From: an uncultured delta proteobacterium
GTDB lineage: Bacteria > Desulfobacterota > RBG-13-43-22
DNA: 64,000 nucleotides
Assembly (NCBI GenBank): GCA_963843145.1
Contig: CAWJJC010000006.1
Location: forward strand, 1-64,000
Direction of reading: 5' to 3'
Shown: piece after piece, positions 1 to 64,000 of the stretch
How positions within the stretch are numbered: position 1 is the stretch's first letter
How the letters are laid out: each line of letters opens with the position of its first letter
Made by a program: the position numbers and the translations under genes
The notes under the pieces: model-generated
What the model saw: the letters and a program-made list of their open reading frames with translations, nothing else
Database searches by the model: none
Told to the model about the DNA's origin: nothing

Positions 1-1
1 G

Positions 2-1138
2 GAATTCCCCCAAACCAAGACCATCCTCTTTTCCGCCTTCCAGGATATGGATACGACCATTCAGGCCATTAAATTGGGGGCCTATGATTATGTCCTGGAA
101 GATATCGATCTCCAGGAATTGGATCATAAAATCCAAAAGGCCATTCGTATCTTAACCTTAAATGCCCAGATCGCTCCTCTCCAGGAACCGCAATCCTTTT
201 CTTCTCTCGGATTCACTTTGATCGGTCAAAGCAAGGCCATGCGGGATATTTATAAATTTATCGGACTGATCTCCAATACCACAGCCCTGGTCGGAATTCG
301 AGGCGAGACGGGAACGGGGAAGAAGTTGATGGCGCAAGTCATCCATCAAAACAGCCCCAACCGGGAAGGCCCCTTTGTCACCGTGGACTGCACCACGATT
401 GTCGAAACCCTGTCGGAGAGCACCCTCTACGGCCACGAAAAAGGGTCTTTTACCGGGGCCGTGGAGAGTCATCGAGGTTTATTCGAGATGGCGGCGGAGG
501 GAACTATTTTTCTCGATGAGATCGCGGATCTTCCGCTTTCCATGCAGGGCAAACTCTTGCGTTTTTTGCAGGAGAAAGAATACCAGCGTATCGGGGGCAC
601 TTCCCAGAAAAAGTCCAATGCCCGGATCGTGGTCGCCACCAACCGGGACCTCTATCAGGCCATCACCCAGGGTAAATTTCGAAAAGACCTCTACTACCGA
701 CTCAAAGTCCTGACCATTTATATCCCCCCCCTACGGGAACGTCGGGAAGACATTCCCCTCTTGATCCAGCATTTTTTGCACAAGATCAATCGCGAACACC
801 ATACCCGGGTATTAAAGATCGAAGACCGGGCGATTCAATTGCTTAGTGAATACGACTGGCCGGGAAATGTACGGGAAATGGAAAATCTGCTGACGTTGGC
901 CTGCATTCTGGGCAAGGAAGAGGTCATTCTGGAGGAGACGGTCAAAGAGATTCTAAATCGCAGCCAACGCCTTCCTTATGATCGTCCGAATGTTTCCTCC
1001 TTGGGCGAAGCCGAGGAAGAGATTCTGAAAAGGGCTTTAAAAACAACCCAAGGGAATCTGACCCAGGCGGCCAAATTATTAAAAATTTCCCGGCCCACCT
1101 TGAGGGCTAAAATTCAGAAGTACCGACTTTCGCTTTAG
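2..1138 (+). CDS. Sigma54-dependent response regulator (NtrC family), 5'-truncated by the window edge
   Basis: Frame is open from base 2 (EFPQTKTILFSAFQDMDT). Receiver tail GAYDY, Walker A GETGTGK, GHEKGSFTGA, Walker B FLDEI, WPGNVRE and C-terminal Fis-type HTH (NLTQAAKLLKISRPTL). Confidence 0.93.
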   Translation, partial: EFPQTKTILFSAFQDMDTTIQAIKLGAYDYVLEDIDLQELDHKIQKAIRILTLNAQIAPLQEPQSFSSLGFTLIGQSKAMRDIYKFIGLISNTTALVGIRGETGTGKKLMAQVIHQNSPNREGPFVTVDCTTIVETLSESTLYGHEKGSFTGAVESHRGLFEMAAEGTIFLDEIADLPLSMQGKLLRFLQEKEYQRIGGTSQKKSNARIVVATNRDLYQAITQGKFRKDLYYRLKVLTIYIPPLRERREDIPLLIQHFLHKINREHHTRVLKIEDRAIQLLSEYDWPGNVREMENLLTLACILGKEEVILEETVKEILNRSQRLPYDRPNVSSLGEAEEEILKRALKTTQGNLTQAAKLLKISRPTLRAKIQKYRLSL

Positions 1139-1158
1139 TCTTTACTTTACGGATCAGC

Positions 1159-1199
1159 GGCAAAGATTTTTCCGGCCCTGGAAAAGGGTTTTCCAGGGC
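1159..1199. promoter_or_regulatory. Candidate upstream activator sites for the sigma54 activator (two dyads)
   Basis: GGCAAA-gat-TTTTCC (1159-1173) and GGAAAA-ggg-TTTTCC (1180-1194), 21 bp apart. The second sits inside a perfect 11-bp inverted repeat (1175-1199), about 75-110 bp upstream of the -24/-12 element. Confidence 0.6.
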
Positions 1200-1229
1200 A
1201 ATCATTTGCTGGAGCAGGTCCCTTCAAAA

Positions 1230-1242
1230 TAACACTTTGATT
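1230..1242 (-). promoter_or_regulatory. IHF binding site
   Basis: Minus strand AATCAAAGTGTTA matches WATCAANNNNTTR exactly and lies between the candidate activator sites and the sigma54 promoter. Confidence 0.65.
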
Positions 1243-1267
1243 CCAATTAGTTGTCTATTTGCAGGGT

Positions 1268-1284
1268 TTGGCATTGAACTTGCT
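1268..1284 (+). promoter_or_regulatory. Sigma54 (-24/-12) promoter of operon 1
   Basis: TTGGCATTGAACTTGCT: GG-N10-GC, just downstream of an NtrC-type gene. Confidence 0.85.
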
Positions 1285-1372
1285 TTACAAAAAAACAGAG
1301 ATTCGAATTTCTGATTTTAGTTCAGGCAAGGCAAACAGCTAATCCTTCCACTTGGAAGCGGAAAGGCAGACT

Positions 1373-2125
1373 ATGCGACTAAAAGATAAAGTAGCCATCG
1401 TAACCGGTGCCGCCAAAGGTCTGGGCCGGGCCTTTTGCCTGGGGTTGGCAGGGGAAGGGGCCCGAATCATGGCCGTGACGCGCAAGGATCTGGACAACCT
1501 GGAGCAAACTGTCCGGATGATCCGTTCCCTGGGCGGGGAAGCCGAAATGATTCAAGCCGACGTGGCCCTGGAGGGAGATACCCGGGCCATGGCCCAGGAA
1601 ACGCTCAAAAAATTTGGTCGTCTCGATATCCTGCTCAACAATGCGGCTATTTACGACGGGATCAAAAGGAAGCCTTTTTTTGAGATTGATCTGGCGGAAT
1701 GGGACCTGGTTATGAACGTGAATGTCAAAGGGGCCTTTTTATCCGCCCGGGCTGTCTTTCCTTTCATGAAAGAGCAGGGATATGGGAAGATCGTTAACCT
1801 GGCCTCGGAGGTTTTCTTTACGGGGTCCACCGGGTTTGCCCATTACGTGGCCTCCAAAGGGGGTATTATCGGTCTGACCCGAGCCCTGGCGGTGGAACTG
1901 GGACCGCATAATATCTGCATCAACTGTATTGCTCCCGGTTTTACCGATACCGAGGCCAGCCGGGGAATAGCTGATGTCTCCAAATACGATGTTTCCAAGA
2001 CGCCCTTGAGACGGCTGGAAAAGCCGGAAGATCTGGTGGGAGCAGCCCTTTTCCTGGCTTCTCCGGAAAGTGATTTTATAACCGGGCAGACCCTGTTGAT
2101 CGACGGGGGACGGGCCATGCATTAA
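1373..2125 (+). CDS. Short-chain dehydrogenase/reductase (classical SDR; resembles aryl-alcohol/pyridoxal dehydrogenase-type SDRs)
   Basis: TGAAKGLG, NNAA, YVASK. ATG at 1373 follows a GAAAGG RBS (the ORF track starts at TTG 1352). Confidence 0.9.
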   Translation: MRLKDKVAIVTGAAKGLGRAFCLGLAGEGARIMAVTRKDLDNLEQTVRMIRSLGGEAEMIQADVALEGDTRAMAQETLKKFGRLDILLNNAAIYDGIKRKPFFEIDLAEWDLVMNVNVKGAFLSARAVFPFMKEQGYGKIVNLASEVFFTGSTGFAHYVASKGGIIGLTRALAVELGPHNICINCIAPGFTDTEASRGIADVSKYDVSKTPLRRLEKPEDLVGAALFLASPESDFITGQTLLIDGGRAMH

Positions 2126-2279
2126 AAACCAAGCAGGTTCACCGCCCACCTTTACTTTTCAGGGCAGGCGCCGGCCTGGATAGTAAAGGTTTTAAGGCAA
2201 CGCATTTAAACGAATGGGCAGAATCCGGGTCTCTCTTTCGAGAGGCCCTAATTAATAACCACCAAAAGGAGGAGGAAGC

Positions 2280-3962
2280 ATGAAAGTGTATGATGTCGTC
2301 CCCGGTTTGGAATTTGAACCAGAAAGAGATTTTGCCCAATCGCCCGCCTGGTTTTTGGACGGCACCCATTCCGTCCCGCCCTGGACCCCCATGTTTGGTT
2401 GGTTTTGGGTCAACTTCTGCCGCCACGGTATGCAGTACGGTGCGGAAAAGCTGAGCCTGCCAACGGTTAAGGGCTGGGATTGGCGTTTTCACCGAGGGGG
2501 TGGGTACCTGACCTTGTTGCTGGTCCACAGCGAGGAAGAAAAACAACGAAGAGAAACCGAATTTCGCAAGGCCATCCTCCCCTTTATTGAAGATTATGAC
2601 GGCTTGTGGGGAGGACTGGTCAAGGAGATCTTAGGGCGTTATGAAAAGCTGAAGGCCCTGGATCTGGAGCAGGCTACCAACATTGAACTCCTGGATAATT
2701 TTGAAGAGACGATCAACACCTGCCGCCGGATGTGGGAAATCCACATGTACATGATGTACGGCACCTATACGGCCTATATCCTTTTTGAAAACATGTGCCG
2801 GGAACTGGCCGGCATCGACGACACCTCCCCGGCCTTCCATAAGCTGGTTTCGGGTTTTGACAATAAGGTCTTTCAGGTAGACCGCCGTCTCTGGGAGTTT
2901 TCCAAAAGGGCCCGAGAGGACGGATTGGCCGAAACCATCCTGGGCAGCAAGCCCGCTGAAATCCAGAGCCGTCTCCAGGAATCGGCCAAGGGCAAAGAAT
3001 TCATGAAAGACTTCATGGCCTTCATGAATGAAGACGGCTGGCGCATGCAACGGATGTCCGAGATGAATATGCCCACCTGGGTGGAAGACCCCACACCGGC
3101 CCTGGTCAACGTGAAACAGTTTCTTCAGAAGGGCGGGGGCTTTAACCTCGAGGAGGAGCGGGGCAAAATAACCGAACAGCGGAAAGCGGCGGAAAAAGAG
3201 GTTCTGGCCAAGGTTCCCCAGGATCAGCGGGGCTGGTTTGGCCGCTTGATGGTTTTGGCCCAAAAGAGCGGGGTCTTCAGCGAGGAGCATGACCACTACC
3301 TGGATCTCTATACGCATGCCATGATGCGTCGCAGCGCCTTGGGTCTGGGAAAGCGTTTCGCCCAGAAAGGGGCCCTCAACGAAGCCGACGATATTTTCTT
3401 CCTCATGCCCGATGAGGTGCGCCGGGCCGGGATCAACCCCGACCAATTTGATTTGCGCTACATTGTGGATCGTCGAAGAGCGGAGTGGCAGGAATGGCAA
3501 AAGACGCCCAACCCGCCGGCCTTCTTAAAAGAGGGTTTCGATCTGGATATGGCCATGGGGGTCCTGGTGCAATCCATGGATCCTATCGCCCTGAAAGTCG
3601 TGGTCGGTTCCATGCCCCAGGTCCGTCCGGAGCTCAAGGCCGACCTCTATGGGAGCTGCGGTTCCCCCGGAGTGGCCGAAGGTCCGGCCCGGGTGATCTT
3701 GAACGAAGACGAACTTCACCTGGTCGAAGAGGGAGATATCCTGGTAGCGGCCAGTACCTCGCCCAGTTGGACCCCGGTTTTTTCCATGATCAAGGGCGTG
3801 GTCGTGGACCGCGGGGCCAGCCTTTCCCATGCCGCTATTGTGGGAAGGGAATACGGCATTCCGGTGGTCATGAATGTCTTTGAGGGTACGGCCAAGATCA
3901 AGTCCGGTCAGCGGATCAAGGTCGATGCCAATCTGGGGGTCGTGTTTATTTTGGACAAATAA
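2280..3962 (+). CDS. Phenylphosphate synthase alpha-like subunit (substrate-binding region plus PEP-utilizing His swivel domain)
   Basis: N-terminal WFLDGTH resembles the WFYDGLH motif I recall from Thauera PpsA. C-terminal SPGVAEGPARV, TSPSWTPVF and DRGASLSHAAIVGREYGIP (phospho-His motif). Strong AGGAGGAGG RBS. Confidence 0.85.
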   Translation: MKVYDVVPGLEFEPERDFAQSPAWFLDGTHSVPPWTPMFGWFWVNFCRHGMQYGAEKLSLPTVKGWDWRFHRGGGYLTLLLVHSEEEKQRRETEFRKAILPFIEDYDGLWGGLVKEILGRYEKLKALDLEQATNIELLDNFEETINTCRRMWEIHMYMMYGTYTAYILFENMCRELAGIDDTSPAFHKLVSGFDNKVFQVDRRLWEFSKRAREDGLAETILGSKPAEIQSRLQESAKGKEFMKDFMAFMNEDGWRMQRMSEMNMPTWVEDPTPALVNVKQFLQKGGGFNLEEERGKITEQRKAAEKEVLAKVPQDQRGWFGRLMVLAQKSGVFSEEHDHYLDLYTHAMMRRSALGLGKRFAQKGALNEADDIFFLMPDEVRRAGINPDQFDLRYIVDRRRAEWQEWQKTPNPPAFLKEGFDLDMAMGVLVQSMDPIALKVVVGSMPQVRPELKADLYGSCGSPGVAEGPARVILNEDELHLVEEGDILVAASTSPSWTPVFSMIKGVVVDRGASLSHAAIVGREYGIPVVMNVFEGTAKIKSGQRIKVDANLGVVFILDK

Positions 3963-3974
3963 AAAACCCATTGG

Positions 3975-4009
3975 GACCTTTCCTTCCCCGTGACGGGGAG
4001 GGAAAGGTC
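3975..4009 (+). other. 16-bp stem-loop between the ppsA-like and ppsB-like genes, no U-tract (possible mRNA-stabilising hairpin)
   Basis: GACCTTTCCTTCCCCG-TGA-CGGGGAGGGAAAGGTC with one G-U pair. Confidence 0.6.
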
Positions 4010-4026
4010 TTCCAGGAGCAGGTTCC

Positions 4027-5052
4027 ATGAGCGAACAATGGATCTTTTGGTTTGAGGAATTGGGGACCGGGGACAACGACCGGGTAGGGAAAAAATGTGC
4101 CAACCTGGGGGAGATGACCCGACTGGGCCTGCGCATTCCTCCCGGATTTGCCATTTCCATAGACGGGTACGAACGATTTATGGCTGAAACCGGAGCCGGC
4201 GAGGAGATTCGGCGCTATGTCCAGGAAAACCGGGAGCATTTAAAGGAGGTTAAAAATCAAATAATAGCCAGTCAGGCTATCCGGAACATTATCGAGTGCA
4301 AAGAAATGCCCCCGGCCATGAGGGAGGAGTTGTTCCAATATTACGACCAGTTGAAAGAACGGGCCGGAGTCCAGGAGCTTTCGGTGGCCGTCCGGTCCAG
4401 CGGGGCGGTCAGCATGCCCGGCCAGATGGAGAGCTATCTGAATGTCCGGCGGAAGGAAGCGGTACTCCAGAAGGTGATCCAGGTCTGGGGAAGCGCCTTT
4501 ACCACCCGGGCCATAGCTTTTCGGCTGGAGAAAGGGATGGCCATGGAAAAGGCTCCCATCGGCATCGCCGTCCTGAAGATGGTGGAGGCCAAGTCCGCCG
4601 GCGTGGTCTTGACGGTCTTACCGACGAGCGGAGACCTGTCGAAGGTAATCGTGGAAGGCAACTGGGGTTTGGGTGAGAGTGTGGTCAGCGGCGAAATTAA
4701 CCCCGATCAGTTTATTGTCGATAAAAGCGACGGGACGGTGGAAAGCACCGTCCATAGTAAAACCAAGATGGTGATTTATCATGAGGGGGGGACCGTTACC
4801 GCCCAGGTTCCGGAGGCCATCCAGGAAAAGCCCTGTGTCAACCCGGAAGAATTGAAAGAAATCGTGCGGATCGCCAAACAAGTGGAGGAGCATTTTCAAA
4901 CTCCCCAGGACATGGAATGGGTCCTGGATGGTGTTCAATCCATTCCGGAGAGTCTTTATTGGGTCCAGGCCCGACCGGCTAAATACGCCCAGGTCAAAGA
5001 AAAGGAATCCGAATATCTGGCGGAGCTGATGACCCGCCTGTTTAAGTTTTAA
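4027..5052 (+). CDS. Phenylphosphate synthase beta-like subunit (stand-alone PEP-synthase N-terminal ATP-grasp domain)
   Basis: VGKKCANLGEM, PPGFA, AVRSS, NWGLGESVVSGEINPD, QDMEW, VQARP. No His or TIM-barrel domain. Confidence 0.88.
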   Translation: MSEQWIFWFEELGTGDNDRVGKKCANLGEMTRLGLRIPPGFAISIDGYERFMAETGAGEEIRRYVQENREHLKEVKNQIIASQAIRNIIECKEMPPAMREELFQYYDQLKERAGVQELSVAVRSSGAVSMPGQMESYLNVRRKEAVLQKVIQVWGSAFTTRAIAFRLEKGMAMEKAPIGIAVLKMVEAKSAGVVLTVLPTSGDLSKVIVEGNWGLGESVVSGEINPDQFIVDKSDGTVESTVHSKTKMVIYHEGGTVTAQVPEAIQEKPCVNPEELKEIVRIAKQVEEHFQTPQDMEWVLDGVQSIPESLYWVQARPAKYAQVKEKESEYLAELMTRLFKF

Positions 5053-5083
5053 TTCCTTTCTTCAGGCCGGAAAAGGAGAAACG

Positions 5084-5743
5084 ATGGCCATCCTGTTTAC
5101 ACAATATTGGGATGTGATGCCCGGTAAATTTGATTCCTATACGGCTTTTATTACCCAGGAGTACAATCCCGCCCTGCAGCAGTTGGGGATTCGGTTGGTG
5201 GGAGGGTATTATGTGGCGGTAGGCGAAGGTCCCCGGATTGTGGCCGTAGCTACGGTGGATGAAACCGAGAATTTGCGGAAGACCATTTCATCCCCGGCCT
5301 ACCGGGAGATTTCCAATAAATTACTCGAATACGTCTGGAAATATACCAATAAAGTCTATGTCCCCTCCGGACGCATCCAGGAAGGACCGTACCGCATCCA
5401 GACCGGAGTTTGGAAATTCAACCAGTATTATAACGTCCTCCGGGGTCAGGAGGAGGCCCATCGGAAGTTCGTCAAGGAAGAATGCCTGCCGGGGATGGAA
5501 GAATTAAAGATCCCGCTTACCGGAGGGTGGCGTCTGGTCATGGGCAGCGGCCCGAGGATCCTGGCTGAAGCTACCGGGCGAAGTATTGTCGATATCGCCA
5601 GGGCCATTGATACCTCTCTCTTCAGAAAGTTGGTCAGGACCCTGAAAAATGAGTTTGCCACGGACTACGGCAGCCGGATCCTGGCCCCGACGGGACGGAT
5701 TGAAGTACCGTACCTGATGAGCGAAATGATGAAAAAATTTTAG
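5084..5743 (+). CDS. Hypothetical protein with two internal repeats (NIPSNAP-like / dimeric alpha-beta barrel)
   Basis: Repeat 1 FTQYWDVMPGK...GGYYVAVGEGPRIVAVAT; repeat 2 FNQYYNVLRGQ...GGWRLVMGSGPRILAEAT. AGGAG RBS. Confidence 0.65.
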   Translation: MAILFTQYWDVMPGKFDSYTAFITQEYNPALQQLGIRLVGGYYVAVGEGPRIVAVATVDETENLRKTISSPAYREISNKLLEYVWKYTNKVYVPSGRIQEGPYRIQTGVWKFNQYYNVLRGQEEAHRKFVKEECLPGMEELKIPLTGGWRLVMGSGPRILAEATGRSIVDIARAIDTSLFRKLVRTLKNEFATDYGSRILAPTGRIEVPYLMSEMMKKF

Positions 5744-5826
5744 CCGGAAGCTTTAGGATTTCTGGCTAAAATTTTTATATTTTCGATTCTTTTCTTTGGC
5801 AGCAAGGTGATTTGGAGAACAACGAC

Positions 5827-7782
5827 ATGATCCCGGAACGGCCCATCTATTGGATGATCGGGGAGGTCTGGGTCTTTTATGTCCTGGCGACCCTGGCCGT
5901 CGGCCTGCTGGTCCTCGGAGTGGCCGCCCACCTCCGGGTGTGGATGAAAAGCGCTCCCGGGAGCCGGACGGCGTTTTCCGGGCCCGCCCTGGGGCAGGCC
6001 CTCCTGGATATCTTCCTGGGGCGGACCGCCTTTAAAGGGGAGCCCTGGGCCGGTCTCATGCATTTTTTGATCTTCTGGGGATTTATCGTCCTCTTGATCG
6101 GCACTTCCCTGCTGGCCGGGCACGAATATCTCTCTCCTTTTCTGATCGGCCGGGCCCATCTTGTTTTCGAAGTCGCCATGGAAATTGGTGGACTCCTCCT
6201 CATTGCCGGTGTCGTCTGGGCCTTGATTCGACGGTATCTGCAACGGGTCCCCCGGCTGGAACGCCGTCTGGAGGACGCCGTCATCCCGGTCGGTTTGCTG
6301 ATCGTGGCCTGTTCCGGGTTCCTGCTGGAAGGCCTACGGCTGGCGGTTCAAAAGCCCGCCTGGGCCCAGTGGTCCTTTGTCGGGTCCGGGATCGCCGGTT
6401 TGATCCCCGAGCCGGCCGCCTTGACGGCCTACCCCTACTTCTGGTGGGGACACGCCCTGGTGAGCCTGGGTTTCATTGCCCTGATCCCCTACGGCAAACT
6501 CTTTCATTTGGTGGGAGGGCCGGCGGCCCTTTACCTCCACCGCGTTCCCGAAATAAGGAAACCGGCCGAATCCGAAGATAGCGAAATGGAAGAAGGCCCC
6601 TCTCTGGCGGAGGTGGTTTTCTATGACGCCTGCATGCGCTGCGGACGCTGTGTTCAGTCCTGTCCCTCCAACGGCGCCGGCGAGCCCCTGGCCCCCCGTG
6701 ACTTCGTCCAGGCCGCCCGTCGGGGGCTATGGCGGGAACATTCTCCCCAGGGCGATATCCGCTTTCTAACCCCCGAGAAGGCCCTCGAAGATAAAACGGC
6801 CTGGTACTGCACCACCTGTGCCGCCTGCGGGGAGATCTGCCCGGTGTATGGCGTCCCCTTCAAGCTGATAACGAAGCAGCGGACCCGACTGATCGAGGAA
6901 GGGAAGGAAGTCCCCGACCTGATGAATCAGACCCTGGAGCGGCTTTTCAACTATGACAACCCCTGGGTGTCTTCCAAGCGGGAACGGGCCGTCTGGGCCA
7001 AGGGTCTGGGTCTCCCGATCCTGAAAGCGGACGGGAAAGTGTCTCCCTTGTGCTATTTCGTGGGCTGCACGACCTCTTTCGACGCCCGGGCCCAGGGGAT
7101 CGCCAGGGCCTTCACGGATCTCCTGCAAAAGGCCGGAGTGCGCTTCGGGATCATCGGCGACAAGGAACCCTGCTGCGGAGATATCGGCCGGGTGACCGGA
7201 GAAATCGGGCTGTTCCAGGAAAAGAGGGAAAACGCCCTGGAACTCTTTGACCGCCTGGGTATCCGGGAGGTGGTCACCTCCTCGCCCCATTGCTTCCACT
7301 CACTCTTCCATGAATATCCCGGAAGGCCCTTCGAGGTGCGGCACTATACCATGGTCCTGAGGGAGCTGATCGCCGCGAAAAGGCTGACCTTCAAAAGCGC
7401 CGGGACCCGGACAGTGACCTTTCACGATCCCTGCTATTTGGGCCGCCACAATCGCCTCTTCGATGAACCCCGGGAAATCATCCGCGCCCTGCCCGGCGTA
7501 ACCCTGGTGGAAATGGCCCACCATGGCCCGAACAGCCTCTGCTGCGGCGGCGGCGGCGGCCGGATGTGGCAGGGAACGGACCTGCGGGGGGAGGCGCGCA
7601 TGAGTGAAATACGGATGAAGGAGGCCCGGGACAGCGGGGCGGAAGTTTTGATTACCGCCTGCCCTCTCTGCCTGGTCATGCTGGAAGACGCCTGGAAGAC
7701 TTTGGGTTTAGAAGAAAAGATGAAGGTCATGGATTTGAACGAGGTGGTGCTGGAGGCTTTGGAATATAAAAAAAGCCAATAA
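5827..7782 (+). CDS. Membrane-bound FeS oxidoreductase (NarI-like membrane domain, 4Fe-4S dicluster, two CCG domains); ETF:(methyl)menaquinone oxidoreductase type
   Basis: Hydrophobic N-terminus with His motifs (LMHFLIFWGF, WWGHAL, KLFHL); CMRCGRCVQSCP; CTTCAACGEICP; CCGD, FHDPCYLGR, CCGGGGG, TACPLC. Adjacent to etf genes. Confidence 0.88.
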   Translation: MIPERPIYWMIGEVWVFYVLATLAVGLLVLGVAAHLRVWMKSAPGSRTAFSGPALGQALLDIFLGRTAFKGEPWAGLMHFLIFWGFIVLLIGTSLLAGHEYLSPFLIGRAHLVFEVAMEIGGLLLIAGVVWALIRRYLQRVPRLERRLEDAVIPVGLLIVACSGFLLEGLRLAVQKPAWAQWSFVGSGIAGLIPEPAALTAYPYFWWGHALVSLGFIALIPYGKLFHLVGGPAALYLHRVPEIRKPAESEDSEMEEGPSLAEVVFYDACMRCGRCVQSCPSNGAGEPLAPRDFVQAARRGLWREHSPQGDIRFLTPEKALEDKTAWYCTTCAACGEICPVYGVPFKLITKQRTRLIEEGKEVPDLMNQTLERLFNYDNPWVSSKRERAVWAKGLGLPILKADGKVSPLCYFVGCTTSFDARAQGIARAFTDLLQKAGVRFGIIGDKEPCCGDIGRVTGEIGLFQEKRENALELFDRLGIREVVTSSPHCFHSLFHEYPGRPFEVRHYTMVLRELIAAKRLTFKSAGTRTVTFHDPCYLGRHNRLFDEPREIIRALPGVTLVEMAHHGPNSLCCGGGGGRMWQGTDLRGEARMSEIRMKEARDSGAEVLITACPLCLVMLEDAWKTLGLEEKMKVMDLNEVVLEALEYKKSQ

Positions 7783-7836
7783 TCGACGGTTAACAATTGA
7801 TTGTTAATTGGGATTCGGTTGGATGAAAGGAACATT

Positions 7837-8820
7837 ATGAGTGAGATTTTAATTTTGGCGGAGGGGCTGGGAGATGTTCCCGACAAGAAGACCCTGGAGC
7901 TCTTTCGGGCCGGGTCGGAGCTGGCCGGGGACCTGGGGATCCCGGTCTCGGCCGTCGTAGCGGGAGAAAAGGTAGCCTCCCTGGCAGCCGCGGCTGCCGC
8001 ATATGGGCTGCAAAAGATCTACCTCCTGGAGCACCCCCTGCTCCAAGGCTTTCAGCCGGAGGCCTGGGTGGGGGCCTTGGAGTGGCTGTGCCGGCAAATC
8101 AACCCCCGGATCCTGCTGATCGGCCAGGCCTATATCGGCCGGGAAGTGGCCCCCCGACTGGCCTTTCGACTCCAGACCGAGCTGACTACCGACTGCCTGG
8201 GCCTGTCCATCGACCCGCAGGACGGTCTGCTGGTGCGCACCAAGCCCATTTACGGGGGCAACGCCATCGCCATCTTGAAAGGCGCCGGTTCGCCGCAGAT
8301 GGTCACCGTCCGTAAAAACGTCTACGAACCCCTGGAGGCGGGAACCGGGTCGAGTGAAATCGTAGCGCTGACGCCCCCGCTGGAAGAATCAGCCATCCGG
8401 GTCAAATTCCTGAAGACGGTGCCGGAGGAAGTGGTCGAACTGGACAAGGCCAACATGGTGATCTCCGGCGGCCGAGGCATTGCCGAAAAGGAGGATTTCG
8501 AACTTTTGGAAGCCCTGGCCCGCGCTTTGGGCAAAACCCACGGCCAGGTGCTCATCGGCTGCAGCCGACCGGTGGTGGATAAATGCTGGCTGTCCTCCGA
8601 CCGGCAGGTCGGATTGACCGGGTCGATCATCGCCCCGGACGTCTACCTGGCCATCGGCATCTCCGGGGCCATCCAACACCTGGTGGGCATGGTCCGGTCC
8701 AAGAAGATCATCGCCATCAATACCGATGCCGGCTGCAACATGTTCAAGGTGGCCGACTACGGCGTGGTGGAGGACTATAAGGACCTGCTGCCGGCCCTGG
8801 TCAAGAAACTGGAGGGATAG
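7837..8820 (+). CDS. etfA: Electron transfer flavoprotein alpha subunit
   Basis: SGGRG, SRPVVD, QVGLTG, GISGAIQHLVGM, IAINTD. ATG at 7837 follows AAAGGA. Confidence 0.93.
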   Translation: MSEILILAEGLGDVPDKKTLELFRAGSELAGDLGIPVSAVVAGEKVASLAAAAAAYGLQKIYLLEHPLLQGFQPEAWVGALEWLCRQINPRILLIGQAYIGREVAPRLAFRLQTELTTDCLGLSIDPQDGLLVRTKPIYGGNAIAILKGAGSPQMVTVRKNVYEPLEAGTGSSEIVALTPPLEESAIRVKFLKTVPEEVVELDKANMVISGGRGIAEKEDFELLEALARALGKTHGQVLIGCSRPVVDKCWLSSDRQVGLTGSIIAPDVYLAIGISGAIQHLVGMVRSKKIIAINTDAGCNMFKVADYGVVEDYKDLLPALVKKLEG

Positions 8821-8822
8821 CC

Positions 8823-9662
8823 ATGAAGGAACCGAACATCATCGTCTGCGCCAAACAGATACCGGACCCCGAGGCGCCTTTCTCGGACGTCCGGGTCGAT
8901 GTGGAAAAAATGGAAGTCATCGTCGACGCTCCCAACGTCATCAGCCCTTACGATGAAAACGCCCTGGAGGCCGCCATCCGAATCAAGGAGGAACTGGGGG
9001 GCAAGATCACCGTTCTCAGCCTGGGCCGGAAGGTGGCGGACACGGTGCTGCGCAAGACCCTGGCGGCCGGGGCCGACTCTTTGATACTCCTGGAAGACCC
9101 TTCCTTTGAGCGGCTGGACAGCAACTCCGTGGCCTATGTCCTTTCCCGAGCCATTCAGAAGATCGGCGCCTACGATCTGATCCTTACCGGCAGACAGGCC
9201 GGAGACTGGGACGCCGGGCAGGTGGGGCTTATCCTGGCCGAGTGGCTGGGAATTCCGGCCATCAATCTGGCCCGGTCGGTAAAAATTCAGGACGACCGGC
9301 TCCTGGTGGAAAAGACCGTGCCCGTAGGCTACGAGGTGGTGGAGACCGGATTGCCGGCCCTGGTCACGGTGAGTAACGAGGTGGGGGAGTTACGCTACGT
9401 TTCCCGGACCAAGATGATGGCCCTGCTCAAGCGCCCCATCCCGATCCCCAAGTGGGGGGCCAAAGACCTGGTGGACGACCCCGCCCGTCTGAAGCCGATC
9501 CAAATGCTGTCCCTGGCGCCGCCGGCGGACATGGGGCGGCAGTGCCTGATCATCGAGGGCGCCTCCCCGGAGGAAAAGGCGGAAAAGCTGGCTGCCGTGA
9601 TCATGGAGATACAGATGAAAGCCTGGAAGGTAAATACAAATTTAAAAATTCAAACCAAATGA
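8823..9662 (+). CDS. etfB: Electron transfer flavoprotein beta subunit
   Basis: IVCAKQIPD, SPYDENALEAA, GRQAGDWDAGQVG, LPALVTV. Confidence 0.93.
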   Translation: MKEPNIIVCAKQIPDPEAPFSDVRVDVEKMEVIVDAPNVISPYDENALEAAIRIKEELGGKITVLSLGRKVADTVLRKTLAAGADSLILLEDPSFERLDSNSVAYVLSRAIQKIGAYDLILTGRQAGDWDAGQVGLILAEWLGIPAINLARSVKIQDDRLLVEKTVPVGYEVVETGLPALVTVSNEVGELRYVSRTKMMALLKRPIPIPKWGAKDLVDDPARLKPIQMLSLAPPADMGRQCLIIEGASPEEKAEKLAAVIMEIQMKAWKVNTNLKIQTK

Positions 9663-9683
9663 ATATTATAGGGAGGTAAAGTC

Positions 9684-11325
9684 ATGCCTGACAAAACGTA
9701 CGATGCAATTATTATTGGGGGAGGACATCATGGAACCACGATAGCCCCCTATTTGGCCAAAGCGGGTTTGAAGGTGGGAGTATTTGAACGGCTGGACCAC
9801 CTGGGCGGTGGAGCGATCACGGAAGACCTCCCCTCACCGGGTTTCCGGGGGAACTTTTGCGCCCACTTCACCCGGTATTATGGTCACCCGGCCTATAAGG
9901 AATTCAACCTCCGGGACGAAGGCCTGGAATACACCTTTCCCGATACCAACGAAGCCATCATCTTCGACGACGGGACCAGTTACGTGGCCTACGCCGCCTT
10001 TACCGTGGTCGATCCCCAAACCGGCGAAAGTCGGTTCAACGAGACCAATGTCAAGAAGACCTACGACCAGATCGCCCGCTTTTCCAAGAAGGATGCGGAA
10101 ACCTATTTGGACCTGACGGAAAAATATAAGAACAAGTGGCGGGCCGCCTTCCATAAGCACCGTTATTCGCCCCCCACACCCTACGGTGTGCCCGATGCCC
10201 TGGAAGAATTGTGTAACGACCCCCAGAGCGGCCTGGATGTGCCCATGCAGTTTATGACTTGCAAGCAGATCGCCCGTTACTTCTTCGAGAGCGACGAACT
10301 GCGCATCCTGACCCTGCGGGGCTATCTGACCTCCTGGGGCTGTTTTCCGGACGACGTGCCCGGCCTGATGGTCACCATCGCCACCATTCACCTGACCCTG
10401 GGCTGGGAACCGGCCGCCATCGCCAAGGGGGGGACCGGGGCCATCACCAGCGCCCTGGTTTCGGCCGGCCGCAAACTGGGGGTGGAGTATCATCTCAATT
10501 CCGAGGTTCAGCGAGTGCTCCTTGATAACGGCCGGGCCACAGGCCTCAAACTGCTGGACGGGACGGAGGTGACGGCCAAGCAACTGGTGGTCTCGGACAA
10601 CGCCTCGCCCGCAGCTCTTTCTGCGGCTCATCGGCGAAGACCGGATTACCGAGGACATGAAGCGCAAGGCCCGCGTCTATCAGTTCGACCGAGGCGAGCT
10701 GTTCTGGGGCACGGTGGGGGTCCACGAACTGCCCAATTACACGGCGGCCAAGGACAACCCCGACGTGAACGCCACCCCCCGCACCTATTTCGCCCCCAAG
10801 GACCTGGGCTTCATGGAAGACAAATACCAGCACGAGATCTTCTTGTTCGGCATGCCCTCCAAGATGTTCATCCTGACCGCCCCGGACAGCATCTGGGACC
10901 GCAGCCGGGTGCCCGAGGGGAAATATTCCCTGCACGTCGAAGAGTTCACCTGCCCGGCCCGCCTCTTCTCCCGTAAGGAATGGAAGCAGATGACCCAGGA
11001 ATTCGTGGACGTGCTCTTCGAGCGTTGGGCCGAGTACGCCCCCAACATGACCAAGGATAATCTGATCGTGCAGCGAATCACCAACCCCACGGACATTCAG
11101 GACACGCACCTGGACATGCGGGAAGGGGGCTGGTGTGAAGGCAACGTGGCCGGCGTGCAGAACGGGCGCTTCCGGGGTCTGCCCGGCGGGTACCGGACCT
11201 TCATCCCGAACCTGTACATGTGCTCTTCCGGCGTGTACGGGGGGCCGGGCATCGGACGCGGTTCGAGCTATAACTGCTATAAAATGATTGCCGAAGACCT
11301 GAAGCTGCCGATGCCGAAATACTAA
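9684..11325 (+). CDS. Phytoene desaturase-family (COG1233) FAD-dependent oxidoreductase, about 546 aa, split by a single extra base near 10608-10610
   Basis: IIGGGHHG...ERLDHLGGG FAD motif; C-terminal YRTFIPNLYMCSSGVYGGPGI. Removing one C from TCGCCCGCAG joins ORFs 9684-10976 and 10657-11325 (SDNASPQLFLRLIGEDRITEDMKRK). Confidence 0.82.
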
Positions 11326-11349
11326 ACTTCGAAGACGAATACCGAGATC

Positions 11350-11396
11350 AAATTTGAAGCACGAAATCTAGAATGTGGATTTCGTGCTTCAAATTT
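11350..11396. repeat. Perfect 19-bp inverted repeat in an intergenic spacer
   Basis: AAATTTGAAGCACGAAATC-9 nt-GATTTCGTGCTTCAAATTT. Shares GAAGCACGAAATC with the element at 56.0-56.2 kb. Confidence 0.85.
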
Positions 11397-11438
11397 CAAA
11401 TTTTACTTTTTATATTTTCCTTAGGTTTGAGGAACACC

Positions 11439-14111
11439 ATGCAGGCGATAAATTTCCAGGTTAACGGCATCCCGCGCAGGGTAATTACCGATCCTCAGCG
11501 AAAGCTCAGCGAAGTCCTGCGGAGAGATTTGAAGTTAACGGGCACCAAGGAAGGCTGTAAAGAGGGGCACTGCGGCACCTGTACCGTCCTTCTGGATGGT
11601 CAGGCCGTTTTGGCCTGCAAGGTCCCGGTCACCAAGGTTCGCGGCCGGGCGGTGACCACCATCGAAGGGCTGGGCACTCCCGACCGGCCTCATCCGCTGC
11701 AAATGGCTTTTGCCAAGGCCGGGGCCATTCAATGCGGGTTCTGTACCCCGGGCCTGATCCTCCGCTCCCAAGCCCTGCTCACAAAAAATCCGTCGCCTTC
11801 CCGGACGGAAATCCAAAGCGCCCTGCAGCCTCATCTCTGCCGTTGCACCGGTTACCAAAAGGTCTTCGAGGCCGTCGAATTGGCCGCCGCGGTCCTACGC
11901 GGGGAAAGAGGCCCGATCTCCCTGCAAACGGAAGGGGACCTCATCGGCCAGCCGGTGGTCCGCGGCGATGCCCTGAACAAGGCCACCGGCACGACCCTCT
12001 ACGCCGACGACATCGCCGTGGAAGAATGCTGCACCCTGAAGGTATTGCGTAGTCCTTACCCCCATGCCCAGATCCTGGAGATCGACAAGGCCGCGGCTGA
12101 GCGGGCCCCCGGGGTCCTGGCGGTCCTCACCGCGGCGGATGTGGGCGGGACCAATATCCTCAAGATGGCCGGGGACGATCAACCCTTGCTCTGCGGGGAC
12201 AAAGTACGCTACATCGGCGACCCCGTGGCCGCCGTGGCGGCCCGGTCCGAGGAGGAGGCCCGCCTGGCCCTGAACTTGGTCAAGGTGACCTATAAACCGC
12301 TCGAACCCCTGATGACCCCCCGGGAGGCGTTGGCGAAAGGCGCCCCCCGGGTGCACGACGATCGGGAAAACCTGTTTTTTCAGCAACCGATTATCTTTGG
12401 CGGGGCCGAGAAGGGCCGCCTGGAAACTGCGTTTACCGTCGAGGCCCGCTACACCACGCAGACGGTCGATCACGCCTACCTCGAGCCGGATTCCGGCATC
12501 GCTTTCATTCACGAAAACGGTCAACTGGTGATCGTTTCCGGGAGCCAGAATATCCATGCCCACCGCAAGACCATCGCCGGGGCCATCGGACTTAACCTGG
12601 AGCAGGTCCGGGTGATCCAACCGCCCATGGGGGGCGCTTTCGGGGGACATCTCGACGTCTCCGTGGGCGGCCTGATCGCCCTGGCCGCCTGGAAACTACA
12701 AAAACCGGTGAAACTGGTTTTCACCCGGGCGGAGACCTTCCAGGCCACCACCAAGCGGCACCCTTTTTACCTGGACTTCAAAATCGGGGCCGCCAAGGAC
12801 GGCACCTTTACCGGCCTGGAGGTCGATCTGCTGGCCGACGGCGGGGCCTACAAGTCTTTTTCCAACAGCGTCACCACCCGGGGGCTGGTTCACGCCAGCG
12901 GTCCCTATCGCTTTCCTCAGGCCCATCTGCTCGGGCGGTCTGTTTACACCAACACGGTGGTCCGGGGCGCCATGCGGGGCTTCGGCGTTCCCCAGACCAT
13001 CTTTGCCCTGGAATCGGCGGTGGACGAGCTGGCCCTGAAAATGGGGATCGATCCGCTGGAACTGCGCCTCAAAAACGCCTTTATCCCCGGCGATACGACC
13101 GTCTGCGGACAGGCCCTCACCGATGCCTTCGGCTATCGGGAGTGCCTGGAGACCCTGCGGCCCCATTACCGGCGGGCCCTGGATGAGGCCCGAACCCAGG
13201 GGACCGCGGAGGTGAAGCGCGGTGTGGGACTGGCCGGCATCTGGTTCGGTCCCGGGCGCAGCGCCCCCGATCAGTCCGAGGCTTGGGCCGAGCTGCTTCC
13301 GGACGATCGGCTCCAGGTCTGGATCGGCGCGGCCGACATGGGTCAGGGGGCGGAGACCCTGTTCTGGCAGGTGGCCGCCCAGACCATGGCCTTTCCCCTG
13401 GAGCGGGTCCAGGTCTGCACCACCGACACCCGCTTAACGCCGGACGGCAACTTTTCAGCGGGCAGCCGCCAGACCTATGTCTCGGGCCGGGCCGTCCAGA
13501 TGGCGGTCGAGGAATTGAAAAACGCCATGGAGGCCCACGGGGTCGCCAACTATGAACAGATGAAGGCCAAGGACCTGCCCATGATCTACAAGGCGATCAA
13601 CCGGACTGAAACCACCAAGCTCGACCCGGAAGACGGCCAGGGTGTGCCCTGGGAGACGTACTCCTTCGGGGTCCAGATGGCGGAGGTGGCGGTGGAGATG
13701 ATGACCGGAAAGATCAAGGTATTGAAGGTGACCGCGGTAAGCGACCTGGGCACGGTGATCAACCGCCAGATCGTGGAGGGCCAGATCGAAGGCGCGATCG
13801 TCATGGGCCTGGGCTACGCGCTGTCGGAAGAATTCGTCTACAACGTGACCGACAGTTTCGCCAAATTCCGGATCCCGCGGGCCAAGGACGCCCCCCGCAT
13901 GGAAGTGATCACCCTGGACATTCCTCGGAAGAAAGGTCCTTTCGGGGCGTCGGGCACGGCCGAATATGCCGATGCCCCCACGGCCCCGGCTATTATGAAT
14001 GCCGTCGCCCAGGCTTGCGGTGCCCGTATCCGGGACCTGCCGGCAACCCCCGAAAGAGTCAGAGAGGCCCTGAGGGGAATTTTGGACGCAAATGAACGCA
14101 GATTGTCATGA
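11439..14111 (+). CDS. Single-chain molybdopterin aldehyde oxidoreductase (xanthine oxidase family, Desulfovibrio Mop-like; two 2Fe-2S plus Mo domain, no FAD domain)
   Basis: GCKEGHCGTC...AC, QCGFCTPG, LCRCTGY, GGAFGG, AMRGFGVPQ, GSRQT, GQIEG. ATG at 11439 follows GAGGA. Confidence 0.9.
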   Translation: MQAINFQVNGIPRRVITDPQRKLSEVLRRDLKLTGTKEGCKEGHCGTCTVLLDGQAVLACKVPVTKVRGRAVTTIEGLGTPDRPHPLQMAFAKAGAIQCGFCTPGLILRSQALLTKNPSPSRTEIQSALQPHLCRCTGYQKVFEAVELAAAVLRGERGPISLQTEGDLIGQPVVRGDALNKATGTTLYADDIAVEECCTLKVLRSPYPHAQILEIDKAAAERAPGVLAVLTAADVGGTNILKMAGDDQPLLCGDKVRYIGDPVAAVAARSEEEARLALNLVKVTYKPLEPLMTPREALAKGAPRVHDDRENLFFQQPIIFGGAEKGRLETAFTVEARYTTQTVDHAYLEPDSGIAFIHENGQLVIVSGSQNIHAHRKTIAGAIGLNLEQVRVIQPPMGGAFGGHLDVSVGGLIALAAWKLQKPVKLVFTRAETFQATTKRHPFYLDFKIGAAKDGTFTGLEVDLLADGGAYKSFSNSVTTRGLVHASGPYRFPQAHLLGRSVYTNTVVRGAMRGFGVPQTIFALESAVDELALKMGIDPLELRLKNAFIPGDTTVCGQALTDAFGYRECLETLRPHYRRALDEARTQGTAEVKRGVGLAGIWFGPGRSAPDQSEAWAELLPDDRLQVWIGAADMGQGAETLFWQVAAQTMAFPLERVQVCTTDTRLTPDGNFSAGSRQTYVSGRAVQMAVEELKNAMEAHGVANYEQMKAKDLPMIYKAINRTETTKLDPEDGQGVPWETYSFGVQMAEVAVEMMTGKIKVLKVTAVSDLGTVINRQIVEGQIEGAIVMGLGYALSEEFVYNVTDSFAKFRIPRAKDAPRMEVITLDIPRKKGPFGASGTAEYADAPTAPAIMNAVAQACGARIRDLPATPERVREALRGILDANERRLS

Positions 14112-14224
14112 TTGTTGATAGAGGAGTTATCTGCGGCTATCAACGAAAATCTGAGTCCTGATTAAACCGGGTGGGCGAAAGTATCACGACTCTTTGCCCT
14201 TCCCCGGTCCTTAATCGTTTCAGC

Positions 14225-15457
14225 TTATCGCTTGCTCCAGGGCGGCGCAATGAGGAATTTGGCTGTGGCAACGTCAGGCGGAGAGACGAGCTCATTTTTG
14301 CCGTTCTGCCATTGGCGCAGCCCGTATTTGACGATCCCGGTCCCATTGGATCTGAATTTCACCGGCCCGCGGACGGTTACCATATTGGTGGCCCCTATGG
14401 CTGCTCTGAGTTTCTCTCTGTCCAGGCTTCCTGCTCTTTCTATCGAATCGGTAAGAATCTGCACCACCGCATAGGCCGCGCCCACTGGGAGTCCTATGTT
14501 TTTTTCCTGGGGGAAAGCGGCGTGGTAGTCCTGAACCAATTTTTTGTTGTTAGGATAGGGCATATTCTCCTGCCAGTTGCCGTCAGAGAGAATGTAGTTG
14601 GCGTCCGCACCGAGGGCATCCCAGTAGGTGGTCAGATCCGGCCCTCTTATGAGGGAAGTCACTTTAGGAGCATAGTCGAGCTGTTTCATCTGACGGACCA
14701 GAACTATGCTCTGCGGCGGCGTGGGAACAGAATACAAGGCATCCGCTCCGGCAGCTTTAGCCGCCAGAATAAGGGAGGAAAAATCATTAGCGGCGGACGC
14801 AAATTTTTGATCCACCACAACAGCGTAACCTTTAGCCTTGGCAAGTTCACGCAGATATTTTCCGGACTCCAACCCCCAGTCACTCTGTTCTTCGAAGTAG
14901 GCTATCTTGGTAGGCCTCTCATTCTTGGGGATCGAATCCAGGATGTCGAAGAAGGCCTTCACCTGATCGCTGCTCATGGAAAAAGGGGCAAAGATATACT
15001 TGAATCCCCTCTTGAATGGTCCTTCAACAGCGATGGTCACGCCGATCCAGGGCACCTTATTCTTTTCGCCCGCAGACAATCCAGCCACATTGAGCAGCGA
15101 TGAATACCCGCCCAAGTAAGCCACGACGTTATCAACAGAATAAAGCTTGTCGAGTCTCGCCGTCGTTTTCACCGGATCAGATTCATCATCCAGCACGATC
15201 AACTCTATGGGCAGTTTTTTCCCCAGATCTTTCACCATAACCCCGCCCTTAGCATTGATGTGCTTCACGGCGATCTCATATCCCGCCTTCAAATCTTTTC
15301 CCCCCGAAGCCATCCGGCCGGTCAAGGACACTACAGTACCGATCTTGATGCTCTGAGGGGCAGGCTGGGCGGAACCGGTCGTGTAAGCGAAAAGGACCGC
15401 CGACAACAGCAAAACGGCAATCCACAACGACTTCCCAATCGGCATCTTTCTTTTCAT
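14225..15457 (-). CDS. LIV-type ABC transporter substrate-binding protein (transporter 2)
   Basis: Sec-type signal peptide, IKIGTVVSLTG, HINAKGG, DDESDP; last gene of a liv-type cluster. Confidence 0.88.
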   Translation of the reverse strand: MKRKMPIGKSLWIAVLLLSAVLFAYTTGSAQPAPQSIKIGTVVSLTGRMASGGKDLKAGYEIAVKHINAKGGVMVKDLGKKLPIELIVLDDESDPVKTTARLDKLYSVDNVVAYLGGYSSLLNVAGLSAGEKNKVPWIGVTIAVEGPFKRGFKYIFAPFSMSSDQVKAFFDILDSIPKNERPTKIAYFEEQSDWGLESGKYLRELAKAKGYAVVVDQKFASAANDFSSLILAAKAAGADALYSVPTPPQSIVLVRQMKQLDYAPKVTSLIRGPDLTTYWDALGADANYILSDGNWQENMPYPNNKKLVQDYHAAFPQEKNIGLPVGAAYAVVQILTDSIERAGSLDREKLRAAIGATNMVTVRGPVKFRSNGTGIVKYGLRQWQNGKNELVSPPDVATAKFLIAPPWSKR

Positions 15458-15511
15458 TTTCTTCTCCTTTTTTGTAGTACCTGCTTTTTTTGAATTGCCG
15501 GATGACTTAAC

Positions 15512-16438
15512 TTAGTACCTTTTAGAAGCTGGTCTTCCTTTTGTCGCCATCCCCACGAGACCTCCAGGCAGAAAGAGCACGATAACGATAAATACGACGC
15601 CAAAGATGAGCACATTGATCTGGCCCAGGTTGATGGCAAAGATCTCCTTCAAGATGACGTAGCCGACAGCACCGATGATGGTCTGGTATGGTGCCTGCCC
15701 CTCCGATGAAAACGATCAGCACCGGGTCGAAGGACCACACGAGGTCAAAGGGGACATAGTAATAGTAGCTCACATAATAATAGGCAAAAAGCCCTCCGGC
15801 CAATCCAGCGATAAAGGTGCTGAGCCCCATGGCTATCACCTTAAACTTGATCACGCTAATACCTGTCGCGGCCGCTGCTTCTTCATCTTCGCGGACGCAG
15901 AGCATGGCCAGCCCCAACTTGGAACGGTTAATCCCGTATACACCGGCGATGGTCAGTATGACCACTCTGAAGGCCGTGTAAAACCGGGATACCGGATTGT
16001 ATCCCGCAGACATGACAATCGCGGACAAAAAGTCCACCCCGGGCAGCACATTCTGAACAGTAATCAAGGCAATCATGGCGACTCCAAGGGTGCCGATGGA
16101 AAAGTAATGGGCCCCTCAATCGTAAGGTAGGCAGACCGATCATGCAGGCCAAAATGAGGGCTGAACAGGGCTCCGCACAATAAGGCTATGGGGAAGGGGT
16201 AGCCGGCTACCCAGACGGCGCGGCAGCAAAGCGAGCCCATGCCGAAAAAGGCGGCCTGTCCCAGGTTGACTGCGATTTACAGTACCCCCCGAGAAGGTTC
16301 CAGCTATGGATAATATGGTATATAAGCAGAGCATGAAAAGGATGTTCAAGATATACTCGCTTTTTATAAAAATGGGCACCAGGCCAACGGCTGTACTTGC
16401 AAAATCATTATGGATTTTTTGTTTATGTTTGCCATCAT
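15512..16438 (-). pseudogene. LivM-type permease (transporter 2) with several frameshifts
   Basis: Fragments in different frames: YILNILFMLCLYTILS, SKLGLAMLCVREDEEAAAATGI, SFDPVLIVFIGGAGTI, FIVIVLFLPGGLVG. Confidence 0.75.
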
Positions 16439-17304
16439 GACTTTCTCCCCATCAACCCCTGGGGCCGGAGTAGAAGAAAAAATACAAAAAAGCACCAGAC
16501 CGATGACCTCACGGTAGGCGGCTCAGAAAAAGAACGCCAGTGGCCTCGGCAATACCGAGGGACAGGCCGCCCAACAGGACCCCGTAAACGCTTCCAACCC
16601 CGGCAAGGACTACGACCACCAGGGCCTTGTTCGTCAACTCAAACGAGACCGTGGGCTGAAGGATGATAAAGAGACCAAGACGCCCGGCACGGCAGCCAGA
16701 GCCACACCGATTCCGAAAGAGACCAGATAGGTGAGCCCGACGTTGATACCCATCATGGCCGCGGCTTCGTGGTCCTGGGATGCGGCCCGAATGCCTTTGC
16801 CGAAATAAGTCCTGGCCAGAAAGAAGTCGAGGAAGATGGTGACCAGCACGGCAAAACTGACCGCGCCGATACCGATATAGGGTATGCGCAGGCCGAAACC
16901 CAAGACGAGGCCGGCATAATCAGGGGTTACGGCCCTTTCATCGGCTGTCCAGTAGATGGTGGCCAGGTTGGAGAGGATCAGAAGAAGGCCGAACAGATCG
17001 AAAGGGGAATTTTTGGTCTTCTGACCTTCGGGAAACCCCTTAAAGAGGATCAAAGAGGATTTTGTAAAGGATCAGACCCAGAATAAAAAAGGCCGGGGTT
17101 ATGATCACTACCGAAAGGAAGGGGTCTATCTTCAACAGATGGACGAGCCAGAAACAGGCATAAACTTGCCCCCATGATGAGGGCGCCATGGGCTACGTTC
17201 AAATAGCTCATGACCCCGAAAACGAGTGACAGCCCCAGACCGACCGCCCCGTAAAGGGCCCCGTTAATCAGGCCGTATAAAAGAATCTGAAGGGTAGTGA
17301 CCAT
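16435..17304 (-). pseudogene. LivH-type permease (transporter 2) with several frameshifts
   Basis: GLINGALYGAVGLGLSLVFGVMSYLNVAHG in one frame, RTYFGKGIRAASQDHEAAAMMGIN in another; the C-terminal LLRPQGLMGRKS is in a further segment. Confidence 0.75.
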
Positions 17305-17309
17305 ATCTT

Positions 17310-18019
17310 TTAGCTAAGAGCCAAATAGGCATTTTTGACCTGTTCATTGTTCAGAAGTTCCTTGGCCATTCCCTGGGCGACAATGCGCCCATTTTCTATT
17401 ACATATCCTTTGTGGGCTACATCCAGGGCCAATCGCACATTTTGTTCGACGAGGAGTATGGTCATGTTCAGTGCCCGGTTTATTTCCTGGAGGGTTTTAT
17501 AGATGCTCTGCACAACGATCTGGCGCCAGCCCGAGGGAAACCTCGTCCACGAGCAGGAGTTTAGGCCGGGACATAAGCCCCCGGGCAATGGCCAACATCT
17601 GTTGCTCTCCACCGCTCAAGGTACGGGCTGTCTGCCCGGTCCTGTCCTTGAGTTGGAAGGTTGAAAGTAACCCACTCCAGGGTTTCCTCTTTAGCCTTTC
17701 TGGCACTTTTAATATAGGCGCCCATTTCAAGGTTCTCAAGCACCGTCATCTCAGGAAAGAGCCGGCGGCCTTCCGGCACAAGGGAAATCCCCAGTCTTAC
17801 CCTGTCCTGGGGGGGCATCTTCTGGATCTGCTCGTCTTCTATCGTGATCGTCCCTTTTTCAGGTTTCAAAAAACCGGATATAGCCCGGAGCACGCTGCTT
17901 TTCCCGGAGCCATTGGACCCGATGAGGGCGACGATCTCTTCTTTTTTCACGGTCAGCGAAATATCCCATAACGCCTGGAAATCCAGATAGTGGGCATCGA
18001 CCTTTTCTACTTTAAGCAC
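17310..18019 (-). pseudogene. LivF-type ABC ATPase (transporter 2) with at least two frameshifts
   Basis: GSNGSGKS (17561-18019), [26 protein letters not shown] (17497-17739) and ILLVEQN (17310-17612) are in three different frames. Confidence 0.8.
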
Positions 18020-18743
18020 AGAAGTTTTCTCCCAAATAGGCTTCGCAGACCCTTTTATCTTCTATGGCCTTCCGGGGCAAGCCTTCAAATATCTTAACGC
18101 CGGAACTGATGACCATTACCCTGTCGGAAACACCGAGGATGACCTTGATGACATGTTCAACAATCATCAAGGAAATTCCTAGGGCCTTGATCGCGGCAAT
18201 GAGTCGGAGCGCCTCTTCCACCTCGGTATGATTCAAACCGGCAAAAACCTCGTCCAACAGAAGGAGCGTAGGCCTTGTCGCCAGGGCCCGGGCTATTTCG
18301 AGCCTTTTCCGGTCGATAAGGGTGAGTCGGCCGGCCGGAACCTTTATTTTATTTCCCAATCCAACCAGGTCCAGTATCTCTGCCGCTTCTTTTACCGCCT
18401 CTTTGAGCCTCCTGGCCGGCTCACTGCCGTAAGCCCTTCCGGCAGCCACATTTTCCAGCGTGGTCAACTGGAGAAAGGGTCTGACAATCTGAAACGTCCG
18501 GGCTATACCTTTTTGGCAGACGCTGGAAGCATTCCGGTTCGTTATATCTTCACCCAAAAAGGTCAGAGTACCCCTCTCCGGTTTGAGAAAGCCGGATATC
18601 ATGTTGAATAGCGTGGTCTTTCCCGAACCGTTCGGCCCGATAATTCCCAACGTCTCCCCGCCCTTAAGTGTGAAGGAGATATCGGCAATCACTGAGAGGC
18701 CGCCGAAGGATTTGGCCAACTTCCTTGCTTCTAAAAGGGCCAT
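18012..18743 (-). CDS. LivG-type ABC ATPase (transporter 2)
   Basis: GPNGSGKTT, GIARTFQ, LLLLDE, IVEH. Confidence 0.9.
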   Translation of the reverse strand: MALLEARKLAKSFGGLSVIADISFTLKGGETLGIIGPNGSGKTTLFNMISGFLKPERGTLTFLGEDITNRNASSVCQKGIARTFQIVRPFLQLTTLENVAAGRAYGSEPARRLKEAVKEAAEILDLVGLGNKIKVPAGRLTLIDRKRLEIARALATRPTLLLLDEVFAGLNHTEVEEALRLIAAIKALGISLMIVEHVIKVILGVSDRVMVISSGVKIFEGLPRKAIEDKRVCEAYLGENFCA

Positions 18744-18794
18744 GCCCTCGCCATCCTTCATGGGATAATAAGGCACTTTATCGGTTTCCCTAAT

Positions 18795-19319
18795 CTAACA
18801 AATTTTTCTAAATGAAGCCAGGTACCGTTGCGCTAGTTCTTGGTAAAAGGCCAGACCTTCTCTGATTTGCACTATCTGTTCTGGACGCAATGCTTGAACA
18901 ATTTTGGCGGGGGAACCTATAACAAGACTTCCTTCAGGAATTTCCTTGTTAAAGGGGACAAAGCTACCCGCCCCTATAATGCAGCGGGAATGAATAGTGA
19001 CCCCATCGGCAATGATCGCCCCCATCCCTACCAAAACCTGGCTGTGAATTTCACAGCCATGGAGGATACTGCCATGACCGATATGGCTATCCTGGTGCAG
19101 TCGGGTGGTTTTTTCTGGAAAAGTATGGATGACTACGTTTTCCTGGACGTTGGAACCTTCGCCGATCCAAATGGTACCGATATCGCCCCGAAGAACAGCG
19201 CCCGCCCCGAGATAACAACCGGCCTCAACTCGGACATCACCGATCAATACGGCCTCAGGATGTACAAAAGTTCTGAGATCGACCCGGGGCCGCTTTCCTT
19301 CAAATTCATAAAAAGCCAC
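18795..19319 (-). CDS. Gamma-class carbonic anhydrase family protein (PaaY/CaiE-like)
   Basis: Hexapeptide repeats, LIGDV, VLRGD, NVQENVVIH, IGHGSILHGC, GSPAK. Confidence 0.9.
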   Translation of the reverse strand: MAFYEFEGKRPRVDLRTFVHPEAVLIGDVRVEAGCYLGAGAVLRGDIGTIWIGEGSNVQENVVIHTFPEKTTRLHQDSHIGHGSILHGCEIHSQVLVGMGAIIADGVTIHSRCIIGAGSFVPFNKEIPEGSLVIGSPAKIVQALRPEQIVQIREGLAFYQELAQRYLASFRKIC

Positions 19320-19382
19320 GATAATCCAGTCCGGGGGTAAGAGAGAAAAAGAGGAATAACCGAATTCTTGGTTCTGCCCCTC

Positions 19383-21089
19383 TTAACTCTTGTTAGTCCT
19401 TTCCAACACCTCCACGATTCCTATGTTTCCATCGATCCTGATTAAATCTCCATCGTTGATCGATCGGGTGGCATTCCAAGTCCCGACAACAGCCGGAATG
19501 TTATATTCCCGGGCGGCAATAGCCGCATGGGTTAACATGCCTCCGGTATCGGTGACCACACCGGCAATTTTAATAAAAAGAGGGGTCCAGGCCGTACCAG
19601 TGTAGGGACAAACGAGAATTTCTCCAGCCTTTACTTTTTGGAAATCCTTATAGTCAATGACTACCCGGGCCCGTCCTTCGGCGATGCCGGAAGCCCCGGG
19701 GAAACCTTCCAATCGTTCTTCAATTTCCCTTTCCCCCCTGGGATGGAGGATATCATCGATGATGCCGAACACTTTGATGCCAATCGGATCGGTCATTTTT
19801 TCAGGAACATTGCCGATGGTCAAGGGTGCGTCCGAATCAACAGCTATCCGAGTGTCTTCCTTTCTCTCCCGCACCAGATTAGGGATCAAGGCGCTGTAAT
19901 GATATTTGGCTATTTCCTCATTATAGACTAGGGCCTCCATCACTTCGACCAATTCATAGTAGGTCAAATAACAAACGTCCTCAATTTGTTCGATGAGCTT
20001 CCTGCGAAAAAGTCTCTTGCCACAGGCAATAATGGCATTATGCAAAGCCGCCGTAGATCCCTGGTCGATATAAAATCCGTGGTCTTCCTGGAAGGAATAA
20101 ACCCCTTGAGCAGCCTTCAATAATCGTCGGAATTGTCGTCTTTCTTCCTCCTCTTTCAACCCTTGTTCAAAGGTTATAATCGCCTTATCCCTTTGATCAT
20201 AAATTCCCTGTTTGGAAGCATAAAAATCCCATCCTGCTTCCATGCGCGGGTAATAGCCTTTTATCGTGTCCAGCACAGGAACCGGATCTTCTTTCCAGGT
20301 GGGTGTAGTTACATCCAAATGGGCGGCCACCACACGATTGCCAAAGATGGATAGAAAGCGCTGAAATTTTTCCAACCAGGGTTTGGCTTCCACGGTTTTA
20401 TTTAATTGTTCCATTAAATCCTCCGCCTTGGTCTTAAGCAGGAGGTCCTTAATCCCACACTCTTCAGCAAAATGAGCTAAGCTCCAGAGTTCTTCGTCGG
20501 TTTGGGTGGCAATACTTTCAAATCCTCTCAACATGATGACAAAATCCTTTTCTGCCAGATCATGTTTTTTACAGAATTCTTCAAAGCCGAAGTAGACGGC
20601 ATCGGCCGGATACATGAGGATGAAGTGAATTTCCCAATTTCTTCTATTCAATTTTTCAGCTCTTTTTAAATGATCCAAAAGATGCGGCAAGATCAGTTTG
20701 TCCGTATCCACACCATTCAGGGTATCCAGATTGGAGATGACTTCTTTGATATGCTTTTGATAGTATTCATCCCAGTGATCAATACAATAATCGACCAGAG
20801 TCCCGAAAGCCGGTTCTCTTTGGGCTATCTCTTTTGGATCATCGATCAGTGCAAAACCCAGGTACACTTTACCCTTATAGATCTTGACATGTCCCCCTTT
20901 GGAAGGCGGCAACTGCGTGGTGGCCGCAGCCACATGGTAACCCCAGGCATGGTGGACTTGAATAGTAGTCATACCCATGGGGGATATGGCATAGGGTTGA
21001 TGCAAATCATCACGAAACCAGAAGATGGACTTGTCGAAATCGGTGTTGGGTCTCAAGGTCCTTAAAGATGAAATACTTCGGTCTAACAT
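19383..21089 (-). CDS. Second phenylphosphate synthase alpha-like subunit (His swivel domain)
   Basis: FWFRDDLHQP, WEIHF, EDHGFYID, GIAEGRARV, WTPLF, DTGGMLTHAAIAAREYNIPAVVGT. Confidence 0.85.
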   Translation of the reverse strand: MLDRSISSLRTLRPNTDFDKSIFWFRDDLHQPYAISPMGMTTIQVHHAWGYHVAAATTQLPPSKGGHVKIYKGKVYLGFALIDDPKEIAQREPAFGTLVDYCIDHWDEYYQKHIKEVISNLDTLNGVDTDKLILPHLLDHLKRAEKLNRRNWEIHFILMYPADAVYFGFEEFCKKHDLAEKDFVIMLRGFESIATQTDEELWSLAHFAEECGIKDLLLKTKAEDLMEQLNKTVEAKPWLEKFQRFLSIFGNRVVAAHLDVTTPTWKEDPVPVLDTIKGYYPRMEAGWDFYASKQGIYDQRDKAIITFEQGLKEEEERRQFRRLLKAAQGVYSFQEDHGFYIDQGSTAALHNAIIACGKRLFRRKLIEQIEDVCYLTYYELVEVMEALVYNEEIAKYHYSALIPNLVRERKEDTRIAVDSDAPLTIGNVPEKMTDPIGIKVFGIIDDILHPRGEREIEERLEGFPGASGIAEGRARVVIDYKDFQKVKAGEILVCPYTGTAWTPLFIKIAGVVTDTGGMLTHAAIAAREYNIPAVVGTWNATRSINDGDLIRIDGNIGIVEVLERTNKS

Positions 21090-21161
21090 GGTTCTTACCT
21101 CCCTTTCTCCCCTTTATTGGCAATTGCCCTGGCCAATTCTTCGCACCGGGAAAGCCCTCGG

Positions 21162-22100
21162 TTATTTTCTCCGTAACGGAAACAATTCAAAACGAAGTTT
21201 TTTCATGAAAGTTCCGATTATCCCTTCGGGTGCTGAGAGGATGACCGTGATGGTGATCGCGCCCAAAATAATCATATTGTAGCCCACATATTCCGAGAGA
21301 AATTGTTGAAGCAGCACGTAAATGACGGCTCCCAGTATGGGACCTTCAATCGTACCAATTCCGCCTATAATCACAATAAACAAAAGTTTTACCGTCCAGC
21401 CGATGCCGAAGGCTTCAAAGGGCTGTATAAAAATAGCATTCAAATATAGAATTCCGGCCGCCATTCCCGAAACAAAGGCGCTGAGTAAGAAACAAGTAAA
21501 TTTGCAAAGGAAGATATTGACCCCCAAGGCCTCGGAAGCCACATCATCATCCCTGATAGCCATCAGTCCCAGCCCCAATTTGGTCCGGAGCAAGAGGTAA
21601 ATAAGAGAGACGGCGCCGATAGCCATGATCAAGGCGGCATAATAAACAGCAGACATGGAAAGTTTGTAGGCCGGTTGGATAAACATGCCCATTCCATAGC
21701 GGACGTACCCCCAATTGCTGAAGCAGATACCCAACGCCTCGGCGATGACCCATGTTCCTATGGCAAAATAAACCCCTTTCATCCTGAAAATGGGCAAAGA
21801 AATAAAAAGGGCCAAGACAGCAGAAATAAATCCCCCTAAAAATACACTTATAAAAATAGGAACCCCATAAAAAACCGATAATACGGCTAAGGTGTACCCG
21901 CCGACTCCGACAAACATTTGTTGTCCCAGGGAAATCATTCCCGAATAGCCGGCCAGGAGATTCCACATGGAGGCTAATGTGGCATTAACCAAGATCAACA
22001 ACAAGACATTGACGATATAGCGTGAAGACCAGAGAGGCAAGGTAACCAGCAGGGACAGAAAAACGAACCCTAAAATGATCCGTAAACGGTTCGAGTTCAT
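21162..22100 (-). CDS. LivM-type ABC permease (transporter 1)
   Basis: WNLLAGYSGMISLGQ, GVYFAIGT, LGLGLMAIRDD, IIGGIGTIEGPILGA. Confidence 0.9.
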   Translation of the reverse strand: MNSNRLRIILGFVFLSLLVTLPLWSSRYIVNVLLLILVNATLASMWNLLAGYSGMISLGQQMFVGVGGYTLAVLSVFYGVPIFISVFLGGFISAVLALFISLPIFRMKGVYFAIGTWVIAEALGICFSNWGYVRYGMGMFIQPAYKLSMSAVYYAALIMAIGAVSLIYLLLRTKLGLGLMAIRDDDVASEALGVNIFLCKFTCFLLSAFVSGMAAGILYLNAIFIQPFEAFGIGWTVKLLFIVIIGGIGTIEGPILGAVIYVLLQQFLSEYVGYNMIILGAITITVILSAPEGIIGTFMKKLRFELFPLRRK

Positions 22101-22108
22101 AGTAAAGT

Positions 22109-22972
22109 CTACCGCCTTCCCAATATGCCCTGAGGCCGGATGGTCAGGATGATGAGCAAGATAATATAGCCGCTTAATAATTGGAGGCCCGGTCCAAGCA
22201 CACGCCCCCCGACCAACTGGGAAATCCCCAGGATCACTCCTCCGATAAAAGTCCCGGGAAGACTGCCTAAGCCCCCTATAATCACTACGGCAAAGGCAGT
22301 GATCAAATATTGGGTCCCCGAATGGGGGTAAAAAGTAAAGGTCATACCGACTAATAACCCGGCAACGGCTGCGGTGACGGCCGAAATGCCCATGGCCAGG
22401 GCATAAATCCTTTTTGGATTAACCCCCATTAATTTGGCCGCCGTTAAATTGTCAGAGGCGGCCCGAATAGCCCGTCCCAGATAAGTGCGGGTCATAAACA
22501 GATACAGGAGAAGGAGGACCAATAAACCCAAACTAAAATCCACCAGGTAAATGACCGGTATGTAAAAGAGGTCGAAGACGTTGAAACTTTTAATGGCTAA
22601 ATCCGTTCTCAAAGAACGGGCGTCTGGGCTGAAAACAAGCAACAAGGCATTTTGAAGGATAATGGAGAGACCAAAGGAAATCATTAAAAATGGTTCCATT
22701 CCTTTTTGGATCACCCGGTTAAATAAAAGAGACTGTATCAAATAACCAAAAATAAACATGGCCGGAAGAATGAAGACAAGCGTCCAGATGGGGGAACCGG
22801 TCAAAATCTTCAGAGAAAGGAGGCTGAAATAACTGGAAAGGATCATCAATTCTCCATGAGCCAGATTCACCTGTCGCATAATTCCGAAAATCAAAGAAAG
22901 TCCTATGCCGATCACCGCATACAGCCCTCCCAGCAAAATCCCGTTTATTATAGGCTCAAATAAGGCCGTCAT
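22109..22972 (-). CDS. LivH-type ABC permease (transporter 1)
   Basis: NGILLGGLYAVIGIGLSLIFG, NLAHGE, LGRAIRAAS, RPQGILG. Likely ATG at 22972. Confidence 0.9.
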   Translation of the reverse strand: MTALFEPIINGILLGGLYAVIGIGLSLIFGIMRQVNLAHGELMILSSYFSLLSLKILTGSPIWTLVFILPAMFIFGYLIQSLLFNRVIQKGMEPFLMISFGLSIILQNALLLVFSPDARSLRTDLAIKSFNVFDLFYIPVIYLVDFSLGLLVLLLLYLFMTRTYLGRAIRAASDNLTAAKLMGVNPKRIYALAMGISAVTAAVAGLLVGMTFTFYPHSGTQYLITAFAVVIIGGLGSLPGTFIGGVILGISQLVGGRVLGPGLQLLSGYIILLIILTIRPQGILGRR

Positions 22973-23097
22973 GCGCAACAATCCCTTTCTGAATTTTGTG
23001 ATGTGAGCGCTATGTTTGAGGAGCACTGCGTTTGAAGGAAGAGGCACCTGCCTTTGGCCTCAAGTTTATCTCAGACGAACGCGCCTCAAACACTTGG

Positions 23098-23814
23098 TTA
23101 GGCTTTAAGGCCGAAATAGGCCCTCTTCACCTCTTCCTCCGACAATTCCGCTGGAACTCCCTCCAGAGCAATTTTCCCCTCCTGAAGGATATAAGCATAG
23201 TTGGCCACCTTGAGGCTTCTTTTAATATCCTGCTCCACCATAACAACGGTCATCCCTTCTCGGTTGATCTCTTGCACAGTCCTGAAAAGGACTTTAACCA
23301 CAATCGGACTTAATCCTAATGAGATCTCATCAAAAAGAATTAACCGAGGTTGGGACATCAAGGCCCGGCCGATGGCCAACATTTGTTGCTCTCCGCCGCT
23401 CAGATCGGTTCCCATCTGAGTACATCGTTCTTTTAATCTCGGAAAGAGGGAAAAAATCTTGTCCAGGGTTATCTTTCGAGCTTTCCGTGCTCGGCGGGGG
23501 AAAGAACCCATGAGCAAATTTTCCTGAACCGTTAAATTTGAAAATATCTTACGGCCTTCCGGTACCAGGGCCAGTCCCGATTCCAAAATGTGATGGGTTT
23601 CCAAAAGATCTATCCGGATTCCATCAAAATGAATGCTCCCCTCTCTGCCTTTTAAAAGACCGGCCATGGTTTTCAGCAAAGTGGATTTGCCAGCCCCGTT
23701 GGCCCCTAAGATGGAGACAATTTGGCCTTTTTCAACCTTCAGGGAAATGGAGTTCAGGGCTTTAAATTCCCCATAGAAGACCTCCAAATTCTTAATTTCA
23801 AGGGAGGAATTCAT
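23098..23814 (-). CDS. LivF-type ABC ATPase (transporter 1)
   Basis: [29 protein letters not shown] at 23814 overlaps the livG stop. Confidence 0.9.
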   Translation of the reverse strand: MNSSLEIKNLEVFYGEFKALNSISLKVEKGQIVSILGANGAGKSTLLKTMAGLLKGREGSIHFDGIRIDLLETHHILESGLALVPEGRKIFSNLTVQENLLMGSFPRRARKARKITLDKIFSLFPRLKERCTQMGTDLSGGEQQMLAIGRALMSQPRLILFDEISLGLSPIVVKVLFRTVQEINREGMTVVMVEQDIKRSLKVANYAYILQEGKIALEGVPAELSEEEVKRAYFGLKA

Positions 23815-24542
23815 AACTCTTCGGTCCCTAAATAAATATCCTGAACCTTCTTGGATTGAAAAGCCTCCTGAGGGGTTCCACAGAATACTTTTTCTCCAAA
23901 ATTTAAAACCAGCAGACGATCCGGACCTTTTTGCATGGCCATCATAATGTGTTCCACCCAAATGACGGTCATGCCTTTATTACGCAAGGCATGGATGATC
24001 TCCAAGACTTTTTCCACTTCCGATTCACCCAGCCCCCCGGCTATTTCATCGACTAAAATTAAAGAAGGCTTGCTAGCCAAAGCCTTGGCTAATTCAAGAC
24101 GCTTTCGGTCCAGGAGGGGTAAGGACCCAGCCAGGACATTTTTTTTGGCAATAAGGCCAGTTACCTCCAGAATGTCTTCACAGGTCTTTTTGGATTGGGA
24201 GCTGCTCATCCGGGCCCCGTATACGGCACCAACCAATAAATTTTCCAGGATACTCATAGTGAGGAAAGGACGGGGGATTTGATAGGTACGGGCAATGCCC
24301 AGACGACATTTCTTGTAAGCAGGGGTTAAAGTCACATCAACATTATTAAACAAAATCTTTCCCTTGTTGGGTTTGATCTGTCCGGATATTAGATTAAAGA
24401 GTGTGGTCTTTCCGGCCCCGTTAGGTCCAATGATGCCCAGGATTTCGCCGGTGTTGACCTCAAAACTGAGATCAAAAATAGGCATCAATTTACCGAAGGC
24501 CTTACGCAGGTTCTCCACAACAAGCAAGCGATTGTTTTCCAT
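23811..24542 (-). CDS. LivG-type ABC ATPase (transporter 1)
   Basis: GPNGAGKTT, GIARTYQ, LVDE, WVEH. Start could be at 24542 or 24569. Confidence 0.88.
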   Translation of the reverse strand: MENNRLLVVENLRKAFGKLMPIFDLSFEVNTGEILGIIGPNGAGKTTLFNLISGQIKPNKGKILFNNVDVTLTPAYKKCRLGIARTYQIPRPFLTMSILENLLVGAVYGARMSSSQSKKTCEDILEVTGLIAKKNVLAGSLPLLDRKRLELAKALASKPSLILVDEIAGGLGESEVEKVLEIIHALRNKGMTVIWVEHIMMAMQKGPDRLLVLNFGEKVFCGTPQEAFQSKKVQDIYLGTEEL

Positions 24543-24662
24543 CAAGAGAAAAACCTCATTGTCTTGCAAGGGTCTGGTCTGGAGCGGGGTATTACCTCGG
24601 CGCTCAGACTCGAAGCCTATCTTCTTAATCTGGAGGATAGGGGGAAGATCCTGTTTTTTTTA

Positions 24663-24687
24663 GACGGGCCACTTTGGGTGGCCCGTC
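24663..24687 (-). other. Stem-loop just after the binding-protein gene (probable mRNA-stabilising hairpin)
   Basis: GACGGGCCAC-5 nt-GTGGCCCGTC; followed on the coding strand by an A-run, not a U-run. Confidence 0.6.
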
Positions 24688-24697
24688 GCGTAAGGTT

Positions 24698-25987
24698 CTA
24701 TTTGGGGATCGGGAAGAGAAGTTTGCCAGTGGTTGGAATCGTTTTATATTCCTTGTTATAAACGATCTGAAGTTCCCAGGGCCACTTACTTCCCTTAACC
24801 CATTGGCCGCCAACCAAAGGCGTAGATGAATAATTTTTGTCATTAAATTTGATAGGTCCGACCACCGTATCCAGCTTGGTTTGGGCCAGGGCTTCCCGAA
24901 TCTTGGTTTTGTCCAGGGAGCTGGCCCTTTTCAAAGCGTCGGCGGCTATTTCAAAAGCAGCATAGTCAAAGCCCAGGGGCTGAGTCCATTCTCTTTTGGT
25001 GTCTGTGGTCCATTCCTGAGCCAGAGCCTTACAGGTTTTTCCGGTCAAAGAAGATTTGAAAGGATGCCAGGGTGTCCACCATACTTCCGTAGTTAGTCCT
25101 TGAGGAAGATTGCCTCCCATGGCTTCCATGGCCGCCGGGAAGAGGCAAGCTTTTCCAATAGTCGCCATTTTGGGGACAAATCCCTGCTGATGGCATTGTC
25201 GCCAAGCCGTTGCCCAATCAGGTGGAATGGGTACTCCGGTTAGAATTTCCACTTTCTCTTTTTTCCAGGTGCTGATAAAGCTGCTGAAGTCCTGCAGGCC
25301 GTAAGGAAAGCGGCCCACATCGATGACCTTGTGACCCATACCCTGGAGCTTTTTGGTAAACTCCCGAGCCCAAACGGTTCCGTCGGGATCATTGGGCCAG
25401 AGACCGCCCACTACCTTGTTGGTTCTCCCAGCATTTTCATTCCACATTCCGGTATAAACGTTAATGATTTGGTCCAGGGACCAGAAATAATGAAAAGTCC
25501 ATTTATAAGGTCCTCCGGTCAACCAGGGTTCAATTGGGGCCACGGAAGAAATGCAAGGGACCTGATATCTCTCACAGATGGCCCCCACGGGGTTGACCGT
25601 ATCCGGGGTGTGCAAGACGATCATTAAATCGACTTTGTCCTGAAGAATCAATTTGGTAGCCACCTCGGCCGCCTTGGTTGGATTGCTTTCGGTATCCATA
25701 GGCTTGACTTTAATCGGGAGTTTTTTATTTAACTCTTTAATAAAAATGCCTCCGCCCTTGTTAATTTCTTCCACGAGTTTCTTGTCGGCCCAAGCGGACG
25801 TTTCCCCAAAGGCGGCAATAGGACCGGTGGCCGGAGTCGGATGGCCGATTAAAATGTGGTCTCTTGCCTCAGCCTTCGCGGTTAATGGCACTAAAGAACC
25901 CCCAGCAACTACCAGACCGGCAGCGCCTACTGTTTTTAAAAAGTCTCTCCGTGAAACCCCATTTTCCCAGATTTCTTTGTGGCTCAT
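24698..25987 (-). CDS. LIV-type ABC substrate-binding protein with twin-arginine (Tat) signal (transporter 1)
   Basis: SRRDFLK followed by a hydrophobic stretch and AKA/AEA; EINKGGG, DTESNP. ATG at 25987 follows AGGGGAGGG. Confidence 0.88.
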   Translation of the reverse strand: MSHKEIWENGVSRRDFLKTVGAAGLVVAGGSLVPLTAKAEARDHILIGHPTPATGPIAAFGETSAWADKKLVEEINKGGGIFIKELNKKLPIKVKPMDTESNPTKAAEVATKLILQDKVDLMIVLHTPDTVNPVGAICERYQVPCISSVAPIEPWLTGGPYKWTFHYFWSLDQIINVYTGMWNENAGRTNKVVGGLWPNDPDGTVWAREFTKKLQGMGHKVIDVGRFPYGLQDFSSFISTWKKEKVEILTGVPIPPDWATAWRQCHQQGFVPKMATIGKACLFPAAMEAMGGNLPQGLTTEVWWTPWHPFKSSLTGKTCKALAQEWTTDTKREWTQPLGFDYAAFEIAADALKRASSLDKTKIREALAQTKLDTVVGPIKFNDKNYSSTPLVGGQWVKGSKWPWELQIVYNKEYKTIPTTGKLLFPIPK

Positions 25988-26082
25988 AATGCCCTCCCCT
26001 TTTATTTTAATTGTTAACTGCTCAACCATCTAATTATTTTTTTCTCAAAAACGTCGACCAAATGGCCAATTGCCCGGCAGTT

Positions 26083-27207
26083 CTATTTAAGTAAAAATCG
26101 AGAAATTAAAAGCTTCTGAATTTCCTCAGTCCCCTCCTCAAAATGGAAAGAACGGACGTCCCGGAAATGCCTTTCCATGGGATAGGCCTTGGTATAGCCG
26201 ATCCCCCCGTGGATACGTAAAGCCATTTCAGACACGCGGGTGGCCACCTGCTCGGCGAACAGTTTGGCCATGGCCGCCTCTTTAACGATATCCTGGCCGG
26301 CATCAAACTTCCAGGCTGCTTCGTAAGCTAACAGGCGGGCGGCCTGAATCTCGGTTCCCATCTGGGCAATATTATTCTGAATGGCCTGGCGCTGGGCAAT
26401 CCGTTTCCCGAAGGTGGTTCTTTTTTTGGCGTAATCAATCGCCAAGTCGAGCATCCGTTGGGCCAAACCGACGCAACAAAAGGCGATCGACACCCGGCTC
26501 AGATGAAGCATTCCAAAGGCTACGTCCAAACCTTTTCCCTTCTTCCCGAGGACCTGGGATAAGGGCACCCGACAATTCTGATAAAAAACATTGTAATGGC
26601 GTGGTCCCACACATCCCATCATCTTGGGCATGGGTTTGAGGGTCAACCCTTCAGAGGGAACATCGACCAAAAAAGAGGTAACACCTTCTTCCGTAGCTGC
26701 AAAGGCGTAAATCAATTTGGTATATCCGGGGAAAAGGGTGATGAGCCATTTGTGGCCATTTAAAAGGTAATGATCTCCATCCCGGACCGCTTTGGAATTG
26801 ATATCCTTTCCGGTTCCGGCTTCGGGCTCGGTCAGGCTATTAGCGGCCCAAATTTCTCCTGTCGCCAATTTGGGCAGATAGTTATTCTTTTGTTCCTCAG
26901 TGCCGAAATAAAGAAGGGGGCGCCAAAAGAGCCCGTTCATGGTGTGGGCAACCAAGCGGATGGTGGCATAGGCTTTGGAGAGTTCTTCCAAAACAGTGAA
27001 CCATTCCACGGCCGTCCATCCCTGGCCTCCATATTCCCTGGGGATGGTCAGACCGAAAAACCTCCCTTTTCTTAAGGCTTCGACTAATTCTTCTGGAATC
27101 CGTTCCTCTTCTTCTAAAGGTCCCGACAAGGGATCTAAAACCTTTTCTACCCATTCCCTAGCTTCTTGTTTGTATAGTAAAATTTGGTCCGATAAACTGA
27201 AATCCAT
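26083..27207 (-). CDS. Acyl-CoA dehydrogenase
   Basis: IPREYGG, LTEPEAG, LNGHKWLIT, RTTFGKRI, AMAKLFA, IHGGIGY, EEGTEEIQK. Confidence 0.95.
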   Translation of the reverse strand: MDFSLSDQILLYKQEAREWVEKVLDPLSGPLEEEERIPEELVEALRKGRFFGLTIPREYGGQGWTAVEWFTVLEELSKAYATIRLVAHTMNGLFWRPLLYFGTEEQKNNYLPKLATGEIWAANSLTEPEAGTGKDINSKAVRDGDHYLLNGHKWLITLFPGYTKLIYAFAATEEGVTSFLVDVPSEGLTLKPMPKMMGCVGPRHYNVFYQNCRVPLSQVLGKKGKGLDVAFGMLHLSRVSIAFCCVGLAQRMLDLAIDYAKKRTTFGKRIAQRQAIQNNIAQMGTEIQAARLLAYEAAWKFDAGQDIVKEAAMAKLFAEQVATRVSEMALRIHGGIGYTKAYPMERHFRDVRSFHFEEGTEEIQKLLISRFLLK

Positions 27208-27227
27208 TTTATTACCTCCTTGCTGGA

Positions 27228-27989
27228 TTACCCGATCATGGTCAAACCACCATCGACACTCAGTACCTGTCCGGTCACGTATCTGGAATCATCGCTTACA
27301 AAAAAGGCCACCACATCGGCCACATCTTCCGGCTCTCCAAGGCGTTTCAAAGGGATCATTTTGGCCACGGCCTCCATGATTTTCTTTCCTTTTTCCCCCT
27401 CATGAAGCCCTGCTAAGAGGTCCGTCTGGACCGGGCCTGGGCTCACACAATTGACTCGAATGTTAAATCGGGCCAATTCCCTGGCCAAGGCCTTGGAACT
27501 GGCCATAATCGCAGCCTTGGTGCCGCAATAAAGGACTTCCCCGGAATTTCCAATCCTTCCGGCATCTGAGCCGAGACTGACGATATTACCGCTATTTTGT
27601 TGAATCATATATGGCAGACAGACATGGGTAGTGTTTAAGAAGCTTCGGTAATTGACGTCAATCATTTTATCCCAAAGGACCGTCGCGGTATCCACAAAAA
27701 ACTTAGAGACATCCATGCCGGCATTATTAATGAGAATATCAATAGACCCGAATTGCTGATGGATCCTGGCTACCGCTTCTTTGACCTTCTCATAGTCGGT
27801 CACATCGCAATCCAGGGCCAAAGCTCCAACACCTAGGCCGGTTAGCTCCTCTGCTGTCTTCTGAGCCACCTCTTTTTGAATATCCATTAACCCGATAGAG
27901 GAACCTTCACGGGCCAGACGCAAGGCGATGGCCCGACCGATCCCCCTGGCCCCCCCGGTGACAACGGTTGTTTTTCCTGTTAATTTCAT
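27228..27989 (-). CDS. SDR resembling 2-hydroxycyclohexanecarboxyl-CoA dehydrogenase (BadH-like)
   Basis: TGGARGIG, NNAGMD, SDAGRIGNSGE, YCGTK, GQVLSVDGGLTMIG; these match motifs I recall from R. palustris BadH. Confidence 0.75.
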   Translation of the reverse strand: MKLTGKTTVVTGGARGIGRAIALRLAREGSSIGLMDIQKEVAQKTAEELTGLGVGALALDCDVTDYEKVKEAVARIHQQFGSIDILINNAGMDVSKFFVDTATVLWDKMIDVNYRSFLNTTHVCLPYMIQQNSGNIVSLGSDAGRIGNSGEVLYCGTKAAIMASSKALARELARFNIRVNCVSPGPVQTDLLAGLHEGEKGKKIMEAVAKMIPLKRLGEPEDVADVVAFFVSDDSRYVTGQVLSVDGGLTMIG

Positions 27990-27999
27990 TTGTTCTCCT

Positions 28000-29667
28000 T
28001 CATCTGGAATTTAATTCATGCCTTAATTTTTCTTCGATGTTCTTTTTCAAGACCTTTTTGTCCGCTTTTCCGGCGGCGGTGAGGGGGATGTACTGAACCA
28101 ATTCTATCCGTGCTGGAAGCTGGGCCCTGGGGGTCCCGACTTTTCCCAGGTGTCGGAGAATTTCTTCGGAAGTAACTTTCGACCCGGCCAGGGGTTTGAT
28201 AAATGCGCACACCTGTTCTCCGAATTCAGGATCAGGCATGCCCACCACTGCTACGTATTCCACTTCGGGATGAGAGGAGATAAGATCTTCCACATCCCTG
28301 GCGGCGATATTTTCTCCCCCGCGAATGATGATGTCTTTTATCCGGCCCGTGATCCGAATGGTCCCCTGCCCGTCAATGACCGCCAGATCACCGGTCCGGA
28401 AAAATCCATTGGCGGAAAAGGCCTTCTGGTTAGCCTGGGGATTTTTAAAATATCCGGTAAATACCCCAGGGCCTTTAGCCGCCAATTCACCTTCAACGCC
28501 AGGAGGGTTCTGGTTTCCGTTCGCATCCAAGGTAATGAACAGATCATAAGGGCAGACGGGCCGTCCTATCGTATTATAGCGGATTTCTTCAGAATCAACG
28601 GGACGGGATTGGGCGCAGGGCCCCTCAACCATTCCAAAGGCATTAATATACCGCGCGCCTATTTTTCTTTCTACGCTTCGGACCAATTCGGGCGGGCTAT
28701 TAGCCGCCCCGACATAAATTTTTCTTAAAGAACTGAGGTCATAGTTTTCAAGACCTTCATAACTAACGATCCGACTGATCAAAGTGGGTACCAGGCCGGT
28801 AGAGGTCACCTTTTCTTCCTGGACCAATCGGCAAAAATCCTGGGGATAGGTCGAATCCATCAGGACTACTTTCGCCCCGTGAAAGAGCGGACCGGTTACG
28901 GAGACCAGCAGGGCCAGATTATGTCCAACGGTCGAAGTGACCAGGCAGGTATCGGTAACATTGATATCCCAGGCCCGGGAGGTGTATTCCACGTTACAAA
29001 TATAATCGTTATGGGTCCGTGGGGCACCCTTAGGAAGACCGGTGGTTCCTCCCGAAGGCAAGATCTGGCAAACACTTCCCGGATCAGGCCGGGCCGCCTC
29101 CAAGGTTCGTTCTATTTCCGAGGAAGATACCTGCCTGGTTACCAGGTCATCAAACCAGAGGTTTCCATCTTCTTTAGCTGGGCCGGAGGGACTCGATAAA
29201 ATAATTTGTCTCAAACACGGGTTTTGACTTTGAACCTGCTCAATGAGGGGGAAGAAATCCAATTTACGATAGCGATCGGGTACGATCCAGCCCCTGGGCT
29301 GGGTGAGTTCGGCCAGATGGGAGACTTCCCTGGCGGTGTGGTTTATGGTCAGCAAAACCATAACCAGTCCGGCTTTTTGTAGGGCGAAATAGGCAATGAT
29401 AAATTCAGGCCAATTGGGGAGTTGGAGAAGGACGCGGTCCCCTGGGTCATATCCCAATTGAAGCAAACTGTAAGCCAGGGCGTCGACCTGGGACCGGAGC
29501 TCCTTATAAGTATACCTTTTTTCCTCTCCTATCAGGGCCTCTTTGGTCGGATAAAGATCGCTGGCTTTGTCGAGCATATCCCCCAGGGTTATGCCTAACC
29601 ACCAGCGTTTTTTTTCATACTCTTCGGCTACTTTTGAATCGTAAGGGGTAAAACCATTCAGATTCAT
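28000..29667 (-). CDS. Aryl-acid adenylation enzyme / CoA ligase (DhbE/EntE- or AliA-like)
   Basis: LQLPNWPEF, SGGTTGLPKGAPRTHNDY, GHNL, FGMVEG, FRTGD, GRIKDIIIRGGENI, GKADKK. Confidence 0.85.
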   Translation of the reverse strand: MNLNGFTPYDSKVAEEYEKKRWWLGITLGDMLDKASDLYPTKEALIGEEKRYTYKELRSQVDALAYSLLQLGYDPGDRVLLQLPNWPEFIIAYFALQKAGLVMVLLTINHTAREVSHLAELTQPRGWIVPDRYRKLDFFPLIEQVQSQNPCLRQIILSSPSGPAKEDGNLWFDDLVTRQVSSSEIERTLEAARPDPGSVCQILPSGGTTGLPKGAPRTHNDYICNVEYTSRAWDINVTDTCLVTSTVGHNLALLVSVTGPLFHGAKVVLMDSTYPQDFCRLVQEEKVTSTGLVPTLISRIVSYEGLENYDLSSLRKIYVGAANSPPELVRSVERKIGARYINAFGMVEGPCAQSRPVDSEEIRYNTIGRPVCPYDLFITLDANGNQNPPGVEGELAAKGPGVFTGYFKNPQANQKAFSANGFFRTGDLAVIDGQGTIRITGRIKDIIIRGGENIAARDVEDLISSHPEVEYVAVVGMPDPEFGEQVCAFIKPLAGSKVTSEEILRHLGKVGTPRAQLPARIELVQYIPLTAAGKADKKVLKKNIEEKLRHELNSR

Positions 29668-29736
29668 ACCAAGGCCTTTATTAAGATAGTTATGTCTACC
29701 TATCTTCTCTCGAAGAATATTTAGGGGCCTACGAAT

Positions 29737-30867
29737 TTATGGTTTTGGTATTTGGATACTGCCGTCTTTCTTTTTCCACTGAACACAAGTAACTTCCTCG
29801 AAGGCCCCTTCGGCCTCCCGACACTTGTTGCAGTAAATGCACTTAACGATATCCCTTTCCCGCCCTTCCTGGAACTTTTTGGGCCAAAAAGGATCACAGA
29901 GGATGGGGCGGGCGATAGCCACCATATCCGCCTCGGAATTATTAAGAATGCTCTCGGCTATTTGGGCTGTGGGAATCCTGCCCGCCGTAATAATCGTGGG
30001 ATAAAGACCAGCCTGATTTATGATTTTTTTGATATCAGCGGCTAAATAGACATTGACTTTTTCGGGCATCCAAAGAGGAGGCATAGATCGATTTCCACTA
30101 TAACCGGTATAGGGATCCAACGACTCCCCTTCTCTGGGGATGGCATCTTCAAACTTTCCTCCGGCCGAAACACTGATATAGTCCAGACCGAGTTCGGCCA
30201 AGCGTAAGGCAATAGAACGTGTCTGGCTGAGGGAGTTCCCTCCCAAGGTGAATTCATCGCCATTCATCCGCGCACCGAGTACAAAATCATCACCGATGGC
30301 CTGACGCACGGCCTGGACAACATCTATAGCCAGATGCATCCGGTTTTCCAGGTTTCCGCCGTAATCATCTTTTCGGTGGTTATGGCGGGATAGAAAGGAA
30401 GCCATGGTGTAGGCATGGGCAAAATGGAGCTCAACGGCGTCAAATCCGGCTTGGCGGGCACGGTAAGCGGCCTGGGTAAACAATCGAGGAATTTCCTGAA
30501 CCTCCTCCAGGGGCAGGTCTTCCACCTTTTGACGATAGCCGGTCCGGGAAATCTTTAAAAAGTGAATAATTTGAGGAGCAATCTTGGCCTCGGTTTCCCG
30601 GTGCACCCGTTCGGTTAATGCCTTGAGTCCATGGATAAATTCATCGTCATTTAAACGTAACAACTGGCCGCTTTTTTGTTTTTTTACGGATACGGCTTCG
30701 GTGACAACGATACCCGCGCCACCTCGGGCGTAAAGGTGATATCGATTGATTAATTCTTCCGTGACCTTTCCCTCTTCGGTGGCCAACCGGGTGACCACCG
30801 GCGGCATCATGATTCGGTTGGAGAGTTTGAGTTTGTTTTTCATGTAATATGGTTCGAAAAGTTTCAT
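29737..30867 (-). CDS. Old Yellow Enzyme-family flavin oxidoreductase with a C-terminal 4Fe-4S motif, lacking the FAD/NAD(P)H domain
   Basis: LSNRIMMPP, ARGGAG, GFDAVELHFAHAY, RKDDYGG, ADMVAIARPILCDP, CIYCNKC-x11-C; the protein ends at 376 aa. Confidence 0.85.
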   Translation of the reverse strand: MKLFEPYYMKNKLKLSNRIMMPPVVTRLATEEGKVTEELINRYHLYARGGAGIVVTEAVSVKKQKSGQLLRLNDDEFIHGLKALTERVHRETEAKIAPQIIHFLKISRTGYRQKVEDLPLEEVQEIPRLFTQAAYRARQAGFDAVELHFAHAYTMASFLSRHNHRKDDYGGNLENRMHLAIDVVQAVRQAIGDDFVLGARMNGDEFTLGGNSLSQTRSIALRLAELGLDYISVSAGGKFEDAIPREGESLDPYTGYSGNRSMPPLWMPEKVNVYLAADIKKIINQAGLYPTIITAGRIPTAQIAESILNNSEADMVAIARPILCDPFWPKKFQEGRERDIVKCIYCNKCREAEGAFEEVTCVQWKKKDGSIQIPKP

Positions 30868-30911
30868 GGAAGGCTTCCTTTTATGAAATTGAAAATAGAC
30901 TTATGAAGAAA

Positions 30912-31541
30912 TTACTTTGTCAATTGAATCAACGCGGTAATAAGATCATATACGTCCTGTTGACGTTGACCCGCCCGGATTCCAAGCTTCAACCAGATCT
31001 TGGAAGCCAATTCCTTGAGCTGGGTGGATGGTAAATCTTTGAGCTCTCGGAGATCCAATCCTTCGCCCTCTATTGCTTTCTTGAGGGCCAAAACTATTTC
31101 GCCAAGGGTGTCTTCTGTTTTTTCCAAATGGAAAAAATGGTCCGTTTTATTGCCTTCTCGAATGGACTTATCGGCCGTCAGGGAAAAAGTTTCTTCCAAG
31201 TGGATTCTTTTAAGCGACAAGGGTTTTCGGTTGATTTCAATCAGTTCCGGATAACCGTCGGATTTGTTTAAAGAGAGTCTGCCCCTGTCTTCAGGTCGGC
31301 TGATGACATAATAGCGATTGATTCCGGAACAGGCCGGATCCACCTCCAAAACTTCTTTCCAGCCGTCTTCCCATTCCAGAAGGAGATATTTCTCCTTTCC
31401 AGGGAAAGGACTGGGGAGGCTAAAAAAAGGGTTATTCAGAAGTTCTTTCTGAAAAGACAGGGGCAGGGTGTTAAAGACAACAGTGGTCTTTGAACCGTCC
31501 TCGAATTCAACCGTTAACTTCTTGGGCCTGGATTGCAACAC
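30912..31541 (-). CDS. Hypothetical protein
   Basis: 209-aa ORF tightly packed and co-oriented in the operon, AAGGA RBS; no motif recognised. Confidence 0.7.
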   Translation of the reverse strand: MLQSRPKKLTVEFEDGSKTTVVFNTLPLSFQKELLNNPFFSLPSPFPGKEKYLLLEWEDGWKEVLEVDPACSGINRYYVISRPEDRGRLSLNKSDGYPELIEINRKPLSLKRIHLEETFSLTADKSIREGNKTDHFFHLEKTEDTLGEIVLALKKAIEGEGLDLRELKDLPSTQLKELASKIWLKLGIRAGQRQQDVYDLITALIQLTK

Positions 31542-31546
31542 CGAAT

Positions 31547-32278
31547 TTATTCCTTCTTTTTGAGTATTGTCTTAAGTTCTAAGAAGGATTGGATGACCAG
31601 ATCAGCTTTGGACTGCCCTAAATCGATAAAACCGGTATATTGAATGGTCTTAAAGCCCCGGTCGTGAGCTGGATTAATATCGGTTTCCGGTTTGTCCCCG
31701 ATCATAACGGCCTCCCCCGGTTCGATGCCTCGTTCCTTTAATTCCTGGGCCAAGACATCATAAAGCCTTCCGTCTTTCTTAGTATGGCCTTTATACTTCA
31801 AATTGATAGTATCATTTTCCAGATTGATTTTCCCCTGGGGGGTAACTAGCTCTTTAAAATACTTGACCAGTCCGCGTTGTTTTAAAAAACGGGAGATAAC
31901 ATGGGCCCCTACCGGTCCGAGGGTCTTTTTCATTTCTGAGACGACTTGAAGCTCTATCCCCCGGACCTGCAAATAGGAAAGGGTTTCTTCCAACCCTTCT
32001 CCTATTTGCAAAAAGGCTTGTTCTTTCTGGTTGAATAACTCAATGGCTTGAAGATCATCATCCAGGACGAAGCTGTAGATTTCATCCCGATGTCCTTCTT
32101 TTATCCGTCCATAATCTCCATATTTTTCCTTGAGAATCCTATATTTTTGTATTTTATCGGAAATCAACTCCGGCTTTCCCAGTGTCTTATAAATATCGCC
32201 AAAGACCAAAGGATTCCTTAGCCCTCCCGGCTCCATGATACACTGGCCATAATCAAACCCACACCATTTCACTTCCAT
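31547..32278 (-). CDS. HAD-superfamily hydrolase (atypical motif I)
   Basis: GFDYGQC (motif I with only the first Asp), VVSE (motif II), K...LY, VMIGDKPETDINPAHDRGFKTI (motif IV). Confidence 0.75.
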   Translation of the reverse strand: MEVKWCGFDYGQCIMEPGGLRNPLVFGDIYKTLGKPELISDKIQKYRILKEKYGDYGRIKEGHRDEIYSFVLDDDLQAIELFNQKEQAFLQIGEGLEETLSYLQVRGIELQVVSEMKKTLGPVGAHVISRFLKQRGLVKYFKELVTPQGKINLENDTINLKYKGHTKKDGRLYDVLAQELKERGIEPGEAVMIGDKPETDINPAHDRGFKTIQYTGFIDLGQSKADLVIQSFLELKTILKKKE

Positions 32279-32331
32279 AGGAATTGGACTTCCTTTTTAA
32301 ATTAATTCCAAAGGACCTTTCTCTAAACTAT

Positions 32332-32371
32332 TCTGGGAGGCTCTACCGACCTTTTGGGAAAGCCTCCCAGA
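32332..32371 (-). other. Intra-operon stem-loop after the amidohydrolase gene
   Basis: TCTGGGAGGCT-18 nt-AGCCTCCCAGA, 11-bp perfect arms. Confidence 0.55.
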
Positions 32372-32379
32372 CTTCTTTT

Positions 32380-33408
32380 CTATTTCATAGGCGGTAATTT
32401 AAAGAGCCTTTCCAAATTTTTGCCCAGGATCAGATCAACCTCATCTTGTGTAAGTCCGGCTTGTTCTCCCACCTCTTTGACCGCCTTAATGGCCCCTTCA
32501 GGATCGCCGACCCGATGGGCATAATCGGTTCCAATACACATGTGGTCCGGACCGACCCATTCCAGGCAGCACTTCATGGCCGGATGATAAAAGGAGGTGG
32601 TATCCGGATAGACCCTGTTCTTATAGGTGATATCCGGCGATTCATCCAACACAACACCCCATTCCTTTCCATAGCCTTTATAGGAGTCCTGTAATCTTCG
32701 AACAAAATAAGGGACCATGCCGCCCAGATGGCCGTGAACAATAGTCAACTTGGGATATTTCTTCATAACGCCTTGGAAGATGAGGCTTAGGACGGCCATG
32801 CTGGTATCCAGGGTGTAACCCCAAAGCTGGTAAGGCAACCGCATTTTGTTCATCACGTCTTTGGTCATAGGAACGGCCGGATGCATCAGCATAGGGAGTT
32901 CATATTTGTTGGCCATTTCATAAATGCCATGGTATTTTTCCAGGAAAATAGGTTCAAAATTAAAATTGGAAAACATTTGAATCCCGACACAACCCATCTG
33001 ATGGCACCTTTCCAATTCTTTACAGGCTTCATCCGGATCCTGATAGGGAAGAGAAGCCAGGAAATAGAATCGTCCCGGATAATCTTCAGTGGCCTTTTTA
33101 AGCGCGTCGTTGCACTTTTGCGCCCAATAAATACCGATATCTCTCTCCAGGGTTTCCGGCCCCGGGATGGTGACGCTGAGAAGCTGGGTATCTAGACCGC
33201 CCTTATCAAGATCTTTAATTCTTTCCTCCAGATCATAATGGCCGGCTCTGTCGATATGGGCGACACAAACACCCTCATACCACATCCGGTAATGGGTCCC
33301 GCCGTCGTGAACGCCGTTAGGGGAATTCTTGGTCCCCCGGCTGCAAAGATATTCCAAGTATTCTTTGGGATACCAATGATTGTGGGCATCAACTGTCCTT
33401 TGTGCCAT
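32380..33408 (-). CDS. Amidohydrolase_2 family protein (ACMSD/LigW/IDCase-type non-oxidative decarboxylase-like)
   Basis: VDAHNH (HxH), LMHP, DTS, HGHLGGMVPYF..RL, YPDT, IGTDYAH, ILGKN. Confidence 0.8.
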   Translation of the reverse strand: MAQRTVDAHNHWYPKEYLEYLCSRGTKNSPNGVHDGGTHYRMWYEGVCVAHIDRAGHYDLEERIKDLDKGGLDTQLLSVTIPGPETLERDIGIYWAQKCNDALKKATEDYPGRFYFLASLPYQDPDEACKELERCHQMGCVGIQMFSNFNFEPIFLEKYHGIYEMANKYELPMLMHPAVPMTKDVMNKMRLPYQLWGYTLDTSMAVLSLIFQGVMKKYPKLTIVHGHLGGMVPYFVRRLQDSYKGYGKEWGVVLDESPDITYKNRVYPDTTSFYHPAMKCCLEWVGPDHMCIGTDYAHRVGDPEGAIKAVKEVGEQAGLTQDEVDLILGKNLERLFKLPPMK

Positions 33409-33426
33409 CTTTATTATCCTCCTTTA

Positions 33427-34407
33427 TTATTCTTTAAGATTTTTTATATTTCTGCTTTGCAAGATAAATAAATTTCCCTTTTCGTAAGCCCATTCGATAT
33501 CCTGAGGGAGACCAAACAACCCTTCAATCTTAATTCCGATTTGACCCAATTCCTGCACTTGGTCATCCGAAAGAGTAGATCTATCCATTAGATCGGGATT
33601 CACAGTGATCTCTTTCCTTCCAACCCCTTTTTCTTCGTCAAAGCAAACCATAACCGTCTTTTTGGCGATCTTCTTTTGTTTTATCTGGAGGGTTGCTTTA
33701 TCCAATGAGAAAAAATCGTTCATCGATTTGCCGGAAACAACCGATTCGCCCAACCCCCAATTGGCTTCAATGACCATCTCTTTTTTGCTGCTGGTTATCG
33801 GGTTGGCGGTAAATAAAATACCGGCCATCTCGGGATTAATCATTTTCTGAACGATCGGGGCGATCAACCCCAGATGATGGTCAATTTTCTTATGATAACG
33901 GTTGAAAGTCGCCCTCGAAGTCCATAAGGAGGCCCAACACAGCTTTATATGCGTCAGGATTTCCTCCCTTTCTTTCAAGTAATGGAAGGTATCCATCATC
34001 CCGGGAAAGGAAGAGATCGGAAGGCCCTTGACCGCTACAGAAGATCGGACGGCCACGAAAACCTGATCCGGGCCGGTCAACTTATCTATGGAATCCGTCA
34101 ACTCTCTTAATAAATCGGCCGGAATAGGAGCGGAGATAATCAGGTCTCTGATTTCATTAGTTTTACCATCGATGATGGCATAATCCTCGTAATCAAAACC
34201 ACCAACGGCCTCATCAATTTTGGGCTGCAAATTATTTTTCTCAAGATGATGATAAAGAGAATTTGCCAGCACGCAGAAACCAGAGGGTACGTTAAATCCT
34301 GCTTGAGTCAATTCCCCTAAGTTGGCCGCTTTTCCACCAGCCTCTTGGATGTCTCCTTTGGTCATTTCTTCGAAAAATTTAATGTAGGTTCCGATTGGGA
34401 TCACCAC
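33427..34407 (-). CDS. Second phenylphosphate synthase beta-like subunit (stand-alone ATP-grasp domain)
   Basis: GGKAANLGEL, VPSGF, VAVRSS, SFPGMMDT, CWASLWTSRA, ANWGLGESVVSG, PQDIEWA, ILQSR. Start codon uncertain. Confidence 0.88.
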   Translation of the reverse strand: MVIPIGTYIKFFEEMTKGDIQEAGGKAANLGELTQAGFNVPSGFCVLANSLYHHLEKNNLQPKIDEAVGGFDYEDYAIIDGKTNEIRDLIISAPIPADLLRELTDSIDKLTGPDQVFVAVRSSVAVKGLPISSFPGMMDTFHYLKEREEILTHIKLCWASLWTSRATFNRYHKKIDHHLGLIAPIVQKMINPEMAGILFTANPITSSKKEMVIEANWGLGESVVSGKSMNDFFSLDKATLQIKQKKIAKKTVMVCFDEEKGVGRKEITVNPDLMDRSTLSDDQVQELGQIGIKIEGLFGLPQDIEWAYEKGNLFILQSRNIKNLKE

Positions 34408-34444
34408 CTTTCTTAAAAATTATCTTTATGTTAGGCTATAGGAT

Positions 34445-34461
34445 ATCAAGAATAATGCCAG
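34445..34461 (-). promoter_or_regulatory. Sigma54-like promoter of operon 2
   Basis: Minus strand CTGGCATTATTCTTGAT: GG-N10-GA (variant -12). Lies between an NtrC-type gene and the operon, with an AT-rich upstream tract containing a near-IHF site (34544-34556). Confidence 0.65.
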
Positions 34462-34587
34462 GAAGTTCTCGTTTAATAACTAATTGTAATAATTTATAAT
34501 TTAGCGAAATAAAGGAAACATGCTGAAATTAAATAACAAATTTTAACTAATTGAAATATAATGATATTTTAAGCTAAAATCATGACA

Positions 34588-34613
34588 CATTTCTGTTGCA
34601 TGCTACAAGAATG
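34588..34613. promoter_or_regulatory. Candidate activator-binding dyad
   Basis: CATTTCTGTTGCA/TGCTACAAGAATG, imperfect palindrome (10 of 13 positions), about 130-150 bp upstream of the sigma54-like site. Confidence 0.35.
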
Positions 34614-34681
34614 ATTCGCCACATTATTGTTAAAGCGAGAAGGATAAATTCTAAAAGCAGGTTGCCCGGGGGGGGTACTTC

Positions 34682-36103
34682 TTACGAGTTTCTTAAGAAG
34701 GGAATTTGGGAGAGTTTGTACTTTCGCATCAGCCGTTGAAAACTGCTTCGGTGCATTTGGATTTCTCTGGCACTTTTCGAAATGTTCCAATCGGTCTTTC
34801 CCAATAATTTAGAGAGATAATCCTTTTCGAAGGTCTCGATCAGCTCTTTTTTGGCTTTACGAAAATCGGGGAGTCTTTGGGATTCTGTCGGTATTCCCTG
34901 ATAGGCTGGCATAACCAGACCTTGGCCCAGGCCGCGGATTTCGGCCGGAAGAGATTCCAGATTGATAACCTCGGTATTGCTCGTAATGATCATATGTTCC
35001 ATGACATTTTTTAATTCCCGAATATTACCCGGCCAGGGATAATCGATTAGGTATTTTAAGGCCTCATTGGACACCTGGGATATTTTGCGGCCGATTTTTT
35101 TATTAAACATTTGAATAAAATAGTCGATCAAGGGGAAGATATCTTCTTTCCTTTCCCGCAAAGGAGGCAGGTAAATCGGTACGACATTCAGGCGATAAAA
35201 GAGGTCTCTCCTGAATTGTTCTTTTTCGACTAAGGTTTTCAAGTCCCGGTTGGTGGCGGCGATGATCCTGACATCCGTTTCCAGATACTTTTCCCCGCCC
35301 ACCCTTCGAAAGCTCTTGCTTTCCAGAACCCTCAAGATTTTGGCCTGGAGCTTCAACTCCATGTCCCCGATTTCATCCAGGAAGAGGGTCCCTCTGTGAG
35401 CGACCTCAAATAACCCCCTCTTCAATCCGATGGCACCGGTAAAAGAGCCTTTTTCATGTCCAAAGAGTTCACTCTCCAACAAATTTTCGGGAAGGGAGGT
35501 GCAATCAACAGTAATGAAAGACATCTTAGCCCTTTGGCTTTTTTTATGAATCATGGCTGCCACCAATTCTTTCCCCGTTCCGGTCTCGCCATAAATCATT
35601 ACCGTACTGGAAGTTTCGGCAATGCGGTCTATCAAATTCAAGACCTCATAAAATTTTCGACTCCGGGTTATAAGTTCTCCATACTGGTAGCGATCGATCT
35701 GCCGTTCCAAGACCTCGATTCGATTTTCTAAGGAGATTAACTTCAGGGCCTTTTGAATAACGATTTTTATCTCATTATAATCAAAAGGTTTGGGAAGATA
35801 ATCAAAGGCTCCCAATTTAATGGCTTCTACTGCGCTGCTGATATCCCCATAGGCGGTGATAATAATCACATTGGTCTGGGCATCCATTTTTTTTATTTCT
35901 TTCAGCACCTCAAGACCATTGAGATCTGGAAGATTTAAATCCAGGAGAACCAAATCAATGTGTTTCTGGATTAAGTGATTCAAGCCCTCCTTTCCGTATT
36001 GGGCCGAATAGACTTCGAATCCATCTTGAGAGAGGGAATTGCCAAGATATTTTCTGATATTCTCCTCGTCATCGACAATTAAAATACTTCTGGCTATCTC
36101 CAA
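34682..36103 (-). CDS. Sigma54-dependent response regulator (NtrC family)
   Basis: ILIVDDE, LLDLNLP, YLPKP, GETGTGKE, ESELFGHEKGSFTGA, FLDEIG, WPGNIRE, C-terminal HTH. Confidence 0.95.
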   Translation of the reverse strand: MEIARSILIVDDEENIRKYLGNSLSQDGFEVYSAQYGKEGLNHLIQKHIDLVLLDLNLPDLNGLEVLKEIKKMDAQTNVIIITAYGDISSAVEAIKLGAFDYLPKPFDYNEIKIVIQKALKLISLENRIEVLERQIDRYQYGELITRSRKFYEVLNLIDRIAETSSTVMIYGETGTGKELVAAMIHKKSQRAKMSFITVDCTSLPENLLESELFGHEKGSFTGAIGLKRGLFEVAHRGTLFLDEIGDMELKLQAKILRVLESKSFRRVGGEKYLETDVRIIAATNRDLKTLVEKEQFRRDLFYRLNVVPIYLPPLRERKEDIFPLIDYFIQMFNKKIGRKISQVSNEALKYLIDYPWPGNIRELKNVMEHMIITSNTEVINLESLPAEIRGLGQGLVMPAYQGIPTESQRLPDFRKAKKELIETFEKDYLSKLLGKTDWNISKSAREIQMHRSSFQRLMRKYKLSQIPFLRNS

Positions 36104-37221
36104 GGCCCAGATCCTTCCTGGTCAATAAGAGGTAAATAAATCGTAAATATGGTTCCTGCTCCCCTTTGGCTCTCTACATTAATGATTCCTTTGTGGGCGG
36201 AGACGATCTCCTTACAAATGGACAATCCTAATCCCGTCCCCCCTGGTTTTAAGCTGTAAAAGGGTTTAAAAATATCCGGCAAATGTTTATGGTTTATCCC
36301 GATCCCGGTATCGGCCAGAGAGATGCACAAAAAAGATGTTTCGCTCGAAAGAGTTTCTTCCGGTGAGTTTATCCGGGTAGAAATGGTGATCTTTCCCTTG
36401 TCCGGAATGGCTTGCGAGGCATTCAAAAACAGGTTTAGCAATAATTGATAAATCCGATCCCGGTCGATAAAAATATCTAGGTCTTGAGTACATAATTTTT
36501 TTTTCACCGTGATGTTCTTCGACTCTAACTGACTTCTTAAATGAAAGAGGACTTCTTCAACGATTTCTCCTATGATCCGCTGATTTCTTTTTCTAATCCG
36601 ATATTCGGTTTTCTTGGCTCTTAAGAAAGAGCTAACCGTTTTTTGAATACGGTTTAGATCTTTCATGACACTGTCCAAAATCTGAATATTTTCTTTTTTC
36701 TCAAGACTTCCATATAGCGTGGAAAGGCCTAATTTGATCCCGGTCAAAGGATTGTTGATTTCATGGGCTAACGTATAGGACACATCGGCAATGGAAGATA
36801 ATTTGGCGGATTCAACGACCTCCTTTTCCAATTTCTTTTGATTGGTCAGGTCATTAACGATGGACATGACGTAGGTGATGTGATTGGAGTGGTCGAAAAT
36901 AGGAATAGAGCTAGCTGAAAGATAGTGCAGGTTGCCATTGGGTGAATAATAAGTAAATTCATGGGTCTGGCTCTTTACACCGGTTTGCAAGGTACTATTT
37001 AATCGCTTGACAATGGCATCTTTATGCCTCTGGTCGAAATCCGGTAGAAATTCAAGGGGTGTTTTCCCTAAGGCATTTTCCTTTTTGATTTCGAAAATTT
37101 CTTCAAAGGGATCATTAATGAAAATGACCTTGAGTTGCCGATTATGCAGAATGACCGCCGCACTAATCCCTTGAACAATGTTATTTAAAACTTTTTCATC
37201 TATGATTTTAAATGTTTTCAT
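36094..37221 (-). CDS. Cytoplasmic PAS-domain sensor histidine kinase
   Basis: N-terminal PAS, LAHEINNPL, NLFLNA, DTGIG, FKPFYS, GTGLGL. No TM segment; overlaps the regulator start. Confidence 0.93.
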   Translation of the reverse strand: MKTFKIIDEKVLNNIVQGISAAVILHNRQLKVIFINDPFEEIFEIKKENALGKTPLEFLPDFDQRHKDAIVKRLNSTLQTGVKSQTHEFTYYSPNGNLHYLSASSIPIFDHSNHITYVMSIVNDLTNQKKLEKEVVESAKLSSIADVSYTLAHEINNPLTGIKLGLSTLYGSLEKKENIQILDSVMKDLNRIQKTVSSFLRAKKTEYRIRKRNQRIIGEIVEEVLFHLRSQLESKNITVKKKLCTQDLDIFIDRDRIYQLLLNLFLNASQAIPDKGKITISTRINSPEETLSSETSFLCISLADTGIGINHKHLPDIFKPFYSLKPGGTGLGLSICKEIVSAHKGIINVESQRGAGTIFTIYLPLIDQEGSGPWR

Positions 37222-37278
37222 TACGCTTGGACCGTTTCGCCCCTGATTCAGCCTCCATAATTTTTCCTCCTGTCCGGG

Positions 37279-38064
37279 CTAAGCCAAAAACCCCCCGTCT
37301 ACGTTCAAGACCGTTCCCGTAATGTAGCTGGAGGCAGGAGATCCTAAAAAGAAAATAGTGCCGATAAGTTCCTCTGTCCTGGCAAAACGCCCCAAAGGGA
37401 TCTGTTTAATGATTCCTTTATAGATTTTTTCCGAATCCCTCAGCCCTTTGGTTAACTCGGTCTCCATATAATGGGGGGCCACGGCATTAACCCGGATGTT
37501 ATATTTGGCCCACTCAACGGCCAAGCTTTTGGTAAGTAAAATCACCCCTGCTTTGGAAGCACAATAAGCAGAGGCCCTGGGAATTCCAATAAAACCGGCC
37601 GTAGAGGCAATATTGATGATGGTTCCTCCACCCCTTTGAATCATGTGTTTCCCAACGTGTTTGCAGCACAAATACGTTCCCCTCAAATTTACCTGAATGA
37701 CCTTGTCCCAATCCTCAGTCGATGCGTCTACAGTGGGTTCGAACTTCAATTGGGAAATACCGGCATTGTTAATTAATATATCCACCTGTCGAAACTGGTC
37801 GACTGCCTTCGTAACAAGATTCCTGACCGATGTTTCCTTCGATATATCCGCTTTGACGGCCTGGGCATGAGAACCGATCCGGTGTATCTCTTCGGCCGTT
37901 TCCTCAGGAGAAACCAGATCGGCCAGCACCAACGAAGCGCCCTGGCGGGCTAGGGCCAGAGCAATTTCCCTCCCCAGTCCTTTGGCGCTCCCGGTAATCA
38001 ACGCCGTTTTTCCTTCAAATCCGAAAAGTTCCGAAAGTTCCTGATTGGTGTTTCGCCTTTTCAT
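37279..38064 (-). CDS. SDR oxidoreductase (gluconate 5-dehydrogenase/KduD-like)
   Basis: TGSAKGLG, NNAG, YCASK, LAVEWAKYNIRVNAVAP, VDGG. Likely ATG at 38064. Confidence 0.88.
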   Translation of the reverse strand: MKRRNTNQELSELFGFEGKTALITGSAKGLGREIALALARQGASLVLADLVSPEETAEEIHRIGSHAQAVKADISKETSVRNLVTKAVDQFRQVDILINNAGISQLKFEPTVDASTEDWDKVIQVNLRGTYLCCKHVGKHMIQRGGGTIINIASTAGFIGIPRASAYCASKAGVILLTKSLAVEWAKYNIRVNAVAPHYMETELTKGLRDSEKIYKGIIKQIPLGRFARTEELIGTIFFLGSPASSYITGTVLNVDGGFLA

Positions 38065-38099
38065 AACCCTCTGTCTCGGGTGATCATTTCCCCCAGGCC

Positions 38100-39832
38100 T
38101 TAGGCCTTTTTGACGGCGCACAAAAGGGATTTGATTTCAGGATACCCCATGATAGGCTCCCGGCATTTCGTATCGGTGAGACGGTTGGCATTGGCCTCAC
38201 CAGGCCATCCATATTGAGCCATTTCCTCGCTGTAAAGCTCGATTTTGCGAGTAGGCGTGGAGAAGGTCTTGTCCACGATTTCATACTTTTTTTTCCGAAA
38301 AAGGCCCTCTCCGGTTTCTCGTGTAAAAGGGTGTCGAAGGTCAGGCCGGTGGGGCGCAATTCAAAAGCCACGAATTCTTCCTCCGATTTCCAGGGAAAGA
38401 ATTCTTCCAGGCCAAGCCTTTTGGCCAGTTCCGTATAGAAGCGCCATTCCGACCAACTCTCACCCAGGGGCTCTATGGCCTTCTTTCGTAACATGAGATA
38501 AGGCAAACCGTGGCAGACATTATAGGAATAGCCCAGTCCCCATTTCTCCAGGTGCGAGCAGGCCGGCAGCACGTAATGGGCCAGTTCGGCGGTCTCGGTC
38601 ATGAAAAGGTCATGGACAAAGAGCATCTCCAGCTTCTGAAATGATTCCCGAAAGGCATTGGAGTCGGCCATGGATATGACCGGGTTGCCGCCGACCGCCA
38701 GAAAGGCCTTTAGTCTCTCAGGAATGCTCTCGGGCACGCAGGTGACCACGCCATAGGGGCTTTTCCTTCCGAGAAGGATGGTAAACAAGGGGTATTGTTC
38801 CCCGCCCAACGGTTCCCCTTCAACACCCAGTCCGGCATTTCCGAGCCGCAACCCCGGTCCTATGAACCAGCCGCCGGGATTGTTGATATTACCGGTGATG
38901 GCTTGCAGCACTGAAAAGGCCCGGCTGTTCTGTGTTCCATTGGCTGTTTGATCCTGGGTGCAGGTACCCTGATAGATGCTCGCCCCTTTGGTCGTGGCAA
39001 ACAAACGGGCCAACTTTCGGATGTTATCGGCCGAAACCCAGGTGATCTTTTCACCCCATTCCGGGGTATAGGGCCGGATGTGCGGAACCAGCCGGTCAAA
39101 TCCCACGGTATATTTTTCCACGAAGTCGTGATCGGTGAGATTTTCTTCAATGATCACCTGGATCAAGGCTAAAGCCAGGGCGCCGTCCGTCCCGGGTCTG
39201 ATTTGCCGGTACATCTCGGCCCGGTCGGCTAAGGCGATCCTTTTCGGGTCAATGACCGCCAGTGTAGCCCCTTTTCTAAAACCCTCGTTCATCGCCATCC
39301 TTAAGGGAAAATCCGAGGCGTCCGGATTATGGCCCCAAAGGATATAAAGATTGGAATGCAGTTCTTCGGTGGGATACCTTCCGAAGGTCAGTTGCCTGGT
39401 TCGGATCCTCATCCGGTAACAGATACTTTCAACGGAAAAGAAGTTGGGGGACCCGTAAGCCGCTTTGAACAACTGGGTTAGACCGGCCATCTCCAGGTTT
39501 TCTACCCCGATGGACCCACTGAAGACGCCGAGGGTAGAAGGACCGTGCTTTTCCTTTAAGGAAAGGAGTTTTTCAGAAATCTCGGAGAGGGCCTGATCCC
39601 AGGGGATTTTTTCCCACCCCCGGGTTGTCCGCTTCATGGGATGTTTCAACCTCGCCGAGTCGTATATGTTCTGTAAAGCTACCCGACCCTTGGGGCAGAG
39701 GAGCCCTTTATTGAGCGGATGGGATTTCAGTCCCGCCACCTTGACGGCCATCCCATTCTCCACGGTTACTTTTGTCGCGCAGCTATGATAGCAAAGCGTA
39801 CAGTCCGTCAAAATTGGTTTTGATTCTTCCAT
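38100..39832 (-). pseudogene. Mo/W-bisPGD oxidoreductase (acetylene hydratase-like), with a frameshift and an internal deletion in the C-terminal domain
   Basis: CTLCYHSC...LCPKG, WDQAL, GSPNFFSVESIC, WGHNP, RPGTDGAL. After the A8 run (38287-38294) the homologous frame reads FSTPTRKIELYSEEMAQYG and then jumps straight to WPGEANANRLTD...SLLCAVKKA-stop (38100). Confidence 0.75.
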
Positions 39833-39868
39833 TTCATCCTCAAAGCCGATTCCCTAATTTGATTTAGG

Positions 39869-39960
39869 AAAACCCCGTGCTCTGGCGGGGGACTCGCAGA
39901 GTTTGACAATTCCGGGAAAAGAAGAAAGCCTCCAAACTGTGAACCGCTCAAAGTTTACCC
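39869..39960 (+). mobile_element. Probable orphan end of an IS200-group element (no tnpA)
   Basis: AAAACCCCGTGCTCTGGCGGGGGACTCGCAGAGTTTGACA...GAAAGCCTCC...GTGAACCGCTCAAAG resembles, from memory, the hairpin-containing leader upstream of IS200-type tnpA genes; no transposase ORF follows. Confidence 0.5.
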
Positions 39961-40345
39961 CATCGTTTTTTGTGCGGGGATCGGGTAAATAATTTTTTCT
40001 TATTTTTGAAATTCTGCTAAATCGTCCCCTCGCTACGTTAGCCTTCTGGGTAATTTCCGAAAGGCTGTTCTTAGATGGTGGAGTTTTGAAAACCGCTCTG
40101 ATATTGTGAATAAATTTGTTTGATTTCGAAAAGGGAAATTAACGCGTACCTTTCCGACCGGATTGGATCTCCAATGTAATTCCATAAAGAGAGAACAGGA
40201 GATGACAACAAATTGCTTCCCCTGCTGCAATCTCCATAGGTTTGGTTCTTTTGACTTTTTTGTTGAGCCTCTCGGTTATGTTGATAATTTTCAAGGTTAT
40301 CTGCTCTTCATCAGGGAGTCAATCCCTTTTTTAGTACTTCCGCCC

Positions 40346-40376
40346 TTGACTTAAGTAGCCGATTACGATGTATAAT
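40346..40376 (+). promoter_or_regulatory. Sigma70-like promoter candidate with a long spacer
   Basis: TTGACT-19 bp-TATAAT about 100 bp upstream of the DUF89 gene. Confidence 0.4.
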
Positions 40377-40473
40377 GCCTAACCCCCCTGGCGGAATCAT
40401 TGGAATAGACTTTCGCCGGGGTGACGACTTGTGGCCTTTTTAAGAGCGTTGTCAAACATGAAAAGGTGAAAAT

Positions 40474-41357
40474 TTGTTAATCAAACCGGATTGCATCCCC
40501 TGTATATTAAAGATGTTCACCTCCGCTGTCCGGAAGTTAACCGATGACGAGGAGATTCTTAGAGGACTGACGATTAAGATTCTTCAGATCCCGGCCTTGC
40601 GGGGCCTTGACTGGGATCTCACCAGCGCGGAAATGATTGAAGCAGTGATGGATTTAATCATGAAGACCTTCGATACCCCTGATCCGTTCAGGGCCGTAAA
40701 GGAAGAACAAAATCAAAGGGGGATGGAACTCTATCCCCTTTGAAGCAACTCATTCAGGAATCATCCGATCCCTTTTTTACAGCCGTTCAATTGGCCATCC
40801 AGGGAAACGCCATCGACCTGATGGTCTCCGATCGTTCGATAGAAGTTGAAAAGGTCCTCAGCCAGGAGCTGCAACAGCCGATAGAAGAAAAATCCTTCCT
40901 GGCCTTCCGGGATAAATTAAAGAAAGCCCGCTTATTGGTCTACCTAGGAGAGAATTCCGGTGAAATCGTCTTCGATAAGTTGTTGCTGAAAACGATTCGA
41001 GAAGCCTACCAGCCGAAGGTGGTCTTTGTGGTCCGAAGCGTGCCCGCGCTGAATGACGCCACTCGGAGCGAGGCCGAAATGGTGGGCCTGGATCGGGTGG
41101 CAACCATTAGGCCCAATGGGCTTCAGGCCCCGGTCCCGGGCACCGTTCTAGCTCGATGTTCCGAGGAGTTGAGGGAAATGATCCGGGAGGCCGATCTGAT
41201 CATTTCCAAGGGCGGTGGAAATTTCGACACCTTGGAAGGGGAAAAGGATTTGGGCGCGGATATCTCCTTCCTGCTGCTGTCCAAATGCATCCCCTATGGC
41301 CACTATTTTCAAACCGGAATGTTCCAACCGATCCTAGCCAATTTTTTCACCTCCTGA
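40474..41357 (+). pseudogene. Damage-control phosphatase (DUF89/ARMT1-like), split by a one-base frameshift near 40740
   Basis: PDCIPC, DPFRAVKEEQN, then AIQGNAID, ENSGEIVFD, PALNDAT, IISKGGGNFDTL, LLSKC. Adding one T in CCCCTTTGAAG restores one frame. Confidence 0.8.
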
Positions 41358-41460
41358 TTCGAAAACTTCCGAAGGACGGCCCCACAGGTTTTTCCGCTTG
41401 AACCCTTCTTGAAATGACACCTCCGCCGGGGACTCCTCTTGCCGGAACAGCGGACCAGTT

Positions 41461-41628
41461 TGCCCTCCCCTCGGGCTTTTATATGAAAGCCGTATCGCAG
41501 TTAGAACGAAACCGATTCACTCCACGGCTCGATCGTCTCCAAAACCAATAACTTCATCCCTGGCTTCCGGACCAATTGGATCAGATGGTCAAGAATCCCA
41601 GCTCGCCGAGACCCCAAAACCGGACTCC
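41461..41628 (-). pseudogene. Degraded C-terminal fragment of a GNAT acetyltransferase
   Basis: Hand translation: RFWGLG (RxxGxG), a frameshift, then ILDHLIQLVRKPGMKLLVLETIEPWSESVSF*LRYGF, with the stop at the conserved FY position. Confidence 0.5.
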
Positions 41629-41744
41629 ACCTACAAGTCCTCAACATTAGTATGTGCTTGAATTAACAATTACCATTAGATATCTTTTTAAAGATTTAGC
41701 TATTCTGAACCTACCTTAAAATGTTAATTTAACCCGAGAGTCAT

Positions 41745-44177
41745 TTATTGACTTTTAAATTCCAATACGAACCGGGTCCCCTTTCCCCGTTCAATCTTAA
41801 TGGTTCCATCGAGTTGTTTGGTCAGCATACCAACCAATCGAAGCCCAAACCCGCTGGAATGTTCGATATCCACGGTCCCTGGAATACCGTTCCCGTTGTC
41901 CTCGATAACCAACGTTACCCGTTGGTCTTGGATCGTGGCCGCTATGGTAATCAATCCCTCGTCCTGGCCAATGAAGGCATATTCCATGGCGTTCGTCAGG
42001 AGTTCGTTGACGATCATCCCCAAGAGAGACAATAGGTTAACACCGAGCACGAAATCATCGATCCGTGATTCGATTCTAATCGAAGATTGCTTGGGGGACA
42101 GGCCGATGATCTCCTCGACCAGGGGCGGGAGGTAGTCCTTGATCGACATCTCTCGTAAGTTCTCGGTGCGGTACAATCTGTCGTATAACACCTCCATGCT
42201 CTTCAAACGGCCCTTGGCGTCCTCTAATGCGACGGCGGCTTTCGGGTCTTCCAACGTACTTGGTTGCAGTGGGAGCAACCTCACCATGGTATTCAGGTTG
42301 TTTTTAATGCGGTGGCGGACCTCTTGAAAAAGGATTTCTTTTTCTTTCAGGAGCTGATTGATTTTCTCCTCGGCTTGTTTGCGTTCGGTGATGTCCTGGT
42401 GTGTCCCAAACATCATTAAAGGTTTCCCATCTTCAGTCCAAGCAGTCACTTGGCCCCGATCCAGGAACCAGACCCAGTGCCCGTCCTTATGCTTCATCCG
42501 GGCTTCAAACTCATAATAGTCAATCTCGCCCCGAAAATGCTTTTCCAACAACTCGCCACTAGCCTTCAGATCGTCCGGATGGGTGAATTTCATCCAGGTT
42601 TCAATCGATACCGGCGAGATCTCCTCCAGGGTGTAGCCAATGATTTCGGCCCAACGATGATTGAAGACGGTTTCCCCAGTTTGGACATTCCACTCCCAGG
42701 TCCCGACGTTGGTTCCCGTGATGATGCCGGCCAAGCGTAGGCGCTCTTCCCGCAGCGCCTCCTCGCCCCGCTTCCGTTCGGTGATGTCTTCGATAGCAGC
42801 CACCATTCCATATCCCTGTCCGTTCGGACCTAAGATCGGCGCCGCATTGATTGAGAGTAATACCTGTCGTCCGTCAGACCATTCAATGGCATGTTCCACC
42901 TCAAAAACCGGTCGCCCAGCGGCCATCACCCGTCGGAAAGGCAGATTCTCGTCGGGGAAAGACCTGCCATCAAAATGAGTGATATGCCGGTCAGGAGCAT
43001 CATAATTAAGTTGTGTGATTTGTTTCTTCGGCAATCCCAATATCGATTCCGCCCTTGGGTTGGCAAAGGTGATTTTTCCTTCCCGATCCAAAACCACAAT
43101 TCCCACCGGGCTGGTGTTGGCAATGGAGTTTAAGAGGCTGTGATCCCGGCGCAACGATTCCTGGGCCTCTTTGAGTTCCGCGGTATGGATTTCAACCCGC
43201 TCTTTTAAATAATTACCGAAGAAACCGGACAGGATATTCTCAATGTGTAGGTTGGACTCTCCTTTTCGATAAACCGAAACCACTGAGGCCAGGAAATAGA
43301 CGGCTCCAACGTATTGAGAAGATCTTCCTAACCAAGCTATAGGGGAACCGACCGCTTTTTGAAACCAGACGCCGAGAAGACCGATCCCCATCAAACTCAA
43401 GGCGATGGAATAAATTAAAATGAATAATTGACGGCTTCGTGTATAAAGTAAGATGAACAGGATGACCGTTATTTCATAGAACAGTATAGCCCCACCCAGA
43501 ACCCATTGTCTTATGAGTGTCGACCCTACTCGCGGGGTGAAAAATGTGGGTACCATATCCGCACTTGCCCCCCAAAAGAGAAAAATCAAACCGGCGGCAA
43601 TAATGGAATATACCGCAATAAGCTTTATCCTCCTGTTGCTGACGGTCAAACGCTGTTCCGTGAAAGAAAACGATAATATGGCGCAAATAAAATGAAACAG
43701 GCCACCAAGGAGGCTCCCTGTATTGTGAAGGATAACAGTGATATTCGGGTTATAGTCGATGGCTATGCCGCTTAGAAAACTACCCAACCCGTAAGAGATC
43801 ATACCGGAGCCTAATAAGAGAAAGGTCAGCACGCCTGTCTTTAAAAACATTATCGATACAAATACGGCTATGAGATAAGGAATGATGATAAGAAAGATTA
43901 GATTAAGGATAGGCAACAGCCAAACCGGTTCATATGCCTTATCCGGAAAAATTACCGAGGATAGGATGATCAGGACGCAAAAAATGAAAACAGGTGAAAC
44001 AAGGAGGCCAATTTTTAAGGGGGAAATTTTATCCTCAGACATTACTGGACTGGGAGGTTCCTGATTATCAGGGATTGGTCGTTCGGTCGCTTCCGATGTC
44101 ATAAAAAGGGGACTTTGTTTCATGACCTTCATTGAATTTTTAAGGGTTTGTAAATCATGATACATGGACGGGTTCAC
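41745..44177 (-). CDS. Membrane-bound sensor histidine kinase (multi-TM N-terminus, two PAS/PAC, HisKA_2-type)
   Basis: About 8 hydrophobic segments, two DITERK PAC ends, EVRHRIKNNL, NELLTNA, DNGNG, GFGLRLV. Start codon uncertain. Confidence 0.88.
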   Translation of the reverse strand: MNPSMYHDLQTLKNSMKVMKQSPLFMTSEATERPIPDNQEPPSPVMSEDKISPLKIGLLVSPVFIFCVLIILSSVIFPDKAYEPVWLLPILNLIFLIIIPYLIAVFVSIMFLKTGVLTFLLLGSGMISYGLGSFLSGIAIDYNPNITVILHNTGSLLGGLFHFICAILSFSFTEQRLTVSNRRIKLIAVYSIIAAGLIFLFWGASADMVPTFFTPRVGSTLIRQWVLGGAILFYEITVILFILLYTRSRQLFILIYSIALSLMGIGLLGVWFQKAVGSPIAWLGRSSQYVGAVYFLASVVSVYRKGESNLHIENILSGFFGNYLKERVEIHTAELKEAQESLRRDHSLLNSIANTSPVGIVVLDREGKITFANPRAESILGLPKKQITQLNYDAPDRHITHFDGRSFPDENLPFRRVMAAGRPVFEVEHAIEWSDGRQVLLSINAAPILGPNGQGYGMVAAIEDITERKRGEEALREERLRLAGIITGTNVGTWEWNVQTGETVFNHRWAEIIGYTLEEISPVSIETWMKFTHPDDLKASGELLEKHFRGEIDYYEFEARMKHKDGHWVWFLDRGQVTAWTEDGKPLMMFGTHQDITERKQAEEKINQLLKEKEILFQEVRHRIKNNLNTMVRLLPLQPSTLEDPKAAVALEDAKGRLKSMEVLYDRLYRTENLREMSIKDYLPPLVEEIIGLSPKQSSIRIESRIDDFVLGVNLLSLLGMIVNELLTNAMEYAFIGQDEGLITIAATIQDQRVTLVIEDNGNGIPGTVDIEHSSGFGLRLVGMLTKQLDGTIKIERGKGTRFVLEFKSQ

Positions 44178-44658
44178 TGATTTTGTTTAAATCGCACTAT
44201 TTATATCAATGACCCTATGTTCCCAAGATAAGGAAACAAAGATATAAAATATAAATGAACACCTGCAAACATCGGTCCAATTGAAGAGATCAATGATGGT
44301 TATCTCTTCATGAGGATTTACCGCTGGGGAATCTCGCAGAAACCTTTAAATTTGTAATTATATCGTAGACAATTAAGCGGAAAAGTAAATTGAAAAACAA
44401 CGGTTAGCGTTTGGAATATCGTCTCTTTTTAAAAATAGAAGTTTAGGACTACAGGAAGAACTTGCCGATATCACTAGAAAAATTACTCATGACCCACGAT
44501 TTTTCTCTTCCACCTACTAATGTTTACTTTGAGATATCTCCAAAATCAGGGATCACGGTTAAGGTTCTGACGTTGAAGGGCCCTTTGATCCCCAACGGCG
44601 TCCAGGGGGATGTCAGCCTGGTCTGGGAACGGATGCCTGAAGCACAACCAGATGTAGG

Positions 44659-44980
44659 GATTGGAGCTTTAGTTTCCTCCTCGGGACCCCCAACAACAAG
44701 GGCTTTGAGATCGGTGAAGCCTGTTACCCGGTGAGTTGGCAGGCCCGGTGGATCAAAACGGCTGACCGCCTGGCGGCCAGGGCGGAAGAAGCCTTGGCCG
44801 CCGGCCATAAGATCAGCGCCTGCAGGCAATTGCAGCGGACTTTCTAACTACCGCGCCGGTATTATCTCGATGCTCCCTGATGACGCCCGCGTCAAGAAAA
44901 TGGCTCAGCGCGGGCGCAGTTTGCTCCAAAAGGCCGGGGCGCTGATGGATCCGCCCCCGGAATATTTCGAGGCTCCTTCC
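44659..44980 (+). pseudogene. Remnant of the N-terminal part of an alpha/beta hydrolase (FrsA / dihydroxypseudooxynicotine hydrolase-like)
   Basis: Hand translation: FLLGTPNNKGFEIGEAC...SWQARWIKTADRLAARAEEALAAGHKISA, a frameshift, then NYRAGIISMLPDDAR...AGALMDPPPEYFEAP. No catalytic domain follows. Confidence 0.55.
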
Positions 44981-45033
44981 TCTTCGACTGGCTGGATGAG
45001 GGTTTTAAGTAAAACGACCCCGACTGGTTCCTT

Positions 45034-46314
45034 TTATTCCTCCAGCATGGCCGTCGCCCCTACTTTGGTCCGTAGGGCCGTCCATTCGGCCTGGGTGATG
45101 GCGGCGTCTTCGCCTTTCATTTTATTGATGATTTCGTAATAGTCGAGTTGATGTTTATCCTTTTTGACTTCGGCCGCCGGCTTGCACTTGATCGCATAAA
45201 CCGTCTGGATGGACTGATGGTCCCAGGGACGCCAGTATTGCTCGTCCTTTAAGCCGATATATTTGTGGTCCTCCAGGGTTTTGATCACCGTCGCGGTATC
45301 AAAACTCTTCGCCCTTTCCACCGCTTCTTTATACTGGTACATGATGATGTAAGCGGAAGCGCCCGAAGTGGAAGGATAACGCTTGAATTTTTCCTCAAAC
45401 TTTTTTACAAAGGCCACCCCCTTGGGGAAGTTTTCCTGAATCGGGATCTTCCAATACCAAGGGGTGGCGCTGATTACTCCCTCCATGGCCTCTGGCCCCG
45501 CCCCTTCTGCCATGTCGATCGTCATGTTCGGCACAACCAACTGAACCTTTTTCTTCAGTCCCAGGTCGAAGGCCTGTTTGACACAAATTTCCATATCCTT
45601 CCCAAATAACACCAGGATGAGCACATCCGGATTGGCCTCCTTGGCCAGGTTCAAGACGTTGGTGAAATCGCTGGTCCCTAGCTTCGTCAGAATGCCTTTG
45701 TGCTGGTCCTTATCCGTGGTACCGGTATACTGCCGGAAAACCTCCTCGGTGGTCCACCCCCAGGTATAATCGGCGGTTATGTAGAAGAACTTCTTCCCTC
45801 CGAAATTCTTTTTCAGATAGGCCGAAGTTACCTTAGCGGCCATCCGAGAATCGTAACATTCCCGGAATATGTATTTGTGGCCCTCTTCCCCCGTAGTTTC
45901 AGTGGAATAGGTCAAGGTGCCGAAGAAGATTTTCTTTTTGTCTTTAGCAACTTTTCCCGAGGCAATGGCTACAGCGCTGGAGGAGCCCCCAAATATCATT
46001 TGGGCGCCGTCCTTATCAAAAAGTTCCACAGCGTTCACTTTGGCCACCTTAGCATTGCTTTTGCTATCCCGGTAGGCCAGTTTAACTTTTTTCCCTAAAA
46101 TACCTCCGGCCGCGTTGATTTCTTCCAGGGCCATATCCGCCGCCCGGCGCTGGTCCAGTCCCTGTTTGGCGTAGGGGCCGGTTTCGGGATAATTCAGACC
46201 AATGACTATGCCGTCATCGGCCGCTGCACTGGATGAGACCGGGTTCAAAACCAGACCCATAAGGCCGAAGAAAAGCATGACCACAAAAATACTCAGGGTT
46301 TGTTTTTTTTTCAT
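45034..46314 (-). CDS. LIV-type periplasmic binding protein without an adjacent permease
   Basis: Signal peptide, IGLNYPETG, EEINAAGGILG, GGSSS, ADYTWG. ATG at 46314 follows AAGGAGGG. Confidence 0.88.
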   Translation of the reverse strand: MKKKQTLSIFVVMLFFGLMGLVLNPVSSSAAADDGIVIGLNYPETGPYAKQGLDQRRAADMALEEINAAGGILGKKVKLAYRDSKSNAKVAKVNAVELFDKDGAQMIFGGSSSAVAIASGKVAKDKKKIFFGTLTYSTETTGEEGHKYIFRECYDSRMAAKVTSAYLKKNFGGKKFFYITADYTWGWTTEEVFRQYTGTTDKDQHKGILTKLGTSDFTNVLNLAKEANPDVLILVLFGKDMEICVKQAFDLGLKKKVQLVVPNMTIDMAEGAGPEAMEGVISATPWYWKIPIQENFPKGVAFVKKFEEKFKRYPSTSGASAYIIMYQYKEAVERAKSFDTATVIKTLEDHKYIGLKDEQYWRPWDHQSIQTVYAIKCKPAAEVKKDKHQLDYYEIINKMKGEDAAITQAEWTALRTKVGATAMLEE

Positions 46315-46383
46315 GGTTCCCTCCTTGGAATTGATTGGGGCTGCCAATCGATTTTTGGTTGGTCCTGATTTCTGGCTTTGGGC

Positions 46384-48849
46384 TTAGACTTTAAGCAGGT
46401 CCTCTTCCTCAAAAGGGATAACCTGTGAGGGGTTGACCTCGAAAGAGCCGGATTTGTTTTTCTTTTTCTCGGTCCGGCCGGCCGCGTTTTTACTGCCTGG
46501 ATGAACTTTCGCGATCAGCAAAGGTTTCCTATCCGCAGCGGGGATAGCTTTCAGGTTGGCCGCCGATCCTTGGCCGTTTTTTTTGCCGACCAGGACAAAA
46601 AGATCGTTCACGAACTCTTTCATTGTTTTCGCTTGGGAATTCATTTCCTCGGCCGCTTCGGCGGACTGTTGGGCACTGAGGGCATTTTTCTGAACCACAC
46701 GGTCCATTTCCGCTACCGCCTTATTGATCTGCTCGATACCCTGAGTCTGTTCGGAAGAGGCCTGGGCGATATCGTTCACCCCATTGCTCACCTGTTGGGC
46801 CTTCTGGGCTACTCGTCCAAAGTCTTCATTGGTTTGATGGACGATTTCCGAACCGTTCTTTATCTTGAGGACGGTTTCTTCGATCAGACCGGCCGTGCTT
46901 TTGGCGGCCTCTGCCGCCCTGAGGGCCAGGTTGCGGACCTCATTGGCCACCACGGCGAACCCGGCCCCCGCCTCCCCGGCCCGGGCCGCCTCGACGGCGG
47001 CGTTCAGAGCCAGCAGATTGGTTTGAAAAGCAATGTCATCGATCGTTTTAATGATCTTTCCCGTCTCCTGGTTGGCTAGCGTGATTTCGTTCATTGACCG
47101 GGTCAGCTCATTCATGGAGACATTGGCTTCCTCCACGACTTTGGCGGTTTCCTTCATCAGGCTGTTGGCTTGATGAGCCGACCCGGCATTCTGTTTGGTC
47201 ATCGAGGCCATTTCTTCCATAGAGGAAGAGGTTTCTTCAATTCCCGCCGCCTGGGCGGAGGCGCCTACGGCCAACGATCGGCTCTCCGATAAGACCTGCG
47301 CCGAGGCCGAGGCCATCCGTTCCGCACCCTCGGTAAGCCCCTCGATGACCCTGGTGATCGGCCGGGTGATGGAGCGGCTGATGCCCAGGCTCATCAGCAC
47401 GGCCACGGCGCCGATCAGCACTCCGATGACGATGACCATGGTCAGGTTTCTCTGAGCCGCCCGGTTCAGGGCCAGGACCACATTTTCTTGGTTCACCCCG
47501 GCCAGTGAAACTTCCTTCTTACTTTCTTCGATCTGTTTGGCCACAATCCCACGCACCTGGCCGTTCAGCTTCTCGAGTTCTTCCGTGCTCTGAATGGCGG
47601 CCTTTACTTTTTCGGCAACCCCTTCCGAACCTACAAAAGAGGCCTTGACGCCGGACAAGGTGTTGTTATAGGCCGCAACTATTTTTAACTCGTTGGGGTG
47701 ATTTCCTTTCTTGAGCAGCGCGCTCAGTTTCTGCCCGGAATTATTGGCTTCCTGGAACAAGTTGGAAACAGTGGCTACCTGCTGACTGAAATCATTCATG
47801 TCTTTGGCGTGCAGGCAACTGTTGAGATAGGTCACCAGGGAGGCGCTCAATAGGGACAATCCCGAGGACAAGGATAAAACCTGGTTGGTATTTCCCAACG
47901 AGTCGAGGTTTCTGGACATCTCGTCGGTATTGCTCTTCAGTTGGGCGTTGCCATTATTGATTTCTTTTTCAACGGCCGGCAACAAATAGGATATCTCGTA
48001 ACCTATTTCCTTGGCCAGACCCTCGATTTTCTCTTTCTGCTTATCGTCCTCGTCACTGATATTCCTGAGCTGCAATGAGGCCAGTCCTTTGTTCCCGGCT
48101 ATCTTTTCATTAAAGGCGGCTATTTTCCGGGAAATCTCGTTAACCCGCTGATCCATTCCCTTGACGCTTTTTACTGCCTGGACGGCGTTCTTAATGATTC
48201 CGGTCGCATTATCCCTCATGACGGCCACGGAGCGCTTATCCGCGGTTGCCGGAATTTTGGCAATGAGTAGGTTCAGATCTTTCAGACTATCCCTAACGAC
48301 GAGAAAACTATTGAGCTGTTGGTTCGAGGCCAGCAAATTGTCCACCCCTTTAACCACGGTGCTGGAACTGCTCTTCTGCAAGCCTCGCAGGAGGTTGTCC
48401 AATTGATTCAAGGCCTCCTTGAGCTTCTCTTGAATGGGCTTGGAGTCCGCGAAGGCTTTTCCCCAGGCATTCAGCTTCCGTTCGGTATTATTCTGAATAT
48501 CCTTGGTAATATTGGAAATGGTTTTGTCCTCACTGCCGGAAACGGCCTTAATCTTGTCGAGTTCGGCGGTAGTCTTGTTGAGCTGGGCCAGGGATTCCGA
48601 AGCGCTCGTCACCGAAGTTTTATACTCCTCCAGGGTCTTGGTGGACGAAAGATGAACCAGATTGGTGGTATGGGCCTGAAGCGCCCGTTGTTGATTCAGG
48701 GCCCTTAATTGGTAAGGTGTTGTTTTTTGGGTCAGTTCCTGAATGTTCTGGTTGACTATCCTGGCGCTGATGAGGGCTGAAATGATGATAATGGCTATGG
48801 CGACCAAGACTACGGCGGCATTTAAGGAAAGTTTCGTTTTAATTCTCAT
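46384..48849 (-). CDS. Methyl-accepting chemotaxis protein with a large periplasmic domain
   Basis: Two TM segments about 450 aa apart; [37 protein letters not shown]; C-terminal VIPFEEED tail. Confidence 0.95.
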
Positions 48850-48935
48850 GACGCGCTCCCTTCTTCAAGCCTACCTGATGGGACTAGTTGTCCAACTTAT
48901 CGATTTTTTTTAATTACAACTTTAAAAAAAAATTT

Positions 48936-49334
48936 GTCCTCTCCAATTGCGTCATCAATCTCGCGCCAGATAAAAAACAGGTATTTCAAGAGGCCCTGCG
49001 GGTCCTGAAGCCTGGAGGAAGGTTGATGATCTCCGATATTGTCTGGCTTCAAGAAATCCCCCAGGCCATTCGGGAGTCGGCCGGGGCTTATGTGGCCTGT
49101 TTATCCGGAGCGGTCAGGCGGGAGGAGTATCTAGCCGCTATTCAAGCCGCCGGGTTTGAGGAGGTGCGCGTGGTCGGTGAAACCCCGGTCCCTGGGGATC
49201 TCTTTCAAGGCGACCCGCTGGGGCAGACCATTATGGAGCAGTTGAACCTTTCTCCTGAGCAATTGCAGGCCGGAATCCGTTCCATAGCCAGTGTGAAAGT
49301 GGAGGCTCATAGACCGGTAGCTGCTTTAAAATGA
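48936..49334 (+). pseudogene. arsM: Arsenite methyltransferase (ArsM) C-terminal fragment, 5'-truncated
   Basis: VLSNCVINLAPDKKQVFQEALRVLKPGGRLMISDI...YVACLSGA...GF. The upstream sequence is an AT-rich tract without the SAM-binding LDLGSG motif. Confidence 0.75.
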
Positions 49335-49353
49335 AAAAAGGGGCAAAAGTATT

Positions 49354-50805
49354 TTATTTGTTCTTTTCCCTTGTCCCTTTTTGTTGGTTTTTGAATGGAA
49401 GCGGTCTCGGGGGGTGGTTCTCATCAAGGCCTTGGTTTTTTGGGGGGAGGGTTCTTTCTATTCCGGTTGTTCCAGCGACGGTCCCGCCCTTCGGCGGCCG
49501 GGTACTGATCATTCCCCGGGCTTCCTGTCTAAGACCCGGCAACCGGTATCCAAACCCCAGGCCAGCCATCACGCCTACAACCCCGCCGAGGGCTACGGTG
49601 ATCGGAGCCCCTAGATGGTGGGCCATGGCCCCGGCCAGGAGCGCTCCGAACGGGGCCATGCCCATGAACATCATCGAATAGACGGACATGACCCGTCCGC
49701 GCAACTTGTCCGGGACCATGGATTGAATGAGGGTGTTAGAGGCGGCCATTTCCGCCATCAGGCAGAAACCCACCGGCAAAAGAAGGGCCGCGGAAAGCCA
49801 GAACCATCGGGACAGGGAAAACAGGATGAGGCTGACTCCAAAACCGGTGGCCGAAAAACTGACCCAGCGCCCCAGACCACGCACCTCCCGCCGCGCCGCG
49901 AGAAGTAACGCGGATATCAGGGCGCCCACCCCGGAGGCTCCCATCAACAGGCCTAGCCCTCGAGCCCCGCCGTGCAGGATGCGATCGGCGAAGATCGGCA
50001 TGAGCACGACATACGGCATTCCCAGGAGACTGATCAGTCCGAGTAAGATCAACAAGGCCCGAATCGGCCCCGTCCTTCCGACATAGCGAAAACCGTCGAT
50101 GATGCTGTGCAGCGCCGAGTCGGTCTGGGGAACTCGGGTCGGGAAATCGATCTTCATCAGCAGCAGCCCGGCAATGACCGCCAGGTAGCTGACGGCATTG
50201 GCGAAAAAACACCACCCTTCACCGATACTAGCCACTAACAGGCCTCCTACGGCCGGACCGACAATGCGCGCCCCATTAAACATCGAAGAATTCAAGGCAA
50301 TGGCGTTCAGAAGGTCTTCTCGCCCAACCATATCCATCAGAAAAGCCTGTCGGGTTGGTATGTCAAAGGCATTCACCACGCCGAGCAGAGAGGCGATCAT
50401 AAACACCTCCCAGACCTGCACTCTTTGAGTCAGGCTCAGCGCCGCCAGGAAAAAGGCTAAGAGCATGGAGGCCGCTTGCGTCATCACCAGAATGCGATGG
50501 CGGTTATGTCTATCGGCCACCGCACCGCCGATGGAAGCGAGCAGAAAAACCGGAATTTGACCGGCAAAACCGACGAAACCCAACCAGGCCGCCGAATCGG
50601 TTAATCGGTAGACCAGCCAGGATTGTGCTATCCACTGCATCCAGGTGCCGGTAAGCGAAATGAACTGCCCTCCGAAAAAAAGCCGGAAATTCCGGTGTCG
50701 GAAGGCTCTTAAGACCAAGGAACCTCGCGACCCGGAGGACGCCGGCCGCCCGGAGCTATTGGTGTTCTCGAGGGTCTTTTCTGAATTGATTGAATTCAAG
50801 GTCAA
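49354..50805 (-). CDS. MFS transporter (MFS_3/DUF894-like)
   Basis: RAFRHRNFRLFFGGQFISLTGTWMQ, GGAVADR, NAIALNS, LRGRVMS; about 12 TM segments. Confidence 0.9.
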   Translation of the reverse strand: MTLNSINSEKTLENTNSSGRPASSGSRGSLVLRAFRHRNFRLFFGGQFISLTGTWMQWIAQSWLVYRLTDSAAWLGFVGFAGQIPVFLLASIGGAVADRHNRHRILVMTQAASMLLAFFLAALSLTQRVQVWEVFMIASLLGVVNAFDIPTRQAFLMDMVGREDLLNAIALNSSMFNGARIVGPAVGGLLVASIGEGWCFFANAVSYLAVIAGLLLMKIDFPTRVPQTDSALHSIIDGFRYVGRTGPIRALLILLGLISLLGMPYVVLMPIFADRILHGGARGLGLLMGASGVGALISALLLAARREVRGLGRWVSFSATGFGVSLILFSLSRWFWLSAALLLPVGFCLMAEMAASNTLIQSMVPDKLRGRVMSVYSMMFMGMAPFGALLAGAMAHHLGAPITVALGGVVGVMAGLGFGYRLPGLRQEARGMISTRPPKGGTVAGTTGIERTLPPKNQGLDENHPPRPLPFKNQQKGTREKNK

Positions 50806-53585
50806 GGTGCCGGGTGAGCTGTCGGCCCGAACAGGTCGAATTCATGGATCGACCAATAGTAGGTTGGATCGGACCCCTGTTGTTCCAGCCGCACATAACG
50901 GCAGGAAACCGGAGCAAAGAAATAGGTAATCCGATCCCCCCGTTTATTGAAAAAACGGTTCCCGGCCCAATACAGATCAGAGACCCACTGGGTTTCCATG
51001 TTTCGCCAGTTCGTCCCGTCGGATGAAACCCGCAGCTTTAAATCCCGGGGGTAATCCTTAAGGGAATCTTCCAGCCGCAGCGTCATCCTCCGTATGGTTT
51101 CCCTTCGGCCCAGATCCAACTGGAAATATAAGTCGGGTGTCTGGGGTTTAAGAGAGGTCCAGCGCGTTCGGGGGTTTCCGTCCAGGGCCAGGGAGGCCTC
51201 CCGCGGGTTGGCGTTCGCCGAGGCCCGCCATCTCGACCGATCCAAGGGAACCTCGGGGGCTTTCATAAAATGATAGCAAACGCGATAAGGTCCGAAAAAT
51301 TTCTGTTGGAAGGTGACCCCGTACTCGGCGAGCATTTCTTCAATCTCAGGCATTTCGGTTTGATCGATAACCACCGCTGTGGTTGGGGTGAGTTCCAGGA
51401 AATCAATAAAATCCGGAGGGGGAACCACTTCTCCGTTATCTCCCAAAAAGTGATTGGACCCCACGGTCGAAATGGTCCCTCTGCTCTCAACCTGGATCAG
51501 GGCGGATAGCCAGTGGTCTCCATAGGCCTGGTTAACTCCCTGCTCTTGGAGGAAAGCCACCAAACCCTGAATGGGTCCTTCCCCGACGGCGATTCTTTTA
51601 TTCGCCCCGGCGGTGCGGTACACCAGGAGTTCGCGGATGGACCAATAATAATCCGGTCGGCCCTGGGTTAAGGTTATCTTCAGGAAACGGGCGGGGACGG
51701 GATCAAAGGTGGCCTCCACCCGACCCCGCCGGATCTTGATCATGGGACCGGGTCCGGACCAGAAAAAAGGACCGACATAGTCCGCCACCCGGGTTACGAC
51801 CTGCCATTTTTTTCCAGTCGCCGACACCTCGATTTGATAGCCGGCCGGAATATGGCGATAACTGCCCGGCCACCAACTGACTTTATTTATTGATTCAGTC
51901 CGGCCTAAATCTAAAAGAAAAAAAACTCCCGCTTTCTGAGGGCTGAACCAGGCGCTTTCCACATCTCCGTCGAAGGCGGCCCGCGTCAGGAGGTGTTCCC
52001 GGTTGGCCGTGGCCGACCACCCGCGCCTGCTTAAAGGGAGAAAAGGACCGGGGGGAGGAATGAAATCCGTATAAAGGTCAAAAGCGGGAGTAGGCATTGA
52101 TTTTCGGCAGCCGCCGCCCAAGGCTTTCAGGTTATCCACCCAGAGGGAATCAGGTCGGGGGTATAAATAGGCCGGTCGGTCCGTGCTGTCTACCCACTGG
52201 GCATAGCGCAGATAAACGGCCTGGTAGGGATCAACGGCGATCATTTTTTCCCCGGAGAGAAAGGTAAGTCGGTTAGGATAATAGGGACTGTAAATTCTTT
52301 GGATCCCCTTTTCCGTGATGGCCCGGATTAAGGCCGAATCGGCATTCTTCCGCTGGGCAACGGCCTGGCGTTGTTCCGGGACCAGGAAGGGCCAGCTCGG
52401 CTTTATAAGGGACCCCCAACAATTAACCCCGAGGAGCAGACCCAGGAGAACCAGTCCGCCCAGCAGAGATTTAGAGGTGGTTTTATCGATAAAAAGAGCC
52501 AAAAAGAAGGGAATGCTGGTGTAATAGGGAAGGAAATATTTGGGGTCATAATCGCTGAGTCGGACGTTGAAAACCGTCAGCAGATTAATGGCGACCGTAG
52601 CGAGCAGGGTCAACAGCAGTAAGGCCGTCCCCTGGGACTTTCGATTGGGAGGTCCAAAAAGCCCGGCCAGGCCGTCTCCTCTATTCATCAGGCTGGAGGC
52701 TAAAGCCAGGCCCAGGAGGGTCAGGAAGACGACGAAAGGAATAATCTTGCCGGGTTCCGAAGTGAAGGGATACGGAATTCCCCCCAGTATCGGCAGCGCA
52801 TTACCAAAAAAGTCAACAGCGATAATTTTCCAGTCAGGCCAGACAATCAGCCGGAGAATCTGGAGGCCGGAATCCGGGTGCCGCGCCTGATAAAGAAACT
52901 GGGGTAGACCTCCCAGAAGAAAAAAGATGATCACTAAGAAAAAAGAAGGGCGCAGGGGAAGTTTTTTATCGAAGAGCCAGAGAAAAAAGAAAGCCGGCAA
53001 AAGATAACAAACGATGAGATGATTAGTCCACCAGCCCAGCCCGGCCATCAGTCCCAGGAAGATCAGTTGCCGGGAGCGTTCTTCCGGCTTTGATTTCTGA
53101 TAAATAATTCTGGAAACCAGCACTAACAGCATGCTGCCGAAGATCAGGGTCAGCGGATAATGAGATCGGGCTTCATGAGTCCAATCCAGATAGAAGGAGG
53201 GCGGAAGGGCCAGGTAAAGGAGGGCCAGCAGCACCACCTTTTCGGGGAAAAAGGTCCGTCCCAGTTGCCGGATCAAAAAGAGAAAAAGGAAAGAAAGCAT
53301 AACCGGGAGCAGCTCCAGGACCCAGGCCTGGGGACCGAGGCCGAGAACCAGCACAGCGCTCAAATAGGCCTCCAGGGACCCCATGAAATTCTGCCCATAA
53401 AAAAAAACCGGGAATTCACCGGCCAGGACCCGCAGGCTCATGATCCCGATGACCGATTCATCGCCCCCTAACTCCGCGGTCAGCAAGGGGATCGCTCGGG
53501 CCGCCAGGGCAATTAAAAAGATGCCGGCATAGGCCAGCATTTTTTTATTCAAGGGACGAGGCCCCGGAAGAATGCTCGCTTTCAT
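50802..53585 (-). CDS. GT-C (ArnT/PMT-like) membrane glycosyltransferase with two discoidin/F5-8 type C domains
   Basis: GGDESVIG acidic motif after TM1, FYGQNFMGSLE, multi-TM region; two repeats AFDGDVESAW...LDLG...RFLKI...WSIREL and ALDGNPRTRW...LDLG...RYVRL...WSIHEF. Confidence 0.75.
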   Translation of the reverse strand: MKASILPGPRPLNKKMLAYAGIFLIALAARAIPLLTAELGGDESVIGIMSLRVLAGEFPVFFYGQNFMGSLEAYLSAVLVLGLGPQAWVLELLPVMLSFLFLFLIRQLGRTFFPEKVVLLALLYLALPPSFYLDWTHEARSHYPLTLIFGSMLLVLVSRIIYQKSKPEERSRQLIFLGLMAGLGWWTNHLIVCYLLPAFFFLWLFDKKLPLRPSFFLVIIFFLLGGLPQFLYQARHPDSGLQILRLIVWPDWKIIAVDFFGNALPILGGIPYPFTSEPGKIIPFVVFLTLLGLALASSLMNRGDGLAGLFGPPNRKSQGTALLLLTLLATVAINLLTVFNVRLSDYDPKYFLPYYTSIPFFLALFIDKTTSKSLLGGLVLLGLLLGVNCWGSLIKPSWPFLVPEQRQAVAQRKNADSALIRAITEKGIQRIYSPYYPNRLTFLSGEKMIAVDPYQAVYLRYAQWVDSTDRPAYLYPRPDSLWVDNLKALGGGCRKSMPTPAFDLYTDFIPPPGPFLPLSRRGWSATANREHLLTRAAFDGDVESAWFSPQKAGVFFLLDLGRTESINKVSWWPGSYRHIPAGYQIEVSATGKKWQVVTRVADYVGPFFWSGPGPMIKIRRGRVEATFDPVPARFLKITLTQGRPDYYWSIRELLVYRTAGANKRIAVGEGPIQGLVAFLQEQGVNQAYGDHWLSALIQVESRGTISTVGSNHFLGDNGEVVPPPDFIDFLELTPTTAVVIDQTEMPEIEEMLAEYGVTFQQKFFGPYRVCYHFMKAPEVPLDRSRWRASANANPREASLALDGNPRTRWTSLKPQTPDLYFQLDLGRRETIRRMTLRLEDSLKDYPRDLKLRVSSDGTNWRNMETQWVSDLYWAGNRFFNKRGDRITYFFAPVSCRYVRLEQQGSDPTYYWSIHEFDLFGPTAHPAP

Positions 53586-53885
53586 CAGTGGACCAGAATA
53601 AGGTGGGATGGCTTCGCTTTGGCGAATATCGGCAAAACGGGCTGAGACCCCCCGGAATACGGTGTCCGTTTTTCCGATTTGACGTTGGTAATGACGATCT
53701 CCTTATCAATGAGAGGAGTATAAAATAAGCCTAATGGGGTGGGCAAGGAGAAAAATCAAGGATGGCTAGGGGACTTAGGAGGTGTGGGTTTGATCCGTCT
53801 GAAGATAGGAGGGTCGGATAGCGTTTGTTGAATCCAAATAGTTTTCGAACCGGCACCAGCGGTTCACTCCCGCTCCACTCCTGGC

Positions 53886-54377
53886 TCACTCAGACCTAGC
53901 GTCGGCGCCATGCTCAGAAAGCTGAGCCCCAAACCAGCGATGCAGTGCTGTTAACAAGTGGAGATCGGTCGTTTTAAACGTAATTTCAGCCCCCAAGGGC
54001 AGCACGGCATACGAGACCTTGATAGCGGATGCTCCAGCTTGAAGGTCCTTGAGTCCCGGCATGTCTGCCCCATGCAGTTTCGCCGGGTCTGAATAATCGC
54101 CCTGTTGAAACCTCTCCGCCTCGTGCCGGAGATGCTGTTGAATGAGGGCAATCTGATCAGAAGCGCCGGGGTCTTTGGCGAGGATTCTTTGCACACCGCC
54201 AGACTCAGTCATTTTGAAGATGTGGACGGTCTTTGACATAGCGAAAGGCATGACGCTTGGCGCCATTTGGTGCACCTGCTCTTGTCGGGTTCCGGCAAAC
54301 ACATTGGCGCTACCCATCAAGAGCAGGATGGCGACCCCCAGGGCCGGAAAGGCGGAATTTCGTAAATGCTCGTTCAT
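53886..54377 (-). CDS. Conserved secreted hypothetical protein
   Basis: Signal peptide; VMPF...HIF...GGVQ, DPAKLHGADMPGL, LHRWFGAQLSEHG motifs; AGGAG RBS. Confidence 0.7.
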   Translation of the reverse strand: MNEHLRNSAFPALGVAILLLMGSANVFAGTRQEQVHQMAPSVMPFAMSKTVHIFKMTESGGVQRILAKDPGASDQIALIQQHLRHEAERFQQGDYSDPAKLHGADMPGLKDLQAGASAIKVSYAVLPLGAEITFKTTDLHLLTALHRWFGAQLSEHGADARSE

Positions 54378-54607
54378 CTGCTTCTCCTAGAAGGTTGTCC
54401 GCGAGAATATTGAAGGCCAATAAGCTAATTAAGTAGTCTTCCCGATGTCTACCTAAGATGTTCTTTAGGGTAAAATAACTATAGCCTATTAGCTCTAATT
54501 TGGCTATTAATCTTTCAAACCGGTGGGTCCCAGCCCTTTTTTTAAATTTTCCCTGAGGGAAGAGTAGGGGGAGATCGATCTGCTTATGAGGGAGTTAATA
54601 GCGAAAT

Positions 54608-55972
54608 CTAATTTTTCGCCTTTCTTTTCAGTAAATTAGCGGCGATCAGCAGGGGATCCCAGACCGGGCTGAAGGGCGGGGCATAGGCCAGGTCCAGCCG
54701 GGAGATCTCCTCCAGGGTCATTTCATTATAAAGGGCCACGGCCAACATATTGATCTTGCGGGCTTCGCCGTCCCGGCCGATCCAGTTCCCTCCCAGGATT
54801 CTCCCGGAAGCTGAATCCGCCACGATTTTGAGCAATGAAGACTGAACCCCGGGGTAGATGCCCACCCGGGAATTGGCCTCCACCACCTGACTGATAGCAG
54901 GATAGCCCAACTTTTTGGCCTGGGCCTCCGATATTCCCGCCAGGCCGATCTCCAGGTTGAAAACCTTGACGCAGGCGGCGCCCACGATGCCGTGAAATTG
55001 CGACCGGCCGCCCACGGCATTTTCCCCGGCTACCCGTCCTTCCTTGTTGGCAATATCCCCCAGGGGGACTAAGACCGGCTTCCCGGTGACCCGGTGAAAT
55101 TTTTCGCAGCAGTCACCGGCTGAAAAAACAAGGGGGTCGTTGGTCAGCATCCGGTCGTTGACCTGGATGCCGCCGGTCTCTCCCAGGACGATCCCGGCCT
55201 GGCGGGCGATTTCACTGTTTGGCTGAACCCCGATGCCGACAAAAAAAAGGTCGGCCGGAAATGAACCCTGGTCGGTTAGTACCTGCACGGCCTGATTACC
55301 TCGGGTCTCAAAGGCTTGTGGGTTGACCCGACCCAGGAAGGCCACCCCCCGGGCTTGCAGTTCATCCACGATGATCGGTCCCAGTTCCGGCTCCAGGCCG
55401 CTGTAGGGGTAGTCGCCGCGGTAGAGGATGGTGGTTTCCACCCCACGCTCCCGCAGGGCTTCGGCCACTTCCAGGGAGATGTAGCCGGCCCCGATGATGA
55501 CTGCCCGTCCAGGCCGCTGCCGGTCGATAAAACGACGGATTCGGATCCCGTCGGCCAACTCCTTGAGCGTGAAGATATTTTCCGCCTCCTCGCCGGGGAT
55601 CCCCAATTTCCGGGAACGGGCGCCGGTGGCGATGATCAGCCGGTCGTAGGACAGGGTGCTTTCCTGTCCGCTGGCTTGATTCCGAACCTGAACCCGGCCG
55701 TTGGCCCGATCAATGGATAGGGCCTGGTGGTTCAGCCGGACGTCGATCCGCTGCTTGCTCCGAAATTCCTCCGGGGTGCGGGCGATCAGTTCCGTGTGGT
55801 CCTTGATTACATCACCGATGTAATAGGGCAGCTCTCAGGAGCCGACGGAGACAAAGGCTCCCTTTTCCAGCATGGTAATATTGGCCGCGGACGCTTTCCG
55901 CCGGGCGCTGCTGGCCGCCGTGGGTCCGGCCGCCGACCCGCCGATGATCAGGATTTCCAGCTTATTGGTCAT
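54608..55972 (-). CDS. Selenocysteine-containing NADH oxidase / CoA-disulfide reductase family flavoprotein (454 aa, Sec46)
   Basis: ATG at 55972 after AGAGGAGGG; IIGGSAAG FAD motif; FVSVGS-UGA(55835-55837)-ELPY aligns with the SxxxCxLPY redox motif; the frame continues through IATGA, IIGAGYI, GDC and LDLAYAPPFSP. Confidence 0.85.
55806..55824 (-). other. Bacterial SECIS-like hairpin
   Basis: mRNA UGA-GAGCUGCCCU-AUUACAUC-GGU-GAUGUAAU: perfect 8-bp stem with a G-first GGU loop starting 19 nt after the UGA. Confidence 0.75.
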
Positions 55973-56017
55973 TAGTAAGGCCCTCCTCTATGCATAACCT
56001 CGCAAATAACAGAATCT

Positions 56018-56172
56018 TTAAACTCGAAATCCGAAGCACGAAATCCGAAACAAATTCAAATGACCTAAATTCAAAACATTTATTCCTGATGATGGGGTAT
56101 GAGGTTTTGATCATTTGGATTTTGAGCGTTCGAGTTTGTTTCGGATTTCGAGTTTTGAATTTCGGATTTAGG
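56018..56172. repeat. Long imperfect palindromic intergenic element built from CGAAATC-like units
   Basis: CGAAATCCGAAACAAATTC (56039-56057) pairs 18/19 with GAGTTTGTTTCGGATTTCG (56132-56150); the flanking units also pair. Confidence 0.75.
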
Positions 56173-56190
56173 CTTCTAATTCGCGGGAGG

Positions 56191-57531
56191 TCAGCTTATT
56201 AAAAGGATGTGTACATCCATCACATTGGTGCCGGTAGGACCGGTGATCACCAGACCGCCGGCCTCTTCAAAGAAATGATAGGAATCGTTATTCTCCAGCA
56301 TTTTTTTCAGGGGAATCCCCTTTTTCAAGGCTCGGGTCGAGGTCCGGCCGTCCACGATCGCTCCGGCCGCTGCCGTCGGTCCGTCGCTGCCGTCGGTGCC
56401 GGCGCTCAGAAAAACGGTTTTCGGCAGTCCCTCAATCTCCAGAGCGACGGCCAGGGCCAATTCCATATTTCGGCCGCCCAGCCCCTGACCTTTGACGGTT
56501 ACCGTGGGCTCCCCGCCGGCGATCAGACAGACCGGTGGTTTTAAGGGGTGACCGGAAAGCTGAATTTCTTTGGCCAGTGCCCCGTAAAATTTGGCCAGTT
56601 CCCGGGCTTCACCCTGGACCTGGGAGGTCAGCACCAGGGGAGTGAAGCCGAAGGCCCTGGCGCTGTTGGCGGCGGCCGTCAAGGCGGAGCGATTGCGGGC
56701 CAGAATAAAATTCCGAACCCTGCGGAAGCAGGAGTCCCCGGGCTTGGGGGTCTCTACCGCCCGTCCGTGGATTCCGGCCTTCAGGTGGTTGACGATCGTC
56801 CGGGATCCGGCCTTCAACAATCGGTATTTATCCAGGACCCCCCAGGCTTCCTGGAAAGTCGAGGGGTCGGGAACAAAAGGACCGGACCCGATGCTGTCCA
56901 TTGGATCTCCCACCACGTCGGAGATGATCAGGTTGATTACGGTGGCCGGATAGGCCAGTTTGGCTAACTGCCCGCCCTTGGTTTGGGAAATATGCTTCCG
57001 GACCATGTTGATTTCCTGAATGGTGGCCCCTGAACGGAGGAGCAGGGCGGTTAATCCTTGTTTCTCTTTCAACGTGATGGACGGCGTGGGGGCCGGCAAC
57101 AGGGCCGAACACCCCCCAGAGGTAAGAAAAAGAATCAGGTCTTCGGGACGGCTTTGTTTAAGCAGAGATATCATGGACCTGGCGCCCCTCAGGCCGGCGG
57201 CGTCCGGCAAGGGATGACCGGCCTCTAAAATCTGAATACGGGATAATGGACAAGCGTGGCCGTATTTGGTAATGACCAGTCCCGAGTCGATCCGGGCGCC
57301 CAAAATCGCTTCGCAGGCCTCCGCCATCCGGGCCGAGGCCTTGCCGGCGCCCAGCACGATGATCTTTTTATAGGCTCGCAGATCGTAGTGTTGGACCTTT
57401 CCTAAATCTTCCTGGATGGTCAGGGTTTGTCCTCGAAGGAGGACTTGCCTGGGGAAAAAATTATGGGGAACCACCGCCGCTATGGCGCCCTTAAGGATTC
57501 GGTTGGTCTGGGAGAGAAGCGTCTTGATCAT
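56191..57531 (-). CDS. Glycerate 2-kinase / TtuD-type (DUF4147 plus MOFRL)
   Basis: LGAGKAS, AGHPLPD, SGGCSAL, RKHIS..KGG, SDVVGD, GGEPTV, GGRNME, GTDGSDG, TGPTGTNVMD. Confidence 0.93.
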   Translation of the reverse strand: MIKTLLSQTNRILKGAIAAVVPHNFFPRQVLLRGQTLTIQEDLGKVQHYDLRAYKKIIVLGAGKASARMAEACEAILGARIDSGLVITKYGHACPLSRIQILEAGHPLPDAAGLRGARSMISLLKQSRPEDLILFLTSGGCSALLPAPTPSITLKEKQGLTALLLRSGATIQEINMVRKHISQTKGGQLAKLAYPATVINLIISDVVGDPMDSIGSGPFVPDPSTFQEAWGVLDKYRLLKAGSRTIVNHLKAGIHGRAVETPKPGDSCFRRVRNFILARNRSALTAAANSARAFGFTPLVLTSQVQGEARELAKFYGALAKEIQLSGHPLKPPVCLIAGGEPTVTVKGQGLGGRNMELALAVALEIEGLPKTVFLSAGTDGSDGPTAAAGAIVDGRTSTRALKKGIPLKKMLENNDSYHFFEEAGGLVITGPTGTNVMDVHILLIS

Positions 57532-57720
57532 GAAGGTAAATTTACTTTCAATATTACTTTACCATGATCCAGCCACCAAATCAACTGTCCACCGGCGGTG
57601 CCTTGGTCCTGAACTCCCCGGCCCGGGCGGGTACCCACTAAGGACGCCCCGGGCCGGCGGATTATCATTGAAAAAGATAAGCATTTGATGCTAAATAAGT
57701 CATCCCTTGGCGAGGTTATC

Positions 57721-60321
57721 ATGATTGACCTGATGGGTTTTTTAAAAAAACGGAAAGAGGGGAAGCTCCAAAAGGCGGAAAGGGAAATCGAGGTCGTCCG
57801 CCAGGCTTTCACCCAGCGGTACCTGAATTTCAAATCTCTGCTGAGCACCAACGATAAGGTCCTGGAAATAATCAACGAGCTGGAACAGGCCCTCCAGAGT
57901 CACCGCGGTTTCGGCATGTCCTTTGTCCGGGCGAATTGCACCGCCCTATCGGTCAACCTTTTTAAGATCATTCAGAACCTGAACGCGATCACCGCTAACC
58001 GCTATCCGGAGTTGTTTGAGGTCTTCCAGGGGGTCTGGGAAGAAATCGATCGGGAGCTGAAACATATAAAGCCCGTGGCCGAAGGGGAACTGGTCCTGCC
58101 CCTGGAAACGATCAACCGGGACTGGATAGGGCAGGTGGGCGGTAAGATGGCCAACCTGGGGGAAATTAGGAATCGCCTGGGTTTCCCTGTGCCGGAGGGT
58201 TTTGCCGTTACCACCGCGGCCTACCAGTATTTTATCAACGCCAATCAGCTTCAGGAAGAGATCAACCGTCGTTTCCAGTTGCTGGAGGGGAATGATCTGG
58301 CCCGGCTCCATGAGACCAGCGCCGAAATCCAGAAGCTGATTACCGGCGCCCCGCTGCCTCCCGACCTGGAAGCAGGCATCCTGGAGGCTTACCGGCAGTT
58401 AGCGGAGAAGGCGGGCCGGCCCATTAACGTCTCCATGCGGAGCAGCGCTCTGGGCGAGGACGCCCAGGAGGCCTCCTTTGCCGGGCAGTACCGTTCCCTA
58501 TTGAATGTCAGTGCGGAATTCCTGCTCCTTTCCTATAAAGAGGTGGTGGCCAGCAAATATTCGGTCCCGGCCATGACCTACCGCCTGAACAAAGGCTACC
58601 ATGATGAAGACATCCTCATGTCCGTGGGCTGTATGGTCATGGTCCCCGCCTCGACGTCGGGGGTCATGTATTCGGCCGATCCGGGGGATGTCCTTCAGGA
58701 ACAGGTGGTCATCAATGCCGTCTGGGGGTTGGGCAAATCGGTGGTGGACGGGAGCAGCACCCCGGATCTTTATCTCCTCAGTAAGCAGGACCCCCCCCGA
58801 ATCCTAAAAAAAGAAATCCATCCCAAGACCCAGCAATTCGTTTGTCAACCCGAGGAAGGCATCGAACTGCTGCCCGTAGCCGAGGCGGATCGGGAGATCC
58901 AGGCCATTAGCGATGAACAGGCCGTCGCCTTGGCCGAACTGGCCTTAAAGCTGGAAAGTCACTTTGGCGGCCCCCAGGATATCGAATGGGTTTTTGAACG
59001 GGACGGCTCGGTTAAAATCATGCAAAGCCGGCCTCTGATGATCCTGGACCAGACAGCCAGGGCGGGCCATGAACTCCCCCCGGAAGGGATTGATCTGCCC
59101 GTTTTGCTCAACGGCGGGGTTTCGGCCAGTCCGGGGGTGGCCTGCGGCCCGGCCTTTCTGGTGGATTCTACGGTAGATATGCTTCAATTTCCGGAGGGGG
59201 CCGTTTTGGTCACCCGCAACCCTTTACCTCAATGGGCGGCCCTGTTGGGCCGGGCGGCGGCCGTGCTGACGGATCAGGGGGCGGTCACCGGACACCTGGC
59301 CGCTGTGGCCCGCGAATTCCAGGTCCCGGCCCTGATGGGCGCCCTCGAGGCCACCCGGACTATACGCGGCGGGGAGCTGATCACAGTGGACGCCGATGGG
59401 CTGCGCGTCTACGCCGGGCGGGCCGAGGTCCTGATCCGGCGGGCGGCTGAAAAGGTCAGTCCGATGAAAGGCAGTCCGGTGGAACTGACCTTACGCCGGC
59501 TGCTCAGAACTATTGCTCCCTTGACGCTTACCGATCCGGAGGCGGCCAACTTCAGCACCCGGGGATGTGAGACCCTGCACGATATCATCCGTTTTTCTCA
59601 TGAAATGGCCCTTCGGGAGCTTTTTGACGACCAGGGAGAGGTTTCCTTTTCGGAAAAGGTGGCTAAGAAATTAAGCGATGATCTGCCCATGCAGTGGTGG
59701 GTCATCGACCTGGGCGGCGGATTAAAGGAGGGGGTTCAGGGCGAGACGATTCGTTTAAAAGATGTGAAGTGCCTCCCGCTGCTGGCACTCTGGGAGGGCC
59801 TGCAGGCCATTCCCTGGAAAGGTCCGCCGGCCTTAGATACCAAAGGGTTTATGTCCATCCTGGCGGAATCGGCCATGGATAGTTCCCTGGAGGCTGGACT
59901 GGGGACGGGATACGGGGCCAAGAACTATGTCTTGGTGTCTAGGGAATTCTGCCATTTGAGCACCCGACTGGGTTTTCATTTTTCCACGGTGGAGGCCTTC
60001 TTTGGCGAAAAGACGGCCGAGAGCTATGTCTGGTTTTATTTTAAGGGGGGAGGTGCCGACCATTACCGGAAGGAACAGCGAGGACTCCTGATCCAATCCC
60101 TCCTGGAACCGTTTGGTTTCTGGGTCAAGGTCAAGGGGGATATCCTCTCCGCCCGTCTGGAACGGCAGGACCCTGTTCGCCTGAGCCAGGGGTTGAAGGT
60201 CTTGGGGTTCCTGATTCTGCATACCCGGCAACTGGATATGGTCTTGGGCGATCCCGGTAAGGTTCAGGGATACCGGGAACAAATGATCCAGCAGATCAGT
60301 ACTTTTGTGGATGTCAATTGA
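57721..60321 (+). CDS. PEP-synthase-like protein (N-terminal helical extension, ATP-grasp, His swivel, non-TIM C-terminal domain), copy 1
   Basis: VGGKMANLGE, RSSALGED, SFAGQY, WGLGKSVVDG, QDIEW, QSRP; DQGAVTGHLAAVAREF; C-terminal CETLHDIIRFSHE and FKGGGAD. ATG at 57721 follows GAGG. Confidence 0.85.
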   Translation: MIDLMGFLKKRKEGKLQKAEREIEVVRQAFTQRYLNFKSLLSTNDKVLEIINELEQALQSHRGFGMSFVRANCTALSVNLFKIIQNLNAITANRYPELFEVFQGVWEEIDRELKHIKPVAEGELVLPLETINRDWIGQVGGKMANLGEIRNRLGFPVPEGFAVTTAAYQYFINANQLQEEINRRFQLLEGNDLARLHETSAEIQKLITGAPLPPDLEAGILEAYRQLAEKAGRPINVSMRSSALGEDAQEASFAGQYRSLLNVSAEFLLLSYKEVVASKYSVPAMTYRLNKGYHDEDILMSVGCMVMVPASTSGVMYSADPGDVLQEQVVINAVWGLGKSVVDGSSTPDLYLLSKQDPPRILKKEIHPKTQQFVCQPEEGIELLPVAEADREIQAISDEQAVALAELALKLESHFGGPQDIEWVFERDGSVKIMQSRPLMILDQTARAGHELPPEGIDLPVLLNGGVSASPGVACGPAFLVDSTVDMLQFPEGAVLVTRNPLPQWAALLGRAAAVLTDQGAVTGHLAAVAREFQVPALMGALEATRTIRGGELITVDADGLRVYAGRAEVLIRRAAEKVSPMKGSPVELTLRRLLRTIAPLTLTDPEAANFSTRGCETLHDIIRFSHEMALRELFDDQGEVSFSEKVAKKLSDDLPMQWWVIDLGGGLKEGVQGETIRLKDVKCLPLLALWEGLQAIPWKGPPALDTKGFMSILAESAMDSSLEAGLGTGYGAKNYVLVSREFCHLSTRLGFHFSTVEAFFGEKTAESYVWFYFKGGGADHYRKEQRGLLIQSLLEPFGFWVKVKGDILSARLERQDPVRLSQGLKVLGFLILHTRQLDMVLGDPGKVQGYREQMIQQISTFVDVN

Positions 60322-60375
60322 AATTATTTGTAATGGGGTTATCCCGCGTCTGGGGATAATCAAGCGAGGTGATCG

Positions 60376-60765
60376 ATGGAAGATATTCGGGTGCTTTTGG
60401 TGGATGATGAAGATGATTTTAGAACGACCCTGGCCAAGCGCCTGCGCAAGCGCCAACTGGAGGTGGCCGAGGCCGAAAGCGGAAGGTCGGCCATCAACCT
60501 CCTCAGACAGGGAACTTTTGATGTGGTGGTTCTGGATGTCCGGATGCCGGGGATGGACGGGATCGAGACTTTGCAGCAGCTCAAAACAATCAATCCCCTG
60601 GTGGAGGTGATCATGCTCACCGGCCACGCCTCAGTGGAATCCGGCATAGAAGGGATGCGCCTGGGGGCTTTCGATTACCTGATGAAACCCTGCGATATAA
60701 ACGACCTGATCAACAAAATCAGGGATGCCTACCAGCGGTTGCTGCTGCAGAAGGAATCGACGTAA
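60376..60765 (+). CDS. Single-domain response regulator (receiver only)
   Basis: LLVDDE, VLDVRMPGMDG, MLTGH, YLMKP. Confidence 0.93.
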   Translation: MEDIRVLLVDDEDDFRTTLAKRLRKRQLEVAEAESGRSAINLLRQGTFDVVVLDVRMPGMDGIETLQQLKTINPLVEVIMLTGHASVESGIEGMRLGAFDYLMKPCDINDLINKIRDAYQRLLLQKEST

Positions 60766-60806
60766 GATCTGAGCCGTTCCTCTTTCGACAGGCGTCTTTT
60801 TAAAAC

Positions 60807-63401
60807 ATGCTTAAAAAAATTAATTGGTCCCGCCTTTGGACAGCAAGGGGGAAAGCCCCTTCCCGGGAATACCTGTCCACGTTTTTTCGATTCAAATATT
60901 CCTCCTTCCGGATGTTGCTGGAGTCGAACACCGAATTTCTGAAAATCCTGGCCGATCTAGAGGTCAAACTCCAGGGGGAGCAGATTTTCGGCATGTCTTT
61001 TGTCCAGAGCCAGTCGACCCGGGCGATTTTTCACACCCTGCGGATGGTCAAAAACCTGGATGACCTCTCCCGGCATCACTATCCCGTCTTGTTTGGAGTG
61101 GTGGATAAAATCAATGCCCAGATCAAAGCCGTGGTGGGGGCCCGGAAGGAACTCCCGGAGGGCCAATTTATCCTGCCCTACTCAGAGATCAACGCCGAAA
61201 TGGTGGACTGGGTGGGCGGCAAGAATGCTCATTTGGGGGAGATGGTCAGCCGGTTGGGCCTTCCGGTTCCCGAGGGTTTCGCGATCAGTACCCAGGCCTT
61301 TCAGGCTTTTTTCCAGCAAAATGATCTCTTTGATGAAATCAATCGAAAAAAGATGGAAATTGACCCTGTCCAATCGGAAACGATTACCCGGGCCAGCGAG
61401 GAAATCCAGGGATTGATCCTCAAGACTCCGCTCCCCCCGGCGTTGGAAGACGCCCTTTATCAGGCCTACGACGGCCTGACCCTGAAATTAGCCGGCACCC
61501 GTCCTGAGGGGGATCCGGTGCGGGTAGCCTTGCGGAGCAGCGCTATTGGCGAAGACAGCGAACTTTCCTTCGCCGGCCAATACCTTTCTATCCTGAATGT
61601 AAACCGGGAGCAACTGATCCAGAGCTATACGATGGTCGTCGCCAGCCTGTACACCCCACGGGCCATCTCCTACCGCTTGAATAAGGGGATCCGTGATGAG
61701 GATATTGCCATGAGCGTGGCCTGCCTGGAACTGATCGACTCGGTGGCCAGCGGGGTCATGTATTCGCGCCACCCCTTTAAGCCCTGGGATAAGGATATAT
61801 TGATCAACGCGGTCTGGGGATTGGGACCTTATGCGGTGGACGGTGTAGTCACTCCGGACACCTATCGGGTTTCTCAAAACGACTGCTTCCATATTCTGGC
61901 TTCGGCCGTATCCTCCAAGACCGTACAACTGATCCGGAATCCCGAGGGAGGCTTAATGGAGGTACCGGTGGAAGAGGAACGGATTCACTGCCCTTGCCTC
62001 TCTCCCGATCAGATTAGTACCTTAGCCGGGTACGCGCAAAGCCTGGAAGGGCATTATCACCTGCCTCAGGACATCGAGTGGGCCTTGGACTCGGCGGGTC
62101 GCCTGCTGCTTTTGCAGTCTCGGCCCCTGCTGGTAAAGCCCTCTTCGGCGGCGGGACCTCGAGACTTTTCCGGCAGGTCGGACCTGGCGGTACTCCTCGA
62201 AGAAGGCGTGGTGGCCTCGCCCGGGGTCGGGTCCGGGCCGGCTTTTTTGATCCACTCCGAGGAAGATCTCCTCGACTTTCCAGAAGGGGCCGTTCTGGTG
62301 GCCAAACACTCCTCCCCAAAATTTGTCCTGGTCATGAAAAAGGCCGCCGCCCTCATTACCGAACGGGGAAGCCTTAGCGGCCATATGGCTTCGCTGGCCC
62401 GGGAATTTGAGGTTCCCGCCATTTTGGGCGCCCGGGAAGCCATGAAGGTGATCACCCCCGGTCTGGAAATTACCGTGGATGCCTTCGAGGGCCGGGTCTA
62501 CCGGGGCCGAGTCCCGGAATTGGTGTCCCTCGTCAAGAGGGAGGATTCCCGGGTCAAAGATTCGCCGGTCTACCGGGTCTTGAGGCAGGTAGCCGACTGG
62601 ATCGTTCCTCTGAATCTGGTCGATCCCAAGGCGCCGAATTTCTCCCCGGAAGGCTGCCGGACCCTGCATGATGTCTGCCGGCTGGTGCATGAGTTTTCCT
62701 ACCGGGAGATGTTTCTGCTCGGTGACCTGGTCTCCGACAGTCCGGGGGTGTCCTTCAAGTTGGAGGCTTCCATTCCCTTGGATCTTTATGTGATCAACCT
62801 GGAAGGAGGTTTTGCGGAGCTTCCGGAGAATGCGCGCAAAGTCACCGTAGATCAGATCGTCTCCGTGCCTTTTCGGGCACTGCTCCGGGGCATGACCCGG
62901 GAAGAATTTAAAAGGCCTCAGGTGCGGCCCGTGGAATTCAAGGGGTTTTTTTCGGTGATGAGCGAACAGATGCTGACCAATCCCCAGGCCTCCGACCGTT
63001 TCGGGGATCGAAGCTTCGCCATCATCTCGGATAAATACCTGAATTTCAGTTCCCGGGTCGGATACCACTACAGCGTCCTGGATGCCTACTGCGGCCAGAC
63101 CGTCAACAAGAATTATATCACCTTCTCTTTTAAAGGCGGGGCGGCGGACGACATCCGGAAGAACCGGCGGGTCAGGGCCATTGCTCAGATTCTTAAGGAA
63201 TTGGAATTCACGGTGGAAGTTCAAGGGGATCGGGTGGACGCCCGTTTTCAAAAATATGAAGGCGGCGTCATTGAGGAAAAACTGGACCTAGTGGGACGGC
63301 TGCTGATCTTCACCCGCCAGATGGATATGCTGATGAACAGCGAAAGCAGCGTGGAGGGGGTGGCCAAAAATTTTCTGGCGGGGAATTACCGGTATGATTA
63401 A
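60807..63401 (+). CDS. PEP-synthase-like protein, copy 2
   Basis: VGGKNAHLGE, RSSAIGED, SFAGQY, WGLGPYAVDG, QDIEW, QSRP; ERGSLSGHMASLAREF; C-terminal CRTLHDVCRLVHE and FKGGAAD. Confidence 0.85.
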   Translation: MLKKINWSRLWTARGKAPSREYLSTFFRFKYSSFRMLLESNTEFLKILADLEVKLQGEQIFGMSFVQSQSTRAIFHTLRMVKNLDDLSRHHYPVLFGVVDKINAQIKAVVGARKELPEGQFILPYSEINAEMVDWVGGKNAHLGEMVSRLGLPVPEGFAISTQAFQAFFQQNDLFDEINRKKMEIDPVQSETITRASEEIQGLILKTPLPPALEDALYQAYDGLTLKLAGTRPEGDPVRVALRSSAIGEDSELSFAGQYLSILNVNREQLIQSYTMVVASLYTPRAISYRLNKGIRDEDIAMSVACLELIDSVASGVMYSRHPFKPWDKDILINAVWGLGPYAVDGVVTPDTYRVSQNDCFHILASAVSSKTVQLIRNPEGGLMEVPVEEERIHCPCLSPDQISTLAGYAQSLEGHYHLPQDIEWALDSAGRLLLLQSRPLLVKPSSAAGPRDFSGRSDLAVLLEEGVVASPGVGSGPAFLIHSEEDLLDFPEGAVLVAKHSSPKFVLVMKKAAALITERGSLSGHMASLAREFEVPAILGAREAMKVITPGLEITVDAFEGRVYRGRVPELVSLVKREDSRVKDSPVYRVLRQVADWIVPLNLVDPKAPNFSPEGCRTLHDVCRLVHEFSYREMFLLGDLVSDSPGVSFKLEASIPLDLYVINLEGGFAELPENARKVTVDQIVSVPFRALLRGMTREEFKRPQVRPVEFKGFFSVMSEQMLTNPQASDRFGDRSFAIISDKYLNFSSRVGYHYSVLDAYCGQTVNKNYITFSFKGGAADDIRKNRRVRAIAQILKELEFTVEVQGDRVDARFQKYEGGVIEEKLDLVGRLLIFTRQMDMLMNSESSVEGVAKNFLAGNYRYD

Positions 63402-63438
63402 ATTCTTCCATCCATTGTTCTGAGAATTTAAACTTAGG

Positions 63439-63870
63439 TTAAGAGGGGCTGCGGTCCACCAGGCGCCGGATCTCGGCCTGGCGGATCCGGTCATCCCGCC
63501 CGGCTTTGATATCGTAAGCCCCGTTGATCTTTTCCACCAAGACCTCGATTTCACAGGGCTTCATCAGATAATCGTAGGCCCCCAGGCGCATGCCGTCCAC
63601 TGCCGAGTCTACCGAAGCGTGGCCGGTCAACAGCAGGACCTCGATCTGGGAATTTATTTTTTTTATTTCCCCCAAGGTCTGAATGCCGTCCATCCCCGGC
63701 ATTCGCACATCCAGGAGTACCACATCATAGTCTTTCCCCCTGATTTCCTGCAGGGCTTCCATCCCGGTCCCCACCGTGGCCCCGACCTCAAACCCCCTTT
63801 CAGCCAGGCGCTTGCTCAAGGTAAGGCGGAAACGTTCCTCGTCGTCAACTATTAGAATCCGGGGCGGCAT
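63439..63870 (-). CDS. Single-domain response regulator with a short C-terminal helix
   Basis: LIVDDE, LLDVRMPGMDG, LLTGH, YLMKP. ATG at 63870 follows GAAAGGAG. Confidence 0.92.
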   Translation of the reverse strand: MPPRILIVDDEERFRLTLSKRLAERGFEVGATVGTGMEALQEIRGKDYDVVLLDVRMPGMDGIQTLGEIKKINSQIEVLLLTGHASVDSAVDGMRLGAYDYLMKPCEIEVLVEKINGAYDIKAGRDDRIRQAEIRRLVDRSPS

Positions 63871-64000
63871 GTATGGCAACTCCTTTCTCCCCTAAGGGAA
63901 GCTGTATCGTGAAGGTGCTTCCCTGACCCAACCGGCTGCTGACCGAAACGCTTCCCCCCAGCTTTTCCAGGATGGTATGAGAAAGGGACAGCCCCAATCC
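63845..64000 (-). CDS. Histidine kinase C-terminus (HATPase_c), cut by the window edge
   Basis: Hand translation GLGLSLSHTILEKLGGSVSVSSRLGQGSTFTIQLP...stop at 63845. Confidence 0.8.
   Translation of the reverse strand, partial: GLGLSLSHTILEKLGGSVSVSSRLGQGSTFTIQLPLGEKGVAIHAAPDSNS

Follow-up and report, generated by a model that had tools for sequence, protein, structure and literature searches.

Introduction

The degradation of 4-cresol by Corynebacterium glutamicum is the closest described parallel to the locus analyzed here. According to a table in PMC7764795, the cre genes provide the kinase CreHI, the P450 system CreJEF, the alcohol dehydrogenase CreG, the aldehyde dehydrogenase CreC and the phosphohydrolase CreD. 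CreHI has been described as a homologue of PpsAB (PMC12167813, PMC9618137), and the signature of the alpha component of such kinases is a catalytic histidine in a GGxT[SC]HAA-like motif of the C-terminal swivel domain (PMC12167813). In the Hpe pathway, a kinase acts first, only the phosphate ester is then transformed, and a phosphatase follows (PMC9618137). CtmAB and delta24-SD are oxygen-independent flavoenzymes that act on allylic carbons, CtmAB hydroxylating a methyl group with water (PMC11061730). Finally, EMO is a diheme/FeS membrane enzyme (PMC8805022).

Results

The window, a 64,000-nt stretch of DNA from an uncultured delta proteobacterium, was annotated at the locus using Pfam and NCBIfam scans. 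It opens with the gene of an NtrC-type sigma-54-dependent response-regulator activator (2–1138, + strand), whose 5′ end is lost at the window edge and whose product matches Sigma54_activat (E 2e-63), AAA_lid_14, HTH_8 and a receiver-domain remnant in Pfam. A sigma-54 −24/−12 promoter, TGGCATTGAACTTGCT (1269–1284, + strand), is the sole match to the pattern TGGCAYN5TTGCW in the 64-kb window, where 0.11 matches are expected. Five related loci (L190, L192, L194, L195 and L094) have the same 15–16 promoter letters 5′ of their SDR genes, although the flanks have diverged. About 70 nt 5′ of the promoter, a perfect palindrome with 11-nt arms, GCCCTGGAAAA-GGG-TTTTCCAGGGC (1175–1199), is a candidate activator-binding site or activator-gene terminator. 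The scans confirmed all nine gene types that the earlier note had placed behind this promoter at 1268–14111, and the absence of carboxylase, CoA ligase and acyl-CoA dehydrogenase genes that it reported holds within the same interval. Genes of these types are found at 26–30 kb on the opposite strand, in a separate cluster. It is not certain that the whole stretch is a single sigma-54 transcript because a stable, terminator-like hairpin with a U-tail (5733–5776, + strand; −21.3 kcal/mol, z −3.6) separates the kinase block from the EMO block.

The kinase block encodes a two-component small-molecule dikinase. Its PpsA-like alpha component, of the PpsA/CreH/HpeH type (2280–3962, + strand), bears the catalytic-histidine motif GASLSHAAIVGR in its swivel domain (PEP-utilizers, E 3e-22). 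The substrate domain is homologous to the rifampin-binding domain of rifampin phosphotransferase (RPH), residues 233–559 aligning with RPH residues 560–867, which cover the RIF-binding and swivel domains (E 8e-27). A separate ATP-grasp beta component of the PpsB/CreI/HpeI type (4027–5052, + strand; PPDK_N, E 5e-85) is encoded 64 nt downstream. Only three two-component PpsA-like genes are present in the 5.3 Mb genome, and the operon copy shares just 29–30% identity with the two others. Since the same genome holds a separate canonical PpsAB-UbiD-UbiX cluster, the operon kinase is not the phenol kinase. UPF0261 and HD genes accompany this genome's canonical phenol cluster too, and may generally go along with aryl-phosphate metabolism.

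The next gene encodes a 219-aa tandem NIPSNAP-like (alpha+beta barrel) protein (5084–5743, + strand). Its internal repeat, pointed out previously, is genuine, the two halves being 33% identical (E 1e-20). The protein has no Pfam match at default thresholds, and its homologue in locus L012 matches NIPSNAP (2.7e-6). Homologues are invariably encoded directly 3′ of PpsB, a position that is occupied in other loci by a receiver-only protein of ~167 aa; longer fused forms of the 219-aa protein were looked for and none were found. It is possibly a kinase accessory.

Of the relatives with a solved structure, rifampin phosphotransferase is closest to PpsA, and this enzyme phosphorylates an aliphatic hydroxyl. 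The dikinase could by analogy phosphorylate an aliphatic (tertiary or allylic) alcohol, the phosphate being eliminated to give an alkene whose allylic methyl group would be hydroxylated by the flavoprotein and converted to an acid by the SDR and the aldehyde oxidoreductase, in the manner of the Sterolibacterium C25/C26 side-chain route and limonene dehydrogenase. Such a course would agree with the action of CtmAB and delta24-SD at allylic carbons and with the anaerobic sterol route, which runs through a kinase, a lyase, allylic hydroxylation, an aldehyde and an acid (PMC11061730). We regard it as quite improbable given that characterised two-component dikinases all act on a phenolic OH or an aniline NH2, that no lyase candidate is present, ARMT1, HD and LMWPc being hydrolases, and that the neighbours in related loci are aromatic-pathway genes: Ppc-like UbiD and HAD (L156), an Hcr-like Mo enzyme and a CoA ligase (L015), and HGD-D/BcrAD (L014).

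Downstream of the hairpin, an EMO-type membrane ETF:menaquinone oxidoreductase gene (5812–7782, + strand), which may start at the ATG at 5827, encodes a NarI-like membrane part (Nitrate_red_gam, 27.8 bits), Fer4 and two CCG domains. It adjoins etfA, so that a predicted membrane diheme part, an FeS part, CCG domains and adjacent etfAB genes are combined as in EMO. EtfA (7801–8820, + strand) has ETF and ETF_alpha domains, and EtfB (8823–9662, + strand) an ETF domain.

The gene of the CrtI/COG1233-family flavoprotein (9684–11325, + strand; 546 aa when intact) is the only copy in the genome and is split by one extra base, a G at 10611. The two halves are 97–98% identical to an intact homologue (P0001). 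Every relative checked is without the extra G (G003, G002, G001, L091, L094 and the contigs of three public runs), so that either faulty assembly or a very recent mutation is its probable source. The protein, which the earlier note proposed to compare with CtmA/B, falls outside the CtmAB/delta24-SD family as defined. Members are heterodimers, whereas the operon has one such gene and the genome one copy; and the covalent-FMN motif G-F-L/R-X-N/S-T/L-H-A is broken in PGFRGNFCAH, where a cysteine replaces the histidine through which CtmAB binds its flavin. Cys59 is invariant in 13 homologues, the clade of the window reading G-F-R-G-N-F-C-A, and a paralogue in L014 has a glycine at this position. 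Among the loci retrieved, the nearest relatives outside the family (30–34% identity) have the CtmAB/delta24-SD flavin-binding motif as published, and its histidine form is present in L018–L023 and L028. Membership in the CrtO beta-carotene ketolases (NF045689) was also rejected (96 bits against a cut-off of 1000).

The first gene behind the promoter encodes an SDR (1373–2125, + strand; adh_short_C2, E 8e-61), for which a PDB search returned (S)-1-phenylethanol dehydrogenase (2ew8) among the top five matches; we propose that it acts as an alcohol-to-aldehyde dehydrogenase. The Mop-type molybdenum aldehyde oxidoreductase (Mo-AOR; 11373–14111, + strand), identified by Pfam, NCBIfam and alignment, combines two [2Fe-2S] domains with MoCo domains in one polypeptide. 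It aligns throughout with D. gigas MOP (residues 29–901 against 7–906, E 2e-174) and scores 789 bits with NCBIfam NF045668, under the cut-off of 1100. Across loci, the aldehyde step is served by either tungsten AFOR or Mo-MOP, each a non-orthologous replacement for the other. In G003, which belongs to the same genus, the stretch homologous to a phosphatase gene of the window lies 255 nt 3′ of the Mo-AOR gene and matches window positions 40529–41370 at 76%. The corresponding ARMT1/DUF89-like phosphatase gene of the window (40474–41357, + strand), parted from the operon by a 26-kb insertion and lying in two frames both here and in G003, was by this homology the last gene of the ancestral operon and has since been displaced. 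This member of the conserved set was overlooked in the earlier note.

We examined 86 loci, not dereplicated, of which 81 contain the flavoprotein. EtfA and EtfB are encoded just 5′ of it in 41 of the 46 loci with at least 2.2 kb of upstream sequence, a near-universal adjacency that backs its suggested role as a partner of EtfAB, and EMO lies 5′ of etfAB in 23 of the 28 loci with at least 4.5 kb upstream. SDR orthologues adjoin the flavoprotein in 50/71 loci. Long-flank loci (n = 37) contain PpsA or PpsB (25), a W- or Mo-AOR (30) and a phosphatase-type gene (22, ARMT1 in 15); several of the 12 kinase-less loci end straight after the AOR gene. Four genomes from the same taxonomic order have exactly the gene order of the window, G003 and G001 adding ARMT1 after Mo-AOR. 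The kinase pair and the ETF/EMO/flavoprotein/AOR block, on whose joint conservation the earlier note had staked its proposal, are thus conserved together in many genomes. It is highly improbable that they are brought together by shared regulation or island structure only, with no common pathway. Catabolic islands are mosaic, and the locus itself has taken up a 26-kb block, but the association persists, in several gene orders, across lineages that include Thermodesulfobacteriota and Chloroflexota, and chance co-location is unlikely because there are just three two-component PpsA-like genes in 5.3 Mb.

In L014, L015, L156 and L157 the kinase subunits are interleaved with oxidation genes, the flavoprotein gene standing between PpsA and PpsB in L014 and the AOR gene parting kinase from phosphatase in both L156 and L157. 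This interleaving with flavoprotein, AOR and phosphatase genes argues against two sequential, chemically separate modules, in which EMO, ETF, flavoprotein, SDR and AOR would act on the free compound and the kinase would then phosphorylate the phenolic product, or another phenol, to prepare it for a subsequent reaction, for instance carboxylation, leaving the phosphatase to salvage or damage control. That division would account for the hairpin between the two blocks, for the block order that varies between clades and for the Ppc-like UbiD and HAD genes adjoining the L156 cluster, and it is compatible with the UPF0261/HD genes also found at the canonical phenol cluster, maybe as general aryl-phosphate companions. 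Most clusters are nevertheless without a carboxylase, and the middle enzyme of the Hpe pathway, which takes only the phosphorylated form, sets a precedent for a persisting tag (PMC9618137). We therefore consider the separation unlikely.

Paralogous clusters give a hint of the possible chemistry of the flavoprotein. In L014/L197 and L013, a paralogous flavoprotein and SDR are accompanied by biotin carboxylase, CoA ligase and thiolase genes in place of an AOR. The carboxylase/thiolase set provides the downstream steps expected for a ketone, not an aldehyde, as would be expected if flavoprotein and SDR turn an alkyl side chain into a carbonyl. These clusters fit a ketone from an alkyl chain better than an amine- or ether-oxidising flavoprotein, which would free an aldehyde for the AOR by oxidative deamination or O-dealkylation and pass the resulting phenol to the kinase. 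The conserved aldehyde-oxidising enzyme and a Pfam Amino_oxidase match of the flavoprotein (E 7e-12) are in keeping with the latter idea, but the match spans the general fold only and the conserved SDR beside the flavoprotein (50/71) would be left without a role, which makes it more doubtful still than the activation of an aliphatic alcohol. L011 and L160 encode Liv/Peripla_BP_6-type ABC transporters, a hint that the substrate is charged and is not a plain cresol.

Discussion

With moderate confidence, we read the locus as a catabolic module for a phenolic compound with a methyl (or hydroxymethyl) side chain, processed via a transient aryl phosphate. From the observed gene content, conserved sigma-54 promoter and conserved co-location of the parts, we infer the substrate, every chemical step and their order as follows. 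The two-component PpsA/B-like dikinase, perhaps aided by the 219-aa protein, would use ATP to phosphorylate the phenolic hydroxyl, releasing AMP and Pi as expected of this kinase class. The CrtI-family flavoprotein would then oxidise the benzylic carbon with oxygen drawn from water, its two electrons passing through the dedicated EtfAB and the membrane EMO to menaquinone. The SDR would convert the alcohol to the aldehyde and the Mo-AOR, or tungsten AFOR in most relatives, the aldehyde to the acid. The ARMT1/DUF89-type phosphatase would finally strip the phosphate to yield a hydroxybenzoate for the benzoyl-CoA route. The presence of kinase and phosphatase in one cluster suggests a transient phosphate tag, as established for the Hpe and cre pathways.

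Phosphorylation of the para oxygen blocks the quinone-methide route used by PCMH, and to our knowledge flavin-catalysed benzylic oxidation of an aryl phosphate is without precedent. We counted against the pathway the single-subunit flavoprotein without the histidine of CtmAB, the frame-split flavoprotein and ARMT1 genes, the phosphatase 26 kb away and the hairpin. Homologues in D. anilini (H567DRAFT_01538–01540, 01546 and 01548, assigned by annotation name and length only) have low and similar protein levels on phenol, aniline, benzoate and 4-aminobenzoate in the supplement of PMC7500099; these data show only that the four compounds are not inducers in D. anilini. The earlier note did not recall this combination as described, and our literature search likewise found no description of the route.

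More tentatively, a route of benzylic C–H oxidation free of oxygen and fumarate may be widespread in strict anaerobes (sulfate reducers, syntrophs, Chloroflexota and some Firmicutes). Alkylphenols would be kept as aryl phosphates while a new CrtI-family clade, which possibly binds its flavin through a cysteine, uses water to hydroxylate the side chain and delivers electrons through a private ETF and EMO to menaquinone, sister clusters serving methyl (aldehyde oxidoreductase) and ethyl (biotin carboxylase and thiolase) side chains.

Parts of the proposed module have described relatives from which they differ. Limonene dehydrogenase CtmAB and steroid delta24-desaturase belong to the same wide family as the flavoprotein, and the N-terminal CtmAB motif G-F-x-x-N-x-[H]-A aligns with PGFRGNFCA. 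Both are heterodimers with FMN held covalently on the histidine, whereas the window has a single gene and a cysteine there, and the electron acceptor differs, ETF and EMO being encoded alongside. EMO/ETF of Syntrophus aciditrophicus has the same domain make-up and etfAB adjacency, but its known donor is an acyl-CoA dehydrogenase, a gene that the window operon lacks; the flavoprotein beside etfB takes its place. Phenylphosphate synthase PpsAB(C) and phenylphosphoamidate synthase PasAB share the two-component architecture and catalytic histidine. The operon differs from them by having no carboxylase and by the 30% identity of its PpsA-like protein to the genome's own phenol-type PpsA, and its accessory is NIPSNAP-like, not of the PpsC type.

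The Hpe/Acv pathway for hydroxyphenylethanones (HpeHI, HpeCBA, HpeD) has a similar order of kinase, phosphate-ester step and phosphatase, and shares the carboxylase, CoA ligase and phosphatase set with the paralogous L014/L197 cluster. Unlike the present locus, it belongs to aerobes and has neither a flavoprotein/ETF step nor an aldehyde step. The cre pathway corresponds one for one: dikinase, methyl oxidation with its own electron chain, alcohol dehydrogenase, aldehyde oxidation and phosphatase. The cre-like logic put forward previously is strengthened by the conserved gene set, the W/Mo swap at the aldehyde step and the phosphatase as counterpart of CreD. A phosphatase of this kind is present in 22/37 loci and directly follows the AOR gene in G003 and G001, the window copy being frame-split and 26 kb away. 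Because the conserved set includes it, each aerobic cre enzyme appears to have an oxygen-independent counterpart here: the P450 step, which needs O2, is replaced by the CrtI-family flavoprotein with ETF, EMO and menaquinone, the NAD-dependent aldehyde dehydrogenase by a Mo or W aldehyde oxidoreductase, and CreD by an ARMT1/DUF89 enzyme.

Organization and transcription of the operon

Domain scans of the predicted proteins recovered, within 1-14111, every gene type that the earlier note had claimed for the operon. Ten genes lie in the same direction on the + strand, with intergenic gaps of 2-154 nt: a sigma-54 activator that the window edge truncates; an SDR; a PpsA-like protein in which a PEP-utilizers swivel domain is the sole Pfam domain; a PpsB-like ATP-grasp protein; a 219-aa protein for which default thresholds give no Pfam match; a 656-aa EMO (ETF:menaquinone oxidoreductase)-type protein; EtfA; EtfB; a flavoprotein of the CrtI/COG1233 family, split over two overlapping frames; and an aldehyde oxidoreductase (AOR) of 912 aa, alignable with D. 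gigas MOP from end to end. The 656-aa protein joins a NarI-like membrane region and a ferredoxin region to two CCG domains, as EMO does (PMC8805022). The PpsA-like protein carries the catalytic-His motif. Over residues 233-559 it matches rifampin phosphotransferase in the rifampin-binding and swivel domains; similar domains are described for HpeH (PMC12167813).

The 219-aa protein is an internal duplication (halves with 33% identity, E 1e-20) whose repeat unit is predicted by homology to be a NIPSNAP-like alpha+beta barrel. A search for longer fused forms of this protein returned none, which is weak evidence. In L114, L121, L156, L167 and L014, a receiver-only protein of ~167 aa directly follows PpsB, where the window-type operon has the 219-aa protein, and the two may be alternative kinase helpers.

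A sigma-54 promoter, TGGCATTGAACTTGCT, is located at 1269-1284 and is the single pattern match in 64 kb versus 0.11 expected. The same letters are found 5′ of the SDR gene in four related loci (L190, L192, L194 and L094), with one change in a fifth (L195), and the flanking DNA differs. A perfect palindrome at 1175-1199 is a candidate for the activator site. Because a stable hairpin with a U-tail separates the 219-aa gene from the EMO gene, the kinase block and the EMO-to-AOR block may be partly separate transcripts. Contigs from one wetland metatranscriptome library cover parts of etfB and of the flavoprotein gene at 97-100% identity, matches that we do not count as proof of expression given possible DNA carry-over.

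The flavoprotein and its frame break

The flavoprotein gene is interrupted by a +1 shift at 10608-10611, where the window reads TCGCCCGCAGCTC; the two flanking tblastn alignments to P0001, an intact 546-aa homologue, have identities of 97% and 98%. G003, a genome of the same genus with 98% identity in this stretch, is one base shorter at the frameshift, as are G002, G001, L091 and L094. A contig of public run X2 also lacks one base at 10611, and from 10610 the near-identical contigs of runs X1 and X3 carry on with the frame intact. G004, a member of the same genus, has a 1-nt indel of its own at a distance of 30 nt, and a search for a second flavoprotein copy in the window's genome found none. 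Further genes are split in the same assembly (the ARMT1-like gene, a CoA ligase on contig 20 and several AFOR genes). We read the frame break not as decay but as either an error of assembly or a mutation of very recent date. Short same-strand ORF splits in ABC permeases (15500-18100), in the ARMT1-like gene (40474-41357) and in the CoA ligase (4648-6307 of L196) suggest a raised indel error rate in this assembly.

CtmAB and the steroid delta24-desaturase carry FMN covalently bound to the His of G-F-L/R-X-N/S-T/L-H-A (PMC11061730). Whereas that family has His at the flavin-binding position, the window flavoprotein has Cys, within an aligned clade motif P-G-F-R-G-N-F-C-A-H whose Cys is invariant in 13 homologues; it is therefore a relative of the family and not a member. 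The His form occurs in loci 30-34% identical to the window flavoprotein, and Gly in one paralogue. A cysteinyl-flavin is possible. The 2026 benzene paper on strain BzS1 was considered as a parallel and set aside, since its flavoprotein is of the unrelated glycolate-oxidase/VAO type (PMC13416013).

Conservation of the gene cluster

A scan of species genomes with the flavoprotein alignment returned 80 loci, six of which have a flavoprotein at 47% identity or more, one of these being partial. PpsA-like and SDR genes are also present in four of the six (L011, L012, L014 and L015), which belong to Thermodesulfobacteriota and Dehalococcoidia. Scanning metagenomes with an alignment of the C-terminal part added 80 further loci, and 86 loci were mapped by tblastn. 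The flavoprotein is present in 81 of these 86, and SDR in 50 of 71. EtfB was found in 51 of the 61 loci with at least 1 kb upstream, EtfA and EtfB together in 41 of the 46 with at least 2.2 kb, and EMO in 23 of the 28 with at least 4.5 kb. Of the 37 long-flank loci, 25 have PpsA or PpsB, 30 have an aldehyde oxidoreductase and 22 have a phosphatase-type gene (ARMT1/DUF89 in 15); UPF0261 and the receiver-only protein occur in 11 each, and the 219-aa protein in four. The linkage of kinase, flavoprotein, ETF/EMO and AOR genes supposed in the earlier note is thus borne out in these flank-limited subsets, with counts that overstate independence: no dereplication was applied, and some loci share a source study. 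Several loci that lack a kinase are cut off by the contig end immediately behind the AOR gene.

The commonest order is LysR on the opposite strand followed by EMO-EtfA-EtfB-Flav-SDR-(HdrD-like-HdrA-like)-W-AFOR-PpsA-PpsB-receiver-ARMT1-UPF0261, Flav being the flavoprotein. Within the window's taxonomic order, the flavoprotein is found in 11 of 21 genomes, and all four same-order genomes that were fetched have SDR-PpsA-PpsB-219aa-EMO-EtfAB-Flav-MoAOR, as in the window. The cluster is frequent in metagenomes of sediments, soils and wetlands.

In one clade (L127, L131-L134, L136, L138, L139, L141, L145 and L146), SDR and a divergent W-AFOR (35% identical) are separated by genes for an HdrA-like FAD/FeS protein of 1034 aa and for a CCG protein resembling HdrD; these two proteins may form a dedicated electron route for low-potential aldehyde oxidation. 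Contig 4 of genome G020 (L197, L191/L014, L192, L193) carries three flavoprotein paralogues within ~33 kb, set in a carboxylase/thiolase/HGD-D cluster, in a reversed LysR-SDR-Flav-EtfBA-EMO-UPF0261-ARMT1 set and in a window-type operon.

Phosphatase genes and other kinase loci

G003 and G001 each carry an ARMT1-like gene downstream of the Mo-AOR gene, and this stretch of G003 aligns with window 40529-41370. The window's ARMT1-like gene is therefore the displaced last gene of the ancestral operon, ~26.4 kb from the AOR gene; its identity to the ARMT1 genes that are linked to the cluster in more distant loci is only 29-31%. The clusters of L012, L157 and L014 contain an HD-domain or low-molecular-weight phosphatase gene.

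A block of ~26 kb at 14225-40500, mostly on the - strand, is absent from this place in G003. It contains Liv-type ABC transporter genes, a sigma-54 response regulator and a PAS kinase (34682-37221), and a second split pps-like pair, with PpsB-like at 33427-34407 and PpsA-like at 19383-21089 (29% identical to the operon PpsA). Genes for an amidohydrolase_2, an OYE, a CoA ligase, an SDR, an acyl-CoA dehydrogenase and a hexapeptide protein are also present, and the block looks like another kinase-initiated aromatic pathway.

The same genome has a separate canonical phenol-type cluster (L196, contig 20, 462000-481999) in the order LysR, then PpsA (628 aa)-PpsB-UbiD-CoA ligase-UPF0261-PAC_bac-UbiX-UPF0261-HD, which makes UPF0261 and HD genes companions of aryl-phosphate kinases in either type of cluster. 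This genome has at least ten swivel-domain genes. Tandem single-chain proteins of 878 and 864 aa, encoded at 57685-60321 and 60807-63401, have PPDK_N and PEP-utilizers domains and long parts without assignment.

A cultured carrier

Going by protein names in proteome tables (PMC7500099), cultured Desulfatiglans anilini DSM 4660 carries the cluster, so that the hypothesis is directly testable. The 21 genomes scanned from the window's order do not include this species (best identity 76%); its proteins were matched by name and length, not sequence, and gene order was taken from locus-tag numbers and names. In those tables, H567DRAFT_01538 and 01539 are EtfA/B, 01540 is a 547-aa "phytoene dehydrogenase-related protein", 01546 is a PEP-synthase-like protein and 01548 is a 219-aa hypothetical protein. 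All five are listed at low, similar levels on phenol, aniline, benzoate and 4-aminobenzoate (PMC7500099), which argues, as far as matching by name and length allows, that these four substrates are not inducers. An 885-aa "aldehyde oxidoreductase" on a different scaffold from the flavoprotein cluster, H567DRAFT_01361, is tabulated in phenol-grown cells only, with 24 peptides and none on the other three substrates (PMC7500099).

Proposed pathway and comparison with known systems

The operon would carry out an alkyl to carbonyl to acid series on a side chain. This series is favoured because W-AFOR and Mo-MOP, unrelated aldehyde-oxidising enzymes, occupy the same place in the clusters, and because SDR is conserved after the flavoprotein; 1-phenylethanol dehydrogenase is among the best solved relatives of the operon SDR. 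It is also favoured by a 50%-identical paralogue clade (L014 with L197, and L013) that retains flavoprotein and SDR, in L014 also kinase and phosphatase, and has biotin carboxylase, CoA ligase and thiolase in place of AOR, a set that handles 4-hydroxyacetophenone in the Hpe and Aromatoleum routes. Aromatic gene context is found throughout the related loci. We know of no precedent for flavin oxidation of the benzylic carbon of an aryl phosphate.

To our knowledge, anaerobic methylphenol routes rely either on PCMH, a periplasmic flavocytochrome dependent on high-potential acceptors, or on glycyl-radical enzymes that add the substrate to fumarate. For cresols, the D. gibsoniae genome paper gives fumarate addition only, and Syntrophorhabdus aromaticivorans uses p-cresol (PMC3916484). 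No published description of the gene combination was found in the literature searched, whose reach excluded subscription journals and bioRxiv supplements. If true, a cytoplasmic, kinase- and ETF/menaquinone-linked route would be a third anaerobic solution for methylphenols, would supply a non-acyl-CoA donor for the ETF/EMO system and would add to the CrtI-family flavoenzymes a new type of reaction or, at the least, a new clade. It would also bear on the turnover of phenolic compounds in anoxic habitats and bring to anaerobes a phosphate-tag logic known from aerobic lignin-monomer catabolism.

For the cre pathway, PMC7764795 tabulates what creC, D, E, F, G, H, I and J do, and PMC9618137 reports that the middle enzyme of the Hpe pathway accepts only the phosphate ester and that its phosphatase prefers the product. 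Both pathways have a kinase and a phosphatase with steps between them, just as the clusters studied here have kinase and phosphatase genes with oxidation genes between; by analogy, this arrangement would follow the phosphate-tag logic of cre and Hpe.

Follow-up and report, generated by a model that had tools for sequence, protein, structure and literature searches.

An operon within a 64,000-nucleotide contig stretch of an uncultured delta proteobacterium (the window) encodes both subunits of a PpsAB-type kinase together with an amidohydrolase-fold enzyme, which raises the question of whether a phenolic compound could be carboxylated here with the amidohydrolase in the place of UbiD, as a preliminary description had proposed. 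Sequence comparisons lead us to assign a probability of roughly 0.6 to the reading that the operon mediates an ATP-driven, UbiD-independent ortho-carboxylation of a phenolic compound, feeding a route of o-hydroxyaroyl-CoA reduction. No published description of this gene set was found in the literature searched.

Gene content and regulation of the operon

Sixteen co-oriented genes (18795-34407, minus strand) lie downstream of a sigma54 response regulator gene, as seen from the ORF listing, Pfam and NCBIfam, and the intergenic gaps calculated from the ORF coordinates are 5-128 bp. Every gene named in the preliminary description is present, all on the minus strand, as set out below:

36094..37221, minus strand: PAS sensor histidine kinase (Pfam PAS_9, HisKA, HATPase_c)
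34682..36103, minus strand: response regulator with sigma54-activator AAA+ domain and Fis-type HTH (Pfam Response_reg; Sigma54_activat, 232 bits; HTH_8)
34445..34460, minus strand: sigma54-like -24/-12 element TGGCATTATTCTTGAT upstream of ppsB, read from the sequence
33427..34407, minus strand: PpsB-like ATP-binding subunit (PpsB2) of a split PEP-synthase-type kinase (Pfam PPDK_N, 281 bits)
32380..33408, minus strand: ACMSD-type Amidohydro_2 metal enzyme (Amido2), proposed ortho-carboxylase (PF04909, 100 bits versus a cut-off of 26.4)
31547..32278, minus strand: HAD-fold protein with nucleophile Asp and invariant Gly at Asp+2 (weak HAD_2/Hydrolase_like Pfam matches)
30912..31541, minus strand: orphan 209-aa protein, constant HAD partner (no family match)
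29737..30867, minus strand: short OYE-family flavoenzyme, 376 aa, with C-terminal [4Fe-4S] Cys motif (Oxidored_FMN, 172 bits)
28000..29667, minus strand: aryl-acid CoA/AMP ligase of the DhbE/EntE/salicylate-AMP-ligase type (PDB sequence matches; TIGR02275)
27228..27989, minus strand: BadH-like SDR (adh_short_C2; BadH model 261 bits, under the cut-off of 431)
26083..27207, minus strand: acyl-CoA dehydrogenase, ACAD (Acyl-CoA_dh N, M and C domains)
24698..26029, minus strand: Liv-type periplasmic binding protein with TAT signal (Peripla_BP_6, 148 bits; TAT_signal)
21162..24569, minus strand: two ABC ATPases (23811-24569, 23098-23961) and two permeases (22109-23047, 21162-22100) (ABC_tran, BPD_transp_2)
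19383..21089, minus strand: PpsA-like substrate/phospho-histidine subunit (PpsA2) of the split kinase (Pfam PEP-utilizers, 82 bits)
18795..19319, minus strand: hexapeptide-repeat protein, PaaY/CaiE/gamma-CA-like (Hexapep; PaaY 180, CaiE 147, gamma-CA 136 bits, all under cut-offs)

The response regulator, which is AtoC/NtrC-like by NCBIfam with scores under the cut-offs, and the PAS histidine kinase are encoded directly upstream of the operon on the same strand; the histidine kinase gene and the beginning of the response-regulator gene overlap, and the histidine kinase is the probable sensor for the unit. The -12 part of TGGCATTATTCTTGAT is imperfect, with TTGA instead of TTGC. The sequence TGGCAY-N5-TTGCW precedes ppsB in 8 of 24 related loci, and its TTGAT variant does so in L004. 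Because the called ORFs of the two ATPases overlap, the second ATPase probably starts further downstream.

Amido2 belongs to the branch of reversible non-oxidative decarboxylases that comprises ACMSD, LigW and the gamma-resorcylate, salicylate and 2,3-DHB decarboxylases; among proteins of solved structure, it is matched best by ACMSD, LigW and gamma-resorcylate decarboxylase, with E values from 1e-28 to 1e-22. In an alignment of 36 sequences His9, His11, His176 and His227 are invariant and Asp295 is nearly so; these are the metal-binding and catalytic residues, with an HxH pattern like that of ACMSD. All 31 sequences of the HAD-fold protein in alignment A2 have Asp9, Gly11, Lys167, Asp195 and Asp200, and they therefore lack the general acid/base at Asp+2, such that the protein might not be a hydrolase. 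Its orphan partner, whose constant association with the HAD was overlooked in the preliminary description, has zero matches in Pfam, NCBIfam, PDB sequences and the ESM-Atlas, and a fold search with its AF2 model (pLDDT 89.3) gave no match either.

With a length of just 376 aa and CIYCNKC-x11-C at its C-terminus, the OYE carries an FMN and a [4Fe-4S] motif without the FAD/NAD(P)H domain; it aligns to the N-terminal half only of BaiCD/FadH-type NCBIfam models, and its PDB relatives include DCR and NCR. The best NCBIfam match of the ligase is the DHB-AMP ligase TIGR02275 (384 bits, under the cut-off of 723), and the 13 PDB sequences that match it most closely all belong to aryl-acid adenylating enzymes of the 2,3-DHB/salicylate type (lowest E 3.7e-94), in agreement with the DhbE type assigned previously. 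By contrast, the suggestion that a gamma-CA supplies CO2/bicarbonate is not supported: the hexapeptide protein scores best as PaaY-like, under every cut-off, and homologues (65-72% identity) lie beside the cluster, 3.5-4.4 kb past the boundary of the retrieved locus, in just three of five closely related genomes, so that a part in CO2 supply is no more than conjecture.

Conservation of the module and its relation to UbiD

Amido2 homologues (57-99% identity) were the basis for fetching 68 related loci, which span at least five phyla (Thermodesulfobacteriota, Actinomycetota, Chloroflexota, Pseudomonadota and Acidobacteriota). In 63 of the 68 the flanks encode a kinase subunit, for which the threshold was 40% identity or more to PpsA or PpsB, such that the kinase-amidohydrolase association, for which a gene-neighbourhood check had been suggested, is conserved. 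PpsB homologues adjoin Amido2 in most loci and different phyla retain the order PpsB-Amido2-(HAD-orphan)-PpsA, a recurrence that places the arrangement beyond chance. The five loci with no kinase in their flanks (L010, L018, L022, L027, L033) encode Amido2 proteins of 75-84% identity; three have an OYE nearby, L010 and L022 a ligase as well, L027 spans just 3.6 kb, and the genome of L033 has the full cluster as well, L033 being an additional copy. These loci indicate that Amido2 may work without phosphorylation.

The remaining genes are less constant. HAD and orphan co-occur in 43 of 68 loci, and in 10 loci without HAD an IMPase-family enzyme, unrelated to HAD, directly follows PpsA, which suggests that the kinase-Amido2 pair is nearly always accompanied by a phosphatase of one of these non-homologous types; neither is seen in the aerobic-type loci L051, L061 and L066. 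The HAD is thus part of the unit here, as previously described, but is not universal. OYE accompanies the module in 40 of 68 loci and the ligase in 37, whereas SDR and ACAD (at least 60% identity) are restricted to a subgroup (19/68 and 18/68). Minimal loci (L052, L065, L066, L068) hold kinase, Amido2 and transporter without OYE or ligase, three of them with IMPase. In five aerobic-type loci, a bicupin of the gentisate/5-aminosalicylate-1,2-dioxygenase family lies downstream of the module, with scores of 245-302 bits, under the gentisate-dioxygenase cut-off of 442. The relatives of the ligase, together with these bicupins, suggest that the downstream enzymes would expect an o-hydroxybenzoate.

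UbiD and UbiX are absent from the window by Pfam scan of 48 of its 50 non-overlapping ORFs of at least 90 aa (in place of the plus-strand ORFs 23935-24282 and 24364-24663, the minus-strand ORF 23811-24569 was scanned). A whole-genome search gave three UbiD matches, none of them on the contig of the window; elsewhere the genome holds a canonical PpsA-PpsB-UbiD-UbiX cluster with its own kinase, which qualifies the claim of UbiD-independence. The window PpsB is 30-36% identical to its paralogues in the same genome and the window PpsA, in which the motif GGMLTHAAIAAREYNIP is read, 28% to the other PpsA copies. Amido2-adjacent kinases form a group of their own: in a quick tree, PpsA2 clusters with Amido2-adjacent PpsA proteins, within a supported subclade (SH-aLRT 98) that also contains aerobic-type loci with bicupin, and UbiD-adjacent PpsA proteins form a separate pair (support 100).

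Two Syntrophus genomes (G406, G413) carry PpsB-Amido2-HAD-orphan-PpsA-OYE-ligase with zero UbiD-family matches, and in L061 a UbiD/UbiX cluster lies 6-9 kb from the PpsB-Amido2-PpsA genes. At L083, in another genome, a HAD-orphan pair (48% and 31% identity) is located between a UbiD carboxylase and PpsA-PpsB; the two layouts are otherwise equivalent, and Amido2 therefore stands where the carboxylase would be. Conservation, the separate kinase group, the UbiD-free Syntrophus genomes, this shared HAD-orphan pair and the DhbE-type ligase all favour an amidohydrolase-fold carboxylase in the place of UbiD beside a PpsAB-type kinase, whereas the gamma-CA role in the original proposal is not supported.

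Proposed pathway and alternative explanations

In the catalytic sequence, direction included, that we infer, the Liv-type ABC system would import the substrate, PpsA2/PpsB2 would phosphorylate its phenolic hydroxyl at the expense of ATP, and the Amidohydro_2 metal enzyme would add CO2 ortho to a hydroxyl. The HAD(DxG)-orphan pair would handle the phosphate ester, so that, we propose, an otherwise unfavourable carboxylation becomes irreversible. We slightly favour a phenylphosphate-carboxylase-like coupling, in which dephosphorylation would give the phenolate that is then carboxylated, over an Hpe-like order, in which the aryl phosphate would be carboxylated first and the product dephosphorylated after. 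The DhbE-type ligase would form the o-hydroxyaroyl-CoA, and the FMN/[4Fe-4S] OYE may reduce the activated ring without ATP, using an external low-potential donor; a separate donor is needed because the FAD/NAD(P)H module is missing. SDR and ACAD would convert the alicyclic CoA ester further, in the direction of the lower pathway of benzoyl-CoA degradation, which is encoded in the same genome (BamA/Oah 537 bits, above cut-off).

Our leading, albeit tentative, guess for the substrate is hydroquinone; its carboxylation would give gentisate, and activation of the latter gentisyl-CoA. The suggested link draws on co-occurrence at the level of organisms and on loci of types B and C, which share only 45-54% identity with the kinase, OYE and ligase of the window. 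One protein of G413 is identical to P0029, which NCBI assigns to Syntrophus gentianae, a known hydroquinone carboxylator and presumably the strict anaerobe meant in a 2013 review; Amido2 occurs in only two of seven genomes of the family of G413. That review counts one fermenter, a strict anaerobe, among the bacteria that convert hydroquinone to gentisate by carboxylation and reduce gentisyl-CoA, and calls the enzymes of both reactions uncharacterised (PMC3727088). The operon probably uses ATP to attach CO2 beside a phenolic hydroxyl through an enzyme type not known for such a reaction, and it may contain the genes that have long been missing for anaerobic hydroquinone degradation.

Phosphorylation could instead provide a handle, as in Cre and Hpe, on an imported hydroxy-aromatic di-acid or related compound that Amido2 then decarboxylates, hydrates or hydrolyses, ahead of dephosphorylation and CoA activation; we consider this rather unlikely. 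Characterised members of the Amidohydro_2 branch, judged by the names of the relatives, act physiologically as decarboxylases or hydratases, and Amido2, OYE and ligase occur without kinase in some loci. Moreover, a binding-protein-dependent importer fits an anionic acid better than a neutral phenol, which counts against carboxylation, as do the scores of ligase, SDR and PaaY/gamma-CA-like protein below equivalog cut-offs. That phosphorylation can be a handle instead of an energy input is indicated by the published Hpe account (PMC9618137). A decarboxylation, however, would proceed without ATP, whereas no gene neighbours Amido2 more constantly than the kinase; the HAD-orphan pair recurs in a UbiD/PpsAB cluster of phenol-carboxylating layout; and in minimal aerobic-type loci kinase, Amido2 and phosphatase are followed directly by a gentisate-dioxygenase-like enzyme, whose substrate needs a carboxyl group.

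Unlikelier still is a reductive dehydroxylation, in which the hydroxyl of an aroyl-CoA is phosphorylated and the OYE eliminates the phosphate reductively, with Amido2 in a side role. Although phosphate is a good leaving group and OYE and ligase frequently accompany the module, this would leave the most conserved protein, Amido2, without a role and render a separate phosphatase counter-productive, and the minimal loci dispense with OYE and ligase altogether. Gentisyl-CoA dehydroxylation does figure as an unexplained activity in the 2013 review (PMC3727088). That the kinase feeds a UbiD carboxylase elsewhere, with Amido2, HAD and orphan as mere catabolic neighbours of separate function, is very improbable: the three UbiD homologues, one of them clustered with PpsA-PpsB and UbiX, and the proximity seen in L061 would permit it, but that UbiD cluster has its own kinase pair, 28-36% identical and in a separate clade, the Syntrophus genomes have the module without UbiD, and the gene order is constant across phyla.

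Comparison with known systems

The reversible amidohydrolase-fold decarboxylases share the fold family as well as the metal-binding and catalytic residues of Amido2, but are distant from it (E 1e-28 at best); Amido2 constitutes its own family, which is tied to kinase and phosphatase, unlike the ACMSD-, LigW- and gamma-resorcylate-type enzymes. We know of no amidohydrolase-fold decarboxylase that is coupled to ATP, nor of any case of ATP-coupled amidohydrolase-type carboxylation.

In the Cre pathway of Corynebacterium glutamicum (CreHI kinase), as proposed for the window operon, a PpsAB-type kinase phosphorylates a phenol in catabolism and the phosphate is later removed; there, a P450 oxidises the side chain and no carboxylation is known. 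A precedent for the order kinase, carboxylase, HAD phosphatase is the Hpe/Acv pathway of 4-hydroxyacetophenone and acetovanillone, where, according to the published account, the HpeHI kinase, the HpeCBA biotin carboxylase and the HpeD HAD phosphatase act and phosphorylation is a prerequisite for carboxylation (PMC9618137). Hpe and the proposed route of the window operon alike bring together, in a single cluster, a CoA ligase, a phosphatase of the HAD family, a carboxylase and a kinase of PpsAB type, but the Hpe carboxylase is biotin-dependent and acts on the acetyl side chain, whereas the window operon lacks biotin enzymes and would be expected to carboxylate the ring.

The 2-naphthoyl-CoA reductase NCR and 2,4-dienoyl-CoA reductase resemble the window OYE in FMN TIM-barrel, [4Fe-4S] Cys motif and CoA-ester context; at ~670-710 aa, they possess the whole C-terminal FAD/NAD(P)H module that the 376-aa protein lacks.

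In the Thauera aromatica-type PpsABC and PpcABCD system, phenol is phosphorylated, carboxylated in para position by UbiD-family subunits and converted to the CoA ester. The window operon appears to follow the same logic, with a split PEP-synthase-type kinase of ATP-binding and phospho-histidine subunits and a HAD-fold protein accompanying the carboxylase. It has no PpsC-like CBS protein, its helper is a HAD with DxG plus the orphan, unlike in PpcABCD, and its kinase clade is separate from UbiD-adjacent kinases. The carboxylase slot is occupied by an Amidohydro_2 metal enzyme rather than by UbiD-family subunits, and the expected regiochemistry is ortho instead of para.

Gene content of the operon and UbiD homologues of the host

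ORF calling places sixteen genes on the minus strand within 18795–34407, separated by intergenic gaps of 5–128 bp, and together with Pfam and NCBIfam assignments it confirms the gene set named in the preliminary description. The split kinase architecture of the PpsAB family is present, comprising a PPDK_N subunit (PpsB2) and a PEP-utilizers mobile-His subunit (PpsA2) (Pfam), and the second gene encodes an ACMSD-type Amidohydro_2 protein, hereafter Amido2.

Genes of the operon in transcription order
33427–34407, minus strand: PpsB-like ATP-binding protein (PpsB2); PPDK_N (PF01326), 281 bits
32380–33408, minus strand: Amidohydro_2 protein (Amido2), second; PF04909, 100.2 bits against a gathering score of 26.4
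31547–32278, minus strand: HAD-fold protein, third; Pfam
30912–31541, minus strand: orphan protein of 209 aa, fourth; no Pfam or NCBIfam family match
29737–30867, minus strand: Oxidored_FMN protein (OYE) of 376 aa, fifth; Pfam
28000–29667, minus strand: AMP-dependent ligase, sixth; best NCBIfam model DHB-AMP ligase TIGR02275, 384.5 bits, below the cut-off of 723.55
27228–27989, minus strand: SDR, seventh; BadH model TIGR03206, 261.3 bits, below the cut-off of 431.2
26083–27207, minus strand: acyl-CoA dehydrogenase (ACAD), eighth; Pfam
24698–26029, minus strand: Liv-type binding protein with TAT signal; Pfam, NCBIfam
Between binding protein and PpsA, minus strand: two ABC ATPases and two permeases; Pfam
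19383–21089, minus strand: PpsA-like protein (PpsA2); PEP-utilizers (PF00391), 82 bits
Last gene, minus strand: hexapeptide protein; PaaY 180.5, CaiE 147 and gamma-CA 136.1 bits, all below cut-offs

Directly upstream, and in the same orientation, are the genes for a PAS histidine kinase and a sigma54-type response regulator; a sigma54-like element, TGGCATTATTCTTGAT, is located at 34445–34460 ahead of ppsB. In 8 of the 24 related loci checked, the canonical TGGCAY-N5-TTGCW precedes ppsB, and the TTGAT variant of the window's element recurs in one relative (L004). A promoter and terminator scan of 17500–37400 gave counts close to the shuffled expectation and hence no information on operon limits, and the generic GG-N10-GC pattern showed no enrichment (46 found, 32 expected). 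The twin-arginine (TAT) signal is unusual for the Liv-type binding protein family. A search of sequencing runs returned groundwater and wetland metagenome runs with shares of at most 0.09, no RNA run being listed.

The preliminary description had noted that the window lacks UbiD, and indeed none occurs among the scanned window ORFs or on the window's contig, C6, of which the window is 1–64000, so that UbiD-family catalytic subunits, as in PpcABCD, are absent from the operon cluster by ORF scan and contig search. A whole-genome search of the host assembly (5.35 Mb, 32 contigs, 97.9% complete, 6.9% contamination) finds three UbiD homologues, none of them on C6. On another contig (C20) lies PpsA(628 aa)-PpsB(361)-UbiD-ligase-UPF0261-PAC-UbiX-UPF0261-HD, which is the canonical phenol/aniline-type layout with its own kinase; the identity of PpsA2 and PpsB2 to these kinase subunits is only 28% and 36%. 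A BamA/Oah ring hydrolase scores above its cut-off (537 bits), and the host genome is therefore able to finish a benzoyl-CoA-type pathway.

Other features of the window
47–14111, plus strand: second sigma54-type unit with activator (47–1138), a well-formed -24/-12 element TGGCATTGAACTTGC at 1269–1283, SDR, PpsA/PpsB pair (2280–3962, 4027–5052; 28–29% identical to the operon's), a 219-aa orphan, HdrD-like CCG/Fe-S membrane protein, ETF alpha and beta, FAD oxidoreductase and a 912-aa xanthine-dehydrogenase-family Mo enzyme; no carboxylase of either the UbiD or the Amido2 type
14225–18776, minus strand: second ABC transporter of the Liv type, immediately downstream of the operon; the genes for its permeases and for one ATPase are broken into several frames, either as pseudogenes or through MAG assembly errors
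37279–39832, minus strand: bis-MGD molybdopterin oxidoreductase, FDH-alpha-like (274 bits, below the cut-off of 666), lacking the C-terminal Molydop_binding domain and running into an SDR gene; full-length homologues in 6 of 68 related loci and in the UbiD-type locus L083, split into two ORFs in L034
57685–63401, plus strand: two full-length PEP-synthase-like proteins (878 and 864 aa; PPDK_N and PEP-utilizers, N-terminal extensions), with a single-domain response regulator between them and another after both on the opposite strand

Conservation of the kinase, Amido2 and the HAD-orphan pair

Homologues of Amido2 are 59–86% identical to it among the 120 matches listed, and a locus scan with one genome per species yielded 68 loci with a relative, in which neighbours were counted by tblastn at a coverage of at least 50%. 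The proposed association of kinase and Amido2 is conserved in this sample.

Neighbours of Amido2 in the 68 loci
PpsA or PpsB homologue, at least 40% identity: 63/68
Both PpsA and PpsB: 37/68, many flanks stopping at contig ends
HAD and orphan together: 43/68
OYE: 40/68
Ligase: 37/68
SDR, at least 60% identity: 19/68
ACAD, at least 60% identity: 18/68

Five loci lack a kinase subunit (L010, L018, L022, L027, L033); among them, L027 is a 3.6-kb contig and L033 a second Amido2 copy in a Syntrophus genome that also has a full cluster; around this copy lie transposases and a Crp-type regulator, an uninformative context. When the 982 ORFs of the 68 loci are clustered, three architectures emerge. Type A, to which the window belongs, has the order PpsB-Amido2-HAD-orphan-OYE-ligase-SDR-ACAD-(ABC)-PpsA and is carried by Desulfatiglandales-like MAGs, Actinomycetota MAGs and Desulfocarbo indianensis. 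Type B (IclR-ECH-ABC-PpsB-Amido2-HAD-orphan-PpsA-(AFOR)-OYE-ligase) occurs in Syntrophaceae, Syntrophorhabdales and others, and type C in Alphaproteobacteria, including Roseiarcus fermentans, and in Chloroflexota, where a MEDS/BTAD regulator precedes PpsB-Amido2-PpsA, followed by an IMPase-family phosphatase (10 loci) and a bicupin (5 loci). Four type A clusters (L011, L013, L035, L039) contain, further down, a second Amido2 paralogue of 37–41% identity that has no counterpart in the window's operon.

In a quick maximum-likelihood tree of 35 PpsA proteins, built without named reference sequences and with several long branches, the 31 Amido2-adjacent proteins, including PpsA2, form one group (SH-aLRT 91), whereas PpsA2 does not group with the UbiD-adjacent kinases (host C20 and L083), which form a separate pair with a support of 100. 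The window's other PpsA (2280–3962) pairs with a second PpsA of L083, also at 100, and PpsA2 itself lies inside a 16-row subclade (SH-aLRT 98) that holds the bicupin-containing and minimal type C loci. Thus, the kinases follow the carboxylase type, whereas the HAD-orphan pair crosses types.

Indeed, a profile search with the orphan protein over 401 genomes of the phylum gave matches in 10, among them L083 (G320:C49:13200-33100), where a divergent LysR gene faces UbiD-HAD-orphan-PpsA-PpsB-ligase-Mo oxidoreductase-second PpsA. This is a UbiD-type phenol-like cluster in which the HAD-orphan pair (HAD 48%, orphan 31% identical to the window's), inserted between UbiD and PpsA-PpsB-ligase, replaces the usual helper subunits; because the pair adjoins UbiD here, the same accessory pair serves both cluster types. 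Nor is it exclusive to Amido2, since it stands beside UPF0261 (Tm-1-like) genes in L088 (G006:C74) and L089 (G401:C87), on contigs with no kinase, UbiD or Amido2, and with OYE-ligase-SDR-ACAD in L087 (G374), with no Amido2 nearby. UPF0261 is also present in the host's UbiD cluster, L045 and L061. In 31 of 31 sequences the HAD has lost the Asp+2 general acid (D-x-G) and retains its nucleophile Asp together with motifs III and IV. The orphan has 14 invariant positions among 32 aligned members (W57, G60, E63, R82, E84, G87, R88, P98, R105, P107, E129, G130, K132, D196), and its AlphaFold2 model (pLDDT 89.3, pTM 0.82) places a helical C-terminal part after a beta-rich core. A PDB sequence search returned nothing with E < 0.5, the ESM Atlas no usable match, and fold searches with the model no convincing relative, which does not in itself establish a novel fold; the best Foldseek match has E 1.6e-3 and TM 0.17, and the best VIA match (Z 4.7, rmsd 3.2 over 82 residues) is a coronavirus M protein. 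We considered a PpcC-like small subunit as its role. A complex prediction for Amido2 and HAD with the orphan as partner scored 0.14 relative to a mark of 0.32 and speaks neither for nor against binding. The window's other orphan (5084–5743) is unrelated to this family (profile comparison probability 0.1). With a confident model and no fold relative found, the orphan and the Asp+2-less HAD constitute a new accessory pair that deserves structural work.

The closest solved relatives of Amido2, all of them decarboxylases of the non-oxidative type, are ACMSD, LigW and the gamma-resorcylate, salicylate and 2,3-DHB enzymes (E 1e-28 to 1e-14). Its residues H9/H11, H176, H227, D295 and R238 are invariant or nearly so in 36 family members and align with H6/H8, H174, H224, D291 and R235 of ACMSD, where the HxH pair, one further His and the Asp bind the metal, the other His is catalytic and the Arg binds the substrate. 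We read Amido2 as a candidate carboxylase in the place of UbiD, with the layout of L083 as comparison, because of these decarboxylase relatives and the conserved site, because ATP would be spent beside it and the kinase is its most constant neighbour, and because a phosphatase is needed but interchangeable (HAD-orphan versus the unrelated IMPase-family enzyme of type C); the strongest point is that the HAD-orphan pair also serves a UbiD-type cluster.

Downstream enzymes and the hydroquinone lead

Aryl-acid adenylating enzymes of the 2,3-dihydroxybenzoate/salicylate type make up all 13 best solved relatives of the ligase (DhbE, E 3.7e-94; salicylate-AMP ligase, 9.8e-93; next family from 3e-56), and with 384.5 of the 723.55 bits required by TIGR02275 it does not qualify as a DhbE/EntE equivalog. 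The position of DhbE Ser240, the contact to the 3-hydroxyl, is a gap in the operon ligase with hydrophobic residues adjoining, a weak hint against 2,3-DHB as substrate. The OYE ends in CIYCNKC-x11-C, stops at residue 376 and matches only positions 3–346 of the 642-position BaiCD model; it therefore has the [4Fe-4S] motif of the dienoyl-CoA-reductase group without the FAD/NAD(P)H domain. An aldehyde:ferredoxin-oxidoreductase-family (tungsten-type) gene is found in 8 of the 68 loci (L014, L018, L019, L023, L028, L054 and others), directly before OYE in six of these and between PpsA and OYE in five; its product may be the electron-input partner of the donor-domain-less OYE. The SDR, likewise, falls short of BadH (2-hydroxycyclohexanecarboxyl-CoA dehydrogenase; TIGR03206, 261.3 against 431.2 bits). 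Of the gamma-CA proposed earlier, a hexapeptide gene in the unit stands and the family assignment is not supported: the protein scores highest with PaaY (180.5 bits, cut-off 319.6) and misses the gamma-CA cut-off (NF050158, 136.1 against 250 bits). Homologues fall outside the 10-kb flanks of related loci, and 65–72% identical ones lie on the operon strand 3.5–4.4 kb past the fetched locus in 3 of 5 type A genomes. It may be a source of CO2 or, as PaaY does, clear stray CoA esters by hydrolysis, roles between which the sequence does not decide.

Type C loci bear on the likely product. Bicupins of the gentisate/5-aminosalicylate 1,2-dioxygenase family follow the module in L051, L053, L055, L064 and L065 (gentisate model 245–302 bits, cut-off 442; 5-aminosalicylate model 172–336 bits, cut-off 650), those of L055 and L064 being assigned by clustering only. 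The substrate of gentisate-type 1,2-dioxygenases has to carry a carboxyl ortho to a hydroxyl. An importer, a kinase and Amido2 make up the minimal type C loci, with a phosphatase in L052, L065 and L068 and a dioxygenase-like gene only in L065; in this minimal layout with dioxygenase, judged by gene content, Amido2 is the sole candidate for installing the carboxyl group. An FAA-hydrolase-family gene occurs near the module of L066. L061 has a MobR/DmpR-type phenol-sensing regulator near its module; at 14797–20977, this regulator and an opposite-strand UbiX-UPF0261-UbiD (phenylphosphate-carboxylase-beta-like) lie 2–9 kb from the PpsB-Amido2-PpsA end, and both carboxylation systems can therefore be neighbours.

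A database protein, P0029, is 77% identical to Amido2 and bears the NCBI name Syntrophus gentianae, which we presume to be the strictly anaerobic fermenting bacterium of the hydroquinone work. Genome G413 encodes a protein 100% identical to P0029 and G406 one of 99%, both within PpsB-Amido2-HAD-orphan-PpsA-OYE-ligase (L094 and L024); among 7 genomes examined of that family, only these two carry Amido2 at E ≤1e-60. A UbiD-family search gave 0 matches in either genome and was positive in 9 of 14 control genomes. According to a 2013 review, which cites studies of Desulfococcus sp. Hy5 and of a fermenting strict anaerobe, anaerobic hydroquinone degradation begins when an uncharacterised carboxylase converts the substrate to gentisate; CoA activation comes next, and then an oxygen-sensitive, uncharacterised gentisyl-CoA reduction (PMC3727088). 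Judged by gene co-occurrence, the content fits this route step for step: kinase and ortho-carboxylase would convert hydroquinone to gentisate, the DhbE-type ligase would yield gentisyl-CoA, and an FMN/[4Fe-4S] OYE that lacks an NAD(P)H domain would perform the oxygen-sensitive, low-potential reduction. The lead concerns type B directly, the window being type A. We put forward only tentatively, and with more doubt than belief, the wider proposal that this gene family represents the enzymes of anaerobic hydroquinone degradation missing since 1994, namely an ATP-driven hydroquinone carboxylase (PpsAB-type kinase, ACMSD-fold metal carboxylase and HAD(DxG)-orphan 'aryl-phosphate handling' pair) and an ATP-independent FMN/[4Fe-4S] gentisyl-CoA reductase, that it forms a second, convergent solution to phenol carboxylation, and that the HAD-orphan pair is a universal accessory module for UbiD-type and amidohydrolase-type carboxylases.

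Order of steps and comparison with known systems

We favour, with a probability of about 0.6, that the operon encodes an ATP-driven, UbiD-independent aryl-phosphate ortho-carboxylation. A catabolic decarboxylation of a phospho-tagged substrate would agree with the decarboxylase relatives of Amido2, and has to be weighed against the spending of ATP beside it; were the phosphate instead a leaving group for reductive dehydroxylation, the operon's OYE would be at hand, against which minimal type C loci carry kinase and Amido2 with no OYE. Dependence of the operon kinase on a distant UbiD draws on the three homologues of the host; against this stand the C20 cluster's own kinase, the grouping of PpsA2 and the UbiD-free genomes G406 and G413.

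Within the favoured ortho-carboxylation, two orders are conceivable. In a Ppc-like order, HAD-orphan would dephosphorylate and Amido2 would carboxylate the freed phenolate; this is favoured by the presence of the pair in a UbiD cluster as well and by the Asp+2 loss in all 31 HAD sequences, which could leave the departing phenolate unprotonated. In an Hpe-like order, the aryl phosphate itself would be the substrate of Amido2, with carboxylation ortho to another hydroxyl that is free, and a phosphatase specific for the product would pull the equilibrium. This order is favoured by the exchange of the phosphatase for a non-homologous IMPase-family enzyme, and by the Hpe precedent, in which the carboxylase takes only the phospho-substrate and the NagD-like HAD HpeD prefers the carboxylated product (PMC9618137). 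We rate the Ppc-like order slightly higher.

Carboxylation is the entry step for the oxygen-free breakdown of phenolic compounds and, to our knowledge, UbiD-family enzymes provide the only such route understood at gene level. If the reading is correct, a conserved amidohydrolase-type carboxylase coupled to a kinase would solve this a second time by a different mechanism, one that is metal-dependent, ortho-directed and made irreversible by ATP. An unfavourable equilibrium holds back amidohydrolase-type carboxylases, and one that nature has coupled to ATP would show biocatalysis a way past this limit. Hydroquinone carboxylation and gentisyl-CoA reduction, which the 2013 review calls uncharacterised (PMC3727088), would likewise gain candidate genes. 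A literature search covering few subscription journals found no PpsAB-type kinase joined to an amidohydrolase-type carboxylase and no hydroquinone-carboxylation genes; publication elsewhere is possible.

The proposed system resembles known ones and differs from them. PpsAB/PpcABCD employs UbiD-family catalytic subunits, whereas the operon has Amido2; the operon's HAD-fold gene may or may not correspond to the HAD-type delta subunit of PpcABCD. The Hpe/Acv pathway uses a biotin-dependent three-component carboxylase, whereas no operon gene contains biotin carboxylase, carboxyltransferase or BCCP domains (Pfam). DCR, NCR and BaiCD combine an FMN barrel and [4Fe-4S] cluster with a C-terminal FAD/NAD(P)H domain, which the operon OYE lacks. 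Aryl-phosphate carboxylation itself is known; what is new is the non-homologous candidate carboxylase, its different expected regiochemistry and the new accessory pair.
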